DNA from: Bdellovibrionales bacterium
GTDB lineage: Bacteria > Bdellovibrionota > Bdellovibrionia > Bdellovibrionales > UBA1609
Assembly (NCBI GenBank): GCA_965219095.1
Contig: CBDCMT010000001.1
Location: 256,001-320,000 of the forward strand
Reading direction: 5' to 3'
Length of the DNA stretch: 64,000 nucleotides
Under the pieces are notes generated by a model. The model did no database searches and was not told the origin of the DNA. It saw only the letters and a program-made list of their open reading frames with translations. A program made the translations under genes and the position numbers. Below, piece after piece: positions 1 to 64,000 of this stretch. How positions within the stretch are numbered: the first letter of the stretch is position 1; each line of letters opens with the position of its first letter.

Positions 1-2517
1 TAATCTTTCGTAATTAAGGCCTTTTGTGGTTTTAAAATCCTTTAGAGTATAATAGTAAGCTTCTACAGCTTCAGCTTCCGTATTATCTAAAAGGCCTCTA
101 TTAACAGCTTCTGTATAAAGCCATAGCTGAAACTCTCTTTTTTTAGACCATCCTATAGCATTAGTATAGCTTGTAGATGATCCATTTTTATAATCTAAAA
201 CCTCTAATCTTCCCTCTCCTATTTTGTCAATGCGATCAATAATAGCTTTGAAAGGAAGATCTTGGATGGAAGCTTCATCTTCTTTAACTAAATGTTTTCT
301 TTTTACACTCCAAGCTCCTTGTAGTTTCACTTCAAGTCCTATAGTCTTTCTTTTAGGATTTCTTTGTCTTAAATCTTTTTCATATTTTAAAAATCTCTCA
401 ACAAGATCTAAGAAATAAAGAAAAACAGGTTTTCGGAACTCTCCCTCAATCTTTTGTTGGCTCAAGCAATCATTTATAATAGTCGAGATTTGTTTGTGAG
501 ATAAAAAAAGAAAATCTTTCTTCTTTACTACTTCTTCTAAAATTTTATGAGAAAGTCTCCCTTTTTCTATAGGAGATAGAGATAGATCTTTTTGTGGTCT
601 ATCCTCAAGGTGAAATAAGTACCTTGCTGCCCATTTGAAAGGACAGCTTCCGTATTGTTTTAAGCTTGTAGGATTGATATTAGGCAAGGTACTTTTTTCT
701 AACAACTGAGGAAGTTCTTTTTTCCCCTCATCACACAAAAGAGTGTTGAGAAGCCCTTCTCCTGCAGGAGGTGTTCTTTTTTGTAAAATAGCTTGAGGTG
801 ATTTGTTTTGAAATTGAGAAAAAAAACTTTCATTACGCCTCTGTTCTCCTAATTCTTTATTTTTGTTCAAAAAAGGGATGAGCCAAAAATGAGAAGGTTC
901 TAAAGGTGTTCCTGAAAAATGAGATGAAGGGCAACTAAGAATGATTTCTTTAAAAGCCTTATGGCCGTCTAACAGCCAAGCTAGTTCAAATTCTTTTTTT
1001 ACAGACTCTGAGACGTCCAAAATAAAACCTGTATTATCATAGAGAGATTTTAAGTCATAAGAATTCATTTCAAAACCATAGGAGGTGGTTTCTAAAAAAG
1101 ACTGGCTAGTGCCTAAAACAAAAACATGAGAAACTCTTAAGTTTTCTGCTGAAAAAACATTTTCGCAGTTCACTCCTTTCTCACTTTCTTTTTCTAGGGT
1201 TATTTCTAAATCAGAACACAAGTCTTCTAGATAAGAAAACCAGTCCTCAAAACTTAACTTTAAACCTTCATAAAGGTTATTGTAGATATTTGTTAAAAGA
1301 AGGTCTAACACTTCATTTGAAAGGGAGCTTTTGTCTAAAGACCATTTGATAAATTCATCAAAACAAACCTCTTTTTTTGAATCTTTTAGAAAAGAAAAAT
1401 TCTCTGAAACCTTCTTATTTTTTTTTAGATCTTCTTGACTGTAAACATGGCTGTAGTTTTGTTTGAAGCGAAAATAGTTCATAGGACTTTCATTTCGAGA
1501 AAACATGGCTCCTTCTAAATAAGGTTTTGCATAAGAAAGGCCTAAAGAAACTTTAAGGTGACATAACCATCGACTTATGCCAGGAAGGCTTGAAAGTTTT
1601 TGAGTTCTTTTTTTGTGAACAGGGATTCGATCTTGCTTTAACAAAACGTTTAAAACAGGCCAATACTCTTCTATGCGAGGAGCTAAAAGAGCTATATGAG
1701 AAAAATCAACTCCCTTTTTATTCCATTTTTTTAAACTCGTAAGGGCTGATTGTACTTCTGATAAACAAGAAGAATGCTTTTGAAGTTGAACTCTTTCAGA
1801 TAAAGAAAACCTATGGACCACTTTTTTTTCAAACTCTGGTGTTTGGTGGCTTGTTTTTAAAAGCTCATAAGAAAAAAGAGTTTTATGGTACTGATTTCTC
1901 CAACGAGGTTCTGGCTCTAAAACTTCTAATTCTATATGACTTTTAAGTCCATTGATAAAATCTCCCTCCACGGGAGTTAAACTTGAGCCTAAATCAAAGT
2001 AAACTTTGCGAGGCCAATGAACTTTAAAAGTAGGAGATCTAACTAGGTTTACTAAAAGAGCTGGAATAAAAGATGCGTTCGTTAGACCTTTATCTTCTAA
2101 GAAAATCCAAAGTTTTTTGCTTTTTTTAAAATTAGAAAGAAGTTTCGTGTCCCCAAAAGTTTTCGTTTCAATCCAATTATAAAACATTTTCTCTCCATCA
2201 GGGTGAGTGAAAAGAGGAAGAAACCGTTTTAAACTATAAAAACTACTTGCAGAACCTGTATGCTTTTGAGCTAAAGTTTTACACATACTTTCATCAATGA
2301 TTTGTTTCTCAGGAAAAACTTGAAAAAACAAACTATTCCAAAACTCACTAATTCTTAAAAAGTTTTCTGATTCTAAATAGCCCTTTTTTTCTAAAAAAAC
2401 TTTCTCCAATTCTGCCTTAGACTTCAAATCTGATACAACCCAAGTAATTTCATCTTTTTTATGAAGTTCTTCTAATAGCTTTCTTTTTGCAATAAGATTT
2501 TCAACACTTCTTATCAT
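1..2517 (-). CDS. AddB/RexB-like protein with C-terminal PD-(D/E)XK nuclease domain (3' end runs off the window)
   Basis: Missing from the ORF track, consistent with no stop inside the window. ATG at 2517 (MIRSVENLIAKRKLL...); frame open at every point I spot-checked down to position 1. Contains 'INPTSLKQYGSCPFKW' and 'IIDRIDK...LEVLDYK...QLWLY' nuclease motifs. Confidence 0.8.
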   Translation of the reverse strand, partial: MIRSVENLIAKRKLLEELHKKDEITWVVSDLKSKAELEKVFLEKKGYLESENFLRISEFWNSLFFQVFPEKQIIDESMCKTLAQKHTGSASSFYSLKRFLPLFTHPDGEKMFYNWIETKTFGDTKLLSNFKKSKKLWIFLEDKGLTNASFIPALLVNLVRSPTFKVHWPRKVYFDLGSSLTPVEGDFINGLKSHIELEVLEPEPRWRNQYHKTLFSYELLKTSHQTPEFEKKVVHRFSLSERVQLQKHSSCLSEVQSALTSLKKWNKKGVDFSHIALLAPRIEEYWPVLNVLLKQDRIPVHKKRTQKLSSLPGISRWLCHLKVSLGLSYAKPYLEGAMFSRNESPMNYFRFKQNYSHVYSQEDLKKNKKVSENFSFLKDSKKEVCFDEFIKWSLDKSSLSNEVLDLLLTNIYNNLYEGLKLSFEDWFSYLEDLCSDLEITLEKESEKGVNCENVFSAENLRVSHVFVLGTSQSFLETTSYGFEMNSYDLKSLYDNTGFILDVSESVKKEFELAWLLDGHKAFKEIILSCPSSHFSGTPLEPSHFWLIPFLNKNKELGEQRRNESFFSQFQNKSPQAILQKRTPPAGEGLLNTLLCDEGKKELPQLLEKSTLPNINPTSLKQYGSCPFKWAARYLFHLEDRPQKDLSLSPIEKGRLSHKILEEVVKKKDFLFLSHKQISTIINDCLSQQKIEGEFRKPVFLYFLDLVERFLKYEKDLRQRNPKRKTIGLEVKLQGAWSVKRKHLVKEDEASIQDLPFKAIIDRIDKIGEGRLEVLDYKNGSSTSYTNAIGWSKKREFQLWLYTEAVNRGLLDNTEAEAVEAYYYTLKDFKTTKGLNYERL

Positions 2518-2519
2518 GT

Positions 2520-3092
2520 TCAACCCTTTATTTTCGAAAGAAACCTTTTAACATGATTTTTTAATTCTTCTAAATTTCCTTCATTTTCTATGACAAAGTC
2601 TGCTTTTTTTCTTGAATCTTCTAGATCATTTTGCCTCGACATAATTTTATCAATATGTCTTTGAGGAAGACCCTTTTTTAAAAGTCTTCTTGTTCTTTCT
2701 ACCTTTGTGCTTGCAACTAATAAAATTACATCAAAAGATGATTCTAGATTCTTTTCGAATAAAAGCGGTATTTCATAAAAGACCATAGACTTATCTTTTA
2801 AATTAAGCCTTTCTTTTTCCACTTCTTGTCTTACTAAAGGATGGAGGATTTCTTCGAGTTGGTTTAAGTTATTTAAGTTTTTCAAGGCCCATTCCTTAAG
2901 ATCTCCATGATTTTCTATACCACTTAAACCTAAAGTCTCTAAAAGATTTTTAAAATTTTTTTGTATGATTTTTTTCACTATTTCATCCGCTGATAAAACA
3001 ACAAAACCTTCTTTTTTTAAAAGGTAAGAAACTTCGGTTTTTCCTGAGCCTATGGGTCCTGTAACACCTATCCATTTCATACTTTCACTCAC
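2520..3092 (-). CDS. coaE: Dephospho-CoA kinase
   Basis: IGVTGPIGSGKT P-loop, LSADEI, LEEILHPLV, EIPLLFE, ADFVIEN. Confidence 0.95.
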   Translation of the reverse strand: MSESMKWIGVTGPIGSGKTEVSYLLKKEGFVVLSADEIVKKIIQKNFKNLLETLGLSGIENHGDLKEWALKNLNNLNQLEEILHPLVRQEVEKERLNLKDKSMVFYEIPLLFEKNLESSFDVILLVASTKVERTRRLLKKGLPQRHIDKIMSRQNDLEDSRKKADFVIENEGNLEELKNHVKRFLSKIKG

Positions 3093-3957
3093 TAAATTTT
3101 AATTTTTCAGATAAAATTTTAAAATAATCATAAGACTTAAGCTTTAAAGTGTAGTGTTTGCATTTTGAATTTTGAATCAAAAGACTATGGGATGGTGATA
3201 TGTTTAACACTTTTTGTCCATCCAAACTCAGAGAGGCTCTTACAGTGGAGTGTTCTTTATGGAGGTTTAACTTTAAAGCCTGACTGTTGTTGAAAAGCAT
3301 AGGACGAAAACTCAAGCTATGGGGACATATGGGAGTTAGAATAAAAGCCTTCAGATCAGAATGTACAATAGGACCTCCAGCTGATAAATTATAAGCTGTA
3401 GAGCCTGTAGGAGTAGCTACAATCAAGCCGTCGCTTTTCACAGAACCTACATACCTTCCCCCATATTGAATTTCTAAATATAAAAGACGGCTTCTTTCTC
3501 CCCTTTCCATTACAACATCATTTAAAGCTTCTTTTAATAACAGGGTTTTATTTTTTTCCTTCACTCTTATCTCAAGAAGTTCTCTTTCTTGTATTTCAAA
3601 CTCTTCATTTATCAGATCATCTAAAGAAAACCCTTCATTTTTCACCAAAACCTCCGTTAGAAAACCTAAAGATCCTACATTAATACCTAAAAGAGGTGTT
3701 TTGCTTCGGTTTAATAACCTTACAGCTTCTAAATACGTTCCATCCCCCCCTAAGACGATTCCTAAGTCCACTTTATGATTTGAGCAAAAGATGGGAACTT
3801 TAGCTCCTTTCTTTAAGGAAAGTTTCCTTTTAGGATGAGTGTAGACCTGGATCTTTTTTTCAGCTAATTGTTCTGCTAAACGACAAGCTAAATAGTAGAC
3901 TTTTTTGTTCTTAGGTCTATAGACAAGGAGTACAGAACGAAACTGCTTCAAGTTCAT
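3085..3957 (-). CDS. nadK: NAD(+) kinase
   Basis: GGDGT, G.LGFL, LNDVV and DGLIVATPTGSTAYNLSAGGP motifs. Confidence 0.96.
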   Translation of the reverse strand: MNLKQFRSVLLVYRPKNKKVYYLACRLAEQLAEKKIQVYTHPKRKLSLKKGAKVPIFCSNHKVDLGIVLGGDGTYLEAVRLLNRSKTPLLGINVGSLGFLTEVLVKNEGFSLDDLINEEFEIQERELLEIRVKEKNKTLLLKEALNDVVMERGERSRLLYLEIQYGGRYVGSVKSDGLIVATPTGSTAYNLSAGGPIVHSDLKAFILTPICPHSLSFRPMLFNNSQALKLNLHKEHSTVRASLSLDGQKVLNISPSHSLLIQNSKCKHYTLKLKSYDYFKILSEKLKFSE

Positions 3958-4044
3958 ACTTATACTTTGACAAAAATAAGGCCTTTAGGGGAGTTATGAC
4001 ACAAGGGGCTTCTAGTGCTTGAGTTCTCTAAAAATGAGCTGAAG

Positions 4045-4142
4045 AGGGTTTTAAAAACGATAGGTGAGGCTTTAAACATATTAGATCGGTTTCATATTGT
4101 GGCAAGACTCAATAAGGCTTTAGACGAAGTAAGAGCTTCAGA
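4045..4142 (+). mobile_element. Short internal ISL3 transposase relic
   Basis: tagatcggtttcatattgtggcaagactcaataaggctttagacgaagt nearly identical to the ISL3 tnp at ~57718-57775. Confidence 0.75.
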
Positions 4143-4151
4143 TCATATAAC

Positions 4152-4414
4152 GGTAAATCAAAAAGACAGGTCACTGGTTTAAGCCATGATAGTGACCCTA
4201 AAGTACTTGCAGAAGGAGGTGAGCTTTTCGAGACAAATTCTAAACCCTTTAGCTGGCCTGGTTTTTAAGGCCTCAAAGGATGTTTTCCCTTTTTTTCGAT
4301 TAAGCCTGTATTTTTGTGAAGACTTACTCGAAAAAAAGGAAAAAGCAAAAAAAAGATGTAAAATAGGATTTCAAGACTTTATTTATAAACAAACCAACAA
4401 AGGAGGAAAATAAA
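4152..4414 (+). ncRNA. Candidate IS110 bridge RNA / structured left-end RNA
   Basis: Three stem-loops (~4169-4197, ~4244-4279, ~4283-4343) kept in three copies, directly upstream of the AGGAGG RBS of the IS110 recombinase; RNA status is inferred from family knowledge. Confidence 0.5.
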
Positions 4415-4963
4415 ATGTATGATCACTATATAGCCGTAGATTGGGCACAAAGTAACATGGCCATTTCAAGGATGACAGGCAAATCAAAAGATATTAAGAC
4501 TATGGACACGATTTCAGATCTTGGGAATCTTCGTGCCTATTTAAAAACCCTGAAAGGTAAGAAGATATTGACTATCGAAGAGACTACAACTTCGATAGTG
4601 GTTGTATTCAGAATTAAAGGATAGTGTTGATGAGCTCATAGTCTGTGATCCTCTTCGGAACAGACTTTTAAGTGAAGGGGCTAAAACTGATAAAATTGAT
4701 GCTGAAAAACTTGTTTTATTGTTACGCTCTGGCCTTTTGAAACCAGTTTTTCACTCAGGTGATGAATTCATTTACCTTCGTAAGATTGTCAGTGGATATG
4801 AAGATGTGGTTAAAAGAGGAGTTCGTGTTAAAAACCAAAGATCAGCTCTATTTCGAGCTTCCCACCTTGATGCTAAGAAGCAGACACAATTAAAACTAGC
4901 GGAAGATAAATTTGTTCTAGAAGGCTTAGATAAAGCTTATGGAGAGGAGAAAGCACGTTATGA
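4415..4963 (+). pseudogene. IS110 DEDD (RuvC-like) recombinase, frameshifted near 4595 and 3'-truncated
   Basis: YIAVDW...IEE...VCDP...KTDKIDA catalytic pattern split over ORFs 4415-4624 and 4602-4982. Confidence 0.88.
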
Positions 4964-6370
4964 TACCAATTACAGAAATTAATTCGACATTTTTATGTTC
5001 AAATTTAAAATTTTAAAATTGACTTAAGGAAAAGTTTCAATTAGGAGGCTTTAAAAAAGTTTTTTTTGAAGGGAGGTTGAGTTTTCATAAGATATGTTTA
5101 TTTTATGTATATCTATTGTTGTGTGAATCGATTGATGGGTTAAAATAAGTGTAAAAAAGTGAGGTTAAGATGTAAAATGAAAAAAATCAGTTACGCAATT
5201 TAATTTATAGGTTCAAATTAATTTACAAGCTTGATTCATCTTGTTGTTTTGCCCAAGATCGAGTGCATAATTTTTTAATCCTGCCCTCCTGATCGCAAAA
5301 AGTATTCCAGGCCTCACAACAAGTATTCAGTATATGGTCATAGTTTTTAAAACATGCATTCGATAATTTGATCCTTCGTAATTGTTGCCAGACTTGTTCC
5401 ATGGGATTTAATTCTGGACTATAAGGAGGTAAAGGCATCATGGATAAATTCTTAGGAACTATCAAAGTCTCTGTGGTATGCCAACTGGCTCTGTCCATTA
5501 AAACAATTCCATGATAGTTTTCTTGAATATTTTTAGATATCTCATCTAAGTGAATTTGCATCATCCCTGAATTACATTCCGGTAAAACCCAAGCACAGCC
5601 TTTATCTTTATCCGGACAAACTGCTCCAAAAATATAAGTGGATAAAAATTGTCTTTGTCTCACAACTCTAGGCCGTGTGCCTTTTCTTGCCCAAATCCTG
5701 CTCAAAGAACCTTGCTGAGCTTATTCTGCATTCATCCTGCCACCAAATCTCTATTTTATGAGTCTGAATCTTTTCTTTTATTTTCTCCACCTCTTCTGGA
5801 AAATGTTCCTTAAACTGTTCCATAGCTTCTTAATGAACTTTTAGGATGAAGAGAACGACCACTGATCCATACAATATTAAGGCGGTCTAAAGAAACATAA
5901 ACCCCAGAAAGAGAATAGCAACAGTCAAATTCATCTGCTAAAAGTTTCTGTATTTCCTTTGCTCCTATGCTTCCTCCCTCTCTTTTGTCTTGAATTTCAT
6001 CTAACTTGATTTTGAAGTTCTCTTCTTCTGTCACTGGCAAACGAGGCTTGCGTCCTCTGCCTTCTCGATCTATCAATCCCTCGTAATCAAAGTCTACAAA
6101 AGACTGTAACCAGGATTTGATACTGTGACGGTGATAGAAAACTATACTTGCTGTTTCTTGAATCGATTTTCCTTCTTGCATATGCTGCAAAGCTTGGAGT
6201 TTTATCTTGATGTTGGCACTTCTTTCTACTTTGTAAGTAGCTAGAAAATTATACCCTTGAATCTGTGTAACTAAATCTTTTTTCGACACTCTAAAAATTT
6301 AACAGAGTTTGATCAAAAAGCCAGGACGCTATGCGTTAAAAGAATGTCGAATTAATTTTTGGAAATGGTA
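4964..6370 (-). mobile_element. IS630-family element type A, copy 1 (frameshifted tnp)
   Basis: TIRs TACCAATTACAGAAATTAATTCGAC / TACCATTTCCAAAAATTAATTCGAC; tnp split into 5810-6289 and 5223-5705; LPPYSPELNPME motif; flanks TGA vs TTA do not match. Confidence 0.93.
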
Positions 6371-6372
6371 TT

Positions 6373-6804
6373 ATCTGTTTTGATAACGAATATCCATTAT
6401 GTTCTTCAGATCCACATGCAGTCGATAGAAATGGAAATACCGGACTTATTTTAGCAGCATACCATCTATCACCACACTATGTTAAGGAAGACAAGGCTTT
6501 TATTTTAAGTAGAGCAAAATGGTTCCTTGATCATGGTATGGATGTAAATGCAGTCAATAGATGGGGAAGGACAGCGCTAATATGGGCGGCAAAAAGAGGA
6601 TCCTTAGAACTTGTAGAGCTTCTTTATGAGAAAGGTACAGATATAAATGTAGCTGATGAAAAGGGAATGACAGCACTTATGTATGCTCAACAAGAAAAGC
6701 ATATAGATGTTGTAGAATTTCTTGAAAATCCAGATTCAGTTATAGAGTATAGCAAAGTTTTTGAAGCTGTTGACAAGCCAGAAGTGCTTAAACTTTTGAA
6801 CTAA
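6373..6804 (+). pseudogene. Ankyrin-repeat protein, 5'-truncated by IS630-A
   Basis: Frame open back to the IS junction (..VDRNGNTGLILAA..DVNAVNRWGRTALIWAA..DINVADEKGMTALMYA); at least 3 ankyrin repeats. Confidence 0.8.
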
Positions 6805-6867
6805 AAAAACAATTTGAAGAATATTAATTTTATCTGAATTCGTGCTTAAATTTATATACTACAAATT

Positions 6868-7461
6868 CTATTTTTCTTGACATACTTTTTCTATGTCAGA
6901 AAGAGGTACACCTCCCTTTCTAACACATACTATTTTTTCTCCTTCAAATTTTATAATAGTACTTGGCTTTTGAGACATAAGAGAGGATTCATAGTTATTG
7001 ATGAAAAAGAGATTGGGGAAAACTTTAGTAATCTCTTTTTCTAAAATCAAAGGTGGTTCTCCTGAAAGGTTAAGACTTGTGCTAACCAGAGGTCTGTCAA
7101 AGGTTTCAAAAAGTTCTTTTATAAAAGGATGGGGAGAGCACCTGAGATTGATATACTTTGTTTTGCCATGAATCCAAGAAGGTACACTTTTTTTCCCATA
7201 AAGCAAAACACTACACGGACCCGGCCAAAAAACATTTAAAACTTTTAAAACCTGATCAGGAAGAAAAGCATACTTATAAGCCATATGGATGTCTCTTACA
7301 AGAAGACTTAAAAGTTTTTGGGGGGAGCGTTTTTTAATTTTAAAGATTGCTTTTACAGCTGATGAAGAAAGAGCATCACAACCTAGACCCCATACTGTTT
7401 CTGTAGGATAAATAATAACTTTATTGTTTCTAAGAAGATGGATGGCTTTTTTTACAAACAC
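6868..7461 (-). CDS. tsaC: L-threonylcarbamoyladenylate synthase (TsaC/Sua5/YrdC family)
   Basis: YPTETVWGLGCDA, K.R...K, FWPGP and STSLNLSG motifs. Confidence 0.92.
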   Translation of the reverse strand: MFVKKAIHLLRNNKVIIYPTETVWGLGCDALSSSAVKAIFKIKKRSPQKLLSLLVRDIHMAYKYAFLPDQVLKVLNVFWPGPCSVLLYGKKSVPSWIHGKTKYINLRCSPHPFIKELFETFDRPLVSTSLNLSGEPPLILEKEITKVFPNLFFINNYESSLMSQKPSTIIKFEGEKIVCVRKGGVPLSDIEKVCQEK

Positions 7462-8708
7462 TCTGTAATACCAATATCTGAACGACAGTGAAGATCAGGC
7501 CAATCCACGTATGAAGCATGTTTATAAACTTTTTCAATAGCTTTGCGTAGATCTTTATCAATAGAAACACAATTTAAGACGCGCCCCCCTGCTGTTAAAA
7601 ATTGATCCCCCCTTTTTTTCAAAGCACATGTAAGAAAATAAGAACCATCAGTCTCGTGAAAAATATCTCCTTTTACTTTTAAACCTATTTCTGGATTTTT
7701 GGGATAACCCTGAGAAGCTAGTACAACACATATAGAAAATAAATTCTTAAAACAAAGGCGAGGAACCTTTCCTTCTGCTACTTGGAGCAAAAAAGAACTT
7801 ACGTCTCCTTCAATAAGGGGAAGCAAAACCTGTGCTTCAGGATCGCCAAAACGTACATTGTACTCTAAAACCTTCCAACCACGTGTTGAGTAAATTAACC
7901 CTATATAAAGAACCCCCCTATAAAACAAACCTTTTTTTTCAAGGCCCTTGATGCTAGGCTCTACAATGGTTTTTGTAATCATCTCTTTTTGTTTTTCTTC
8001 TATAGGGATGGGAGCTATAGAACCCATGCCCCCTGTATTAGGCCCTAAACCTCCGTCATTGAGTTTTTTGTAATCACGAACTAGAGGAAGAAGTTCGTAA
8101 TCTTTTCCATTTGTGACAACAAAAAAACTCATCTCTTGTCCTCGATGAAACTCTTCAATAAGAGCTATTTCTCCTGAAGCTTGAAAGATTTTTTCTTCAA
8201 AAAGCTGATAAGCATATTCCTCAACTTGAACAACAGTCTTACAAATACGAACTCCTTTTCCTTGAGCTAAACCATCTGCTTTAAAAACATAGGGAGGTTT
8301 AAAGTTTTTAACGGCCTCTAAAGTTTCTTCTACACTTTTAACAACTTGATATTTAGATGTGGGAATGTTCATTTCCTCCATAAACTTTTTAGCAAAAATT
8401 TTACTTGATTCTAGTTGGGAAGCTTCCTTGCTAGGAGCAAAGACTTTCCAGCCAAGCTCTCTTAACCTATCAGCAAAACCATTAGCACAATAAACCTCAG
8501 GTCCTACGATAACAAGATCAATGTTGTTTTGTTTAAGAAGGTTTATCACCTTATTTTCACAAGATAAGTCAAGATTATGACTTATGATCTTATCTTTAGG
8601 CGAGGGAACTTGAGAGATGATATGAACTTTTTTTGTAGAAGGAGAGAGACTACAAGATCGAGCTAGAGCACTTTCTCTCCCTCCTTGTCCTAAGATAAAG
8701 ACATTCAT
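7452..8708 (-). CDS. purD: Phosphoribosylamine-glycine ligase
   Basis: MNVFILGQGGRE start (ATG 8708), VGPE, LESSKIFAK, KADGLAQGKGV, GPNTGGMG, EYNVRFGDPE, GGRVL. Confidence 0.96.
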   Translation of the reverse strand: MNVFILGQGGRESALARSCSLSPSTKKVHIISQVPSPKDKIISHNLDLSCENKVINLLKQNNIDLVIVGPEVYCANGFADRLRELGWKVFAPSKEASQLESSKIFAKKFMEEMNIPTSKYQVVKSVEETLEAVKNFKPPYVFKADGLAQGKGVRICKTVVQVEEYAYQLFEEKIFQASGEIALIEEFHRGQEMSFFVVTNGKDYELLPLVRDYKKLNDGGLGPNTGGMGSIAPIPIEEKQKEMITKTIVEPSIKGLEKKGLFYRGVLYIGLIYSTRGWKVLEYNVRFGDPEAQVLLPLIEGDVSSFLLQVAEGKVPRLCFKNLFSICVVLASQGYPKNPEIGLKVKGDIFHETDGSYFLTCALKKRGDQFLTAGGRVLNCVSIDKDLRKAIEKVYKHASYVDWPDLHCRSDIGITECL

Positions 8709-8721
8709 CACAAAAACAAGT

Positions 8722-10041
8722 TTACAAAAAAAGAGAGTTCTTGTCACTTTTTATTTTAATTTTTAAGAGATCTGCTATGAGCTTTCCAGACAAATCCTTC
8801 TCCTCAGGAGAACAATAAAGCCTTTCTAAAGTCCGTTTTTTTTCGTATTTATCAAAGATTTCACTAGCTTCATCTAAGGGCACAGCCTTGTCTTGAAATT
8901 TATCTTTAATAAAGATAGGAGATTTTTTAGATTCCCCTTTTGAGGAAGTTTTTTTTATTTTGCTCATTTGAGTTTGGGAATTAACGTAGATGAATCTTAA
9001 ATTTTGCCTTTTAAGCTCTCTTTTTATATTGAGAACCTTTTGGGAGATAAGCCCATCAGAGTGCTCTTCATAAAGCATAACATAGGGTCGGTTTGTGATA
9101 ATTCTTTTAGCCCACTCATTTTCTGATTCTTTTAAATGCGTATGAAGAGTATGATCAGTGCAATCTAAATAAGCTCCTATATCAGAAGGGAGGCGAAACT
9201 TGCAGTCCTTTGAAGAAAAGTATCGAAGCAGCATTTCATCATAAATAACAGATTTATGGTGAACATAAACCATAAGGTACATGTGATGTCTTGCAAGAAG
9301 GAAATCTTCGAAAGCATAAAGTGCTCTTTGATCAAAGCATAAATACAGTTGAGAATCCACTTCATGGTAGGAGAGGTTCGATAAAAGCCAAGAGATTTCA
9401 ACTTTTCCATAATTAGTCCCACAGTAGTAGGAATCCCTTACTAAATAGTCCATACGATCAGCATCTAACTCAGAACTAATGATCTGACTTAAAAGAGGTC
9501 TAAAATCTAAGTTCTTTTCTATAAAAAAATCATCTTTAGTTTGGATTTCAGGGTGTATGAGAGAAGCTATATGAAGGGGTTTAAAAGAAGAAAAATGTGA
9601 TTCTATAGTACGAGTAAGCTGAGAGTCTAAAATGATTTTAATAGTGTAGTCTTCGTGGGTAGCTTTTCTCTTTTTTTGACCTAAGTCTAGAGGAAGTTTA
9701 AGATCTTCAAAATAAGGCATTACTTCTTCTGTTGTGTGACTGAGAGGTCCATGGCCTATGTCGTGCAAAAGAGCTGCTAGTTTTGTGACTTGCTTGAACT
9801 TTTGTTTGACCTCTTCAGAGGACCAAGTGAAATCCTTAAAAATAGCCTCAAAAGCTTGTTCAGCTAAATAAAAAGCTCCAACAGAATGCACATAACGGTT
9901 ATGCATACCTCCTGGAAAACTGAACTCCCCAAAACCAAGTTGCTTTATTCCTCTTAACCTCTGAAAAGCAGGGCTATCGAGAATGTGTTTTTCTTGATCT
10001 GAAATTACAATAGAGCCGTGAATGGGATCTCTGATTTCCAT
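8722..10041 (-). CDS. HD-domain dNTP triphosphohydrolase (SAMHD1/YwfO-like)
   Basis: IRDPIHG, FQRLRGIKQLG, HNRYVHS, ALLHDIGHGPLSH, LDADRMDYL.RD. Confidence 0.88.
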   Translation of the reverse strand: MEIRDPIHGSIVISDQEKHILDSPAFQRLRGIKQLGFGEFSFPGGMHNRYVHSVGAFYLAEQAFEAIFKDFTWSSEEVKQKFKQVTKLAALLHDIGHGPLSHTTEEVMPYFEDLKLPLDLGQKKRKATHEDYTIKIILDSQLTRTIESHFSSFKPLHIASLIHPEIQTKDDFFIEKNLDFRPLLSQIISSELDADRMDYLVRDSYYCGTNYGKVEISWLLSNLSYHEVDSQLYLCFDQRALYAFEDFLLARHHMYLMVYVHHKSVIYDEMLLRYFSSKDCKFRLPSDIGAYLDCTDHTLHTHLKESENEWAKRIITNRPYVMLYEEHSDGLISQKVLNIKRELKRQNLRFIYVNSQTQMSKIKKTSSKGESKKSPIFIKDKFQDKAVPLDEASEIFDKYEKKRTLERLYCSPEEKDLSGKLIADLLKIKIKSDKNSLFL

Positions 10042-10134
10042 GCCTATCTCCTTTTCTAAAGCAGAGCATAAAATATAAAGGTTTTTATTATTTTATGCAA
10101 TAGTTGATACATAGAGTTTTTTAGGGGAAAGATT

Positions 10135-10932
10135 ATGAAGTCTTATTTAGAACTTATGGAAAGGGTCTTAAAAAAAGGGGAGAAAAGAAAAGATCGCACA
10201 GGGGTTGGAACTTTAAGTCTTTTTGGAGAATCTCTGTGCTTTGATCTTAGTGAAAATTTCCCTCTTCTTACAACAAAAGAGGTTCATTTAAAATCCATCA
10301 TCTATGAACTTTTATGGTTTTTAAGAGGAGATACAAATGTTGAGTATCTTAAACGTCATGGGGTAAGAATCTGGAATAAATGGGCTGATGAGAAAGGATC
10401 TTTAGGCCGAGTGTATGGAGCTCAATGGAGGGATTGGAGGAATGAAAACAAAGAAAGCCTCGATCAAATAGCCTCCGTTATTAGTGAAATGAAAAAAAAC
10501 CCCTCTTCAAGAAGACTGTTAGTGGTGAGCTTCAATCCAGGAGAGTTATCTCAAATGGCCCTTCCTCCCTGCCATGCCTTCTTTCAATTCTATGTTTCTG
10601 GAAAAAAAGAGCTGTCTTGTCAGATGTACCAAAGAAGTGCTGATTTATTTTTAGGCGTCCCTTTTAACATCGCAAGCTATTCCCTACTAACTCTTATGGT
10701 GGCTCAAGTGTGTGGCCTCAAGGCTAAGGAATTTATTCATGTTTTTGGAGATGTTCATATCTACAAAAACCACTTAGAACAAGTAACTTTACAACTGAAA
10801 AGAAAACCCAAAGCACTTCCTCAAATACATTTGAATCCTAAAGTGAAAGATATTTTTAGCTTCCAATATGAAGATTTTCACTTAGCAAACTATCAATTTC
10901 ACCCTTCTCTGAAGGCAGAGGTCGCTGTTTGA
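10135..10932 (+). CDS. thyA: Thymidylate synthase
   Basis: [40 protein letters not shown]. Confidence 0.98.
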
Positions 10933-11432
10933 TCTTAAGTCATATTGTCGCATGCTCTGAAAATTATGTTATAGGAAATAAAGGGAAACTTCCTTGGCAC
11001 ATACCAGAGGACTATAGATTTTTCAAACAAACAACACAAGGTCATACAATCATCATGGGAAGGAAAACCTATGAAAGTCTTGGAAAACCTTTACCTAACA
11101 GACGTCACATTGTCATTACAAAATCAAAAGACTTTATTAAAAAAGTAGATAAAAAGACCCTTGTTGTCTCTTCTGTTAAAGCCTCTATAGAAGTTGCAAA
11201 AAAATATAGCTTCTCTAAAAAAGAGGAAGTTTTTATCATAGGAGGAGGTGAAATCTATTATCAGACTCTCGATCTTGTGGATAGAATTTATCTTACACTA
11301 ATTCATGAAACTTACCCTGGAGACACATTCTATCCAAAATTTGATAAAAAACTTTTTAAAGAACGTTCCAGGAAGCTAAGAAATGAAAAAAAACCTTTCT
11401 TTACCTACTATTTATACGAACGTTTTCGATAA
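10929..11432 (+). CDS. folA: Dihydrofolate reductase
   Basis: VIG...[35 protein letters not shown]; 4-bp overlap with thyA (TTG start). Confidence 0.97.
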
Positions 11433-11530
11433 AGATTAATTTTTTAAACCTTTCTATTAATCTAGATTCTTTTTTGTCAAACCTATAGTTAATAATTTCA
11501 CCATTATTGAATCTTTCGCATAAATCATCT

Positions 11531-11559
11531 TGCTCATCTTATGTCACATAAGATGAGCA
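11531..11559. repeat. Perfect 14-bp inverted repeat with 1-nt spacer
   Basis: TGCTCATCTTATGT-C-ACATAAGATGAGCA, about 100 bp downstream of folA. Confidence 0.8.
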
Positions 11560-11610
11560 TCACTTTAAAAACCTTTGAAAGAAAGCCAAGTCCATCTATC
11601 AATCAACATA

Positions 11611-14160
11611 TAGTGCTTCCGCTTAGGTTTTCAGTTTTTTTTGAGTTGAGGTCTAGTTTTTATTCTAAGGCCTTGATAAAAAGTCATTTATTTTTAAAAA
11701 TAGTTTCATATGTCAGGGTTTCTATCAAAAAAAGAGCGAAAAGATTTACTCTATGAACTATCTCTAGAGAAAAATATTAAATACGTAAAAAGGATTATGA
11801 CAATTCTCCATTTAGATAAAGGTGAGTTGTGTAAAGATATTTCCCGTTTTCTTTTCATTGATGAGGGCACGATAAGAGCCTGTAGAGATCGTTATAACAA
11901 AGGAGGGATAGAGTGCTTAATCAACGACAATTACAACCTAAAAGGTCCTTTTTAACTAAGAAAGAGGAGAAAATGCTTTTAAAGGAGTTAAAAAAAAGAA
12001 TTTTTCCGTCATCACAGTCTGTTATTCAGTTCATTGAGGAGAATTTTGGTGTTATACCATTTCCAAAAATTAATTCGACATTTTTTTAACTCATTGCGTC
12101 CTGGCTTTTTGATAAAACTCTGTTAAATTTTTAGAGTCATGTCGAAAAAAGATTTAGTTACACAGATTCAAGGGTATAATTTTCTGGCTACTTACAAAGT
12201 GGAAAGAAGTGCCAACATCAAGACAAAATTATTGGCTTTGCAGCATATGCAAGAAGGAAAATCGATTCAAGAAACAGCAGGTATGGTTTTGTATCACCGT
12301 CACAGTATCAAATCCTGGTTACAGTCTTTTTTTGTAGACTTTGATTACGAGGGATTGATAGATCGAGAAGGCAGAGGACGCAAGCCTCGTTTGCCAGTGA
12401 CAGAAGAGGAGAGGTTCAAAATCAAGTTAGATGAAATTCAAGACAAAAGAGAGGGAGGAAGCATAGGAGCAAAGGAAATACAGAAACTTTTAGCAGATGA
12501 ATTTGACTGTTGCTATTCTCTTTCTGGGGTTTATGTTTCTTTAGACCGCCTTAATATTGTATGGATCAGTGGTCGTTCTCTTCATCCTAAAAGTTCACAA
12601 GAAGCTATGGAACAGTTTAAGGAACATTTTCCAGAAGAGGTGGAGAAAATAAAGGAAAAGATTCAGACTAATAAAATAGAGATTTGGTGGCAGGATGAAT
12701 GCAGAATAAGCTCAGCAAGGTTCTTTGAGTAGGATTTGGGCAAGAAAAGGCACACGGCCTAGAGTTGTGAGGCAAAGACAATTTTTATCCACTTATATTT
12801 TTGGAGCAGTTTGTCCGGATAGAGATAAAGGCTGTGCTTGGATCTTACCGGAATGTAATTCAGGGATGATGCAAATTCACTTAGATGAGATATCTAAAAA
12901 TATTCAAGAAAACTATCATGGAATTGTTTTAATGGACAGAGCCAGTTGGCATACCACAGAGACTTTGATAGTTCCTAAGAATTTATCCCTGATGCCTTTA
13001 CCTCCTTATAGTCCAGAATTAAATCCCATGGAACAAGTCTGGCAACAATTACGAAGGATCAAATTATCGAATGCATGTTTTAAAAACTATGACCATATAG
13101 TGAATACTTGTTGTGAGGCCTGGAATACTTTTTGCGATCAGGAGGGCAGGATTAAAAAATTATGCACTCGATCTTGGGCAAAACAACAAGATGAATCAAG
13201 CTTGTAAATTAATTTGAACCTATAAATTAAATTGTTTAACTGATTTTTGTCATTTTAAATTTTACCCTCACTTTTTCACTTATTTTAACCCATCAATCGA
13301 TTCACACAACAAATAGATATACCTGAAATAAACTTATCTTATGAAAACTTAAACTCACCTTAAAAGAAGTTTTTTTAAAATCTCCTAACTGAAACTTTTC
13401 CTTAAGTCAATTTTAAAATTTTAAATTTGAACATGAAAATGTCGAATTAATTTCTGTAATTGGTATTACGTACTCAACAAGTGGTGCGATTGATCTTCTC
13501 CATCGCCTTGGTTTTTCTTATAAAAAAGCCACAGCGATACCGGGCAAAGCGAAGAGAGAAGAGCAGAAAAAGTTTGTGCGTAAATACAAGAGAATTAAGA
13601 AGAAGGGTGGTCTTGTTTACTTTGCTGATTCCACACATCCTGAGTGGAGCCCTACGATTTCATATGGTTGGATAAGAGAGGATAAGAAGTTTGAAGTGAA
13701 GACCAATTCAGGCTGGAGAAAAAGAGTGAATGTTTGTGGAGCTATTGAGATCAATAGTTTGAAGACGGTAGTCAGGAGTTATAAGACAGTTAACCATGTT
13801 TCCATATGTGATATGCTCTATCATATTCATTAAGAAGTATTCCGATGAAAAAGAGATTCATCTTATCTTAGATGGGGCCGGATACAATAGATCGAAGTCT
13901 GTCAAGAAGTTAGCGAAAGAGTTGAATATAAAACTTGTTTATCTTCCTCCGTACTCACCGAATTTAAATCCTATAGAAAGGCTTTGGAAGTTTATGAAAA
14001 AAGAGGTCACGGCGAATCGATATTATGAAAACTATGACGATTTCAAGGGAAGTTTAAGTCAATTTTTTAGAGGAATACGAAAACACAGGCCTAAATTAGA
14101 AACTTTGATAACTGATAACTTCTCTATCTTAGGAACCTGAAAACCTAAACGGAAGCACTA
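11611..14160 (+). mobile_element. IS630-family element type B, copy 1 (frameshifted; interrupted by IS630-A copy 2)
   Basis: TIRs TAGTGCTTCCGCTTAGGTTTTC / GAAAACCTAAACGGAAGCACTA with TA flanks; tnp fragments 11710-11955, 13576-13833, 13796-14140. Confidence 0.93.
12055..13465 (+). mobile_element. IS630-family element type A, copy 2 (frameshifted), nested in IS630-B
   Basis: Same TIRs as copy 1; TTA duplicated at 12052-54 and 13466-68 relative to the empty site ggtgttacgtac at ~14601. Confidence 0.95.
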
Positions 14161-14162
14161 TA

Positions 14163-15298
14163 TAGTGCTTCCGCTTAGGTTTTCCGTTTTTTTTGAGTTG
14201 AGGTCTAGTTTTTATTCTAAGGCCTTGATAAAAAGTCATTTATTTTTAAAAATAGTTTCATATGTCAGGGTTTCTATCAAAAAAAGAGCGAAAAGATTTA
14301 CTCTATGAACTATCTTTAGAAAGAAATCTTAGGTACGGAAAAAGGATTATGACAATTCTCCATTTAGATAAAGGTGAGTTGTGTAAAGATATTTCCCGTT
14401 TTCTTTTCATTGATGAGGGCACGATAAGAGCCTGTAGAGATCGTTATAACAAAGGCGGGATAGAGTGCTTAATCAACGACAATTACAACCCTAAAAGGTC
14501 CTTTTTAACTAAGAAAGAGGAGAAAATGCTTTTAAAGGAGTTAGAAAAAAGAATTTTTCCGTCATCACAGTCTGTTATTCAGTTCATTGAGGAGAATTTT
14601 GGTGTTACGTACTCAACAAGTGGTGCGATTGATCTTCTCCATCGCCTTGGTTTTTCTTATAAAAAAGCCACAGCGATACCGGGTAAGGCAAAGAGAGAAG
14701 AGCAGAAAAAGTTTGTGCGTAAATACAAGAGAATTAAGAAGAAAGACGGTCCTGTTTACTTTGCTGATTCCACACATCCTGAGTGGGGCCCTACGATTTC
14801 ATATGGTTGGATAAGAGAGGGTAAGAAGTTTGAAGTGAAGACCAATTCAGGCTGGAGAAAAAGAGTGAATGTTTGTGGAGCTATTGAGATCAATAGTTTG
14901 AAGACGGTAGTCAGGAGTTATAAGACAGTTAACCATGTTTCCATATGTGATATGCTCCATCATATTCGCAAGAAGCATCCCGATGAAAAAGAGATTCATC
15001 TTATCTTAGATGGGGCCGGATACAATAGATCGAAGTCTGTCAAGAAGTTAGCGAAAGAGTTGAATATAAAACTTGTTTATCTTCCTCCGTACTCACCGAA
15101 TTTAAATCCTATAGAAAGACTTTGGAAGTTTATGAAAAAAGAGGTCACGGCGAATCGATATTATGAAAACTATGACGATTTCAAGGGAAGTTTAAGTCAA
15201 TTTTTTAGAGGAATACGAAAACACAGATCTAAATTAGAAACTTTGATAACTGATAACTTCTCCATCTTAGGAACCTGAAAACCTAAACGAAAGCACTA
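14163..15298 (+). mobile_element. IS630-family element type B, copy 2 (intact, 1136 bp), head-to-tail with copy 1
   Basis: TIRs; TA at 14161-62 and 15299-300. Confidence 0.95.
14262..15278 (+). CDS. IS630 transposase, 338 aa, intact
   Basis: HTH region, FADSTHP, ILDGAGYN, LPPYSPNLNPIERLW (DDE_3). Confidence 0.95.
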   Translation: MSGFLSKKERKDLLYELSLERNLRYGKRIMTILHLDKGELCKDISRFLFIDEGTIRACRDRYNKGGIECLINDNYNPKRSFLTKKEEKMLLKELEKRIFPSSQSVIQFIEENFGVTYSTSGAIDLLHRLGFSYKKATAIPGKAKREEQKKFVRKYKRIKKKDGPVYFADSTHPEWGPTISYGWIREGKKFEVKTNSGWRKRVNVCGAIEINSLKTVVRSYKTVNHVSICDMLHHIRKKHPDEKEIHLILDGAGYNRSKSVKKLAKELNIKLVYLPPYSPNLNPIERLWKFMKKEVTANRYYENYDDFKGSLSQFFRGIRKHRSKLETLITDNFSILGT

Positions 15299-15800
15299 TA
15301 TACTTTAAAACAAGCCTTTACACGAATGGTTTGAACTGTTGTGTGTTTTAGAGAATCAGAGGGAAAGCCTAAGTGCTGTCACTGTATAAGTTTTTGGCCT
15401 TAAGAAATGTTGTAAAGGTTTAAAAAAATACAGACAAACACTTTCAGAAAGAACTAAATCTTTAAGGCCCATCATCATCGGCATATGATAAAAAACTAAG
15501 CCAACCTTTGATTCACAGTCTACACGTCTATGACTCTTGCTAAAAACAAATTTCTGAAGTGCAATCAGTACAAATTGCAATACTTCTAAAGTGTCTAGTC
15601 TTACAAAAAATTTTCCATTTGATGTCTAGCTTTAAAACCTTGGCGTCAAACTCTTTATTGAACTTTCTATTGCATGAAAACTCTCTTGGTATTATCAAAT
15701 TTTTCTTATCCACTTTACCCATTCAATACGTCTAAAGGCTTGAAAAGCCCCAATCAAATGAAGGAACTCTCTAAAAGTTTTTCTTGAAGTTTTTAGCAAT

Positions 15801-16193
15801 TTACCATTCATGAGGTTTCCTAAAAGTCCCTCTATGATCAGAAAGAGTGTCTGAGAATTGATTATCCTTTAAATTCTCTTTTTTTATTTCAAGAGTAAAA
15901 AAGTTTGAAGCTCTAATTAGTTTTTCTGATTTCTTTTTATAAGGACTTATAATACCTATCTTTTTTTGAAACTTAGTGACTACCATTTCTATAGGTGTAA
16001 AAAAGTCTGAATCATTAGAGACAACCACTGCACAATCATATTTATTCAAAAATGCATCTAATAAAAGATGTGATGCTAAATTAACATCTGAGCCTTTTTC
16101 TTCTGTTTTAAGTGCTGAAACTTTCTTTGAAGAATCAGATTCTAATGGTAACTTTTTTGGATGATTTAGAAAGTATCCCTTATAAATAAAAAC
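15801..16193 (-). pseudogene. NYN/LabA (DUF88) PIN-like domain protein, 5'-truncated
   Basis: Frame extends upstream of the called ORF: EEKGSDVNLASHLLLDAF...AVVVSNDSDF; N-terminus lost at the IS junction. Confidence 0.8.
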
Positions 16194-16197
16194 TTAC

Positions 16198-16213
16198 GAG
16201 AGTGAGCAGTTAC
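16198..16213 (-). mobile_element. IS66 (ISBst12-like) terminus relic
   Basis: Reverse complement GTAACTGCTCACTC also at 43549; GTAA-type end. Confidence 0.45.
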
Positions 16214-16754
16214 CTTTTAGAATGAAAAGAGCGACCACTGATCCATACAATATTAAGGCGGTCTAAAGAAACATAAACCCCAGAAAGAGAATAGCAACTA
16301 TCACAATTCATCTGCTAAAAGTTCCTGTATTCCCTTTGCTCCTATGCTTCCTCCTTCTCTTTTGTCTTGAATTTCATCTAACTTGATTTTGAACCTCTCT
16401 TCTTCTGTCACTGGCAAATAAGGCTTGCGTCCTCTGCCTTCTCGATCTATCAATCCCTCGTAATCAAAGTCTACAAAAAAAGACTGTAACCAAGATTTGA
16501 TACTGTGACGGTGATACAAAACTATACCTGCTGTTTCTTGAATCGATTTTCCGTCTTGCATATGCTGCAAAGCTTGGAGTTTTATCTTGATATTGGGATT
16601 TCTTTCCACTTTGTAAGTAGCCAGAAAATCATACCCTTAGAATCTGTGTAACTAAATCTTTTTTCGACATGACTCTAAAAATTTAACAGAGTTTGATCAA
16701 AAAGCCAGGACGCAGTGAGTTAAAAAAATGTTGAATTAATTTCTGTAATTGGTA
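16214..16754 (-). mobile_element. IS630-A partial copy (left end plus 5' tnp)
   Basis: Homologous to 12055-12590; TIR ending ..GTAATTGGTA followed by TTA of an IS1634 sequence. Confidence 0.88.
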
Positions 16755-17062
16755 TTACACAATGGTTTATAAACTCAAACAAGCAGGACTTAATTTAAGC
16801 TTTGAAAGAATGAGAAAGATCTTAAAAAGAGATCAGTACAGTATTTTAAAAGAAAAAAAGACGAAAAAACTTTATCGTCTTCCATCAGGTTGTACAAAGG
16901 AAGTAGAAGAAATTTACAGTGCTTTTTCGCTTAAAAGAGACTCTTCTATGAGACTCATTCCCACAACATCTATCGACCTTTAAAAAACCCTTTCCTGTGG
17001 CCCCAAAAATTATAACTATTTGAAATTATTCACTTATTGCAGTGTGTTGTATCGAAGTCAGG
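16755..17062 (+). mobile_element. IS1634-A right-end fragment
   Basis: Near-identical to 46677-46993; ends GTGTGTTGTATCGAAGTCAGG. Confidence 0.88.
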
Positions 17063-17217
17063 ATGAAATGGCTTAAAAGGCCTGTACGCCTTCTTGAAAA
17101 CTACTGTTTTGTTTAAGTTATGAAAAAATATTTAACCCTCTATAGTAGAAAGTAACAGGAATAAAGATCATACAGCATAAAAATCCTAGGCTTTTATCAA
17201 TTTTTCACGTTCGACTA
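17063..17217 (+). mobile_element. IS5 right-end fragment
   Basis: Reverse complement of 32793-32946; ends TTTTTCACGTTCGACTA. Confidence 0.85.
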
Positions 17218-17463
17218 TCTAACTGAAAATTCACAAAGTTACTCAACAGATCCAACAACAGAGTTCAAATTGAATTGTACGTCTGTTAAACAGATTCTCT
17301 AAGCTATAGTCCAGCTTCTTTCAGAGATTTTTAGCACAACTAAAAAACTCTATGAAATTTTCTAAGAAAGAAGATTTTCATTCTCTACCTATGTCTCATA
17401 ATGGGATAGTAGGTAGAGAGTTTATTGCCATACATAGTCTTTTAAGGATATTCTTGAAATAGA

Positions 17464-18192
17464 GTGTATAAGCATTTGCATGTCTTTATAAAAAGACTTT
17501 TTTTCTCCTCATTTTTTTTATTTGGTTTTTTTAGCGAAGCCAGAATCTTTCGCAGTAATTATGTAAGTTTTCAACTTCCTGACAACTGGTCTTGTAAAAA
17601 AGACCTCGCCACTTACGTCTGCCAAAATAAGACCGATAAAAACAAGAAAAAAGAAGCTGTTATTATTATTTTAGCAAAAGAAGCAGGGAAAGAGGATGGA
17701 ATCAAACAGTATATAGAACGCCTGAAAAATCCTATGAAAAACAATTCAATACAAAAAATTTCTACAGTAGAAAGTTTTACTGATAAAAAGATTCTAAAGG
17801 GGCACAGATGGGTTGATAGTCTTCATTATCAAGGGGCTTTGCCTCAACATTACACACGCTACCTTGTCACAGTAAAACAACAACTAGCTATTTTAATCAG
17901 CTTTACAGCCCATAAAGATTATTTTGTAAAATACAGTGAGGATTTTAAAAAAGCCATCAACAGCCTCAAATTGATTGCTCCTAAAAATTACCTTCAGTTG
18001 GCTCAATTAAGAAAGGGAAAAAATAAAGGTTCCATTATTGGAAATATTTCCAATAAAGATTTTTTCTCAACAGTTAAAAACCCTAAAGTGGCAAAAAAAA
18101 ATCATTTAGGCTTATTAGCAATTTTGTTTTTCATTTTCTTTCCTTTGATTTTTTGGTTTATTTTTCTAAGAAAGAAGAAGAGAAAAATTTAA
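17464..18192 (+). CDS. Hypothetical exported protein with C-terminal membrane anchor
   Basis: Signal-like N-terminus (..FLFGFFSEA|R), paired Cys, C-terminal hydrophobic helix plus RKKKRK tail. Confidence 0.7.
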   Translation: MYKHLHVFIKRLFFSSFFLFGFFSEARIFRSNYVSFQLPDNWSCKKDLATYVCQNKTDKNKKKEAVIIILAKEAGKEDGIKQYIERLKNPMKNNSIQKISTVESFTDKKILKGHRWVDSLHYQGALPQHYTRYLVTVKQQLAILISFTAHKDYFVKYSEDFKKAINSLKLIAPKNYLQLAQLRKGKNKGSIIGNISNKDFFSTVKNPKVAKKNHLGLLAILFFIFFPLIFWFIFLRKKKRKI

Positions 18193-18860
18193 CGAACAGC
18201 TAAACAAGATTCTCTTTTTTTAGAAAAACCTTTTCTTTTGTTCCATCGAAAACCTTTATGAAGAAGGGTTTTTTTCAAAGAAGAACAGGCTGCGTAACTA
18301 CTAAAAACACATCTTTTAAGACAAGCTTTATCTATGAAGCTCTTTAAAAACTCTTCCTCCCAAAGATCTTTTTGATTTTTAGAGCTAAAGGGATCGTAAA
18401 ATACAACAGACGCTTTTTTATGAAAAAAACTTCCTCTATGAAGAGTCCCCCGTAATTTTAACTTTCCTTTACTGTTAAGTCTTTTTTTGATAAGTTCTCT
18501 TGAGATCTTAAAATAAGTGGCCACTAAATTTAAGATACTATCATAAGGTTCTAAGTCTTCAGAAAGCCATCTTTGAAATTGAACCCTTAGAAACGAATCT
18601 TTTTCGAAGCTCAAGCAGACAAAGTCATTGACAGTAGCTGCTAAAATCATTTCATTATAGCCTAAGCCTAAACCAACAGAAAGGTAAGAAGGTTTAAGCC
18701 CTAACTTCCTAGCCTCCTTAATTGCACTATAGTAAACATAAAGACTTTCTGAAAAAGCCCCTCTTTTGTTGTGCATGGATTCTTGAAAGCCTGTTGGAAA
18801 GCTCACATTGTAGGAAGGGCTGTGATCGAGAGTTTGAATAAGGCGTTTAGCTTCTTTCAT
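18189..18860 (-). CDS. Stand-alone MnmC/MnmD-like SAM-dependent tRNA methyltransferase domain
   Basis: T.D.S...ESMH...GAFSES.YVY, VGLGLGYN, VFYDPFS...DLW, G..KKRE; ATG 18860 preferred because it avoids overlap. Confidence 0.75.
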   Translation of the reverse strand: MKEAKRLIQTLDHSPSYNVSFPTGFQESMHNKRGAFSESLYVYYSAIKEARKLGLKPSYLSVGLGLGYNEMILAATVNDFVCLSFEKDSFLRVQFQRWLSEDLEPYDSILNLVATYFKISRELIKKRLNSKGKLKLRGTLHRGSFFHKKASVVFYDPFSSKNQKDLWEEEFLKSFIDKACLKRCVFSSYAACSSLKKTLLHKGFRWNKRKGFSKKRESCLAVR

Positions 18861-18893
18861 GACATTTCTCTTTTTTTGTTTTATACCATTTTT

Positions 18894-19844
18894 ATGAATT
18901 GGCAAGGTTTACCTTATTACCCTATTAATCAATTTTATAAATCTTTTTTTAACCAGAAGGTGTACAAAATTCCTGTGAGCCTTTCTGAATCCTGTCCTAA
19001 TAGAGAAGGAATAAGGGGTATGAAAACTTGTATTTTTTGTGATGAATGGGGTTCCGCAGCTTACCCAGAAAACCAGAAAGAGGATCTAGAGGTTCAAATT
19101 GAAAAGAACAAAAGCACTGTGGGAAAGAGGTCTAAGGCTAAGAAGTTTTTAGTGTACTTTCAAGCTTATACAAACTCCTTTATGAAAGTTAACCATTTAA
19201 GAGAGGCCTTTAAAAAAGCTCTCAAACAGAAAAGTGTGTGTGGCTTAGTGGTAGGAACACGACCTGACTGTCTTTCTAAAGCTGTCTTAGATCTTTGGTA
19301 TGAGTTCAGTCAGAAAACAGCACTTTTTGTAGAATTAGGAGTGCAAAGTTTTGATGATAAACAACTCAAATGGATGGAAAGAGGGCACGACACAAAAACA
19401 TCTTTACGTGCCATTTCGAGAATTAGAAAGGTTTGTCCTGAAGTGAACCTAGGTGTTCATCTTATTTTTGGCTTGCCTAATGAAACAGAGTTGCAGGTTA
19501 AGAAAACAGCCCATCTTTGTTCTGAACTTGTTTTAGATAACGTCAAACTTCATAACCTCCATGTTCTAAAAAACACACCTCTTGCACACCTCTTTTACAG
19601 AGGAGAATTTGTCCCTTTAAGTTTTGAAAAATATGCCAGAAAAGTTATGATCTTCTTACAATACCTCTCAGCCGATATCCCTGTACACAGACTTGTAGCA
19701 GGGGCCCACAACAACGAACAACTCATAGCCCCTCAGTGGGTGGGATATAAAATGAAAAGCTATCAGTCTATGGTGGATTACTTGCATATCCATAAAGCCT
19801 ATCAAGGACAAAAATCCTTTTTTTCCCAAAAAGAGTTATCATGA
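18894..19844 (+). CDS. TIGR01212-family radical SAM protein (YhcC/YtqA=MnmL-like)
   Basis: SCPNREG...CIFC, YFQAYTN, GTRPDCL, VELGVQS, RGH, HLIFGLP, VKLHNLHVLK.T; ATG 18894. Confidence 0.9.
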   Translation: MNWQGLPYYPINQFYKSFFNQKVYKIPVSLSESCPNREGIRGMKTCIFCDEWGSAAYPENQKEDLEVQIEKNKSTVGKRSKAKKFLVYFQAYTNSFMKVNHLREAFKKALKQKSVCGLVVGTRPDCLSKAVLDLWYEFSQKTALFVELGVQSFDDKQLKWMERGHDTKTSLRAISRIRKVCPEVNLGVHLIFGLPNETELQVKKTAHLCSELVLDNVKLHNLHVLKNTPLAHLFYRGEFVPLSFEKYARKVMIFLQYLSADIPVHRLVAGAHNNEQLIAPQWVGYKMKSYQSMVDYLHIHKAYQGQKSFFSQKELS

Positions 19845-20482
19845 AAAATTCTAGAGAACAACTTATAACTATAGGAAAAATCTTTTATCAAAAAGGATTT
19901 TTAGTCGCCACAGATGGCAACTTTAGTTGTAAACTTGATGACAACACAGTCCTTATCACACCCTCTGGTAAAGCTAAGTACAATCTTAAAACTAAAGATT
20001 TAGTTCTTATAAATTTAGAAGGACAAACGATAAAAGGAGACACTCCTTCTAGTGAAATAGACCTTCACCTAGAAGTTTATAAAAACTGCCCTCAAGCTCT
20101 GTTTGTCTTTCATGCTCATCCCCCTAAAGCTATTAGTTGTTCTTTAATCTTTGAAAACAAACTTCCCTCTGAATATTTACCTGAAGTGATCCTTACTACA
20201 GGCGATATTCCTATTGTAGATTATGCTAAGCCGGGGACAAAAAGTATAGCAAAAAAACTAAAAGCTTACTTACCTGAAAAAAAAGTCCTTATACTTTCAC
20301 ACCATGGAGCTTTAACTTGGGGGGAGAACTTTGAAGAAGCCCATTACGGCATGGAGCGTTTAGAGCACTCAGCCTCCGTTCTTTTTGATAGTTTCCTTTT
20401 AGGAAAACCTAAACCTTTAAAAAAACAAGAAGTCAAATGGCTTTATGAAAAAAGAAAAGAAATAGGTCATAGAACTTTATGA
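19841..20482 (+). CDS. Class II aldolase/adducin family protein (FucA/Ald2/DrdA-like; MtnB possible)
   Basis: DGNFS, ITPSG, PSSE..LH..VY, HAHP and HHG Zn-binding motifs. Confidence 0.85.
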   Translation: MKNSREQLITIGKIFYQKGFLVATDGNFSCKLDDNTVLITPSGKAKYNLKTKDLVLINLEGQTIKGDTPSSEIDLHLEVYKNCPQALFVFHAHPPKAISCSLIFENKLPSEYLPEVILTTGDIPIVDYAKPGTKSIAKKLKAYLPEKKVLILSHHGALTWGENFEEAHYGMERLEHSASVLFDSFLLGKPKPLKKQEVKWLYEKRKEIGHRTL

Positions 20483-21414
20483 AAGATTTAAAAAGCCTCT
20501 CTCTAGAAGTTAGAGACAACAAACTGTTTTTACTAGATCAAACCAAACTTCCTTATGAAGAAATTTGGTTTCAAGTATATAACTTGAGTGATTTTGCTAC
20601 AGCTGTAAAAGAACTTAAAATAAGGGGAGCTCCTCTTATAGGACTTGCAAGTGCTATTTTTGTAGCCTTGCAAAAACAAAACTCCCCTCTTGTTTTTAAA
20701 ACTTTAAAAGAGTTACGACCCACGGCCTTTAATGTCATACATGCTATGAATCAATTGTCCGAAATACCAAAAGAAAAAATTGTAGAAACTGTGGAATCCT
20801 GGTTTGAGCAAGATTGCAAAATATGCAACCAAATAGCCTATCATGGAAAAAGCCTTGTTTCGCAAGGGGATTGTGTGCTTACTTATTGTAATACAGGAGG
20901 CTTAACCTGTGCAGGCCAAGGCACAGCTCTAGGAATCATCAAAATAGCAAGTTCTTACATTCATCATGTTTATGTTCCTGAAACACGTCCTCTTTTACAA
21001 GGAGCTCGCCTTACCACTTGGGAACTCCAAAAGCACAAAATGGACTACACTCTTATTTGCGATCATACAGTTGCCTCTCTTATGGCTTCACGCAAAATCC
21101 AAAAAATTTTTGTAGGAGCTGATCGGATTGCTAAGAATGGAGATTTTGCCAATAAAATTGGAACTTACAATTTAGCCGTATTAGCACATCATCATAAAAT
21201 ACCTTTCTATATCGCAGCGCCTTTAACAACCTACGACAGCCTTTGTGCTACAGGGGAAGACATTCCAATTGAAATTCGCCCCTCTTATGAAGTTACGCTT
21301 AACAGAATGCTCTCAGTTTATAACCCTGCTTTTGATATCACTCCTCATCCTCTGATCACCGGTTGGATTACAGAAAAGGGCATATGGGATCACAAATCAT
21401 GGCTTAAACTTTAG
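20479..21414 (+). CDS. mtnA: S-methyl-5-thioribose-1-phosphate isomerase
   Basis: LLDQTKLP, IRGAPLIG, RPTA, T.CNTG.L, ETRPLLQGARLT.WEL, VGADRIA.NGD.ANKIGT, NPAFD.TP. Confidence 0.95.
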   Translation: MKDLKSLSLEVRDNKLFLLDQTKLPYEEIWFQVYNLSDFATAVKELKIRGAPLIGLASAIFVALQKQNSPLVFKTLKELRPTAFNVIHAMNQLSEIPKEKIVETVESWFEQDCKICNQIAYHGKSLVSQGDCVLTYCNTGGLTCAGQGTALGIIKIASSYIHHVYVPETRPLLQGARLTTWELQKHKMDYTLICDHTVASLMASRKIQKIFVGADRIAKNGDFANKIGTYNLAVLAHHHKIPFYIAAPLTTYDSLCATGEDIPIEIRPSYEVTLNRMLSVYNPAFDITPHPLITGWITEKGIWDHKSWLKL

Positions 21415-21644
21415 CTTTTTATCTTTTTCCTCCTACTTTGAAACAAAACAAAAGCCATAAGGGCTTCATATAGTCCCCCCGCAAGGGTTCATCTAAAATA
21501 ACCTATTAAAAAGCGACCCCTATCCCTATATAATGAGACGTAAAATGAAAAATTAGACTTGTACATTCCATTAAATTAGCTTATAGGATATTTATAGGGT
21601 GTATTTTATGCTTTTACAAAAGAAATAAGAAAGAGGAAAAGGCT

Positions 21645-22568
21645 ATGAACATCAACTTACAACAACTTGTAACCTTTTGTACTGTAATCAATGAAGGCAG
21701 TATGACAGCAGCTGCCAGCAAACTGTACCTTACACAGCCTGCTGTCAGCCAACAAATTAGAACTCTAGAAGAACATTTTGGAACTCCTCTCCTAGATAGA
21801 AGTTCAAAAAAAATAAAACCTTCCCTTCAAGGCCAGCTTCTTTTTGACTATGCTAAGAGAATTTTACAGATGACTCAAAAAGCTCAGATGGCGGTTCAAA
21901 CCATCTCCCAACGTATGTCAGGTCATTACAGCATTGCCACCACCAATTCAATCGGTCTTTTTATGCTTTCTCCTATAGTAGGACTCTTTCTCTTACACAA
22001 TGACCAATTACACCTACGTCTCAATTATGGACCACCTAATACCTGTATAGAAAAACTTAAAAATCAAAATGTAGATCTAGCCATCCTTCCTGATCTTTCT
22101 AAAGAATTCCCTGAAATTCACCTTCCTGGATATGGAAGCCAACTTATTATAAAAGATCACATGTGGCTAACATGTTCTGGAAAACTAACAGGCCTTCCTA
22201 AAGAGATCCAATTTTACGAATTAAATAAAAAACCCCTTGTTTTCTACTCAGAAGCCTACCCTTCATTTAAAAGACAGTTCATAAAACTTTACCAAAAACA
22301 TTCTCTAGAATTTAAACCTATTTTCGAATCTGACAATGTAGGTACTCTAAAAAGAGCCATAGAAGCAGGCTTGGGATGGGGTTTTTTGCCAAGCCACTCT
22401 GTAGAAAAACAAATCCGCTCAGGAAGACTTTTAAAACTTGATGTAAGTGACTTCAGCTATTCCATGGAATTAAAGCTTTATTACAAGGCCAATGAAAAAT
22501 GCCAAAAAATGGCTGAAATCTTCTATAGAGCTCTTACTCAAAAAGTTCAAAAATCTTTGATGGCTTAG
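21645..22568 (+). CDS. LysR-family transcriptional regulator
   Basis: N-terminal HTH GSMTAAASKLYLTQPAVSQQIRTLE; substrate-binding domain with AGLGWGFLP. Confidence 0.95.
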   Translation: MNINLQQLVTFCTVINEGSMTAAASKLYLTQPAVSQQIRTLEEHFGTPLLDRSSKKIKPSLQGQLLFDYAKRILQMTQKAQMAVQTISQRMSGHYSIATTNSIGLFMLSPIVGLFLLHNDQLHLRLNYGPPNTCIEKLKNQNVDLAILPDLSKEFPEIHLPGYGSQLIIKDHMWLTCSGKLTGLPKEIQFYELNKKPLVFYSEAYPSFKRQFIKLYQKHSLEFKPIFESDNVGTLKRAIEAGLGWGFLPSHSVEKQIRSGRLLKLDVSDFSYSMELKLYYKANEKCQKMAEIFYRALTQKVQKSLMA

Positions 22569-22571
22569 ATT

Positions 22572-24122
22572 TTAAAAGAACTCATCTATAGGTTTCATAG
22601 TTACGGATCCTATGGAGCGTAAATCGTCTTCTAAACTTTTCGGGCCATAGACAAAAACTTTAAGCTCTTTAGGGTGAAGGTATTTTCTAAACAATTCATT
22701 AAGCTGTCTAGCGTCAAAAGAATCAACATAATCTAAATATTTATAAAAAATCCTCTTATCTTCAAACCAACCTTCACCTGATTCAAGGTGCAAAACATTT
22801 TCAGCAAAAGCTCCTAAATTTTCTACTAAACTCAAGGCAAGAATTACAAACATACGATTTCTAGCAGATTGAAATTGATCCTCTGTAATTCCTTTTTTTC
22901 GTCCTTCCCTGAGAGTTTTAAGAACTTCAGTGATCATAGATTTTACGTTCTTTTCCTTATTTGCTGTATATGTCACAATAGAAAAGTCAGAAGAAATGTG
23001 CCTAGAAAAAAGCATACGAGAACCAATATGATAAGTAAGCCCCATGACTTCTCTAATTTGACCCATTAAAAGAGAATCACCTCCCGACAAGTACCTGTTA
23101 AGTAAAGAAAGTCCAACCTTATCTCTGTCAGAAGGCTCATCTTTGAGTTCCCAAAGTCTATGAGAAAAAGTAAAATAACTTTGTACTAAGGATTTATCAC
23201 CATAAATAAAGAAAATCTTAGGCTTTATATTCTCTGTACTTTCTGTTCTAAAAGTTTGAAGAGACCTTCTAGAAACTTTCTTCGCTATTTTTAATTTATT
23301 TTTCTGAATAGCTTTGTACTTCACTATCTTTGAATAGTTTTCTACCATACTCTTTAAAGAAACATCTATCACTTCCAATAAACCATCTTTAGAATGAGGG
23401 CTTATTAAACTCAAAGAAAGCTTATTTAAAGTGATGTTTTTTAAATGGAAGTTTTTTAAACTTTTTAAGGTTATATTTTTGATATCATTTTTCTGTCCCA
23501 TAGGTAAATGAGCGTATTGAGGATAATCTTCTCCATAATACCAAGCATTCCAAGCTATATCTTTTGCTGAACTAGGATCTTTTCTTTTCCCACTCAAAGC
23601 TTCGAGAAGACGTGCTTTTTCTCTATCAAAAACTTCTTTTGAAAAATGTGGATTGATGAGAGGACTCAAACACAAACGAAGTGCTTCTAATTCAAAGACG
23701 GAAATAGTAGAACAAGAGAAGCTAATGGTGGTCTTATCTACAGAAACAGACAAACTCATACCCAACTCTTGTTTTTTTTCTTCAAAGGCTAAATCCACAG
23801 CCTCTTTTGAACCTGTATTTAACATCTTCGTAAGCAAATAACTCATACCCTTTTGATGAGGAGGATCATCCTTTGAGCCTATTTTTATAAGACCGAACAT
23901 TTGAAAATAAGAAAGTTTTTTTTCTTTGAAATAAAGAACCTTGACTTGATCCATCACAAAGCTTACTTCGTAAGGAGGAAGAATCAGTAATGGCTCAGAC
24001 CTTTCTGTACCAGATTTTTCTTTTTGATGAGATTTACTTTTCAAAAAACTATCTTCTGTTTTTTTATTTGAAGTACAACTTAAAAAAATAAAAAAAGCTA
24101 AAAAAACTACAAACCATTTCAT
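22572..24122 (-). CDS. M16 peptidase family, non-catalytic subunit; probable lipoprotein
   Basis: M16-like signatures (GSKDDP..KG..YL..KML, IRE..GLTY) but no HXXEH; lipobox-like FLSC. Confidence 0.8.
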   Translation of the reverse strand: MKWFVVFLAFFIFLSCTSNKKTEDSFLKSKSHQKEKSGTERSEPLLILPPYEVSFVMDQVKVLYFKEKKLSYFQMFGLIKIGSKDDPPHQKGMSYLLTKMLNTGSKEAVDLAFEEKKQELGMSLSVSVDKTTISFSCSTISVFELEALRLCLSPLINPHFSKEVFDREKARLLEALSGKRKDPSSAKDIAWNAWYYGEDYPQYAHLPMGQKNDIKNITLKSLKNFHLKNITLNKLSLSLISPHSKDGLLEVIDVSLKSMVENYSKIVKYKAIQKNKLKIAKKVSRRSLQTFRTESTENIKPKIFFIYGDKSLVQSYFTFSHRLWELKDEPSDRDKVGLSLLNRYLSGGDSLLMGQIREVMGLTYHIGSRMLFSRHISSDFSIVTYTANKEKNVKSMITEVLKTLREGRKKGITEDQFQSARNRMFVILALSLVENLGAFAENVLHLESGEGWFEDKRIFYKYLDYVDSFDARQLNELFRKYLHPKELKVFVYGPKSLEDDLRSIGSVTMKPIDEFF

Positions 24123-24137
24123 AACAACTCTCCTTTC

Positions 24138-25526
24138 TTATAGTGCTTTATCATCATGAGGCAGAAAGACAGCCACTGATTGTCTTGGTTTTTTTAAATA
24201 CTTTTTGCTGACTTCAAGAATTTGCTCTTTTGTGACAGCCTGCCACTGATTTTCTATTTCAAAGGGTTTTTTATAATCTCCATACAAAGTCTCATAACTA
24301 CCAAACATTTTAGCGATATCACTTACAACTTGAAAAGAACTAATAAAATTTCTATAAGACTTAATTTTTAAGTTTCTTAATTGTTTATCATCAATTCCCT
24401 TTTTTTGAAAGATTTCGATCTCACGATCAACTAACTCTATAGCTCTCTCATAAGACTCCCCTTTTTTAAGAGCCACATTCACCAAAAAAACTCCTGCTTT
24501 TTGATATTCTAAAACCACTACATCGACTGACAAAGCTGTTTTTTCTTTTCTAACCAGAACATCATAGAGAAGTTTTTTACCACCTAGAATCATAGATAAA
24601 AGCCCTAAGGCTGGGGAATCTTTGTGATTGATTTCGTATATAGGGTAAGATATTTGAATCATAGGATAGGGTGCCTTAATGTGATGTTTCACACGAAGAG
24701 GATCACCTTTTATCTTATAATCTTTTAAATCATAACTTGAACCTGTTCGATAATCTGTTATTTTTTTTATTTTTGACTCATCATTTTTAATTACACCATA
24801 GTATTTTTGAATCCACGATTTCACCTCAGCCTTCTCAAAATGACCTGCTATAACAAGTACAGAATTATAAGGGTAATAGTATTCATCATAAAAACCTTTC
24901 ACATCATCTTTATTAAGACCTGCAATCTCTGACTGCGTCCCAATCAAGGTCCAGGAATAAGGAAGGTACAGAGTTTGAAACGCAGTCTCTCTACAAAACT
25001 CAAAAAAAGCTCCTTTTATATTATCATCTCTTCTTAACTTTCTTTCTGATTTAATTGCATTTTTTTCTAATTCAAAAATCTCTTTACGAAAATTAGCATG
25101 CCTCATACGATCAGCTTCTATTCTTAAAGCATCCTCTAAAAAATATTTAGGCAACAAAACATAATAATTAGTGCGATCAAAACCTGTTGTAGCATTTGCT
25201 ATAGCTCCCCATTTTTTGGAATAAAACTTATAAGGCTCATGTTTTTCTGTTCCACGAAACAACAAATGCTCTAAAAAGTGAGCTAAGCCTGTTTTACCTT
25301 TTTTTTCCTGACGTGCTCCTGCTCTATACCACTGATAAAGTATGGCAATAGGAATAGATTTATCTTGATAAAGAAGAACCGTCATTCCATTAGAAAGCTT
25401 GTATTTTTCCACTTTAAAGGCCTTAGGATCTAATTGAGGAAACCTCAAATCCTTAGAAAAAGCTTGTGTATTAAGTAAAATAAACCCTAAAACATATAAC
25501 AATAAGTATTTACAATTCGTTTTCAT
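24138..25526 (-). CDS. M16 (pitrilysin/insulinase) zinc peptidase, catalytic subunit
   Basis: LSNGM, GLAHFLEHLLFRGT (HXXEH), NATT.FDRTNY; signal peptide. Confidence 0.92.
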   Translation of the reverse strand: MKTNCKYLLLYVLGFILLNTQAFSKDLRFPQLDPKAFKVEKYKLSNGMTVLLYQDKSIPIAILYQWYRAGARQEKKGKTGLAHFLEHLLFRGTEKHEPYKFYSKKWGAIANATTGFDRTNYYVLLPKYFLEDALRIEADRMRHANFRKEIFELEKNAIKSERKLRRDDNIKGAFFEFCRETAFQTLYLPYSWTLIGTQSEIAGLNKDDVKGFYDEYYYPYNSVLVIAGHFEKAEVKSWIQKYYGVIKNDESKIKKITDYRTGSSYDLKDYKIKGDPLRVKHHIKAPYPMIQISYPIYEINHKDSPALGLLSMILGGKKLLYDVLVRKEKTALSVDVVVLEYQKAGVFLVNVALKKGESYERAIELVDREIEIFQKKGIDDKQLRNLKIKSYRNFISSFQVVSDIAKMFGSYETLYGDYKKPFEIENQWQAVTKEQILEVSKKYLKKPRQSVAVFLPHDDKAL

Positions 25527-25541
25527 AATCTGAAACCCCTT

Positions 25542-26267
25542 TTAGTGAAAGTGTGTTTTTTTTGGTTTTTCATTATCTACCACAATTTTAAAGGATTTTT
25601 TTGATTTTTTAAAGCACTTTAGAGAAAATAAACCCCTTAGCCGAGGAAGTATATAGAAATAAAAAAAGGCTGACAAAATACCTCCTAGATGGGCGGCATA
25701 AGCAACTTGAGAACGATTTCCGCTTTCAATCAACATAACTAACTCAATCCCTGTTAAAAGAAGAGCAAAATGCCAGGCTCTCATAGGAAAAATCATCATA
25801 AAATATACCGTCTGGTTCCTAAAGATAAAGCCAAACGCTATAATAAGACCAAAAATAGCTCCACTAGCCCCTATCAATGGCCTGAAAAAAGAGTCCGTAT
25901 TGTTTGTAAGCAAATAATAACCAAGTACATAAAGAAAATAAAGCACCGAAGCTCCTAAAGCACAGAAGAGGTAGTAGGTAAGAAACTTTCTTGATCCCCA
26001 AAAACCCTCCAGTTGCACTCCAAACATCCAAAGACAAAACATATTAAATAAAATATGAAGCACATCAGGAGAATGTAAAAAGCTATAAGTTATAAATTGC
26101 CATATAGCTGAATAGCTCAAAACAACTGAGGGGGAAAAGCCAAACCACTTAAAAATAAAGGGGCTTAAGCTTTTTCCTATTAAGACAAAAACAAACCAAA
26201 TGACAACATTGATTAAAATTAATTTCTGAACCACAGGTGTGATAGTAGAAGCTCCAAAAGCTCTCAT
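25542..26267 (-). CDS. Rhomboid intramembrane serine protease
   Basis: WQFITYSFLH, HILFNM, GASGA, AHLGG. Confidence 0.93.
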   Translation of the reverse strand: MRAFGASTITPVVQKLILINVVIWFVFVLIGKSLSPFIFKWFGFSPSVVLSYSAIWQFITYSFLHSPDVLHILFNMFCLWMFGVQLEGFWGSRKFLTYYLFCALGASVLYFLYVLGYYLLTNNTDSFFRPLIGASGAIFGLIIAFGFIFRNQTVYFMMIFPMRAWHFALLLTGIELVMLIESGNRSQVAYAAHLGGILSAFFYFYILPRLRGLFSLKCFKKSKKSFKIVVDNEKPKKTHFH

Positions 26268-27238
26268 AAAACTCCAGGCATAAGATAAAGTGGAACAGCT
26301 GTGATATGATTTTTACGAAAGGAAAATTTATTTTCAATTTTTTTCAGCCATTGAGACAGAGAGCTTAGCCCCTCAGAAGACTCAAAAAACTCCCAAAAAA
26401 CTTCTTTTTTCAATTTAGGCTCAAACAAAGAAGGCTCCTTACCCAATTTAGAAAGTTTTCCAATCAACTTTACTCCATCTGTATAGGTTCCCAACTTATC
26501 AATCAAACCATACTTTAAAGCTTTTTCACCTATAAAAATACTTCCATCAGAAAATGTTTTTACAGTCTTCAAAGACATCTTCCTGCCCTCTGCAATATGA
26601 TTTTGAAATTGCTCAAGACTTTGATCTAAAAGATCTTGAAAAAAAGCTTTTTCTTCATCAGTCATAGGTCTATAGTCTGCTCCTGAATCCTTAAACTTAC
26701 CTGTAGTGATGCTATATCTTTTAATTTTAGCCCAAGTGTAAAGCTTCTCTAAATTAGTAAAAGAAGCTATCACCCCTATAGAGCCTAATAAAGCACCTGG
26801 TGTGGCCACAATTTGACTCGCACCCATAGCAGTATAAAAAGCTCCGCTCGCAGCTAAATTTTGAACAAAAACCACAATAGGTTTTTTAAGTTCATCTCGA
26901 ATTCTTTTTAACTCCAAATAAATCTCCTGACTGGTTCCCACCACCCCTCCAGGAGAGTTAATCTCTATAAAAACTCCTTTGATTTTCTTATTTTTAGAGT
27001 ATTTTCTTAAACTCTCCAAAAAAAACTCATTCTTATAAATAAAGCCATTTAACTTTAAATGCAAAATGCGATCTTTGTTAAACGAACCTTTGTTGGAACG
27101 AAAGGAAGGAGCTATAGATGACCCTACCATTTTAAAGGTTGCCGAACTTACAATAAAAATAAAAATGAAAAACAAAATCATACCAATATAAAAAACAACT
27201 CCCCCTGAAATCAAAAACATCTTAAAAAAACCTTTCAT
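26264..27238 (-). CDS. sppA: Signal peptide peptidase SppA (S49)
   Basis: INSPGG, AASG.FY.A, GSIGV, G.FKD, GLID.LG. Confidence 0.93.
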   Translation of the reverse strand: MKGFFKMFLISGGVVFYIGMILFFIFIFIVSSATFKMVGSSIAPSFRSNKGSFNKDRILHLKLNGFIYKNEFFLESLRKYSKNKKIKGVFIEINSPGGVVGTSQEIYLELKRIRDELKKPIVVFVQNLAASGAFYTAMGASQIVATPGALLGSIGVIASFTNLEKLYTWAKIKRYSITTGKFKDSGADYRPMTDEEKAFFQDLLDQSLEQFQNHIAEGRKMSLKTVKTFSDGSIFIGEKALKYGLIDKLGTYTDGVKLIGKLSKLGKEPSLFEPKLKKEVFWEFFESSEGLSSLSQWLKKIENKFSFRKNHITAVPLYLMPGVL

Positions 27239-27440
27239 AACACCCCTTTAGTACTTCTTTCATGAAATTATATGATTCTTGTTTTTCAAATTCAAAAATA
27301 ACGAAAAAAATTCTTCTTGTCACCTAAGAAAGCTCTCGTGTTTCTAAAATAAAATGTTGTTTTAAGAAAACTGGACTATAGTCTACCCTATTTGAAATCT
27401 GAGGCTTTGTTTTTTTTTAGAACGGATAATCTTTTTTTTA

Positions 27441-28752
27441 AACTCTTTGACATTACAAAAACTATGTCAGATTAAATTGCAATTATACCATTTCCAAAAA
27501 TTAATTCGACATTTTTTTAACGCATAGAGTCATGGCTTTTTAATCAAACTCTGTTAAATTTTTAGAGTGTCAAGTCCTGGTTACAGTCTTTTGTAGACTT
27601 TGATTACGAGGGATTGATAGATCGAGAAGGCAGAGGAGGCAAGCCTCGTTTGCCAGTGACAGAAGAAGAGAACTTCAAAATCAAGTTAGATGAAATTCAA
27701 GACAAAAGAGAAGGAGGAAGCATAGGAGCAAAGGGAATACAGGAACTTTTAGCAGATGAATTGTGATAGTTGCTATTCTCTTTTTGGGGTTTATGTTCTT
27801 TTAGATCGCCTTAATATTGTATGGATCAGTGATTGCTGTTAAGAAACCGACTTACGTTATGGTTCCTCCAGGGTGTATAGGGAATTAAAGCGTTGCGGAG
27901 TGAGTGCTGGAGAAAACAAAGTAGCTCGAATTATGAAACTAAAGAATCTCAGTGCCCGTCAGAAAAAATCCTATGTTCCTAGAACAACAAAGAATAACCC
28001 TCTCATGATTAAGTCTCCTCGGTTGTTTAAGACAGGACAGAGCCAAGCAGGAAAAGAAAACCAGGTATGGTGTTCGGATTTAACCTATATTCCTTTTAGA
28101 GATAAATTTCTGTATTTGGTTGTATTTTTAGATGTCTATAGTGCTTCCGCTTAGGTTTTCCGTTTTTTTTTGAGTTGAGGTCTAGTTTTTATTCTAAGGC
28201 CTTGATAAAAAGTCATTTATTTTTAAAAATAGTTTCATATGTCAGGGTTTCTATCAAAAAAAGAGCGAAAAGATTTACTCTATGAACTATCTCTAGAGAA
28301 AAATCTTAAATACGCAAAAAGGATTATGACAATTCTCCATTTAGATAAAGTGATCTTCCCCCAAAAAAGTGGACAGTTTTTATGTTCTTAAAGTGTAATA
28401 GTCGCAACTTAATCTGACACGTCTCGAAATGTCAAAGAGATGAAAAGAAAAGGCATAAAAGTTAAGAAGAAAGTAGCACGTTTTATTTTTGAAAAAAGCT
28501 AATCAAAGCCCTTATAGTAAGAAGGTAAAACCAAAAGACCTTGTTAAAAAATCCATCTCTCTTATCATTGATGAACACCTTTTTGAACTAAAAAACGCAA
28601 CACTTTCAAATCATTTCTTTCCTCTCAAACCTATGAAAAACTTAAGTTCAAACTTTTTAAATTCTCTAAAAAACTAAAATAAGTTTATAGAGGCCTTAGA
28701 ATAAAAACTAGACCTTAACTCAAAAAAACGGGAAATTTAAACGGAAGCACTA
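27441..28752. mobile_element. Cluster of nested IS relics
   Basis: IS481 left end (27441-27485, -); IS630-A left end with internal deletion (27486-27830); IS66-type GTAAGTCGG end (27835-27855); IS3 orfB fragment (27856-28138, ..QVWCSDLTYI..LYLVVFLDVY); IS630-B left end (28139-28350); IS3 TIR (28351-28393); IS481 left end (28394-~28450); IS630-B-like end on - strand ending 28752. Confidence 0.8.
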
Positions 28753-28754
28753 TA

Positions 28755-28825
28755 TAGTGAATACGCTTAGATTTTCCTGTCGATCTCTTTAAAGAAAAAA
28801 CCTGAAAATCTAAACGAAAGCACTA
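28755..28825. mobile_element. ~70-bp MITE with IS630-B-type ends
   Basis: TAGTGAATACGCTTAGATT...AATCTAAACGAAAGCACTA with TA flanks; inverted second copy at 34187-34255. Confidence 0.8.
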
Positions 28826-28849
28826 TATACGCATATCAATAACTCATAT

Positions 28850-30493
28850 TTACTGTACAGAATAAACTAAACGATCAATATGAAAATCATAAACTTTAGC
28901 TTTGGGCTCTTCATCACTATTCTTAAAAGGGGTATATTCAATTCTTAAACTTTGAGCTTTATCTCCATCAGATATAAACACTCGATCAGCCTTTCCTCCT
29001 ACTATAGTTTCTACTAAAGAACCCACCTGATCTTTCTCTGAAGTTAGAGCAAAAATTTTGATCTTATCTTTAACAGCAAGATTGAGCTTTGAAAACTGAA
29101 CTGCCAATCTTATAGCTCCCTCTGGAGCTTTTATAAAAAAGTTAACGGGTGTCTTTGCTTTAAACTCTTTAGGTCTTGAAATGCTCACCTCCTTCATTTG
29201 CAACCAAAAACGAGAATCATTAGGATCAATAGGATTAAGGTCATTTTTCAAAGCTCTAGAAAGATTTATTAGACCATTAGAAATAGATAAATTTTTTAAC
29301 TTAGGATTATGATCTGAACTCCAAATAAGACGCTTTTTTATTTCTTTATAATTTAAATTAGGTTGATTTGACAAAAGAAGTGCTGCGGCACCTGCTACAT
29401 GGGGTGTAGCCATAGAAGTTCCGCTAAAAGATTTGTATTTACCTTTTAAAACAGTGCTAACCACTTTATGTCCTGGAGCAAAAACATGGACCGTTCTTTT
29501 ACCTGAATTAGAAAAAGAAGCTCTTTTTCCTTGAGAGGTCATAGCCCCAACAGATATCACATTATCTAGATTATAGTTCGCAGGATACAGACTTTTTCTA
29601 TCGCTATTTGAATTGTTGTTTCCTGCAGCCGCAATAAATAAAATCTCTTTTTTACGAGCTTTTTCAATGGCTTTTTCTAAAGCTCGGCTATAACTTGCTC
29701 CACCCCAAGAGTTTGAAAGAACATTAGCTCCCATTTTCACAGCATAATCAATGGACTTAATACCATTAGATAAATCTCCTCTGCCGAATCTGCTTATAAA
29801 CTTTACTGCCATCAAAGACACATCCCAGTTCACCCCTACAACACCGATTTCATTGTTGCCTTTAGCTCCAATGGTCCCAGCACAATGTGTGCCGTGACTA
29901 TGATCATCTAGGCCGTTGACTTTTTTATTCACAAAGTCCCATCCATGTACATCATCTACATAGCCATTTCCATCATCATCAATTTCGTTTTCAGGAATTT
30001 CTCCTTCATTCACCCACATGTTATCTTTCAAATCAGGGTGTGTGTAATCAATGCCCGTATCAATAACCGCTACAACAACATCCTTGCTCCCTGTTATATT
30101 TTTTTTCCAAACCTCTTTCACACCTATATCTATACCAGAGTACTCTTTGTTCTCAAGACCCCAAAGTTTACTTAACATAGGATCATTAGATAGGGGCTGA
30201 TCTTCTTCTCCCACAACATGGACTACTTGGTCCTTTTCTATAGCTTCAATTAAATCATCCTCAAGTAAAGTTAACTGTAAAGCACTTAAATCTTCATCGC
30301 TGTAAATAAGAAAAGTATCATCAGACAACCTCTCTATATTGGGTGCAGGAATTTGAAATAAAGAACTGAAATTAGAATCTGAAACACTCTCCTTTAAGGT
30401 AATGATGTACTGACCTTCTATGTATTTAGGCTCTGAGGCAGAGATGTCATATCCTAAAAAAATGACAGCCAAGAGCAAAATTATTTTTTTCAT
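28850..30493 (-). CDS. Secreted S8 subtilisin-like serine protease
   Basis: Signal peptide; VAVIDTG, HGTHCAG, AAAGN, GTSMATPHVAG triad; C-terminal beta (CUB-like) extension. Confidence 0.95.
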   Translation of the reverse strand: MKKIILLLAVIFLGYDISASEPKYIEGQYIITLKESVSDSNFSSLFQIPAPNIERLSDDTFLIYSDEDLSALQLTLLEDDLIEAIEKDQVVHVVGEEDQPLSNDPMLSKLWGLENKEYSGIDIGVKEVWKKNITGSKDVVVAVIDTGIDYTHPDLKDNMWVNEGEIPENEIDDDGNGYVDDVHGWDFVNKKVNGLDDHSHGTHCAGTIGAKGNNEIGVVGVNWDVSLMAVKFISRFGRGDLSNGIKSIDYAVKMGANVLSNSWGGASYSRALEKAIEKARKKEILFIAAAGNNNSNSDRKSLYPANYNLDNVISVGAMTSQGKRASFSNSGKRTVHVFAPGHKVVSTVLKGKYKSFSGTSMATPHVAGAAALLLSNQPNLNYKEIKKRLIWSSDHNPKLKNLSISNGLINLSRALKNDLNPIDPNDSRFWLQMKEVSISRPKEFKAKTPVNFFIKAPEGAIRLAVQFSKLNLAVKDKIKIFALTSEKDQVGSLVETIVGGKADRVFISDGDKAQSLRIEYTPFKNSDEEPKAKVYDFHIDRLVYSVQ

Positions 30494-30861
30494 AAAACCC
30501 TCCTTAGTTTTTTGTTTTTACTTACATAACATCATTGTATGAAAAAAAAATGGAAATATTTATATCTTTACCAAACCAAGAAAAAAATCTAGAAATTAGT
30601 TCAGTCTACCTATACTTTCAAATGGATTTTTTAATACTCAAGTCTTAAGACTTTAATACAAGGTGAAATGTTATTTTATACTTACTATTACTTTTCTTTA
30701 TCCTGAGTTTGACAGCAGTACATGGTTAAGTCGGTTATCTGACCGCCCTTGACTCCTACGAGGGGTATATTTCTTAGATTTTAAAGGAGAAGTTTTTATT
30801 GATCTTGTTGTAAAACAAGCCTGTAAAACATTTCTCTAAGGCCTTCCCCGTTACAAAAATA

Positions 30862-32383
30862 GCCTCCTCAAAAGAATCTGTGGGTTCCCGGAGGTTCTGG
30901 CAGTTTTCCAAGGTTATGATATAAGGCGATTTTTATAGCTTTAGAGGTTCTAAAGCCGTAAGATTTTCTCATAGTGAGTTTTACTTTGTTGTTTAAACCC
31001 TCTACAATCCCTGAGGAGAAGGTTTTTTTAGCCTTGAAGTAATTAAGAATAAGTAGCTTATGTCTTCGTATGGTTTTTGCTTCTCTTTTCATAGGTTCAA
31101 TTTTTGAAAGCATGACTCGTTTCGTCCAACTGTCTATAAATTTACCAGCCCAAGTTGGTGAAACATAGGTCCATAACTGTCGGAAGTCTTCTTTTAAAAA
31201 ATAACAGCGGATACTTTTTAAATTGTACTGTATTAAATGCCTTAATTTTACTTTTTCATAAGATTTTAAATTTTCTGCATTTTTTAACAAGGGCCATCTA
31301 GCTTTTGTTAAAAGGGGTTCATACCCGTCTTCTTTCATTTTTTTGTGTTCTGAAGCTCTCACTTCGTCTAAAGCCTTATTGAGTCTTGCTACGATATGAA
31401 ACCGATCTAATATGTGTAAAGCTCCACTTGCCCTCTCCTTTATGACTTTTAAATAAGGCTTCCACATATCAGAACACACAAACCGTATATCTTTTGACTT
31501 CTCTCCTAGTAAATCAAAGAATTTTCTAAAACTCTTTTCTGTTCTTTTTTCTCCTATCCATAGCAAACGAACACTTTCTTTGCTTATTTCATAGACTAAG
31601 GTGAGATACTGATGGTTCTTTTTCCATTGTATTTCATCTACACCTATAGCTTGTATTCCCTTTAAAACCCTTTGTTTTAAACCATATTCTACGACCCATT
31701 CTACCGAAGCATAGACCTGATTCCAACTGACATGAAACTTACAAGAAACCTCTTTCCAAGACAGGTGACGACACCAGTCTGCTAAATACTTCATGTAAAA
31801 AATTGTTAGGTTTTTCTTCCCATCTGCCCAAGGTAAATACTCAACTTTTACTCCACAGCAAGAACAATTAACTCTTCTTACAAAATAAACAAAAAACACC
31901 CTGTAACTTAAAATAGGAAGGGATTCAAAGTCCCGTGATGATTTACTGCTGTCATACACTGAACAGGGCTTCTTACAAACACTACAAAAAGCTTGGCCAT
32001 TTTTACGAGCCTTAATAGGAACATTAATTGACTTTCTATCTTTTGAAAAATAAATGTCTTCGTACACAAAAGACTTCCATCTTAAACAATCATTTAGTAT
32101 AGTCTTCAAAAGCATCTCTTCCCTCCTTTTTTTTTTTTTTTGAATAACATTTTAAGGCATCTGGGAAGTAGGTGCTTCTTTTTTAAAATTTTAATGTAAC
32201 ACAGCAAATAAAAGCAAATAAAATGAATGTTTTTGAGTTCAATCACCGGAGGTGATAGAGGCCAGTAAGAGCCTCAAAGAACTCAAAAATACAAGATAGG
32301 ATGTCTTAACTCTTGCTTTGATTAATATGAGCCTTTTTGGGGGATTTCTACTACTTTTCACCCACAGATTCCCGGGAGGAGCC
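30862..32383 (-). mobile_element. ISL3-family element, intact (1522 bp)
   Basis: Imperfect TIRs GGCTCCTCCCGGGAATCTGTGGGT / GCCTCCTCAAAAGAATCTGTGGGT; 8-bp target duplication CAAAAATA (30854-61, 32384-91). Confidence 0.95.
30868..32115 (-). CDS. ISL3 transposase, 415 aa
   Basis: Zn finger CSVC/CSCC, IGVDE, CSDMWKPY, DRFH, SSGIVEGLNNKVK...YGFR. Confidence 0.95.
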   Translation of the reverse strand: MLLKTILNDCLRWKSFVYEDIYFSKDRKSINVPIKARKNGQAFCSVCKKPCSVYDSSKSSRDFESLPILSYRVFFVYFVRRVNCSCCGVKVEYLPWADGKKNLTIFYMKYLADWCRHLSWKEVSCKFHVSWNQVYASVEWVVEYGLKQRVLKGIQAIGVDEIQWKKNHQYLTLVYEISKESVRLLWIGEKRTEKSFRKFFDLLGEKSKDIRFVCSDMWKPYLKVIKERASGALHILDRFHIVARLNKALDEVRASEHKKMKEDGYEPLLTKARWPLLKNAENLKSYEKVKLRHLIQYNLKSIRCYFLKEDFRQLWTYVSPTWAGKFIDSWTKRVMLSKIEPMKREAKTIRRHKLLILNYFKAKKTFSSGIVEGLNNKVKLTMRKSYGFRTSKAIKIALYHNLGKLPEPPGTHRFF

Positions 32384-32558
32384 CAAAAATATAGAGAAGT
32401 TCTTCTAGAATAATTCTTAGTTTTTTTTCGTATTTTGATTTTCTTTGTGCTTTATTCTTTTAAGAACGAAGCTCACTTGTATACTCAAGAGGCGTTTTAA
32501 TAGGTGTTTTATTGAGGGAGTTTCCCACAGCCATTAAAATATAGTCCTTAGGATTTAA

Positions 32559-32792
32559 TACCAATTACAGAAAATAATTCGACGGTAAATCAAAAAGACA
32601 GGTCACTGGTTTAAGCCATGATAGTGACCCTAAAGTACTTGCAGTAAGGAGGTGAGCTTTTCGAGACAAATTCTAAACCCTTTAGCTGTCCTGCTTTTTA
32701 AGGCCTCAAAGGGTGTGTTTTCCCTTTTTTTCGATTAAGCCTGTATTTTAGGCTTACTCGAAAAAAAGGAAAAAGCAAAAAAAGATGTAAAA
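32559..32792 (+). mobile_element. 25-bp IS630-A TIR stub fused to IS110 left end (copy 2), cut by IS5
   Basis: TACCAATTACAGAAAATAATTCGAC|GGTAAATCAAAAAGACAGG...; same junction as 39816. Confidence 0.85.
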
Positions 32793-34068
32793 TAGTCGAA
32801 CGTGAAAAATTGACAAAAGCCTAGGATTTTTATGCTGTATGATCTTTATTCCTGTTACTTTCTACTATAGAGGGTTAAATATTTTTTCATAACTTAAACA
32901 AAACAGTAGTTTTCAAGAAGGCGTACAGGCCTTTTAAGCCATTTCAGTGAAAAAACCGACTTACCTTTAAACTGTGAACATCTGATACATTTTTTTCAAA
33001 TGACTTTACCCCTAAAACCCAGCAATTTTTTGATGAAGTTGCCACACTCACCTTATTGCCAAATTCATATTTTTTATGGGCTTTGCCCTTCCCTATGCAA
33101 TAAACCTCAGGAGCATGAACACTATACACCTTGTTCTTATCCCCTCTTTTTTGGTTATAAATTCTTACACATAAAGATAAACATCTTTTTAAAGATGTAT
33201 TCTCTTCCAAGAACTTAGGACCTCCTTTTCTTGTAACATCTCTTATCACACGACCTAGATAAGTATGAAGCTTTCTTTGCTGTTTTCTTGCTAAACGTAT
33301 TTTTCTTGTATGAGCATAACGAGCATTCTTAAACAAACACTCCTTGGCCTTTCTTTTATAGCTTTGACGTAAAACTAAACCCTCTTTTTTAGCCCTGTGA
33401 ACTAAAGTCTTTAAAGCTTTGTAATAAAGACGGCTGTCTGTAGGAAAAGCTATTGCTTTCTCTTGAACAGTTGTATCAACAACTACATTCTCAAACTCTT
33501 TTTTTTTTACAAAATCCTCTCTCAAAGCTAAATCAATGGTTTCCTCTAAGAGAACTTCTATCTTCTCAGCCCCCATCCTCTTTCTCCAGTTAGTCAATGA
33601 ACTTCTATCACAGGGATCTTCATAAGAATAAAAAGGCTGACCACAAAAATACTGCCATTGAGGACTCTCTTTGAACATTTCTATTGTCTTCTCGTCACTT
33701 AAATTATAAATGTATTTCAAGCACTGAAGTCCCACCATTAAACGAGTTGAAAGACCTGGACGACCTTTTTTTTCATCATACTTCGAACCAAAATCTTTAT
33801 CAAAACGATCCCAGTCTATTTTATTAGCTAAAATGACAAGCGGATGCTTCTAATGACAAGCGGATGCTTCTTATGAACAATGTCGTTTACTCTAAAATTA
33901 AGAGGGCTTCTCTTTTGTGTGCTGAACATGTCTTTTGGCCTCATCTTTTTTCCTTTCTGTTTTGCAAGGTTTTTTATCTGTTTTTCCACTTCCTTGCAAT
34001 TATTTTTATGCAAAAATTACAAAAAAACAAGTGTTTTTAGCTGTTTGTGCATTTTTCACGTTCGACTA
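32793..34068 (-). mobile_element. IS5-family element, inactivated
   Basis: TIRs TAGTCGAACGTGAAAAAT at both ends; tnp (ATG ~33944; VDTTVQEKAIAFPTD, KGKAHKKYEFG.KV) frameshifted by a 20-bp tandem duplication (33832-33871) and deleted at an IS66-type end (32947-32964). Confidence 0.9.
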
Positions 34069-34186
34069 ATTTAGTTCTTTTCATAAATGAACCTTTCTTT
34101 TTTATTCTTTTAATTTCTAACTAAGTGATAGTTTTTTATTTTTTTTGACCCTTTAGCTTAAGAGTTTTTAAAAGTTTTTCTGTCTA

Positions 34187-34255
34187 TAGTGCTTCCGTTT
34201 AAGTTTTAAGGTTTTTCTCTAGAGAATCGACCGGAGAATCTAAGCGTATTCACTA
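34187..34255. mobile_element. ~70-bp MITE, copy 2
   Basis: TAGTGCTTCCGTTTAAG...CTAAGCGTATTCACTA flanked by TA; inverted homolog of 28755-28825. Confidence 0.8.
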
Positions 34256-34409
34256 TATAAAATAGCCCAGGGATTGATTTTACAATGAGATCTTTTTTCA
34301 TTGAGGAATAGCAGGAAGATAGTATAGATTCATTAGGTTGTTTTATATATCTTTGTCAATAGTTTATTTTTTCATTGAGATTTATTCATTCTTATGACAT
34401 TTTTAAGGT

Positions 34410-36503
34410 ATGTCGTTCAAAGATCCTAAAACTTTAGAGGATTTGAAAAAAACTCGTAATATAGGGATTGCAGCTCATATTGATGCAGGAAAAACCACAA
34501 CAACAGAACGGATTCTTTACTATACGGGAAAAAGTTATAAAATTGGTGAAGTTCATGAAGGTGATGCTACAATGGATTGGATGATACAGGAGCAAGAAAG
34601 GGGTATTACTATTACAGCTGCTGTTACTACTTGTTTTTGGAAAGGCTATAGAATCAATGTAATCGATACTCCCGGGCATGTGGATTTTACAATAGAAGTA
34701 GAGCGCTCTTTGAGAGTTTTAGATGGTATGGTTGCTGTTTTTGATTGTGTTCATGGTGTAGAGCCTCAGTCAGAGACAGTTTGGAAACAAGCGGATCGTT
34801 ATAAAGTTCCTAGAATTTGTTTTATTAATAAAATGGACCGCATAGGAGCTGATTATTTTAAAAGCATTCAATCTTTAAAAGAAGGGCTTTCAGATAGGGT
34901 TTTGCCCCTTCATTATCCTTTAGGAGAGGGAAATGAATTTTACGGAATAGTCGATATCATTACTTTAAAAGCTTATACTTGGAAAAGTAATGACAAGGAT
35001 GAAAAGCCTGAAGAACAGAGTATTCCTTCTGAATTAGTAGAAGAGATTCAAAAGCTAAGAAAGAATATATTAGAAGCCATAGCCGAAATTGATGATGATT
35101 TTATGCAGAAATATTTGAATGAATATAAATTTTCTGAAAAAGAGATTCAAGAGAGTTTGAGAAAAGCAACTTTGGCTTTGAAGATTTTTCCTGTTTTGTG
35201 TGGTACGGCCTTTAAGAACAAAGGTGTAAGAAAACTTTTGGATTCTATTGTGCATTACCTTCCTCACCCTTTAGATCGTCCTTCTCTTTTAGGCTTTGAT
35301 CCTAAAAATGAAGATAAAAATATAAGTTGCCCTACAGACTTTGAGCATACTCCTGTTATTTTAGCTTTTAAAATTAGTGGCGATCATTTTTCTGGTACAC
35401 TCACCTATGTTCGTGTCTATTCAGGTATTTTAAAAGAAGGGCAGATTCTTTTAAACCCTAGAATTTCAAAGAAAGAAAGAGTACAAAAAATCTTCCGTAT
35501 GCATGCTAACACACGAGAGATGGCAAAGGAGCTAAAAGCAGGGGATTTAGGAGTCATTGTAGGTTTGAGAGAAACAGCAACGGGCGATACCCTTTGTGAT
35601 CCAAAAAACCCTGTGGTTTTAGAATCTATATACTTCCCCGAGCCTGTGATTTCCTTAGCTGTTGAAGGAAAAACTTCAGAAGATCAAAAGAAACTACGTC
35701 AAGCTTTTGAGATTCTTCAAAAAGAAGATCCTTCCTGTAAGGTGAAAGAAGACCCTGAAACAGGACAAACCTTGATTCAAGGAATGGGAGAGCTTCATAT
35801 AGAAATTTTAATTGATCGCTTAAAAAAGGAAAAAAGCCTCCATTTAAATGTAGGCCAGCCACAGGTTTCTTTTCGAGAAACCCCTATGGTGGATGCAGAA
35901 GGGGAAGCTTCATTTACACATGAAGTAAGTGGGCAAAATCAATTTGGACATTGTTGCATTTTGATTTCACCCCTAAAAAGAGGAGGAGGGTTTTTGTTAG
36001 AAAATCATTTAGACAAAAGTCTTGATGAAGAGATTGTGAGAGCTATAAAAGAGGGTGTTCGTGAGGCTCGAGAAATAGGGCCTATAGCAGGTTATCCTTT
36101 AATGGATCTAAAAGTTGTTTTAAAACAAGCACAAATTCATGAAAAAGATTCTTTTGCTACTTCCTATCGTATAGCCACAATTAGAGCTTTCCATGAGGCG
36201 GTAAAAAAATCTCAAGCCTGTCTTTTAGAGCCTTTGTTTGCTTTAGAGGTCATAACACCAGAGAACTATTTAGGAGGGATCATTTCTGATCTTAATTCAA
36301 GGCAAGGGCAGATAGAAAAAACAGTATCAGAAGAAAATTATCGAAAAATTTATGCACAAGCTCCTTTGCGAAATTTGTTTGGTTATGTAACATCCATACG
36401 TTCTTTAAGCCAAGGTAGAGCTTCTTTTACTATGAAATTTAAAGAATATATAGAAGTGAACCCTAAAGTTTCCGAAGGACTTTTGAAAAGCTTAGGGCAT
36501 TGA
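34410..36503 (+). CDS. fusA: Elongation factor G (stand-alone, probably a paralog)
   Basis: [34 protein letters not shown]; not flanked by rpsL/rpsG/tuf. Confidence 0.92.
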
Positions 36504-36518
36504 AATTTCAATTTTAAA

Positions 36519-37421
36519 TTAATGCAAGGTAAGAGGGGTTGGGGATTCTTGCATTTTTTTTAACTCATGAAAGATTTCTATAATGTCTTTAGAAACATTT
36601 TCTTCTTCTACAAAGTTAAAATAACGATCCATAGCTAGAAAGGCTTCTTTATGAAGTCCTAATTGTCTCTTGAGTAAAGCAATATTTAAAAATAAATCAG
36701 TACGCATGTCATTTAAAGCAAGAAGACACTCGCTAATAGTGATTTCTTTTTCTGGAGCTTTCTCGGCCTTATAACTTGCAAGACGTTGTTCTAAATACTC
36801 TTCAAATATATCTGTAATTTTACATGTGTCTAATTGCAGTTTATGTTCAAGAAGCCGTCTACTTTTATGAATAATACTGAGGCTTTCTTTTTCTGATAAC
36901 TCTGAGCATTGCTCAGAAAAGTTATAAAACACTGTCTTCTTATTTTTTTCTATTTTTTTTAAAATAAGACGAGGCGAAAGATTTACAAAGTACAAAGGAA
37001 TTTCTAAGTGTTGTATAAAACAGTTATAGAGAAGGGCTAGAGCAATGTTTGCCCCTTCTTTTGATTCGATAATATAAGGAACAGACCAATGGTGTTGTTC
37101 TATTTTTTGGGGGATGGTTTTTTTGAATTTTTTGATTTTAAAGAAGTATTCATTTAATAAAGAAGTTTTTTCAAAAATATTTTTACTTCTTGTTCTATCT
37201 TCTATTTCTAACAACATGCGGTTGATAGAACTTTTTGTTGTTTTTAGGTTCTCGGTTGTTTCTAAAAAACTTTGCAAATCAATAGAAATCTGCGGTCCTA
37301 GGGAGAGATCTCCATCTTTAAAGCTACGAATTTCAAACAATAGCTTTTTCCAATGGTTTGACTTTACCTCAAGCATACCTTTATTAGAACGAAAGAGAAG
37401 AGAAATGTAAATAAAAAACAA
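36519..37421 (-). CDS. SirB1/transglutaminase-like family protein with TPR-like tail
   Basis: LNEYFF...F, IESKEG..IALALLY, EIPL..VNL pattern; true start may be ATG 37376. Confidence 0.6.
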   Translation of the reverse strand: MFFIYISLLFRSNKGMLEVKSNHWKKLLFEIRSFKDGDLSLGPQISIDLQSFLETTENLKTTKSSINRMLLEIEDRTRSKNIFEKTSLLNEYFFKIKKFKKTIPQKIEQHHWSVPYIIESKEGANIALALLYNCFIQHLEIPLYFVNLSPRLILKKIEKNKKTVFYNFSEQCSELSEKESLSIIHKSRRLLEHKLQLDTCKITDIFEEYLEQRLASYKAEKAPEKEITISECLLALNDMRTDLFLNIALLKRQLGLHKEAFLAMDRYFNFVEEENVSKDIIEIFHELKKMQESPTPLTLH

Positions 37422-37483
37422 AAAAACTTGTCACATGAAGTCAAGGCCTTTTTCCACAAGATAGAACAAGGCATAATTAAAGT

Positions 37484-38374
37484 ATGTCTATAGGTGATGA
37501 TTTAAAAGAACAAATTGAGTTTTTAAAAAGGCAGATTGACTTAAAAAATAAAGATTTATCACAATTTAGATACAATTTGCGTCAAGCGAATCAAAAGATG
37601 CTTCAACTTTACAAACGTCTTGAAGATGACATTCATTCACTTAAAGTCGTTCAAAACCTGCTTATGCCTTCTGAATTGCCTCACATTCCTGGATTTAGGT
37701 TTAGTACTAAGATTGTGCAAGGACAAAAGTCTGGGGGAGATTATTTTGATATCTTCACTCAAGATAAGAGGTTTCGCTTTGGTTTTCTTGTGTCTTCTTG
37801 TTCAAGCTATGGATTATCATCTTTGTTTTTATCTGTACTTTTACAATGGGGTCAACAGTTTAAAGACAGTAAGATCAGCATAAAAGAAGTGTTTAAAGTG
37901 TTATCTGAAAATCTATCTTCTTCTTTAAAAACATCAGATGTTTTGCATTTATTTTATTCTCATGTGAATCGTAAAACACTTCAGGTTGATTATGGTTTGG
38001 TGGGTGATATTGTAGTTTTTTATATAAATGAAGATAACATTCAGATTTTAGAGAGTGAGGGTCTTTTTCAAAGAGGTGAAACCTTAAATATTACAACAAA
38101 AAGTCTTCCTATGAAATCTCAAGAAACACTTCTTGTGTGTTCACCAGGTCTTTTTTCCATCCCACACCACCAAACAAGAGAACTTTATTCAAAAGAACGA
38201 GTTATTTCTATAGTGAAGGACTGGGATAAAAAAGAAGTCCATGATTTGAGAAATGATTTATTCTATGATCTTCAAAAGTTTTCTCAAAAAGAAAAGTTTG
38301 ATAGAGATGTTTTAGTCTTCATTCTTAACGTGAAGAGCGAGACTTTATATATTGCGAAATCTGTAAAGGACTAA
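37484..38374 (+). CDS. Coiled-coil plus SpoIIE/PP2C-like domain protein (degenerate active site)
   Basis: VQNLLMP, SGGDYFDIF; the usual DVSGHG and TDG motifs are replaced. Confidence 0.7.
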   Translation: MSIGDDLKEQIEFLKRQIDLKNKDLSQFRYNLRQANQKMLQLYKRLEDDIHSLKVVQNLLMPSELPHIPGFRFSTKIVQGQKSGGDYFDIFTQDKRFRFGFLVSSCSSYGLSSLFLSVLLQWGQQFKDSKISIKEVFKVLSENLSSSLKTSDVLHLFYSHVNRKTLQVDYGLVGDIVVFYINEDNIQILESEGLFQRGETLNITTKSLPMKSQETLLVCSPGLFSIPHHQTRELYSKERVISIVKDWDKKEVHDLRNDLFYDLQKFSQKEKFDRDVLVFILNVKSETLYIAKSVKD

Positions 38375-38421
38375 ATCCGTAAATTCTTTAATTAAGAAAT
38401 AAGAGGCTCTTAGTCTTCCTT

Positions 38422-38871
38422 TTATTTTTTCTTTTTAGAGATTTTATAATCTTTGAATTTTTCCTCAACCGTGTTTCTTGAAGGAAGCTCCATAAGGTTG
38501 TGTTGAATGATAATATGAAACTGATGAGGTTCATCATGGACAAGCATTAAAATTTCTAAGGCGTGGTGAGCGTTTTTTTGAGAGGAGAGTTGAAAAGGGG
38601 GAGGGACTTGGAAACTCCATTCGTAAGCAGGGGGACTTCCCGATTTGATCTCTATGGTTTTAAGCTGAGGAAGCTTCCATTTGATTTGAGCCCACTCTTG
38701 TTGAAGTTTTTTTTTCTCATAACTGAAGTTTTGGATTTTTGAGTTCATTTCACTGGTTGTGTTTTTTAGAGGATCTTTTCCTGATTTTATTATAAAAAAC
38801 CCTACAAGGATTAAAAGAGCCATTAAAGTTCCTATAAAGAGAGGTTTTTTTGTAATAAGAGATTTTTTCAT
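38422..38871 (-). CDS. Hypothetical single-TM protein
   Basis: 149-aa ORF with N-terminal hydrophobic helix; AAGGA upstream. Confidence 0.6.
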   Translation of the reverse strand: MKKSLITKKPLFIGTLMALLILVGFFIIKSGKDPLKNTTSEMNSKIQNFSYEKKKLQQEWAQIKWKLPQLKTIEIKSGSPPAYEWSFQVPPPFQLSSQKNAHHALEILMLVHDEPHQFHIIIQHNLMELPSRNTVEEKFKDYKISKKKK

Positions 38872-38985
38872 ATCCTTTTATCGGGTTGAAAGTGACAAAA
38901 ATTTAGACATTTGTATAACAATTTTGGTTTTTAAGCTCAATTAAGGAAAAAAATACCTCAGAACAGAATTTAAATGCATTTGAGC

Positions 38986-39000
38986 TGGCATGATTTGTGA
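38986..39000 (+). promoter_or_regulatory. Possible sigma-54 (-24/-12) promoter
   Basis: TGGCATGATTTGTGA (GG-N10-GA), 27 bp before the lipoprotein ATG. Confidence 0.3.
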
Positions 39001-39027
39001 ATTCTTTATTTATAGGAAGGAGGTTTT

Positions 39028-39834
39028 ATGAAAACCTTATATTATTATTTACTAACTTTTTTCACAGCCTTAGGAGCTGTGTTTGCTGTTGTAAGCTGTT
39101 CTTCAACAGGAGGAAATTCAGCCCTTAGATGCTCCCATTTAACAGGCTTAGCTTATGAAGAATGTTTACTTTCTTTAGACTTCAATTACGAGTGGTATGG
39201 CACGTTAGCCATTAAAAACACAAAAGCTTTTCGAACTTCTTTAGAAGGACAGGGGATATGCAATCGTCTTGATGAGAGTTGGCTGGTGGGACTTGTGCAA
39301 TTTAATAAATGTAAGCACTTAGATCAGCAGATAAGAGTTCTTATCAAAAAAGAGAGCTTAGGATCTCACGACCGTTCAGAAGTGAGCATTGCCATTATAA
39401 CTGAAGACAAAAACTTTTTTAATAAGGGCAATTATGTAAACTTACTTAATGGATCTAAGTGTGGATCAGATGAGTATTGTTATGACCAAGTTAACAGGGC
39501 TTTTCTCACAAAAACAAACAACGAAAAAGATGAGGCCATACAATCGGGAGATTTTAGAGTAGTGATAAGGGGTGGACTAGCTGATCGTGGAGGATATGTG
39601 CATGTCTTTACCTCAGAAGGTATTGAAGTGGCTTCAGGGCGACTTAAATATGAGAACTTACGGGAAGATGATGATTATTGCAGGGAGCATTATGATCCTA
39701 GTCGATGTCATAATAATTGGCTACGGAATGATGGCTATTATCAGGATGACGGTTATTATCAGGATGACGGTTATTATCAGGATGACGGTTATTATCGAGA
39801 TAATGGCCATTATAATACCAATTACAGAAATTAA
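39028..39834 (+). CDS. Hypothetical Cys-rich lipoprotein with C-terminal DDGYYQ repeats; 3' end replaced by IS630-A TIR
   Basis: AAGGAGG RBS, lipobox-like AVVSC; last codons (NTNYRN*) come from the TIR at 39816. Confidence 0.75.
   Translation: MKTLYYYLLTFFTALGAVFAVVSCSSTGGNSALRCSHLTGLAYEECLLSLDFNYEWYGTLAIKNTKAFRTSLEGQGICNRLDESWLVGLVQFNKCKHLDQQIRVLIKKESLGSHDRSEVSIAIITEDKNFFNKGNYVNLLNGSKCGSDEYCYDQVNRAFLTKTNNEKDEAIQSGDFRVVIRGGLADRGGYVHVFTSEGIEVASGRLKYENLREDDDYCREHYDPSRCHNNWLRNDGYYQDDGYYQDDGYYQDDGYYRDNGHYNTNYRN
39727..39812 (+). repeat. 18-bp coding tandem repeat
   Basis: GATGACGGTTATTATCAG: two perfect units, one near-perfect unit and two degenerate flanking units. Confidence 0.9.
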
Positions 39835-40215
39835 TTCGACGGTAAATCAAAAAGACAGGTCACTGGTTTAAGCCATGATAGTGACCCTAAAGTACTTGCA
39901 GAAAGAGGTGATTTTCGAGACAAATTCTAAACCCTTTAGCTGGCCTGTTTTTTAAGGCCTCAAAGGGTGTTTTCCCTTTTTTTCGATTAAGCCTGTATTT
40001 TTGTGAAGGCTTACTCGAAAAAAAGGAAAAAGCAAAAAAAAGATGTAAAATAGGATTTCAAGACTTTATTTATAAATAAACCAACAAAGGAGGAAAATAA
40101 AATGTATGATCACTATATAGCCGTAGATTGGGCACAAAGTAAATGGCCATTTCAAGGATGACAGGCAAATCAAAAGATATTAAGACTATGGACACGATTT
40201 CAGATCTTGGGAATC
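39816..40215 (+). mobile_element. 25-bp IS630-A TIR stub plus IS110 left end (copy 3) and start of the recombinase
   Basis: Junction ..AATTCGAC|GGTAAATC at 39840/41; ATG 40102 MYDHYIAVDWAQS, frameshifted, then truncated. Confidence 0.88.
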
Positions 40216-40259
40216 TGAACTTCCCCCAAAAAACTGTCCACTTTTTTGGGGGAAGTTCA
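40216..40259. repeat. 44-bp hairpin made of two fused IS3-type TIRs
   Basis: TGAACTTCCCCCAAAAAA-CTGTCCAC-TTTTTTGGGGGAAGTTCA; matches the IS3 end TGATCTTCCCCCAAAAAAGTGGACAG at 28351. Confidence 0.85.
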
Positions 40260-40531
40260 CTCTACGAATCCATAGAAAGTGTCTTCTCTATCGTTCGTCA
40301 AGCAGAAAGGGTGAAGAATTGGAAGAAAAATCCTCGACAAATCTCTTATGGATCGCAGCTTCCTTGTTACATGTCGAGAAAAAGTTTCGCACTATCAGGG
40401 GACATAAACAAATCCCTCTATTTATAGAATTATAGAAGAAATAAACAAAATAAACCTTGAAAAACAAATGGAGATAGCTTAATTATGAAAAAGCCCCTTC
40501 TTCAAACCCTAACGACTTTACGGACATCCTC
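40260..40531 (+). mobile_element. IS256-family 3' relic
   Basis: Frameshifted STNP-IESVFSIVRQ..RVKNWK...WIAASLLHVEKKFRTIRG C-terminal motif; ends ..GGACATCCTC. Confidence 0.65.
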
Positions 40532-40673
40532 TCTTTCCCATGGGAAAAATAGCTGTAAGCTCTAAGGCCTCTATTTATCTCTCTATTTATGTTACTATTA
40601 TAACTGAAGACAAAAATTTTTTCAGCACAATCTAGAAGATGATTTACGGACAAGATGTTTTTTTTCTATATTA

Positions 40674-41371
40674 ACCCGAGTTTCGACTTTTATATATTGT
40701 TCAGAAGCTCCTGTTTTGAGTTTTAAGTTGAATGGAGGGTTTTTTAGGTTTTAAGCAATAGGAGATGAGAGTACCTAAAAGATTGATGACAAAGTTTTGT
40801 GGGCTACGATGGCGAGAATGCTCAAGATGAAACTCTCCTTTTAACACTCCAATCACTGACCTCCACAACAGAACGTTTTTTCAACATCAACTTGTCAAAT
40901 AAGGGAATCAATTTGTTCTCCATATTTAATTTGATGTTTGTAATAAGCTTAACTCCCTTCTTTAAAAGTTTTTTGAAAAGGTCTGATGAAATATAACCTT
41001 TGTCCCCAAAGAGTTTTCCCATCAGCCCTTTACTATAAAACCATAACTTAGCTTTCGATCATCTACATTTCCCGGAGTTAAGGTAAAACTTAAAAGTTCT
41101 CCTAGGTGATTGATAACAATATGGAGTTTAAATCCGAAGAACCAGCCTGTGACTTCTTTTACCTTTTTTTAGCTAACTTTTGAAACACCTTATTTCGTCT
41201 TATTCTTTTATTTTTGAAGAAAAATCGATGTGGAATCAACAAATGATATGCCTGTGGTTTTACTCATAAGGCTTGTCGAGAAAAGAAACATCAAAAAAGA
41301 CATGGCTTTTTTTATGTTCACAAATCAGGAGTAAGATAGTCTTTAGCCCTGAAAAAAGTCGAAACTCGAGT
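40674..41371 (-). mobile_element. IS982-family element, internally deleted
   Basis: Ends ACCCGAGTTTCGACTTTT / AAAAGTCGAAACTCGAGT; GWFFGFKLH and GKLFGDKGYIS motifs. Confidence 0.85.
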
Positions 41372-41644
41372 TAACTACAGGAGAAATCAATCGACCTATA
41401 AGCCCCATGTAATGTTCGCCAACAAGCTGAAAAGATAGCATCTGAATGACAATAAAGTTGATGATTGAAGCTCTAATACCTAAACCATATTGAACAGGAC
41501 CACTCATATCTTTAAGAAATTGTCCTTTGTTCTTAGTGCCACACTGTGGACAATCTTTAACCTCTGAGGTCACAGTATGAGTATGTACCTCATAGGGAAA
41601 TATCAATTTTTTGACGTTCTGAGGTGGTTCAACGATTGAATTTG
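41372..41644 (-). pseudogene. IS66-family transposase internal fragment
   Basis: CPQCG Zn finger followed by P..GPVQYG..IRA. Confidence 0.7.
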
Positions 41645-43135
41645 CTAAAAAACCTGTTTGCAGACTGTTGCTTGGGCAGTTTTGTGTTTTAAAAGAAGCT
41701 TTTGGATGGATTCGTCTTTTAAAAGAGATTCGTCTAAAGCTCTAACTAACTTTTCCCACTTAGGATGTTTCATTGCCGTTTCCTTTAACAAAACTTGCTC
41801 CCATAGAGCACGTTGAAAATCATGGCCCCTTATTCTTATCAATTCTTCAATCCAATTTGCCCATGCTACAGGGTGTCCTAGAATTACGAAATCTTTTGAC
41901 AAGAGGTCTAGCATGGGGTTTTCGAAAACAGTATAGAACCCTTTAAATCTTAATCTTTCCATCAGGATTTTGTCAACCCAATGATCAAGCAGAGAGAATC
42001 TATTTATTCTGTGGTCTGTCAAAATTTCTTTTGCGAGAAACAAATGAATATTATAGTTGTTCTTGTCCTGAGTTAAAGAGTTCATCAGTCTCACAGATTT
42101 TTTTTGTTGTTCAAGATATTTTACCAAAGTCATGTCATCTCTTTGTATGCCCTGATTAGTTAATATCCTAACATCAGAACTTCCTATTACTATTAATTTT
42201 TCCATTAGAATTAAAAACTCATCAATCTTTTCTTCAAAGGCGAGTCTCCTGAGATCAGCTATGAACATCGATTTCTTAGGCATCGTAATATCTAGCCTTT
42301 CTCTCAAAATTTGTTCTGATATAGAGTAAATCGGAAAACCTATAAGCCCAGATCTTCCGGTAATAGAGGAGAGATCAATCAACTTTTTTGGAAAAATTGT
42401 CCTAAGAATATCACGAATAATTTTAGCATTATAAGATTTAAGCCAATGTTTAATCAGCTTCTTCAATTCTTTAGGTTTTCTCAGCCTTATTAATTCTTCC
42501 ATCATATCATATCTTTGTAAAAGATTTTCTGTAATTGCTTCACGAACTGTATCAGTGCCTCGTTTCATCAAATATTCCATCCATGAGATCCATTGAGGTT
42601 GTTCTATAATTTCTTTTTTTGTTAAAATTTCGTCTGCAATGATGATATGATAAGAAGAATTATAAAGCAAGCGATCAATCAGATCTGGATACATTAAAGA
42701 AACATTTAGCTTGAGCCACTCTCTAACCATAACTGAATGACCTTTTGTTTCTAATGATTCAAGCACTGCTTCATAGGCCCTATTAGTCAAGTCGATGATT
42801 TCCGACTTGTCACGATCATTATCATTGTTAAGCAGATAACTAAGAGCTATTGCATTTCTTTCGAGCTGGTTTCTTAAGTTTGTGAGTGACCCATCGTTCA
42901 TTTTTGTAGTTATGCGTCCTTCAAATTCCTCCCATTTTTTTAAAGTGTTAAAAAACTCCTGAATGTTTATAGGGTCCTGAAATTCTATATCTTGAGTAGA
43001 GGGAGAATCATTTACATATTGTGAAGATGTTTGTGAATTTGAGTGAATACTCCATGAGGTGAAAGCCAGAAAGCTTATGAGAAAAGCAAGTGCTTTGAAT
43101 TTCTTTAAGATTGTTCTGTTTTTTGATGTGATCAT
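41645..43135 (-). CDS. Hypothetical secreted helical-repeat protein, 496 aa
   Basis: AAGGA RBS, signal-like N-terminus, degenerate (H/Q)PxWxxWxxxL repeats, C-terminal CKQVF. Confidence 0.75.
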   Translation of the reverse strand: MITSKNRTILKKFKALAFLISFLAFTSWSIHSNSQTSSQYVNDSPSTQDIEFQDPINIQEFFNTLKKWEEFEGRITTKMNDGSLTNLRNQLERNAIALSYLLNNDNDRDKSEIIDLTNRAYEAVLESLETKGHSVMVREWLKLNVSLMYPDLIDRLLYNSSYHIIIADEILTKKEIIEQPQWISWMEYLMKRGTDTVREAITENLLQRYDMMEELIRLRKPKELKKLIKHWLKSYNAKIIRDILRTIFPKKLIDLSSITGRSGLIGFPIYSISEQILRERLDITMPKKSMFIADLRRLAFEEKIDEFLILMEKLIVIGSSDVRILTNQGIQRDDMTLVKYLEQQKKSVRLMNSLTQDKNNYNIHLFLAKEILTDHRINRFSLLDHWVDKILMERLRFKGFYTVFENPMLDLLSKDFVILGHPVAWANWIEELIRIRGHDFQRALWEQVLLKETAMKHPKWEKLVRALDESLLKDESIQKLLLKHKTAQATVCKQVF

Positions 43136-43420
43136 TTTTCTTATTCCTTAATATCTTCTATCTATTAATGAGAATTTGTTTCCCAACTAATGATTTTCTG
43201 TTTACTCCAGATCTACTTTTCCTCTTAATGGCAGAACTTACGGAAGAAAAAACAACTGTTAGAACTCCATAAAATGTCTTTTGTTTTCATGTTCTTTATC
43301 CCCCTTCTTCTTCTCTTGGAATTAAGATTAAACTTAAGCTTACAAAAAAGCAAGAAAAAAATTTTTATTTTTTTATTTATGATAGTAGCAACTTGTAAGT
43401 GTAAAGGCTTTAAGAAAATG

Positions 43421-43455
43421 TGACAATTTTTGTCAGTGTATAAACTTTATACACT
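43421..43455. promoter_or_regulatory. Two abutting palindromes (possible operator sites)
   Basis: TGACA-ATTTT-TGTCA and AGTGTATAAA-C-TTTATACACT. Confidence 0.35.
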
Positions 43456-43548
43456 TTTTCCCGACTTCATTGTTTTTTTCGAGAATCTAATGATTTCAAT
43501 TTCAAGTGGTTAAAATGGATTTCAGGCTTAATTTTTTATAGATATTTC

Positions 43549-43642
43549 GTAACTGCTCACTCCTTACTGTGTTTTTTTCTGTTAAGAGCTTCTTGTAAGA
43601 AGATTCCTGTACTTTCTTTTTGAAGAGTCTTATACTCTTTTT
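43549..43642 (-). mobile_element. IS66 (ISBst12-like) terminal relic
   Basis: GTAACTGCTCACTC end shared with 16200-16213. Confidence 0.45.
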
Positions 43643-44874
43643 CCTGACTTCGACACAACACAGTGAGTTAAAAAAAAATATTTCCGTTCTTTTGGCTCTA
43701 GCTTTTAGTTGAAGGAGTTATACACAGGTTTTAGGTTGTTTCTGTGGCCCCGGCCCATTTTACAAGTTTGCAAAAGTTGTTTAGCCTTTTTAAAGAATGT
43801 TTGTAAAAGTAACATCAAAGTCTAAAGGTAAAAAAAGTGTACGGATTGTAGAGTCTGTTTGGCTTAAGGGGAAGTGCGTACAAAAGACCATTCGTTCTAT
43901 GGGTATTTTTGCAAGCGATAAGGAAGTTAAAAAAGCTAAGAAGTTAGCAGAAGAGTTGATCATAGACATTAAGAATCAAAGAAATCCTGTGCTTCCAGGT
44001 TGTGAGAAGCTAGTTTATGGTAAAAGGCCTAAGGAGAAGAAGAAGAAAGAGAAGAAAAAAAAGAGTGAGAAAGATTTCCAGTTTTCAGGCAGTATTTTAG
44101 AGGAGAAAAAGCGTGTTGTTTGTGGTATTGAGAAAGTTTTTAATGAGCTTTATGCTGAGTTAGGTTTTGTAAATTTGATTGAGGGTACAAAGAAAGATTT
44201 AGAGTGGAATGATATTTTAAAGCACTGTGTTTTATCAAGAGTTTTTAATCCAGAATCAAAAAGAGGTAGTGTAGAAACACTTTTTGAAGATTTTAACCGA
44301 CAGATTCCTTTAGAGAAAGTTTATAGGGCTATGGATCGTTTTTATCCTTTTATTGAGACATCGAAGAAAAAGGTATCTGAGAACACCTTATCTTTGTTTA
44401 ACAATGAGGTGGATGTTTTGCTTTATGATGTGACGACCTTGTATTTTGAGAGCTTCTCAGAGGATGAGATTCGCAGGTTTGGTTTTAGTAAAGATTGTAA
44501 ATTTAAAGAGACACAGGTTGTTTTGGCACTTATGACAAACTCACAAGGCCATCCTATAAGCTATGAACTTTTTCCGGGCAATACAAGTGAGGGGGCTACA
44601 CTGGTAGAATCTATAAATAAGCTAAAGACTCGTTTTAATGTAAGAAGAGCTGTTTTAGTAGCTGATAGAGCTATGTTTGTAAGAAAGAATTTAGAGACTA
44701 TGGATAAGATGGGGATAGAGTATGTTGTGGCTGCAAAGTTAAAATCCCTTTCTAGCAAGAAAAAAGAAGAGGTTTTAAGTTATAAAAACTATAAGCCCAC
44801 CCAAGTGGCTTGTGATACATCTCATCTTTTTTGGGTGAAAGAGCTAGAGCATGAAGGAAAAAGATTGATAGTTA

Positions 44875-46282
44875 TACCAATTACAGAAATTAATTCGACA
44901 TTTTTATGTTCAAATTTAAAATTTTAAAATTGACTTAAGGAAAAGTTTCAATTAGGAGGCTTTAAAAAAGTTTTTTTTGAAGGGAGGTTGAGTTTTCATA
45001 AGATATGTTTATTTTATGTATATCTATTGTTGTGTGAATCGATTGATGGGTTAAAATAAGTGTAAAAAAGTGAGGTTAAGATGTAAAATGAAAAAAATCA
45101 GTTACGCAATTTAATTTATAGGTTCAAATTAATTTACAAGCTTGATTCATCTTGTTGTTTTGCCCAAGATCGAGTGCATAATTTTTTAATCCTGCCCTCC
45201 TGATCGCAAAAAGTATTCCAGGCCTCACAACAAGTATTCAGTATATGGTCATAGTTTTTAAAACATGCATTCGATAATTTGATCCTTCGTAATTGTTGCC
45301 AGACTTGTTCCATGGGATTTAATTCTGGACTATAAGGAGGTAAAGGCATCAGGGATAAATTCTTAGGAACTATCAAAGTCTCTGTGGTATGCCAACTGGC
45401 TCTGTCCATTAAAACAATTCCATGATAGTTTTCTTGAATATTTTTAGATATCTCATCTAAGTGAATTTGCATCATCCCTGAATTACATTCCGGTAAAACC
45501 CAAGCACAGCCTTTATCTTTATCCGGACAAACTGCTCCAAAAATATAAGTGGATAAAAATTGTCTTTGTCTCACAACTCTAGGTCGTGTGCCTTTTCTTG
45601 CCCAAATCCTGCTTAAAGAACCTTGCTGGCCTATTCTGCATTCATCCTGCCACCAAATCTCTATTTTATGAGTCTGAATCTTTTCCTTTATTTTCTCCAC
45701 CTCTTCTGGAAAATGTTCCTTAAACTGTTCCATAGCTTCTTGTGAAGTTTTAGGATGAAGAGAACGACCACTGATCCATACAATATTAAGACGGTCTAAA
45801 AGAGCATAAACCCCAGAAAGAGAATAGCAACAGTCAAATTCATCTGCTAAAAGTTCCTGTATTCCCTTTGCTCCTATGCTTCCTCCTTCTCTTGTGTCTT
45901 GAATTTCATCTAACTTGATTTTGAAGTTCTCTTCTTCTGTCACTGGCAAACGGGGTTTACGTCCTCTGCCTTTTCGATCTATCAATCCCTCGTAATCAAA
46001 GTCTACAAAAGACTGTAACCAGGATTTGATACTGTGACGGTGATACAAAACCATACCTGCTGTTTCTTGAATCGATTTTCCTTTTTGCATATGGTGCAAA
46101 GCTTGAAGTTTTATCTTGATGTTGGCACTTCTTTCCACTTTGTAAGTAGCTAGAAAATCATACCCTTGAATCTGTGTAACTAAATCTTTTTTCGACATGA
46201 CTCTAAAAATGTAGCAGAGTTTGATTAAAAAGCCAGGACGCTATGCGTTAAAAGAATGTCGAATTAATTTTTGGAAATGGTA
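44875..46282 (-). mobile_element. IS630-family element type A, copy 3 (intact)
   Basis: TIRs; TTA duplicated at 44872-74 and 46283-85. Confidence 0.96.
45134..46198 (-). CDS. IS630 transposase, 354 aa, intact
   Basis: WQDECRIG, MDRASWH, LPPYSPELNPMEQVW. Confidence 0.95.
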   Translation of the reverse strand: MSKKDLVTQIQGYDFLATYKVERSANIKIKLQALHHMQKGKSIQETAGMVLYHRHSIKSWLQSFVDFDYEGLIDRKGRGRKPRLPVTEEENFKIKLDEIQDTREGGSIGAKGIQELLADEFDCCYSLSGVYALLDRLNIVWISGRSLHPKTSQEAMEQFKEHFPEEVEKIKEKIQTHKIEIWWQDECRIGQQGSLSRIWARKGTRPRVVRQRQFLSTYIFGAVCPDKDKGCAWVLPECNSGMMQIHLDEISKNIQENYHGIVLMDRASWHTTETLIVPKNLSLMPLPPYSPELNPMEQVWQQLRRIKLSNACFKNYDHILNTCCEAWNTFCDQEGRIKKLCTRSWAKQQDESSL

Positions 46283-46993
46283 TTAGTTATTCGAACAAAA
46301 GAGCCAAAAGAGATAAAAATCAAAGAGAGCGTTTGATCAATCGTTTGATGAAGAAAGTAAGAAACAAGGAGATTCCTGTGAGTCAGTTGATCTCCAATCA
46401 TGGGACCAAACGTTTTATTAAAGTTGACAATGTGAAAGTGAGCATAGATGAGGAGAAAATAGAAAAAGAAGCTTTGTGGGACGGTCTTCACGGAATTATA
46501 ACAAGTGTTCAAAACAAGACAGCCAGTGAGCTTTTAAGTCGTTACAGAGATCTTTGGAGAATAGAAGAGGCTTTTAGAGTGAATAAGACGACGTTAAAGA
46601 TGAGGCCTGTTTATCATTGGAAAAAAAGAAGAATAGAAACTCACATTGCCATTTGTTTTTTAGCCTATGCGATCTCTTACACAATGGTTTATAAACTCAA
46701 ACAAGCAGGACTTAATTTAAGCTTTGAAAGAATGAGAAAGATCTTAAAAAGAGACCAGTACAGTATTTTAGAAGAAAAAAAGACGAAAAAACTTTATCGT
46801 CTTCCCTCAGGTTGTACAAAGGAAGTAGAGGAAATTTACAGTGCTTTTTCGCTTAAAAGAGACTCCTCTATGAGCCTCTTTCCCACAACATCTGCTGAAT
46901 CTGCTGACCTTTAAAAAACCATTTCCTGTGGCCCCAAAAATTGTAACTATTTGAAATTATTCACTTGTTGCAGTGTGTTGTGTCGAAGTCAGG

Positions 46994-47888
46994 AGATGAA
47001 ACTCTCCTTTTAACACTCCAATCACTGACCTCCACAATAGAACGTTTTTTCAACATCAACTTGTCAAATAAGGGAATCAATTTGTTCTCCATATTTAATT
47101 TGATGTTTGTAATAAGCTTAACTCCCTTCTTTAAAAGTTTTTTGAAAAGGTCTGATGAAATATAACCTTTGTCCCCAAAGAGTTTTCCCATCAGCCCTTT
47201 ACTATAAAACCATAACTTAGCTTTCGATCATCTACATTTCCCGGAGTTAAGGTAAAACTTAAAAGTTCTCCTAGGTGATTGATAACAATATGGAGTTTAA
47301 ATCCAAAGAACCAGCCCATACTATTTTTGCCTCTTTTTAGCTAACTTTTAGAACACTTTATTTCGTCCTATTCTTTTATTTTTGAAGAAAAATCGATGTG
47401 GAATCAATAAATGATATGCCGGTGGTTTTACTCATAAGGCTTGTCGAGAAAAGAAACATCAAAAAAGCCATGTCTTTTTTGATGTTCACAAATCGGGAGT
47501 AAGACAACATTTTAGGAAAATAAGATTTAAGATAGACTTTTGCAAACTGGTAAAAGGCTTTAAAATTCCTAAAGCCAGAACTTTGGAAAAGTAGGCAAAG
47601 AGTGACAATTTCGCTGGGAGACATAGCACAAGAAAAACCTCCTTTATTTTTGGGAACCAGTTCTGGATGCTGCTGTATGAGAGGGGTTAAAAAATCATCG
47701 ACAAGAACATAAATTGATATGATATAATTAGAATTAGAATTAAACATCTTAGACCTCCTTGTATGTTTTTTTATAACTCTCAAGGTGTTTTTTCTTGTAA
47801 GTTGCTTTTTCAAGAAAATCTTACAAAAGTCTGAGGTATTTGTTTATATTAGCTAGCCTTTAGCCCTGAAAAAAGTCGAAACTCGGGT
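46994..47888 (-). mobile_element. IS982-family element, frameshifted, 3' end cut by IS1634-A
   Basis: Left end ACCCGAGTTTCGAC; AAGGAGG RBS and ATG 47747 (IYVLVDDF, MSPSEI.T, SYSRF, FIDST). Confidence 0.88.
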
Positions 47889-47970
47889 TATTAGTAAAGA
47901 GTTTTTTCATAGTTTGTGCGTGATATAAAGGCTTGTATTTTTTTAGGAGAGGTGGGAGTGTTTTTAGGAA

Positions 47971-48243
47971 ATGACTAAAGCTGAGTTCATTCAAAAGGTA
48001 GCTAAAAACACAAGATATACTCAATATCAAGTAGAAAAAGTCATCTCAGAGGCTTTTCAACTCATTCAAGCTGAGGTTAGGAAAGGTGAAGTGATCAAAA
48101 TAGCGGGCTTTGGCACTTTCGAAAAACAAAAGCATAAATCCAGAAAAATAAAAACCCCTCAAAAAGACACTTGTATTGAAATTCCTTCTATGTGGTATCC
48201 AAAGTTTCGCCCTAGCGAATACTTTAAAAATTTTATTAGATGA
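47971..48243 (+). CDS. HU/IHF-family DNA-binding protein
   Basis: MTKAEFI, I.GFGTF, PKFRPS. Confidence 0.92.
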   Translation: MTKAEFIQKVAKNTRYTQYQVEKVISEAFQLIQAEVRKGEVIKIAGFGTFEKQKHKSRKIKTPQKDTCIEIPSMWYPKFRPSEYFKNFIR

Positions 48244-49202
48244 AAATTGCTGTGTTGACAAGCGGAGGTGATGCTCCAGGTATGAACGCAGCCATTCGTG
48301 CTGTTGTAAGATCCGCTATTTTTGAAAATATGAAAATTATAGGGATTCAAAATGGCTATCAAGGTTTAGTAGAAAAAAAAATCATTCCCCTTAACCTTCG
48401 TTCTGTGGCTAATCTTGTTCAAAGAGGGGGGACGTTTTTAAAAACAGGACGTTATCCCGATTTTCTAAAAGAAGATGTAAGACAAACTGCTATAAAAAAC
48501 TTTCGTTCAGAAAATATCAAGGGACTCATCTGTATAGGAGGTAATGGCTCTTTTAAAGGAGCCATTTGTTTAGCTAAAGAAAGTGATATATTAGTTGTAG
48601 GAATTCCAGCAACAATTGATAATGATATTTGCAATACTAACTTTACTATAGGCTTTGATACTGCTGTGAATACAGCTTTACAAGCTATTGATCGGATTCG
48701 CGATACAGCAGAGAGCCATGAAAGACTTTTCCTTGTGGAGGTGATGGGACGGACTTCTGATTTTATTGCACTTTATGTAGGCCTTGCTTCTGGAGCTGAA
48801 GATGTTGTTCTTTATGGACAAAAAGATTTTACTTCTGTTTTAGATCGGTTAAGACAATCTGAAAGGAAAGGAAAAAAAAGCCGTATTGTAGTTGTTTCAG
48901 AAGGTGAGGTTCCGGGAAAAGTGTATGAGCTTTCAAAAGTTATTGAGGAAAAATTAAAAATTAAATCTCGTGTTTGTGTTTTAGGACACATTCAAAGAGG
49001 GGGAAGTCCTTCAGCTTTAGATAGAGTTTTAGCAGCTCTTATGGGAGATAAAGCCGTGAAAGCCTTAAAAAACAAAGAAAATCTTAAAATGGTTTCTATG
49101 GAGAAATACCAAATTCTTTTGACTTCTTTAGAAGAGGCTGTTAGTAAGAGAAAAGAAACTCATAAAACACTCTGTGATCTGGTACACAAACTAGCTAATT
49201 AG
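48240..49202 (+). CDS. pfkA: ATP-dependent 6-phosphofructokinase
   Basis: LTSGGDAPGMNAA, GGT.L, IGGNGS, TIDND, GFDTA, EVMGR, LGHIQRGG. Confidence 0.96.
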   Translation: MKIAVLTSGGDAPGMNAAIRAVVRSAIFENMKIIGIQNGYQGLVEKKIIPLNLRSVANLVQRGGTFLKTGRYPDFLKEDVRQTAIKNFRSENIKGLICIGGNGSFKGAICLAKESDILVVGIPATIDNDICNTNFTIGFDTAVNTALQAIDRIRDTAESHERLFLVEVMGRTSDFIALYVGLASGAEDVVLYGQKDFTSVLDRLRQSERKGKKSRIVVVSEGEVPGKVYELSKVIEEKLKIKSRVCVLGHIQRGGSPSALDRVLAALMGDKAVKALKNKENLKMVSMEKYQILLTSLEEAVSKRKETHKTLCDLVHKLAN

Positions 49203-49337
49203 AATAAAAACAAAATTACCACAACTGAAAGTATGACGATGAAGTCTTTAAACAACTCTGGACTGTGCTGAAGAAGTGGACTCCTGAAGTTCCATAAAAT
49301 CCTCCCTCTAAGGAAAACTTATAAGAGAAATTTAAGA

Positions 49338-50456
49338 TTAGATAGGGCGGTCAGATAACCGAGTTACCTTTCTTCTTATCTGAAGACTCAACATAATTCC
49401 AAAATGATCAGAAAGGAACAATTCCTCTGAGTCTGAAACAATTTTTTGATCTCCAAAAAGATGGTAGGTTTCTAACTTTAATCTCTCTGAAGCAACACTT
49501 TTTTTGTCAAAAAATACATAATCTATTTTGCGAGGCATAAGATCAAGCTCTGAAAAAAAATAGCTTAACTTTTTTCTTTCCTCTAAATTGACTCCTTTAG
49601 AAAATTGATGAGGTGATCTCACCTTCTTAATAACTTTTTTTATATTGCTATTTCTACGAGAGTCAAAAGTAGGTTCAAGCTTTTGATCTGAAAGCTCATA
49701 ACCTGCTTTGAATTCCTCTTTTAAAGCCTTAATAGAAAGAGACTGAGGCCTATCGTTAAAATCACCTGCTAAAATAACAGATGAAGCTTTCTTTTTTTCT
49801 TTTTCAATAAAGGAAAGCAAACAAACAGCTTCCCTAAAACGACGTTTGCTGGACTTTTTCATCTTTTTTTGAAGCCTCTCATAAACCTTAGAGCTTAGAG
49901 ATAATTGAGACAACTTTCTGAGATGATCTTTATTCTCAAGACCTTCTCCATGATGAAAATGCGTGTTCACAAGCAAGAGTTCATAGAAAGTGTTATCTCT
50001 TAATCTTATACGCACAGACGCTGATAAAGCATAACGAAATTCATGAAATTGAACTGATAAAGGATAAGTACAAAACCCTAACCCTCCACTAAGTTTTCTA
50101 GAAGCTCTGTGACTCAACTGAAACTGTTTCTTAGCTAAAATCACAAGGCCTGAACAAAAATGTTGAGGAACGTTAATCAGTTCAAAGAATTTTAAACCAC
50201 AATTATCGACTTGGTAGATAAAATCCATGTTCAACTCTCTAGCATAACGAAGAGCCAGTGGCTTTAGAGGATTCACTTCTTGAAGAAAGACAATGTCAGG
50301 GTCTAATTTTTTTATCTCCTGAATCTGAAGCTTCACACGTTTTTCAAACCTTTTTTTTGCCCCATCCTCTAAGTGCTTTATAGAAAGAAAACTTGTTCTT
50401 CCCATTCCATGCCAAACATTAAAATTTAATATTTTTAATCTATCACTTTGTGACAT
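49338..50456 (-). CDS. Endonuclease/exonuclease/phosphatase (EEP) family protein
   Basis: NFNV, LQEV, NTH, AGDFN, IDYVF and SDH motifs. Confidence 0.88.
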   Translation of the reverse strand: MSQSDRLKILNFNVWHGMGRTSFLSIKHLEDGAKKRFEKRVKLQIQEIKKLDPDIVFLQEVNPLKPLALRYARELNMDFIYQVDNCGLKFFELINVPQHFCSGLVILAKKQFQLSHRASRKLSGGLGFCTYPLSVQFHEFRYALSASVRIRLRDNTFYELLLVNTHFHHGEGLENKDHLRKLSQLSLSSKVYERLQKKMKKSSKRRFREAVCLLSFIEKEKKKASSVILAGDFNDRPQSLSIKALKEEFKAGYELSDQKLEPTFDSRRNSNIKKVIKKVRSPHQFSKGVNLEERKKLSYFFSELDLMPRKIDYVFFDKKSVASERLKLETYHLFGDQKIVSDSEELFLSDHFGIMLSLQIRRKVTRLSDRPI

Positions 50457-50668
50457 CTTTTTTTCTCTTACTTTCCTTTCGTTTTTATTAAAATCTCTTG
50501 CAAATCTTCTATAAAAACTATATTTTCTATACCAAAAAAAGTCTCACATGTCAAAATAGCCTTTTCTAACTTGATTGGCTTCAAAAAGCTCAAGGGGTTT
50601 TAGTTTGATCTGATATGTAACAATTTTTGTCATTTTGAGACTCAGCTCTAAATAATAGAAGTTAGATT

Positions 50669-50683
50669 TGGCACGGCTTTTGT
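50669..50683 (+). promoter_or_regulatory. Possible orphan sigma-54 promoter
   Basis: TGGCACGGCTTTTGT, one mismatch from TGGCACG-N4-TTGC. Confidence 0.35.
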
Positions 50684-50693
50684 TACGTTTACT

Positions 50694-51200
50694 TAAGTAC
50701 TTTTAAAAAATAACTTAGATATTTCAGATTTTATGTCGTAAGATTTACATGTGCTATCAGAGAAAGATCGTCGATTAAGGTTAAAGCTCACAATGACTTT
50801 TCATTTAATAAATGAAAAGCAAATGAGGATTTTAGCTGCGGCAGAATCGAAAGCCTAGGGTCGGGTGGCATAAGCAAGGTATTAAAGTTTACAGGTTTAT
50901 GTCGTCAGACTATTTACAGAGGATTAAAAGAGCCTTCTAAAGGGATGAGAGATTCAAAGATTCGTTCAAAAGGTGAGGAAAGGAAGAAGAAGACTGCAGA
51001 ATTCAATTTACTAAGACAAAAACAAAATCAGGCCTAAAAGTCAAAGCTTGTTTAGATAGAAGGAAATACAAAAAAGGAAAAACAGCGTCTAAAAAGAAGA
51101 TGGAGTTTATAAAAATTAAGAGAGAAGCATTTCATGGCAAGTGAAATTATAAAATACTATCCCACTAAAAGTGTCTAAGTTATTTTTTAATAATTCCTTA
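50694..51200 (+). mobile_element. ISAzo13-family relic, internally deleted
   Basis: TIR-like AAAAAATAACTTAGA / TCTAAGTTATTTTTT; decayed N-terminus (NEKQMRILAAAESKA*GRG-GISKV..TGL.RQTI.RG) and C-terminus (TKSGLKVKACLD..Y.KG...FHGK*NY.I). Confidence 0.8.
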
Positions 51201-51330
51201 CCGAAATTGTGTAACTGATTTTTTCAATAAGAAAACTAATCAAAGAGCTTTGAAAAAATCCTCTCTTTTTATTAAAAAGTGGCCTTTAAGATCTAAAATC
51301 TAAAAAATATTGTAAAAAATTCATTCTCTT

Positions 51331-52116
51331 TTAGCTAGAAGCTGATTCATAACGTCTTAGACCTCTCAAAAAGACATATTTGACAACAAAACCTAAAAAT
51401 ACAACAAAGCCTAAAACGTAAACTAAAAGAGGCCAACGGTGAGGATCTTTCAAAAAATAAAAATAAGGACTAATGATAAGAAGAGAGGGCAGGTAGAATA
51501 AAATACTTCTAAGCCATATGTGATAAATGAATTCAGGGTACCTTCCTACACTGATAAAGTTCATCCTCATCAAATTCACCCCTCGCCCTTCAATAGTCCA
51601 AAAACATGCTAAACTAATAAGCATTTGTAATAAAACACAAGAGTAAACTGACAAAATAAGACTAAAAGGTAAAAGGCACCATTGTAAAAAAGTGAGATCG
51701 TTTTGAAAACCCATAAAAAGAAGAAAAGCTGTTAAAAAAGGAAGTGCAATCAGTTCTGGAATCATAATGAAATTACTAAAAATAACAAAGAGAGAAGGAA
51801 AGGGTTTTGTTAACAAAAAATCCAATTCACCTGTCCTAATGAACATAGGTAAGTGCCAATAATTAGCAGAAAACAAAACTGAATCCACACTAAAAGTCAA
51901 AGAAGCATAAGCCACAAAGAAAAGAAAAGTATCTTTGTTATAACCTCCTATAAAAGAAACATGATCAAAAAGGTAATATACAGACAAAATTGTAGCTACA
52001 TAAAAAGTTATGCTCACAACAAGAGTTGAAATAAAATTTGTACGAAAGCTTGAATAATAGGCTGTACAGTTGTAAAAGTACTGACACCAAAGTTTGAAAA
52101 ACCCCTTGAAGTTCAT
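51331..52116 (-). CDS. ABC-2 family transporter permease (DUF990-like)
   Basis: Multi-TM; IRTGELDFLLTKP, GLRRYESASS. Confidence 0.88.
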   Translation of the reverse strand: MNFKGFFKLWCQYFYNCTAYYSSFRTNFISTLVVSITFYVATILSVYYLFDHVSFIGGYNKDTFLFFVAYASLTFSVDSVLFSANYWHLPMFIRTGELDFLLTKPFPSLFVIFSNFIMIPELIALPFLTAFLLFMGFQNDLTFLQWCLLPFSLILSVYSCVLLQMLISLACFWTIEGRGVNLMRMNFISVGRYPEFIYHIWLRSILFYLPSLLIISPYFYFLKDPHRWPLLVYVLGFVVFLGFVVKYVFLRGLRRYESASS

Positions 52117-52938
52117 CTAAATGCCAGCTCCTTCATAATGCTTCACTCCTCTCCTCCAAAGGAATCTGTAAAAGAGAACCATACAAAGAATCCAAAACAA
52201 AAGAATAAAAAAATCCATTATAAAATTATCTCTTACACCTAAGAAATAGCTTGCAGGAACATAAGTCATATAGGGAAAGGGAGTGAAATTTAAAAAAAAT
52301 ACCAGCTTTTCAGGAAAGATCTCTAAGGGGAAAAATCCTCCAGAGCAAAAATTAGCTAAAATCAAAAGCAAAGCCCTCAAACTCCAAGTCTCCTCCATCC
52401 AAAAAGCTACAAGCCCTATGCAAAACTGGATCATAAACCACAAAACACTTACCAAAAGACAGATCAACAAACCTTTCAAAAAAGAAGCCCACAGCAGTGA
52501 AAAAAACCCTAAGAAAAAACTTAAAAGCAAGACAAACCCTGTAGGTAGCAGTTGTAAAGTTTGATAAGCTATAAAATCACAAGTGTGATGCTTCCAAAAC
52601 TGAAAAGGCCTTACAAGATAAGTTGAAATCCGTCCTTTTCTTATCTCTTCTGAGAGATTTATGCTATCATGACCTTTAGCCAAAAAACCCACAATCAAAA
52701 CCCAAAAATGGTAATGAAGCATCTCAGTTAAAGTGTAGCCTTGTATGATCTCTGCTTGAGCTGTCATATAAGTTGTTTTCCAAAGACTGTACTTAATAAA
52801 AAAGAAACTCACACCAGGAACAATAGCTGTAAGAAAAAAATCCAACTTATAAACTGTTTTATTGGTGAGAAGAACTTCAAAAGTAACTAGCCATTTAAAC
52901 CCTTCAAAAGCTATTTTTTGTCTTGCTAAAAAAAACAT
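52117..52938 (-). CDS. ABC-2 family transporter permease (DUF990-like)
   Basis: IRKGRISTYLVRP, SGGFFPL.IFP, WRRGVKHYEGAG. Confidence 0.88.
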   Translation of the reverse strand: MFFLARQKIAFEGFKWLVTFEVLLTNKTVYKLDFFLTAIVPGVSFFFIKYSLWKTTYMTAQAEIIQGYTLTEMLHYHFWVLIVGFLAKGHDSINLSEEIRKGRISTYLVRPFQFWKHHTCDFIAYQTLQLLPTGFVLLLSFFLGFFSLLWASFLKGLLICLLVSVLWFMIQFCIGLVAFWMEETWSLRALLLILANFCSGGFFPLEIFPEKLVFFLNFTPFPYMTYVPASYFLGVRDNFIMDFFILLFWILCMVLFYRFLWRRGVKHYEGAGI

Positions 52939-52939
52939 G

Positions 52940-53926
52940 TCAAGGGTTTCTTAAAAGATGGGGGTTGTTAAATAAAGTTTCCGTTACTCTTTCTATAGGA
53001 AGATTCTCTGTTTGAAAATCAGTTACAGGAAAATGTTTTAAAATCTCTTGAGAGACATCTCTTAATTTCTCTAAGGGAATTTGCAGACTCACTTGTTTTT
53101 TATCTTCACTCCACTTAGGTTTAAAAGAACTTAAAAACTCTAAGTTATGATTCACTATAGGTTCAGAAAAAAAGAACGTTAGAAGTTTTTCAGAACCTAG
53201 TATATTGACAAACTTGTCCATAGAATCATCAAAAAACTTACGTCCCTGCATGATAAGGACAATGCGAGGACAAAGAGCATCAATATCAGCCATGTAATGA
53301 GAAGTCAAAATGATAGTCGGCTTATGCTCCCTGTGATAGTCCCTTAAAAACTGCCTTACATTTTTTTGAGCAATTAAGTCCAAACCTATAGTAGGTTCAT
53401 CTAAAAAGATCATCTCAGGGTTATGAAGCAAACAGGACATAAGTTCAAACTTCATCCTCTCCCCTAAGGAAAGTTTTCTTACATTCACATGCAAAAAACT
53501 TTCAATTCTTAAAATATCACAAAAATAATCCACTCTTTTTTTAAACACAGGGTCTGGGATTTGATAGTACTTTTGAAACAACTTGAGAGACTCATAAGGA
53601 GGTAAATCCCAGAACATCTGAAACTTCTGTCCCATCACAAGAGAGATTTTTTGACGAAAATTGTTATGCCTCTCATAGGGAACAAAACCCAGAACCTCTA
53701 GATGCCCCGAAGAAGGCTGTACAATACCAGAGAACATTTTCATAAGAGTAGTCTTACCAGCACCGTTAGGCCCTAAAAAACCCACAAATTCACCAGATTC
53801 GATAGAAAGGTTAAAGCTTTCTACAGCCTTCTTTTCAAACCACTGACGGTTGAAGAAATTCTTTACAAGGCTGGGACTTTTTTTATAAACTTTAAAAGAT
53901 TTAGAAAGGCTACGGCATAAAATCAC
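52940..53926 (-). CDS. ABC transporter ATP-binding subunit
   Basis: GPNGAGKTT, LSLGERMK, FLDEPTIGLD, TSH. Confidence 0.94.
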   Translation of the reverse strand: MILCRSLSKSFKVYKKSPSLVKNFFNRQWFEKKAVESFNLSIESGEFVGFLGPNGAGKTTLMKMFSGIVQPSSGHLEVLGFVPYERHNNFRQKISLVMGQKFQMFWDLPPYESLKLFQKYYQIPDPVFKKRVDYFCDILRIESFLHVNVRKLSLGERMKFELMSCLLHNPEMIFLDEPTIGLDLIAQKNVRQFLRDYHREHKPTIILTSHYMADIDALCPRIVLIMQGRKFFDDSMDKFVNILGSEKLLTFFFSEPIVNHNLEFLSSFKPKWSEDKKQVSLQIPLEKLRDVSQEILKHFPVTDFQTENLPIERVTETLFNNPHLLRNP

Positions 53927-54054
53927 TTTACCTATACTAGTCCAGAAACGCCCTCTCTGACAAGATATTTTCTCTTGACAAAGAGGATTTAGAATTTATA
54001 AACTGACAAAACCATGTATAGGTTGTATAAGGTTCATATTCGTTCTTATTTTCT

Positions 54055-55989
54055 ATGTCTCAAGTAGAAATCATCCTACCTGACAATTCCTCTTTGTTTT
54101 TTGATACTGAGCCTACAGTTTTGGAAGTCGCTCAAAAACTAGGTCCTCGTTTAGCCCAAGATACAGTAGGAGCTCAAATCAACAATTTAACTGAGATCAT
54201 AGATCTAAGACAGAAATTAAAACACAAAACAAGGATAAAAATTATTACTTTAAAAAATGAGGAAAGTAATGAAGTGATCTGTCACTCAGCAGCTCATCTT
54301 ATGGCAGAAGCTGTGCAAGTCTTGTGGCCTTCTGTAAAAGCCACCATAGGACCTGTCATTGAAAACGGATTCTATTATGACTTTCACAGTCCTGAACATA
54401 AGTTCTCTCTTGGTGATTTAGAAACGATTGAAAAAAAAATGAAAGAGCTTATCAAAAAAAATGAATCCATTATAAGGAAAGATATGAGTAAAAAAGAAGC
54501 TCTTTTAACTTTTAAAAAATTAAAGGAAAATTTTAAAATAGAGATCATTGAACAGCTTCCAGAAGACACTATTAGTGTTTATTACCAGGGAGAGTGGTTT
54601 GACCTTTGTCGTGGTCCCCATCTTCAAAAAACAAGCCAAATAAAGGCTTTTAAACTTCTTTCTGTGGCAAGCTCTTATTGGAGAGGAGATGAAAAAAAAG
54701 AATCTTTACAGAGAATTTACGGCACAGCCTTTAAGGACAAAAACAGTCTAGAAACCTACCTTCACAATTTAGAAGAAGCTAAAAAAAGAGATCACAGAAA
54801 GCTGGGTCAAACCTTAGATCTTTTTTTCTTTAATGTCTTGTCCTCAGGCTCTCCCTTTTTCAAACCCAGAGGAGCTATTGTTTACAATGAACTTAAAAAC
54901 TACATCAAAAGCATGTACAGAAAGTATTCTTACCAAGAAGTCATAACCCCCCAAATCTTTCAAGAAGCTCTTTCTCATCAATCAGGTCACTATGAAAACT
55001 ACAAAGAAAACATGTACTTTATTAACAATAAGGAACAAAATCTCTTTCTTAAACCTATGAATTGCCCAGGGCATTGTTTGATCTATAAAAATGATAAGCA
55101 TTCTTATAAAGACCTACCCCTCCGCATAGCCGATTTTGGCCGTCTTCACCGTCATGAAAAAAGTGGGGTCATACAAGGACTCATGAGGGTCAAAAGTTTT
55201 TGCCAGGACGATGCTCATGTGTTCTGTCGCCTCGATCAACTACAAGAAGAAATTCGTTTATTTATGGAAATGTTAGGCGAAGTGTACAAAGCTTTAGGAA
55301 TGACCTCTTATAAAGTCCACCTTTCTACACGGCCTAAAAAACATATGGGAGATCTCGAACTTTGGTATAAATCTGAAGACATTTTAAAAAAAGGCCTCAA
55401 TGATCTGCAATTTCCTTATCAAGTGGATGAAGGCCAAGGAGCTTTTTATGGTCCTAAATTAGATATTGTTTTTGTAGATTCTTTGAAAAGACCTTGGCAG
55501 CTAGGAACTTTGCAATGTGACTTTAACCTCCCTAAAGCCTTCCATTTAGAATACATAGGAGAAGACAATAAAGCCCATAGACCTGTTATGCTACATAGAG
55601 CTATTTTAGGTTCTATGGAACGTTTTATGGGACTTTACATCGAACACACAGCAGGGCATTTTCCTCTATGGTTGTCTCCTTTGCAAGCTCTTTTTATGAA
55701 CATTTCTGAAAAGCAAAAACACTACACTCAGCAGATCACAAAACTTTTCTTTGAAGAAGGTTTAAGAGTGGAATACGATCTCAGAAATGAAAAACTAGGG
55801 TTTAAAATCAGAGAAGCTCAATTGAAAAAGATTCCCTACATGATCATTCTAGGCGGTGAAGAGCTTCAAAAAGAAACCTTATCAGTTCGTTCTAGTAGAG
55901 GAGAAGTCAACAAGAACTTAAAGCCAAAGGAATTTTTAAAAACTCTTAAAGAAGAAATTAAAACTAAACAACCATCATTTTTAAATTAA
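54055..55989 (+). CDS. thrS: Threonine-tRNA ligase
   Basis: HSAAH, DLCRGPH, RDHRKLG, KPMNCPGH, AFYGPK, HRAILGS.ERF. Confidence 0.98.
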   Translation: MSQVEIILPDNSSLFFDTEPTVLEVAQKLGPRLAQDTVGAQINNLTEIIDLRQKLKHKTRIKIITLKNEESNEVICHSAAHLMAEAVQVLWPSVKATIGPVIENGFYYDFHSPEHKFSLGDLETIEKKMKELIKKNESIIRKDMSKKEALLTFKKLKENFKIEIIEQLPEDTISVYYQGEWFDLCRGPHLQKTSQIKAFKLLSVASSYWRGDEKKESLQRIYGTAFKDKNSLETYLHNLEEAKKRDHRKLGQTLDLFFFNVLSSGSPFFKPRGAIVYNELKNYIKSMYRKYSYQEVITPQIFQEALSHQSGHYENYKENMYFINNKEQNLFLKPMNCPGHCLIYKNDKHSYKDLPLRIADFGRLHRHEKSGVIQGLMRVKSFCQDDAHVFCRLDQLQEEIRLFMEMLGEVYKALGMTSYKVHLSTRPKKHMGDLELWYKSEDILKKGLNDLQFPYQVDEGQGAFYGPKLDIVFVDSLKRPWQLGTLQCDFNLPKAFHLEYIGEDNKAHRPVMLHRAILGSMERFMGLYIEHTAGHFPLWLSPLQALFMNISEKQKHYTQQITKLFFEEGLRVEYDLRNEKLGFKIREAQLKKIPYMIILGGEELQKETLSVRSSRGEVNKNLKPKEFLKTLKEEIKTKQPSFLN

Positions 55990-55999
55990 AGGAGGACAT

Positions 56000-56566
56000 A
56001 TCAGACATCGTAGTAAAAGAACAACTTTAAGAAAACCACGACAAGAAAAACATAAAACTAATCACAATATCAAAGCCCTTGAGGTGCGTTTGATTGATGA
56101 AACAGGAAAAATGGCAGGCATAATGTCTGCTTCACAAGCTTTAAATCGAGCTAAAGAGATAGGCTTAGATCTTATCGAAGTCGCACCTAACTCTCAGCCT
56201 CCTACGTGCAAAATCATGGATTATGGAAAATACAAATATGAACAAAAAAAGAAAGAAACTCAAGCTCGAAAAAAACAAACCATCATCCAAGTCAAAGAGA
56301 TTAGATTAAGATTACGTACTGATACTCACGACTTAAACTTCAAAGTTAAAAAAATGAAAGACTTTTTAAATGACGGATGCAAAGTTAAAACTACTTTACG
56401 TTTTTCAGGAAGAGAGTTGGCCCATAAGAACCAAGGCTTTGATACTTTAAAGCATATTGCTGAAAAACTTTCAGATATAAGTTTTGTAGAATCCCCTTCT
56501 AAAATAGAAGGACGGCAAATGTTTATGATATTATCCCCCGGACAACCTGCTCCTAAAAAAGGATAA
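56000..56566 (+). CDS. infC: Translation initiation factor IF-3 with probable non-canonical AUC start
   Basis: AGGAGG at 55990-95, in-frame ATC at 56000, open into the called ORF; LDLIEVAPN..PPTCKIMDYGKYKY, F.GRE. Confidence 0.92.
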   Translation: MRHRSKRTTLRKPRQEKHKTNHNIKALEVRLIDETGKMAGIMSASQALNRAKEIGLDLIEVAPNSQPPTCKIMDYGKYKYEQKKKETQARKKQTIIQVKEIRLRLRTDTHDLNFKVKKMKDFLNDGCKVKTTLRFSGRELAHKNQGFDTLKHIAEKLSDISFVESPSKIEGRQMFMILSPGQPAPKKG

Positions 56567-56640
56567 AAAAATAGTTGCACTGATATAGTTACAGTTAGGT
56601 AACTTTTAGAGGTTTAGCTCAGTATTTTTGAAATATAAAC

Positions 56641-56714
56641 TGTGATAGTTGTGACTTAATCATCGTAAGTCGGTTATCTGACCGCTCTATCTGAGCTTAA
56701 ATTTATACACTACA
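56641..56714 (+). mobile_element. Stacked terminal relics (IS481-like and IS66-like ends)
   Basis: Degenerate TGTGATAGTTGTGACTTAATC; GTAAGTCGGTTATCTGACCGC; GCTTAAATTTATACACTACA (similar at ~6845-6864). Confidence 0.55.
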
Positions 56715-56746
56715 AATTTTACCTTTTTCATTTGAATATAAAGTTT

Positions 56747-57895
56747 GGCTCCTCCCGGGAATCTGTGGGTGAAAAGTAGCTAGAAATCCCCCAAAAAGGT
56801 CATATTAATCAAAGCAAGAGTAAGACATTCTATCTTGTATTTTTGAGTTCTTTGAGGCCCTTACTGGCCTCTATCACCTCCGGTGATTGAACTCAAAAAC
56901 ATTCATTTTATTTGCTTTTATTTGCTGTGTTACATTAAAATTTTAAAAAAGAAGCACCTACTTCCCAGATGCCTTAAAATGTTATTCAAAAAAAAAAAAA
57001 GGAGGGAAGAGATGCTTTTGAAGACTATACTAAATGATTGTTTAAGATGGAAGTCTTTTGTATACGGAGACATTTATTTTTCAAAAGATAGAAAGTCAAT
57101 TAATGTTCCTATTAAGGCTCGTAAAAATGGCCAAGCTTTTTGTAGTGTTTGTAAGAAGCCCTGTTCAGTGTATGACAGAAGTAAATCATCACGGGACTTT
57201 GAATCCCTTCCTATTTTAAGTTACAAGGTGTTTTTTGTTTATTTTGTAAGAAGAGTTAATTGTCCTTGCTGTGGAGTAAAAGTTGAGTATTTACCTTGGG
57301 CAGATGGGAAGAAAAACCTAACAATTTTTTACATGAAGTATTTAGCAGACCGGTGTCGTCACCTGTCTTGGAAAGAGGTTTCTTGTAAGTTTCAGGTCAG
57401 TTGGAATCAGGTCTATGCTTCGGTAGAATGGGTCGTAGAATATGGTTTAAAACAAAGGGTTTTAAAGGGAATACAAGCTATAGGAGTCGACGAGATACAA
57501 TGGAAAAAGAACCATCAGTATCTCACCTTAATCTATGAAATAAGCAAAGAAAGTGTTCGTTTGCTATGGATAGGAGAAAAAAGAACAGAAAAGAGTTTCA
57601 ACAAGTTTTTTGATTTACTAGGAGAGAAGTCAAAAGATATACAGTTTGTGTGTTCTGATATGTGGAAGCCCTATTTAAAAGTCATAAAGGAGAGGGCAAG
57701 TCAAGCTTTGAATATATTAGATCGGTTTCATATCGTAGCAAGACTCAATAAGGCTTTAGACGAAGTGAGAGCTTCAGAACACAAAAAAATGAAAGAAGAT
57801 GGGTATGAACCCCTTTTAACAAAAGCTAGATGGCCCTTGTTAAAAAATGCAGAAAATTTAAAATCTTATGAAAAAGTAAAATTAAGGCATTTAAT
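56747..57895 (+). mobile_element. ISL3 copy 2, 3'-truncated by IS481
   Basis: Near-identical to 30862-32383; tnp ATG 57012. Confidence 0.92.
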
Positions 57896-58470
57896 TGTAA
57901 TAGACGTTATATGATCTGACAGTTACCCTTTCTGAGTTGATAAAAAACTGTCTGTCAGTTTTCGTTCTGTTCAATCATCTTTTCTAAAGCTTTCAAACGC
58001 TTTTTGAAAGTCTCTAAATTATTTCTTAGCCAGACCCCTCTAACTCCTGCAGGAGAAATAAAAATTCCTTTTTTCCTTAACTCATTGGACGCTCTCAACT
58101 GTCCATAGGCAGGAAGTTCTATAGCGATCCTTAAACAAGCCTCTTCTGTCGTTTGATCAACTCTGTTTTTTAAATTAGGCTTTCTACGACTTTGCTCTCT
58201 TAATGATTCTAAACCTCCTTCCTCTTTGAGTGTCTTGTAACGATAAAATGTATCTCTTGAAAAGCCCATCACCTTACAAGCTTGAGATACATTGCCTAAC
58301 TCTTCTGCTAATTGCAAAAGACCTACTTTTGATTTTATAATTCTTTCTTGATATGTCATTTTTGTTATCCTTTCTCCACCCTTTGGGGTGGTATTGTTTA
58401 TTTAAAAGGGTAACCTCTTTTCATCTCTTTGACATTTCGAGACGTGTCAGATTAAGTTGCGACTATTACA
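57896..58470 (-). mobile_element. IS481-family element, internally deleted (575 bp)
   Basis: TIRs TGTAATAGACGTTATATGATCTGACA / TGTCAGATTAAGTTGCGACTATTACA; ORF 57955-58359 is the HTH N-terminus (LGNVSQACKVMGFSRDTFYR) without the integrase core. Confidence 0.9.
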
Positions 58471-58830
58471 ACTAGCAAAATCCGGACCTATCCTTCTCTC
58501 TGTTACCTTATTCATATAAAAACCTCTCTTAGGCTCCACAGCACAGAAAACATTTGCTGTACCCTCTCTTTTATACTCATAATCTACTTTTTTTACTTCC
58601 GAGGGACGACAACCCGATGGAGGACGAACATCATCAAGTAACTGAAGAGGCTTTTCATCAATACACACAACAGGCTTTCCTTTAATCGGAGGCTTCTCAT
58701 ACACTTTCAAAACATCCTCCATCCTCTCTATAAATTCATCATTAAGCTCCGGTACACACCAACTCTTCTGTTGCCAAGGTTTTAGATCATGTTCTAAAAG
58801 AATAATCCTAACTTTTTCTTTGCTAATAGA

Positions 58831-60522
58831 CCCAAATTCCACGCTAAAAATGATCACTACTGGTTTTCATTTCTCTGAGAAGTTTTTTGTCAATAGCCTT
58901 TATGATATTTTCTTGAATTTTGCTTAGAGCAACTGTTCGAGACATTTGAATTTTTTTCTTTTTATCAGAAAAATAAACTTTGTACAGGTTCTCTAGCTCT
59001 TTTAATGCTTGAATTGGCGAAATATCCAAATTGTAGAGATGCAACTTTAATACGGAAAGCAGAAGATAAGATAAATAACAAATAAAAACATGAGCCACTA
59101 CTCTGTTGCAAAGCCAGTGTCGCACAGGATTTAAATTTGTAACTCCTTTTAAAATTCTGAAAGCTCTTTCTACGACATCTTTATCAAAATAAAATTTGAC
59201 CATATCTTTACCAGAAATATTCTTTGTAGAAAATATACAGGAGTACCCATCAAATTCTTCTGCTTTTTTCAGTTCCCGATCCTTGATCTTTCCTGTGGGA
59301 GTTAGATATTTTTTCAGCCCCTCCTTAATGGACTTGTTTTGAGATAGACAGTTTTGAGCAGCAACTATCTCATCATATCTCGCCTCTCGAATTGCATCCT
59401 TTCTTTTATGGTTGTAGCAGATTGCCAGTTTTCCTTTAACTTGGCCAAATGTATAATTCATGCTTTTAACGTAAAAAGTATTCTTGTTCAAAATTACCCT
59501 ATTTGAAACGTTTACTATAGAACCGGACTTTAAAAAATTTCGTACTGTCTTCTTCTCAACCTCTCTCATAGGAATTCCGCACAATGTATTCCAACCCAAT
59601 TCCCCTATGTAAGAAAGGTTTTTAGACGATGCTATACCTCGATCATACACCAATAGGCCAGAACGAAGATTGTATTCTGAAAAACTATTAACAAGTGCCG
59701 TCAATGTCCTGCTATCGTGAATGTTACCCTTAAAGGTCTTGTGAAAAACAGGAATCCCTTCTTCTTGAGTTACAGCAAGACCTATCTGAATCAGAGGACT
59801 CTTCCTTTTCCCATCTTTGCTGTACCCTAGTTTACCTAGTTGACATTTACTCCCATAAAAATAAGTGTTAGTAACATCATAGACAATTTTATTAGATGAT
59901 AACTTGTATTCTTTTTTAACATTTTCAAAAATACGTTTCTGCAAAGATGGAGCTTTAGATTCGTTAAGCTGATCGAGAGCTGAAAAAAGCCTTCTTTCAG
60001 TCAGCCCATCTAAGTTTAAAATGCTGTTTAAATCTGTTCGTTCATACCATGATGGCATATTATTGACGCTTCTGTAATCCAAGCAATGAGCATAGACCAT
60101 ACTTAGTATTTCATCTGAATAATTGCCAAGAACTTCGGGAAGACCAACTTTCTTCGCAAGGGCATGAAGAACAATCAAGGGACCACTGATCTTAACTTTA
60201 TCGAATTGAATGTTCTCGGAAGATATAGAGATAACACGCTTATGATTCACCTCCTTTCCAAGATATCTCAAGTACTTCTGTACGACCTTGCCCTTGACCC
60301 GGACATTTTTCACCTCTGCTAAATAAGTGCTGCCTCCTCTTTTAATCTTCTTTATAAAACTCATAGTAGTTACCATTATGGTAACTACTTAAAAATAGAA
60401 TGGCAAGAGCTTTTCACAGAAAAAAAGGGCAATAAGCCCATTTTTACTGGAAAACTTCCATCTTATGGAACTTATCTTACTGTTAGAGCAATGTAGTGAT
60501 CATTTTTAGCGTGGAATTTGGG
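58831..60522 (-). mobile_element. IS1634-family element B, intact
   Basis: Perfect 30-bp TIR CCCAAATTCCACGCTAAAAATGATCACTAC; flanks duplicate TAATAGA (or AATAG if the TIR includes the outer A/T). Confidence 0.93.
58844..60376 (-). CDS. IS1634 (IS4 clan) transposase, 510 aa
   Basis: YDVTNTYFYG, GYSKD, VYDRG, VERAFR.LK, P.RHW...RV.AHVFICYL. Confidence 0.93.
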   Translation of the reverse strand: MVTTMSFIKKIKRGGSTYLAEVKNVRVKGKVVQKYLRYLGKEVNHKRVISISSENIQFDKVKISGPLIVLHALAKKVGLPEVLGNYSDEILSMVYAHCLDYRSVNNMPSWYERTDLNSILNLDGLTERRLFSALDQLNESKAPSLQKRIFENVKKEYKLSSNKIVYDVTNTYFYGSKCQLGKLGYSKDGKRKSPLIQIGLAVTQEEGIPVFHKTFKGNIHDSRTLTALVNSFSEYNLRSGLLVYDRGIASSKNLSYIGELGWNTLCGIPMREVEKKTVRNFLKSGSIVNVSNRVILNKNTFYVKSMNYTFGQVKGKLAICYNHKRKDAIREARYDEIVAAQNCLSQNKSIKEGLKKYLTPTGKIKDRELKKAEEFDGYSCIFSTKNISGKDMVKFYFDKDVVERAFRILKGVTNLNPVRHWLCNRVVAHVFICYLSYLLLSVLKLHLYNLDISPIQALKELENLYKVYFSDKKKKIQMSRTVALSKIQENIIKAIDKKLLREMKTSSDHF

Positions 60523-61269
60523 TAATAGAGTCTACAATCTTGTTTTTTTCTGCCCTCTCTTTAATGAGCTCTAAAGTCCATCGATCAAAGCCCTCCGGAG
60601 GATCTGAGCAGACCATAGCTATAATCTTTGACTTTATGCGATCATCAAACTTTGGAGGTTTTCCAGGACGAGGATCATCTTCAAGAGCTTTTTTCAGCCC
60701 AGAATTCTCATAGTTTTTTTGGATGTTGAAAACAGTTCTAGGAGTTATCTCTAAGTAATCTGCTGTCTCTACGGCAGTTAATCTTTTGTTCCTTAAGTTT
60801 AGAACATTGGCTCGATATATGGCTCTTGGATTTTTAGACTTCTTTATAATTTTAAGAATTTCTCTCTTATCTTTTGGCTTTAATAAATTTAACATATGAG
60901 TATTAAAACATAATAAAAAAAAATTAAATAAAATGACCTGGATTAAAGGCTTGAAAATTGTGAAAAAAATTACTGGTCAGAACACTAGCCATTATTCACT
61001 ATATTCCAAGCACTTTCCAGCTGTTTTCCAATGATTTTTAGCTTTTCCCAAGTTGATTGAATAAATCATCTCAAATAGCTCTCATTTCAATTTGAGAAAT
61101 TTTTGCTTTCTTCATTTAGAAATAACCATAATTCAGAGAATTTTTCAACAAAGCCCAATTTAAATCACAGGCTCACATAATTGAAACCACAGGGGCAACT
61201 AGACTTCACTGTCTTCTATCTACTCTGAAAATCCATAATGTTTCATTCAACAAAAGCCACAGCATGTTT

Positions 61270-61686
61270 TCAAGCTTGATCTAAAAATTCCTCAAATAAC
61301 TTATCCTGCAATTCAAACATTTTTTCAGTTTCTAATCTACCTCCCTCATGCTCATATCCTAATAAATGAAGTACGCCATGTAGCATAAGATATATAAATT
61401 CCTCTTTAAAAAGAAAACCATGTTCTAAGGCTTGTTTTGAAATGACATCAGGACAAAAAACAAGCTCTCCTAAAACACCCTTTTCATAAGATTCAAAACT
61501 CAACACATCAGTCAGCCTATCTTTTTTTCTATAAGTCTTATTTAAGGCTCTTATTTCCTTTTTGCTTACAAGTACAAAAACAATATTTTTTGAGATATCA
61601 AGGTTTTTAAAAAAATAAGTACAAGCTTTTTCTAAAAAAGGTTTACACTCTAAAGAACAATTTGTTTTATCAATCCACTCAATCAT
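61270..61686 (-). CDS. ybeY: rRNA maturation RNase YbeY
   Basis: LN..YR.KD..TDVLSF, LGE, HGVLHLLGYEH. Confidence 0.95.
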   Translation of the reverse strand: MIEWIDKTNCSLECKPFLEKACTYFFKNLDISKNIVFVLVSKKEIRALNKTYRKKDRLTDVLSFESYEKGVLGELVFCPDVISKQALEHGFLFKEEFIYLMLHGVLHLLGYEHEGGRLETEKMFELQDKLFEEFLDQA

Positions 61687-64000
61687 GAGCTTTCAGGGTA
61701 CTCAATACGTTGATGATGGATGGAGAGAATTACTTGCTCAAAAGCTCTCTCAATAACAGAGAGATCTTTAAGAGTAAGATCACATTCATCAAGTTGATTA
61801 TCGAGGAATTTTTCTCTAATTACATCATGAACAATGTTTTGAAGTCTTATAGCTGTAGGTTCGTTCAAAGAGCGAGCTGCTGCTTCAATACTATCACCAA
61901 GCATAACTAGAGCAGCTTCTCTAAACTGAGGTTTAGGACCTGGATAACGAAAATCATCTTCAAAAATTTCTGACTTATCATTTTCTTCGCTCAAAGCTTT
62001 ATTATAAAAGAAAGAGATCAAAGTTGTTCCATGATGCTGTAAAATACCATCAATAATGGGTTCTCCTAGGTTGTGTTCAAGTGCCATCTCAGCACCGTCT
62101 TTAACATGAGCTATTAAAATAGTTCGGCTCATATGAGGGGATAATTCATTATGAGGATTATAAGAGGGTCTTTGGTTTTCAATAAAATACTCTGGATGAT
62201 GGGACTTACCAATATCGTGATAATAAGCCATAACTTTAGCTAAAAGAGGATTGCAACCAATTCTTTCTGCAGCTACTTCTACCATACTTCCCACTACAAT
62301 AGAGTGGTGATAAGTTCCAGGAGCACGGACGAACAGGTTTTGTAAAAGAGGGTGGCTAAGATTACTTAACTCAAGCAGTTTTATATCTGTAGTGTAATTA
62401 AAAATGCTTTCAAAAAGAGGAATGAACATCATAGCCAGAAAAGAAGCTGACACACCTCCTACAAACCCTGCTAAAGCTTGCCAAAAAAAATGATGCCAAA
62501 ACATATCTTGCTCCCAAGAAGTCCATGACAAAATCACAAAGACCATAAATACATTCACAAGTCCTACTCTTAAGCCTGTAAAATAAATATCACTTCTTTT
62601 CCTAGAAAAATAAACATAGCGACTTGCCACTAAGCCTCCCAAAAAAGCATAGAAGAAAAAGTACATTTGAAAATTAAAAAACATAGCATAGAGAAAAGAC
62701 AAAAAGAGAGTAAAAATCCAAATCAATTCTCCTGAAAGAATGAGAACCCCTAATACGAGGGATACAAATGTTAGAGGAGCTAAGTAAAAAAAGAACTCTA
62801 AGGTTAGAAATTCACGCTGTTGTAAAAACACTTCGCCAGCTAAAAGCCAAAAACTTTTCATAAAAATCACTGTTAAAAACACTAAAGTTGTCATAAGAAC
62901 AACGTCTCTTCTTGTATAGGAAATTTGTGTAAATCTCCTTATAAAAGAAAAGAAGCTGAGAAGAAAGGCTGTGATAAGAAGAGCTACCATAATACATAAA
63001 ACACCAAAATTTCTTTTTGACTTAATCTTTCTTATTTCGTTAAAAATGGCCAGATGGCTGGGTTGAACCACAGATCCACCTGTAACAATGGTCTGATTCT
63101 TTCGAATCGATATTTTCACATCAGGCACAGCCTCTCTAGCTTGCTTCTTTCTCACAACAGTTTCATTTTTATTAAACGTCACATTAGGTATAACAAGAAG
63201 TCTAGCTATAGCTAAAATATTGTTTTCAGCTTTCTTGGAAAAAAACTTCGTCTTTTTTGTCTTAACAAACCTTAATTCGCTAACATCTCTTTTTAAATCT
63301 AAAACATCAGATTTTGGTATACTTTTTTCTTTTAAAGAGACAATGTCTCTTAAAATTACCGTTTCAGTAAGAGAATTATCAAGAAGCAAGGCCTTATCTT
63401 GAATTTTTAATTCAGACCAACTCTCTAAGTGGGCAATGATAGCATTTTCAATATTTACGGAAAATTTGTTTTCTGCAAGCCACTCAAAGAGCCTCACTGG
63501 AATGTTTCTTGATAAAATTTTTGTAAAACTCTTCCTTTCTTTTAAAAAACTTTTTACCTTCTCAGCTCTTTTAGGAGCAGGTCCTTTCCAATTAACCTCA
63601 GAAACCTTTTTTCTAAAAAAACTAAAAGTTTTATAAATGGATTCATAGTTTTTTTCATAAGCTTGAGGATCATAATCAAAAACTAGAGGAGTGTTGCTCT
63701 CAGCCTCTAGTTTTTTTAACTCTGTGGAAACATCATCAGAAAACTGAAAAGAATAATTAGACTTAATCTCAGATTTTGTTACATCCCCAATCTTAATGGA
63801 AGGAAGAAGGTCAACTTCGTAAAGAATGATAAAGGCAATAAAAAGACTAAAGAGAAAACACAACACAACTTGACGCAAGCGAAAGATTTCATCAAGCCTT
63901 TTAAAAAAGTGGCCAAAAAAAGTTTTTTCAAAACCCAAACTATTAACCCAGTTTAAAAATCTATGTAAAAACTTCTGAGTGTAGGCTACATAATGAAAAC
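61683..64000 (-). CDS. 7TM-HD membrane phosphohydrolase (PgpH/YqfF-like); 5' end probably outside the window
   Basis: Extracytoplasmic domain, multiple TM helices, APGTYHHS, YHDIGK, FIENQ, QHHGT, FRYPGPKP; frame stays open from 63938 to the window end. Confidence 0.92.
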   Translation of the reverse strand, partial: FHYVAYTQKFLHRFLNWVNSLGFEKTFFGHFFKRLDEIFRLRQVVLCFLFSLFIAFIILYEVDLLPSIKIGDVTKSEIKSNYSFQFSDDVSTELKKLEAESNTPLVFDYDPQAYEKNYESIYKTFSFFRKKVSEVNWKGPAPKRAEKVKSFLKERKSFTKILSRNIPVRLFEWLAENKFSVNIENAIIAHLESWSELKIQDKALLLDNSLTETVILRDIVSLKEKSIPKSDVLDLKRDVSELRFVKTKKTKFFSKKAENNILAIARLLVIPNVTFNKNETVVRKKQAREAVPDVKISIRKNQTIVTGGSVVQPSHLAIFNEIRKIKSKRNFGVLCIMVALLITAFLLSFFSFIRRFTQISYTRRDVVLMTTLVFLTVIFMKSFWLLAGEVFLQQREFLTLEFFFYLAPLTFVSLVLGVLILSGELIWIFTLFLSFLYAMFFNFQMYFFFYAFLGGLVASRYVYFSRKRSDIYFTGLRVGLVNVFMVFVILSWTSWEQDMFWHHFFWQALAGFVGGVSASFLAMMFIPLFESIFNYTTDIKLLELSNLSHPLLQNLFVRAPGTYHHSIVVGSMVEVAAERIGCNPLLAKVMAYYHDIGKSHHPEYFIENQRPSYNPHNELSPHMSRTILIAHVKDGAEMALEHNLGEPIIDGILQHHGTTLISFFYNKALSEENDKSEIFEDDFRYPGPKPQFREAALVMLGDSIEAAARSLNEPTAIRLQNIVHDVIREKFLDNQLDECDLTLKDLSVIERAFEQVILSIHHQRIEYPESS

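Follow-up and report, generated by a model that had tools for sequence, protein, structure and literature searches.

Members of the IS110 family are marked by a DEDD (RuvC-like) domain together with an IS116/110/902 domain. They insert without a true target duplication, and the crossover falls inside a short shared core. Elements of the IS1111 group carry asymmetric sub-terminal inverted repeats, usually 11–13 bp long, whose distances from the ends are about 7 or 6 bp and 3 bp. Two of them, IS4321 and IS5075, were reportedly found at a fixed position in Tn21-family transposons' terminal inverted repeats, as Partridge and Hall are said to have described in 2003. The element analysed here resembles this pair in its sub-terminal inverted repeats and in its fixed site within the terminal inverted repeat of another transposon. 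It differs in its hosts (IS630, IS481, and ISAzo13 instead of Tn21-family ends), in a start codon as its second main site, and in having several guide alleles.

The seekRNA elements ISEc11 and ISXne4 carry their guides in a downstream non-coding region, and guide and target have changed naturally, according to PMC11187229. Our element shares the downstream non-coding region, the order of the top-strand guide before the bottom-strand guide, and the natural change of guide and target. There, reprogramming lies between two distinct elements, whereas here it is found among copies about 98% identical, confined to the guide and within one genome. With the IS621 bridge RNA system, as outlined in PMC11208160, the element has in common the DEDD recombinase, a short core, and, as predicted here, target and donor loops and trans action. 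In IS621, the RNA is upstream with a right guide of about 4 nt; here it is downstream with 7–8 nt. Profile similarity to IS621 was weak (E 9e-10; PDB hits 8wt6 and 9t56). Uncultured relatives have the same end structure and RNA scaffold but different guides and targets, and one of them (L063–L072) is inserted in a short palindromic repeat. The literature searched, which held few subscription journals, yielded neither IS110/IS1111 elements in IS630 ends nor guide alleles within one genome.

The window is a 64,000-nt stretch of the Bdellovibrionales bacterium assembly GCA_965219095.1 (contig CBDCMT010000001.1, 256,001–320,000, forward strand). A 23-nt left-end probe matched it exactly three times (4152, 32584, and 39841; chance expectation 0.00). 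Each of the three pieces is the left end of a dead element, 1,654 bp long, from the IS1111 group within the IS110 family; the features at and around them are listed below.

4069–4142, plus strand: ISL3 transposase fragment, meeting the IS481 end via five common bases (4138–4142)
4138–4151, plus strand: IS481-type right end, the target's left half, closing with the AC core (exact match to 57906–57919, minus strand)
4152–4963, plus strand: copy 1, left end and leader (4152–4414), then, from 4415, a recombinase fragment with frameshifts; the right end that bears the guide is missing
4964–6370, minus strand: complete IS630-A, 1,407 bp, inside copy 1 (Pfam DDE_3 and HTH, ends, length)
4964–4996, plus strand: free target A, IS630-A right inverted repeat; core 4987–4988; fits guide allele 1
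6281–6294, plus strand: free target E, spanning the start codon of IS630-A (6289–6287, minus strand); core 6286–6287; fits guide allele 2
32559–32583, plus strand: IS630-A right inverted repeat, outermost 25 bp (right-end match), left flank of copy 2
32584–32795, plus strand: copy 2, left end and leader alone (element positions 1–215)
39816–39840, plus strand: IS630-A right inverted repeat, outermost 25 bp (right-end match), left flank of copy 3
39841–40215, plus strand: copy 3, left end, leader, and recombinase gene start (element positions 1–379)
40216–40259, no strand assigned: 44-nt palindromic mini-element terminating copy 3 (from sequence)
57896–57919, minus strand: free IS481-type right end, with the IS110 site 10 bp from the tip

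Copy 1 covers element positions 1–823, with Pfam DEDD_Tnp_IS110 on 4602–4979; the right end and guide RNA are absent from all three window copies. The preliminary description had the IS110 copies broken by three other elements. Two of these stand, namely IS630-A at 4964 and the DUF772 (IS5-type) element that interrupts copy 2 at about 32796 (Pfam DUF772 on 32947–33738). The third is the 44-nt palindrome at 40216–40259, putatively of IS3 type.

Family membership was supported by PF01548 on the window fragment and by PF01548 plus PF02371 on an intact relative (P0002, 83% identical). In the recombinase alignment, the acidic residues are invariant and the C-terminal serine motif is nearly so. The sub-terminal inverted repeats (9-bp perfect, with 5 and 4 bp between them and the ends by our delimitation) are shorter than is usual for IS1111, and the matching pairs covary in relatives. 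These repeats, the guide-bearing non-coding region 3' of the gene, and the top-strand guide preceding the bottom-strand guide place the element in the IS1111 group. In the IS110 group (IS621 type), the guide RNA lies in the left end; here the target-matching segments are downstream. The assembly, which is 94% complete, contains 17 PF01548 matches, the longest open frame having 149 aa, and yielded neither an intact recombinase nor a helper copy. Four frameshifts are shared among recombinase copies. The relatives are uncultured and 52–85% identical, the nearest being in Bdellovibrionales genome bins. Searches of relatives' genomes gave 3, 5, and 13 copies.

The proposal that the left ends follow 25 bp of an IS630-A end at 32559 and 39816 was borne out. 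The outer flanks of the left ends at 32584 and 39841 are unlike each other, and the same end lies free at 4964. Left and right junctions together restore the free target around one core without a true target duplication, which supports AC as the crossover core; relatives have only its last base in common. Of the 40 distinct left junctions in the genome, 35 occupy fixed positions within other insertion sequences or repeats, in contrast to the random flanks once considered. The right flank does resume the host, with 28 of 33 right junctions at such positions. Two single positions in IS630-A account for 28 left and 21 right junctions, and one IS481 position for four of each. This census omits two diverged left ends found in a separate mapping. 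The idea that inverted ends of insertion sequences are the targets held for the IS630 right repeat and the IS481 end. It failed for the second commonest site, the IS630 start codon, which is set back about 80 bp from the IS630 left end, and for the IS630 left inverted repeat, which had 0 of 40 left junctions despite 38 free copies of its closest variant. At least seven target sequences are in use: two IS630 sites, IS481, ISAzo13, a 170-bp repeat, a transketolase fragment (site G, which is not an IS end), and unique DNA. Both IS630 sites are occupied by IS110 in one IS630 copy (C2, 1421822–1423889); the IS630-A at 4964–6370 holds both unoccupied. Targeting, judged together with the guide matches below, thus goes by sequence with several guides and extends beyond inverted repeats. 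The same junction types occur in short-read contigs (one study, possibly the source sample), which makes a long-read artefact unlikely.

At 4138–4152, the 15-mer noted earlier does recur without mismatch within the IS481-type end beginning at 57896 (57905–57919, minus strand). Only nine of its bases are specific to IS481, since the last is the first base of IS110 and the first five are common to the ISL3 fragment. The 4069–4142 stretch has 84 genomic matches, with identical text in the ISL3 copies at 31376 and 57751 (Pfam DDE_Tnp_ISL3). A reading of the 4138 match as diverged ISL3 was ruled out by three other genomic copies that carry the full IS481 flank. The IS481 label comes from the end letters, the 1.2 kb size, and the protein text.

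The guide had been suggested to lie in the leader (263 nt, alignable to relatives at its ends only). The leader's 60-nt hairpin gave weak Rfam hits alone, far below gathering scores, and the target-matching segments turned out to lie in the downstream non-coding end, which rules the leader out. The predicted guide RNA region is 365 nt long and 3' of the recombinase gene, with the right guide at about 1348–1356 and the left guide at about 1373–1381 of the element. We compared guides with flanks in relatives: 43 loci were tried, 38 aligned, 26 gave a called right end, and 25 had enough flank, with L078 excluded as a near duplicate. With two registers permitted for observed and shuffled sets alike, the right guide matched its own flank at a mean of 6.2 of 7 positions, against 2.69 after shuffling (0 of 10,000 shuffles; 25 loci). 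The match was at least 6/7 at 20 loci and at most 5/7 at five. For the left guide, the values were 3.8/7 and 2.15 (0/10,000; 11 loci, some rows off by one base). The predicted scaffold stems were paired in 97.5% of cells, compared with 45–71% in slid controls, and 8 of 9 pairs showed two-sided change; a single-sequence fold of the region was not significant (z −1.49). Together with the fit of two guide alleles to the IS630 sites, these data support the RNA-guided targeting that had been suggested.

At least three guide alleles, in place of a single guide, are present among copies about 98% identical. The 18 complete guide cassettes comprise seven of allele 1, nine of allele 2 (two being one duplicated locus), and two of allele 3. 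For allele 1, the fitting site is in the right inverted repeat of IS630-A; its 14-base site has 47 exact genomic matches, 45 of them in that repeat. For allele 2, it is the start codon of IS630-A, and all 25 exact genomic matches to its predicted site, target E at 6281–6294 included, are IS630 starts. Allele 3 fits the 170-bp repeat and the IS481 end loosely; one of its two copies is located at an IS481 end. Because allele 3 lacks an exact site in the genome and its IS481 fit needs a bulge or shift, the junction at 4138 is the least well explained in the window. Among 1,635 eight-base windows, variability is highest at the right guide (0.195 vs. a mean of 0.016), whereas downstream divergence between carriers of alleles 1 and 2 is 1.9%, against 1.8–2.1% within groups. 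Right junctions carried the guide-matched host variant in 15 of 15 cases at the IS630 start site (free copies: 25 matched, 61 unmatched) and in 6 of 6 at the right repeat (45 matched, 38 unmatched), but these junctions are not independent and the choice may reflect the clade present, since both matched variants come mainly from one clade. Host escape through later expansion of guide-mismatched IS630 variants was not supported (mean pairwise divergence 1.38% vs. 1.27%).

One could suppose that there was no real targeting, and that IS630 transposition and recombination merely made many copies of one or two insertions that had reached IS630-A by chance. In favour of this, most left junctions lie in the IS630 right repeat (24, vs. 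4 at the start site), but most right junctions at the start site (15, vs. 6 in the repeat; p = 8e-5). IS630-end alleles at the junctions are rare in free copies (7/18 vs. 1/36, and 14/18 vs. 7/36, the latter a hand count), and given frameshifts are shared by 17 of 19, 13 of 15, and 14 of 14 copies. The same frameshifts also occur in copies seated in different hosts, and hitchhiking alone leaves unexplained the use of at least seven target sequences, the allele matches to both IS630 sites, and the guide–flank covariation in relatives. Hitchhiking is therefore a real second step rather than the cause; as the sole explanation, it is largely refuted by the guide matches and very unlikely.

It is highly improbable that the recombinase reads a general feature of IS ends (a hairpin, a bend, or transposase bound there) and that RNA pairing plays a secondary part. 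Several targets do lie 10–25 bp from an IS tip, allele 3 fits poorly, and a second, structural filter is reported for ISPpu10. Nevertheless, the IS630 left repeat has the same core and 12 surrounding bases, differs from allele 1 in outer guide positions only, and received none of the 40 left junctions, while the start-codon site lies 80 bp into the IS630. For the IS481 junctions, we regard an origin in off-target half-match events, with the IS481 tip taken as donor by the donor loop, as unlikely. By eye, the other strand of the tip resembles the donor junction, and insertion by donor half-match has been shown for IS621; all IS481 junctions have the orientation opposite to this prediction, and the IS481 end hosts one of the two allele 3 copies.

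The ends, junctions, guide position, alleles, matches, and frameshifts can be read directly from the DNA. They make it probable that this is an IS1111-group element with an allelic downstream guide RNA, inserting at the cores of paired sites and later spreading in IS630 shells. The ends joined in a circle would create a donor site and a −35 box beside the left end. RNA expressed from the 365-nt region would carry a target-binding loop with both guides and a donor-binding loop, and the recombinase would put the circle into the core of any site paired by the target loop. Many copies have a guide unfit for their own flank, so guides may have worked in trans or moved between copies. Where both IS630 sites are hit, recombination would delete the IS630 body and leave a shell in which the IS110 is bordered by 25 bp of one IS630 end and 80 bp of the other. 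The IS630 transposase probably multiplied this shell, and many IS630-linked copies probably spread as passengers. Copy number would then exceed the number of insertion events, as the left–right asymmetry and shared frameshifts indicate. Inactivation of the hosts is plausible, judging from the insertion positions.

Three of six bases distinguish allele 2 from allele 1, each of them a change toward the IS630 start site. We found no intermediates among the 18 cassettes, and at least three changes in six bases have a probability of 1.3e-4 at background divergence. Stepwise mutation with selection seems a somewhat favoured origin of this difference; import of the loop from a sister element is possible but doubtful. 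We consider it rather improbable that the element uses target DNA to rewrite its right guide, in a manner resembling spacer acquisition. The reverse strand of the guide-encoding DNA is a half-target, and in 2 of 22 cassette hits the end of another copy joins the guide precisely at its core position. If an exchange of guide DNA with a near-target were aborted, 6–8 target bases could then be copied into the guide.

How bridge and seek RNAs gain new targets is an open question, and a published case compares two separate elements. Here, the guide change is caught among near-identical copies of one genome, where free and occupied sites can be compared; these copies thus offer natural guide–target pairs and mismatch controls ready for assay. 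One resident transposon has been targeted twice by an apparently RNA-guided element, at its end and at its start codon, and the element then apparently travels inside the shell of the IS630 that it targeted.

The left-end probe of IS110, a dead IS1111-group element, matched the window exactly three times (left ends at 4152, 32584, and 39841), with none expected by chance. This bore out the three left ends of the preliminary description and the link to the resident IS630-A (1,407 bp, 4964–6370, minus strand), 25 bp of whose right end preceded two of the three. The IS481 junction proposed at 4138 also stood: an IS481-type end supplies the 14 bases before the third left end, and an ISL3 fragment shares five of them. 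Because 36% of the 3.11 Mb genome (34% GC) is repeated at least three times, the base rate of landing in another IS is high; the fixed junction positions are what count, not mere location inside another IS. An ORF at 39028–39834, with tandem 21-bp repeats near its end (39731–39800), crosses the IS630 repeat piece at its end and gave no match in a Pfam search.

Full copies spanned 1,654 bp, made up of a 263-nt leader, the recombinase gene, and a downstream region of ~365 nt. They had a sub-terminal inverted repeat of 9 bp, their right end bore a consensus −35 box, and the encoded protein contained PF01548. Judged by sequence, the element shares the IS1111-group features examined. Four frameshifts were common to most copies (the first three in 17/19, 13/15, and 14/14), and none of the 17 PF01548 matches in the genome was an intact recombinase. 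Intact relatives (70–85% identity) had both IS110 domains. The nearest named relatives of the recombinase came from Bdellovibrionales genome bins. Nine copies with three flank types shared a 55-bp leader deletion (element positions 129–183) that takes out part of a hairpin. Older left ends with another first core base, like the relatives, occurred on both contigs (C2 522034, C2 2387572, C1 183346, C2 868214, and C2 1494856); the two spanning the first frameshift site were without that frameshift. The same IS110 with its flanks was present at C1 222877 and C2 2394665, through duplication or assembly overlap, and was entered once in the counts.

Among 40 distinct left junctions, 24 lay in the IS630-A right repeat or its variant, four at the IS630-A start codon, and four at an IS481 end; the others fell in a 170-bp repeat (two), an ISAzo13 end (one), a transketolase fragment (one), and elsewhere (four). 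The 33 right junctions comprised the start codon (15), the repeat (six), IS481 (four), the 170-bp repeat (three), and other locations (five). AC, the crossover core, was on offer 276,714 times. As the preliminary description had predicted, right flanks picked up the repeat again. The two IS630 ends are identical at 26 of 30 bases, and thus insertion position 25 falls within the repeat; the start-codon site interrupts the IS630 gene within its first codon. The left repeat of IS630, which differs at the outer guide positions, was never used among the junctions. The first 15 bases of the 170-bp repeat (C1 64933–65102) occur 43 times, and no gene was found within it.

The guide, the target-pairing segment of the predicted RNA, had been expected in the leader; target-matching segments were found downstream of the gene. 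In relatives, this region showed two variable segments within a conserved scaffold. Loop-closing stems were paired in 97.5% of cells, a figure favored by drawing the structure from the sequences scored, with two-sided change in 8/9 pairs; slid controls gave 45–71%. Complementarity of the first variable segment to the right flank of its own element was 6.2/7 versus 2.69 when shuffled (0/10,000 shuffles, 25 loci), with five or less of seven in five loci, and the second matched the left flank at 3.8/7 versus 2.15 (11 loci); related loci are non-independent in these tests, but the guides were unlike in almost every row. Segments fitting both donor halves were located further downstream by eye. Guide position and order agree with those of IS1111-type RNAs (PMC11208160 and PMC11187229). 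One relative (L063–L072), with apparently full-length copies and 13 matches in its genome, is located in a short palindromic repeat; among nine of its copies, the right-guide region took two forms, which fit its flank poorly.

The single-guide model gave way to three guide alleles among 18 complete guide-bearing cassettes (seven, nine, and two for alleles 1, 2, and 3). Alleles 1 and 2 have the left guide in common, and three right-guide bases set them apart; a fourth change was present in two allele 2 cassettes, which represent one duplicated locus. Nine bases of the IS630 right repeat complement the right guide of allele 1, and 45 of the 47 genomic occurrences of its 14-base site are in that repeat. 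All 25 occurrences of the allele 2 site are at the IS630 start. Of 1,635 windows across the element, none varied more than the right guide, and downstream divergence was no higher between carriers of different alleles than of the same allele. Right junctions were found only in guide-matched IS630 variants (15/15 at the start site, 6/6 at the repeat). A straightforward reading is weakened by the matched variants coming mainly from one IS630 clade. Allele 3, with both guides and the inner stem altered, has no exact genomic site. Its match to the 170-bp repeat covers the six bases leading to the core and two past it, and a bulge or shift is needed to fit it to IS481; our best guess is that it produced the 4138 junction.

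Five of the nine allele 2 cassettes were cut by another IS just 5′ of the right guide (C1 172882, C1 310527, C1 526973, C2 1475215, and C2 2072315). At C2 1617205–1617280 and C2 625655–625720, the inverted end of another copy replaced the right-guide DNA exactly at the core-pairing base; the guide locus thus also serves as a substrate for recombination. At nine genomic sites, a right-end tip was joined to an inverted left-end tip, and unrelated DNA lay to either side of five of these. In an old sister relic of 69% identity (L173, C1 10583–10892), the right guide complements this element's inverted left end and was possibly directed at sibling elements.

Guides were often mismatched to the flanks of their own copy, and right-end polymorphisms were mixed across flank classes, which implies, from sequence comparison, that guides worked in trans or that gene conversion occurred between copies. 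Trans action is shown for IS621 (PMC11208160). The repeat was the preferred site of left junctions, the start site that of right junctions (p = 8e-5), and one IS630 copy had IS110 at both sites. Recombination between two such IS110s would leave a shell, retaining both outer IS630 ends; the sequence at C2 1748080–1749672 has this structure, and its 3-bp flanks match. Rare alleles were common to 7/18 junction-linked IS630 ends versus 1/36 free copies, which fits later copying of shells as well as an extinct host lineage. Since shells may have been copied onward, independent insertions numbered at least seven and probably well below 40. Of 49 full IS630-A copies, 43 were bounded left and right by the same 3 bp; the IS630 target duplication is 2 bp, shorter than these flanks. 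Its 52 full copies form two clades, with one frame of 357–368 aa in some copies and two of ~165 aa in others, and two start-codon variants distinguished by three bases.

The element appears to work like IS4321/IS5075 and like ISEc11/ISXne4 (PMC11187229). The half-match insertion model, as outlined in bioRxiv 10.64898/2026.08.31.748434, predicts the opposite orientation to that at IS481; copy-out transposition and a structural target filter are the stated subjects of 10.1101/2025.10.25.684509 and 10.64898/2026.03.19.712850. Within limited literature coverage, we found no published work that describes guide alleles within one genome or insertion directed at IS630. The observation is real, and a known mechanism accounts for most of it. 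What is uncommon is that near-identical copies carry different guide alleles, two of which are predicted to be directed at one rival element. Mutation with selection, loop import, and templated rewriting are all candidate routes by which the guides may have changed.
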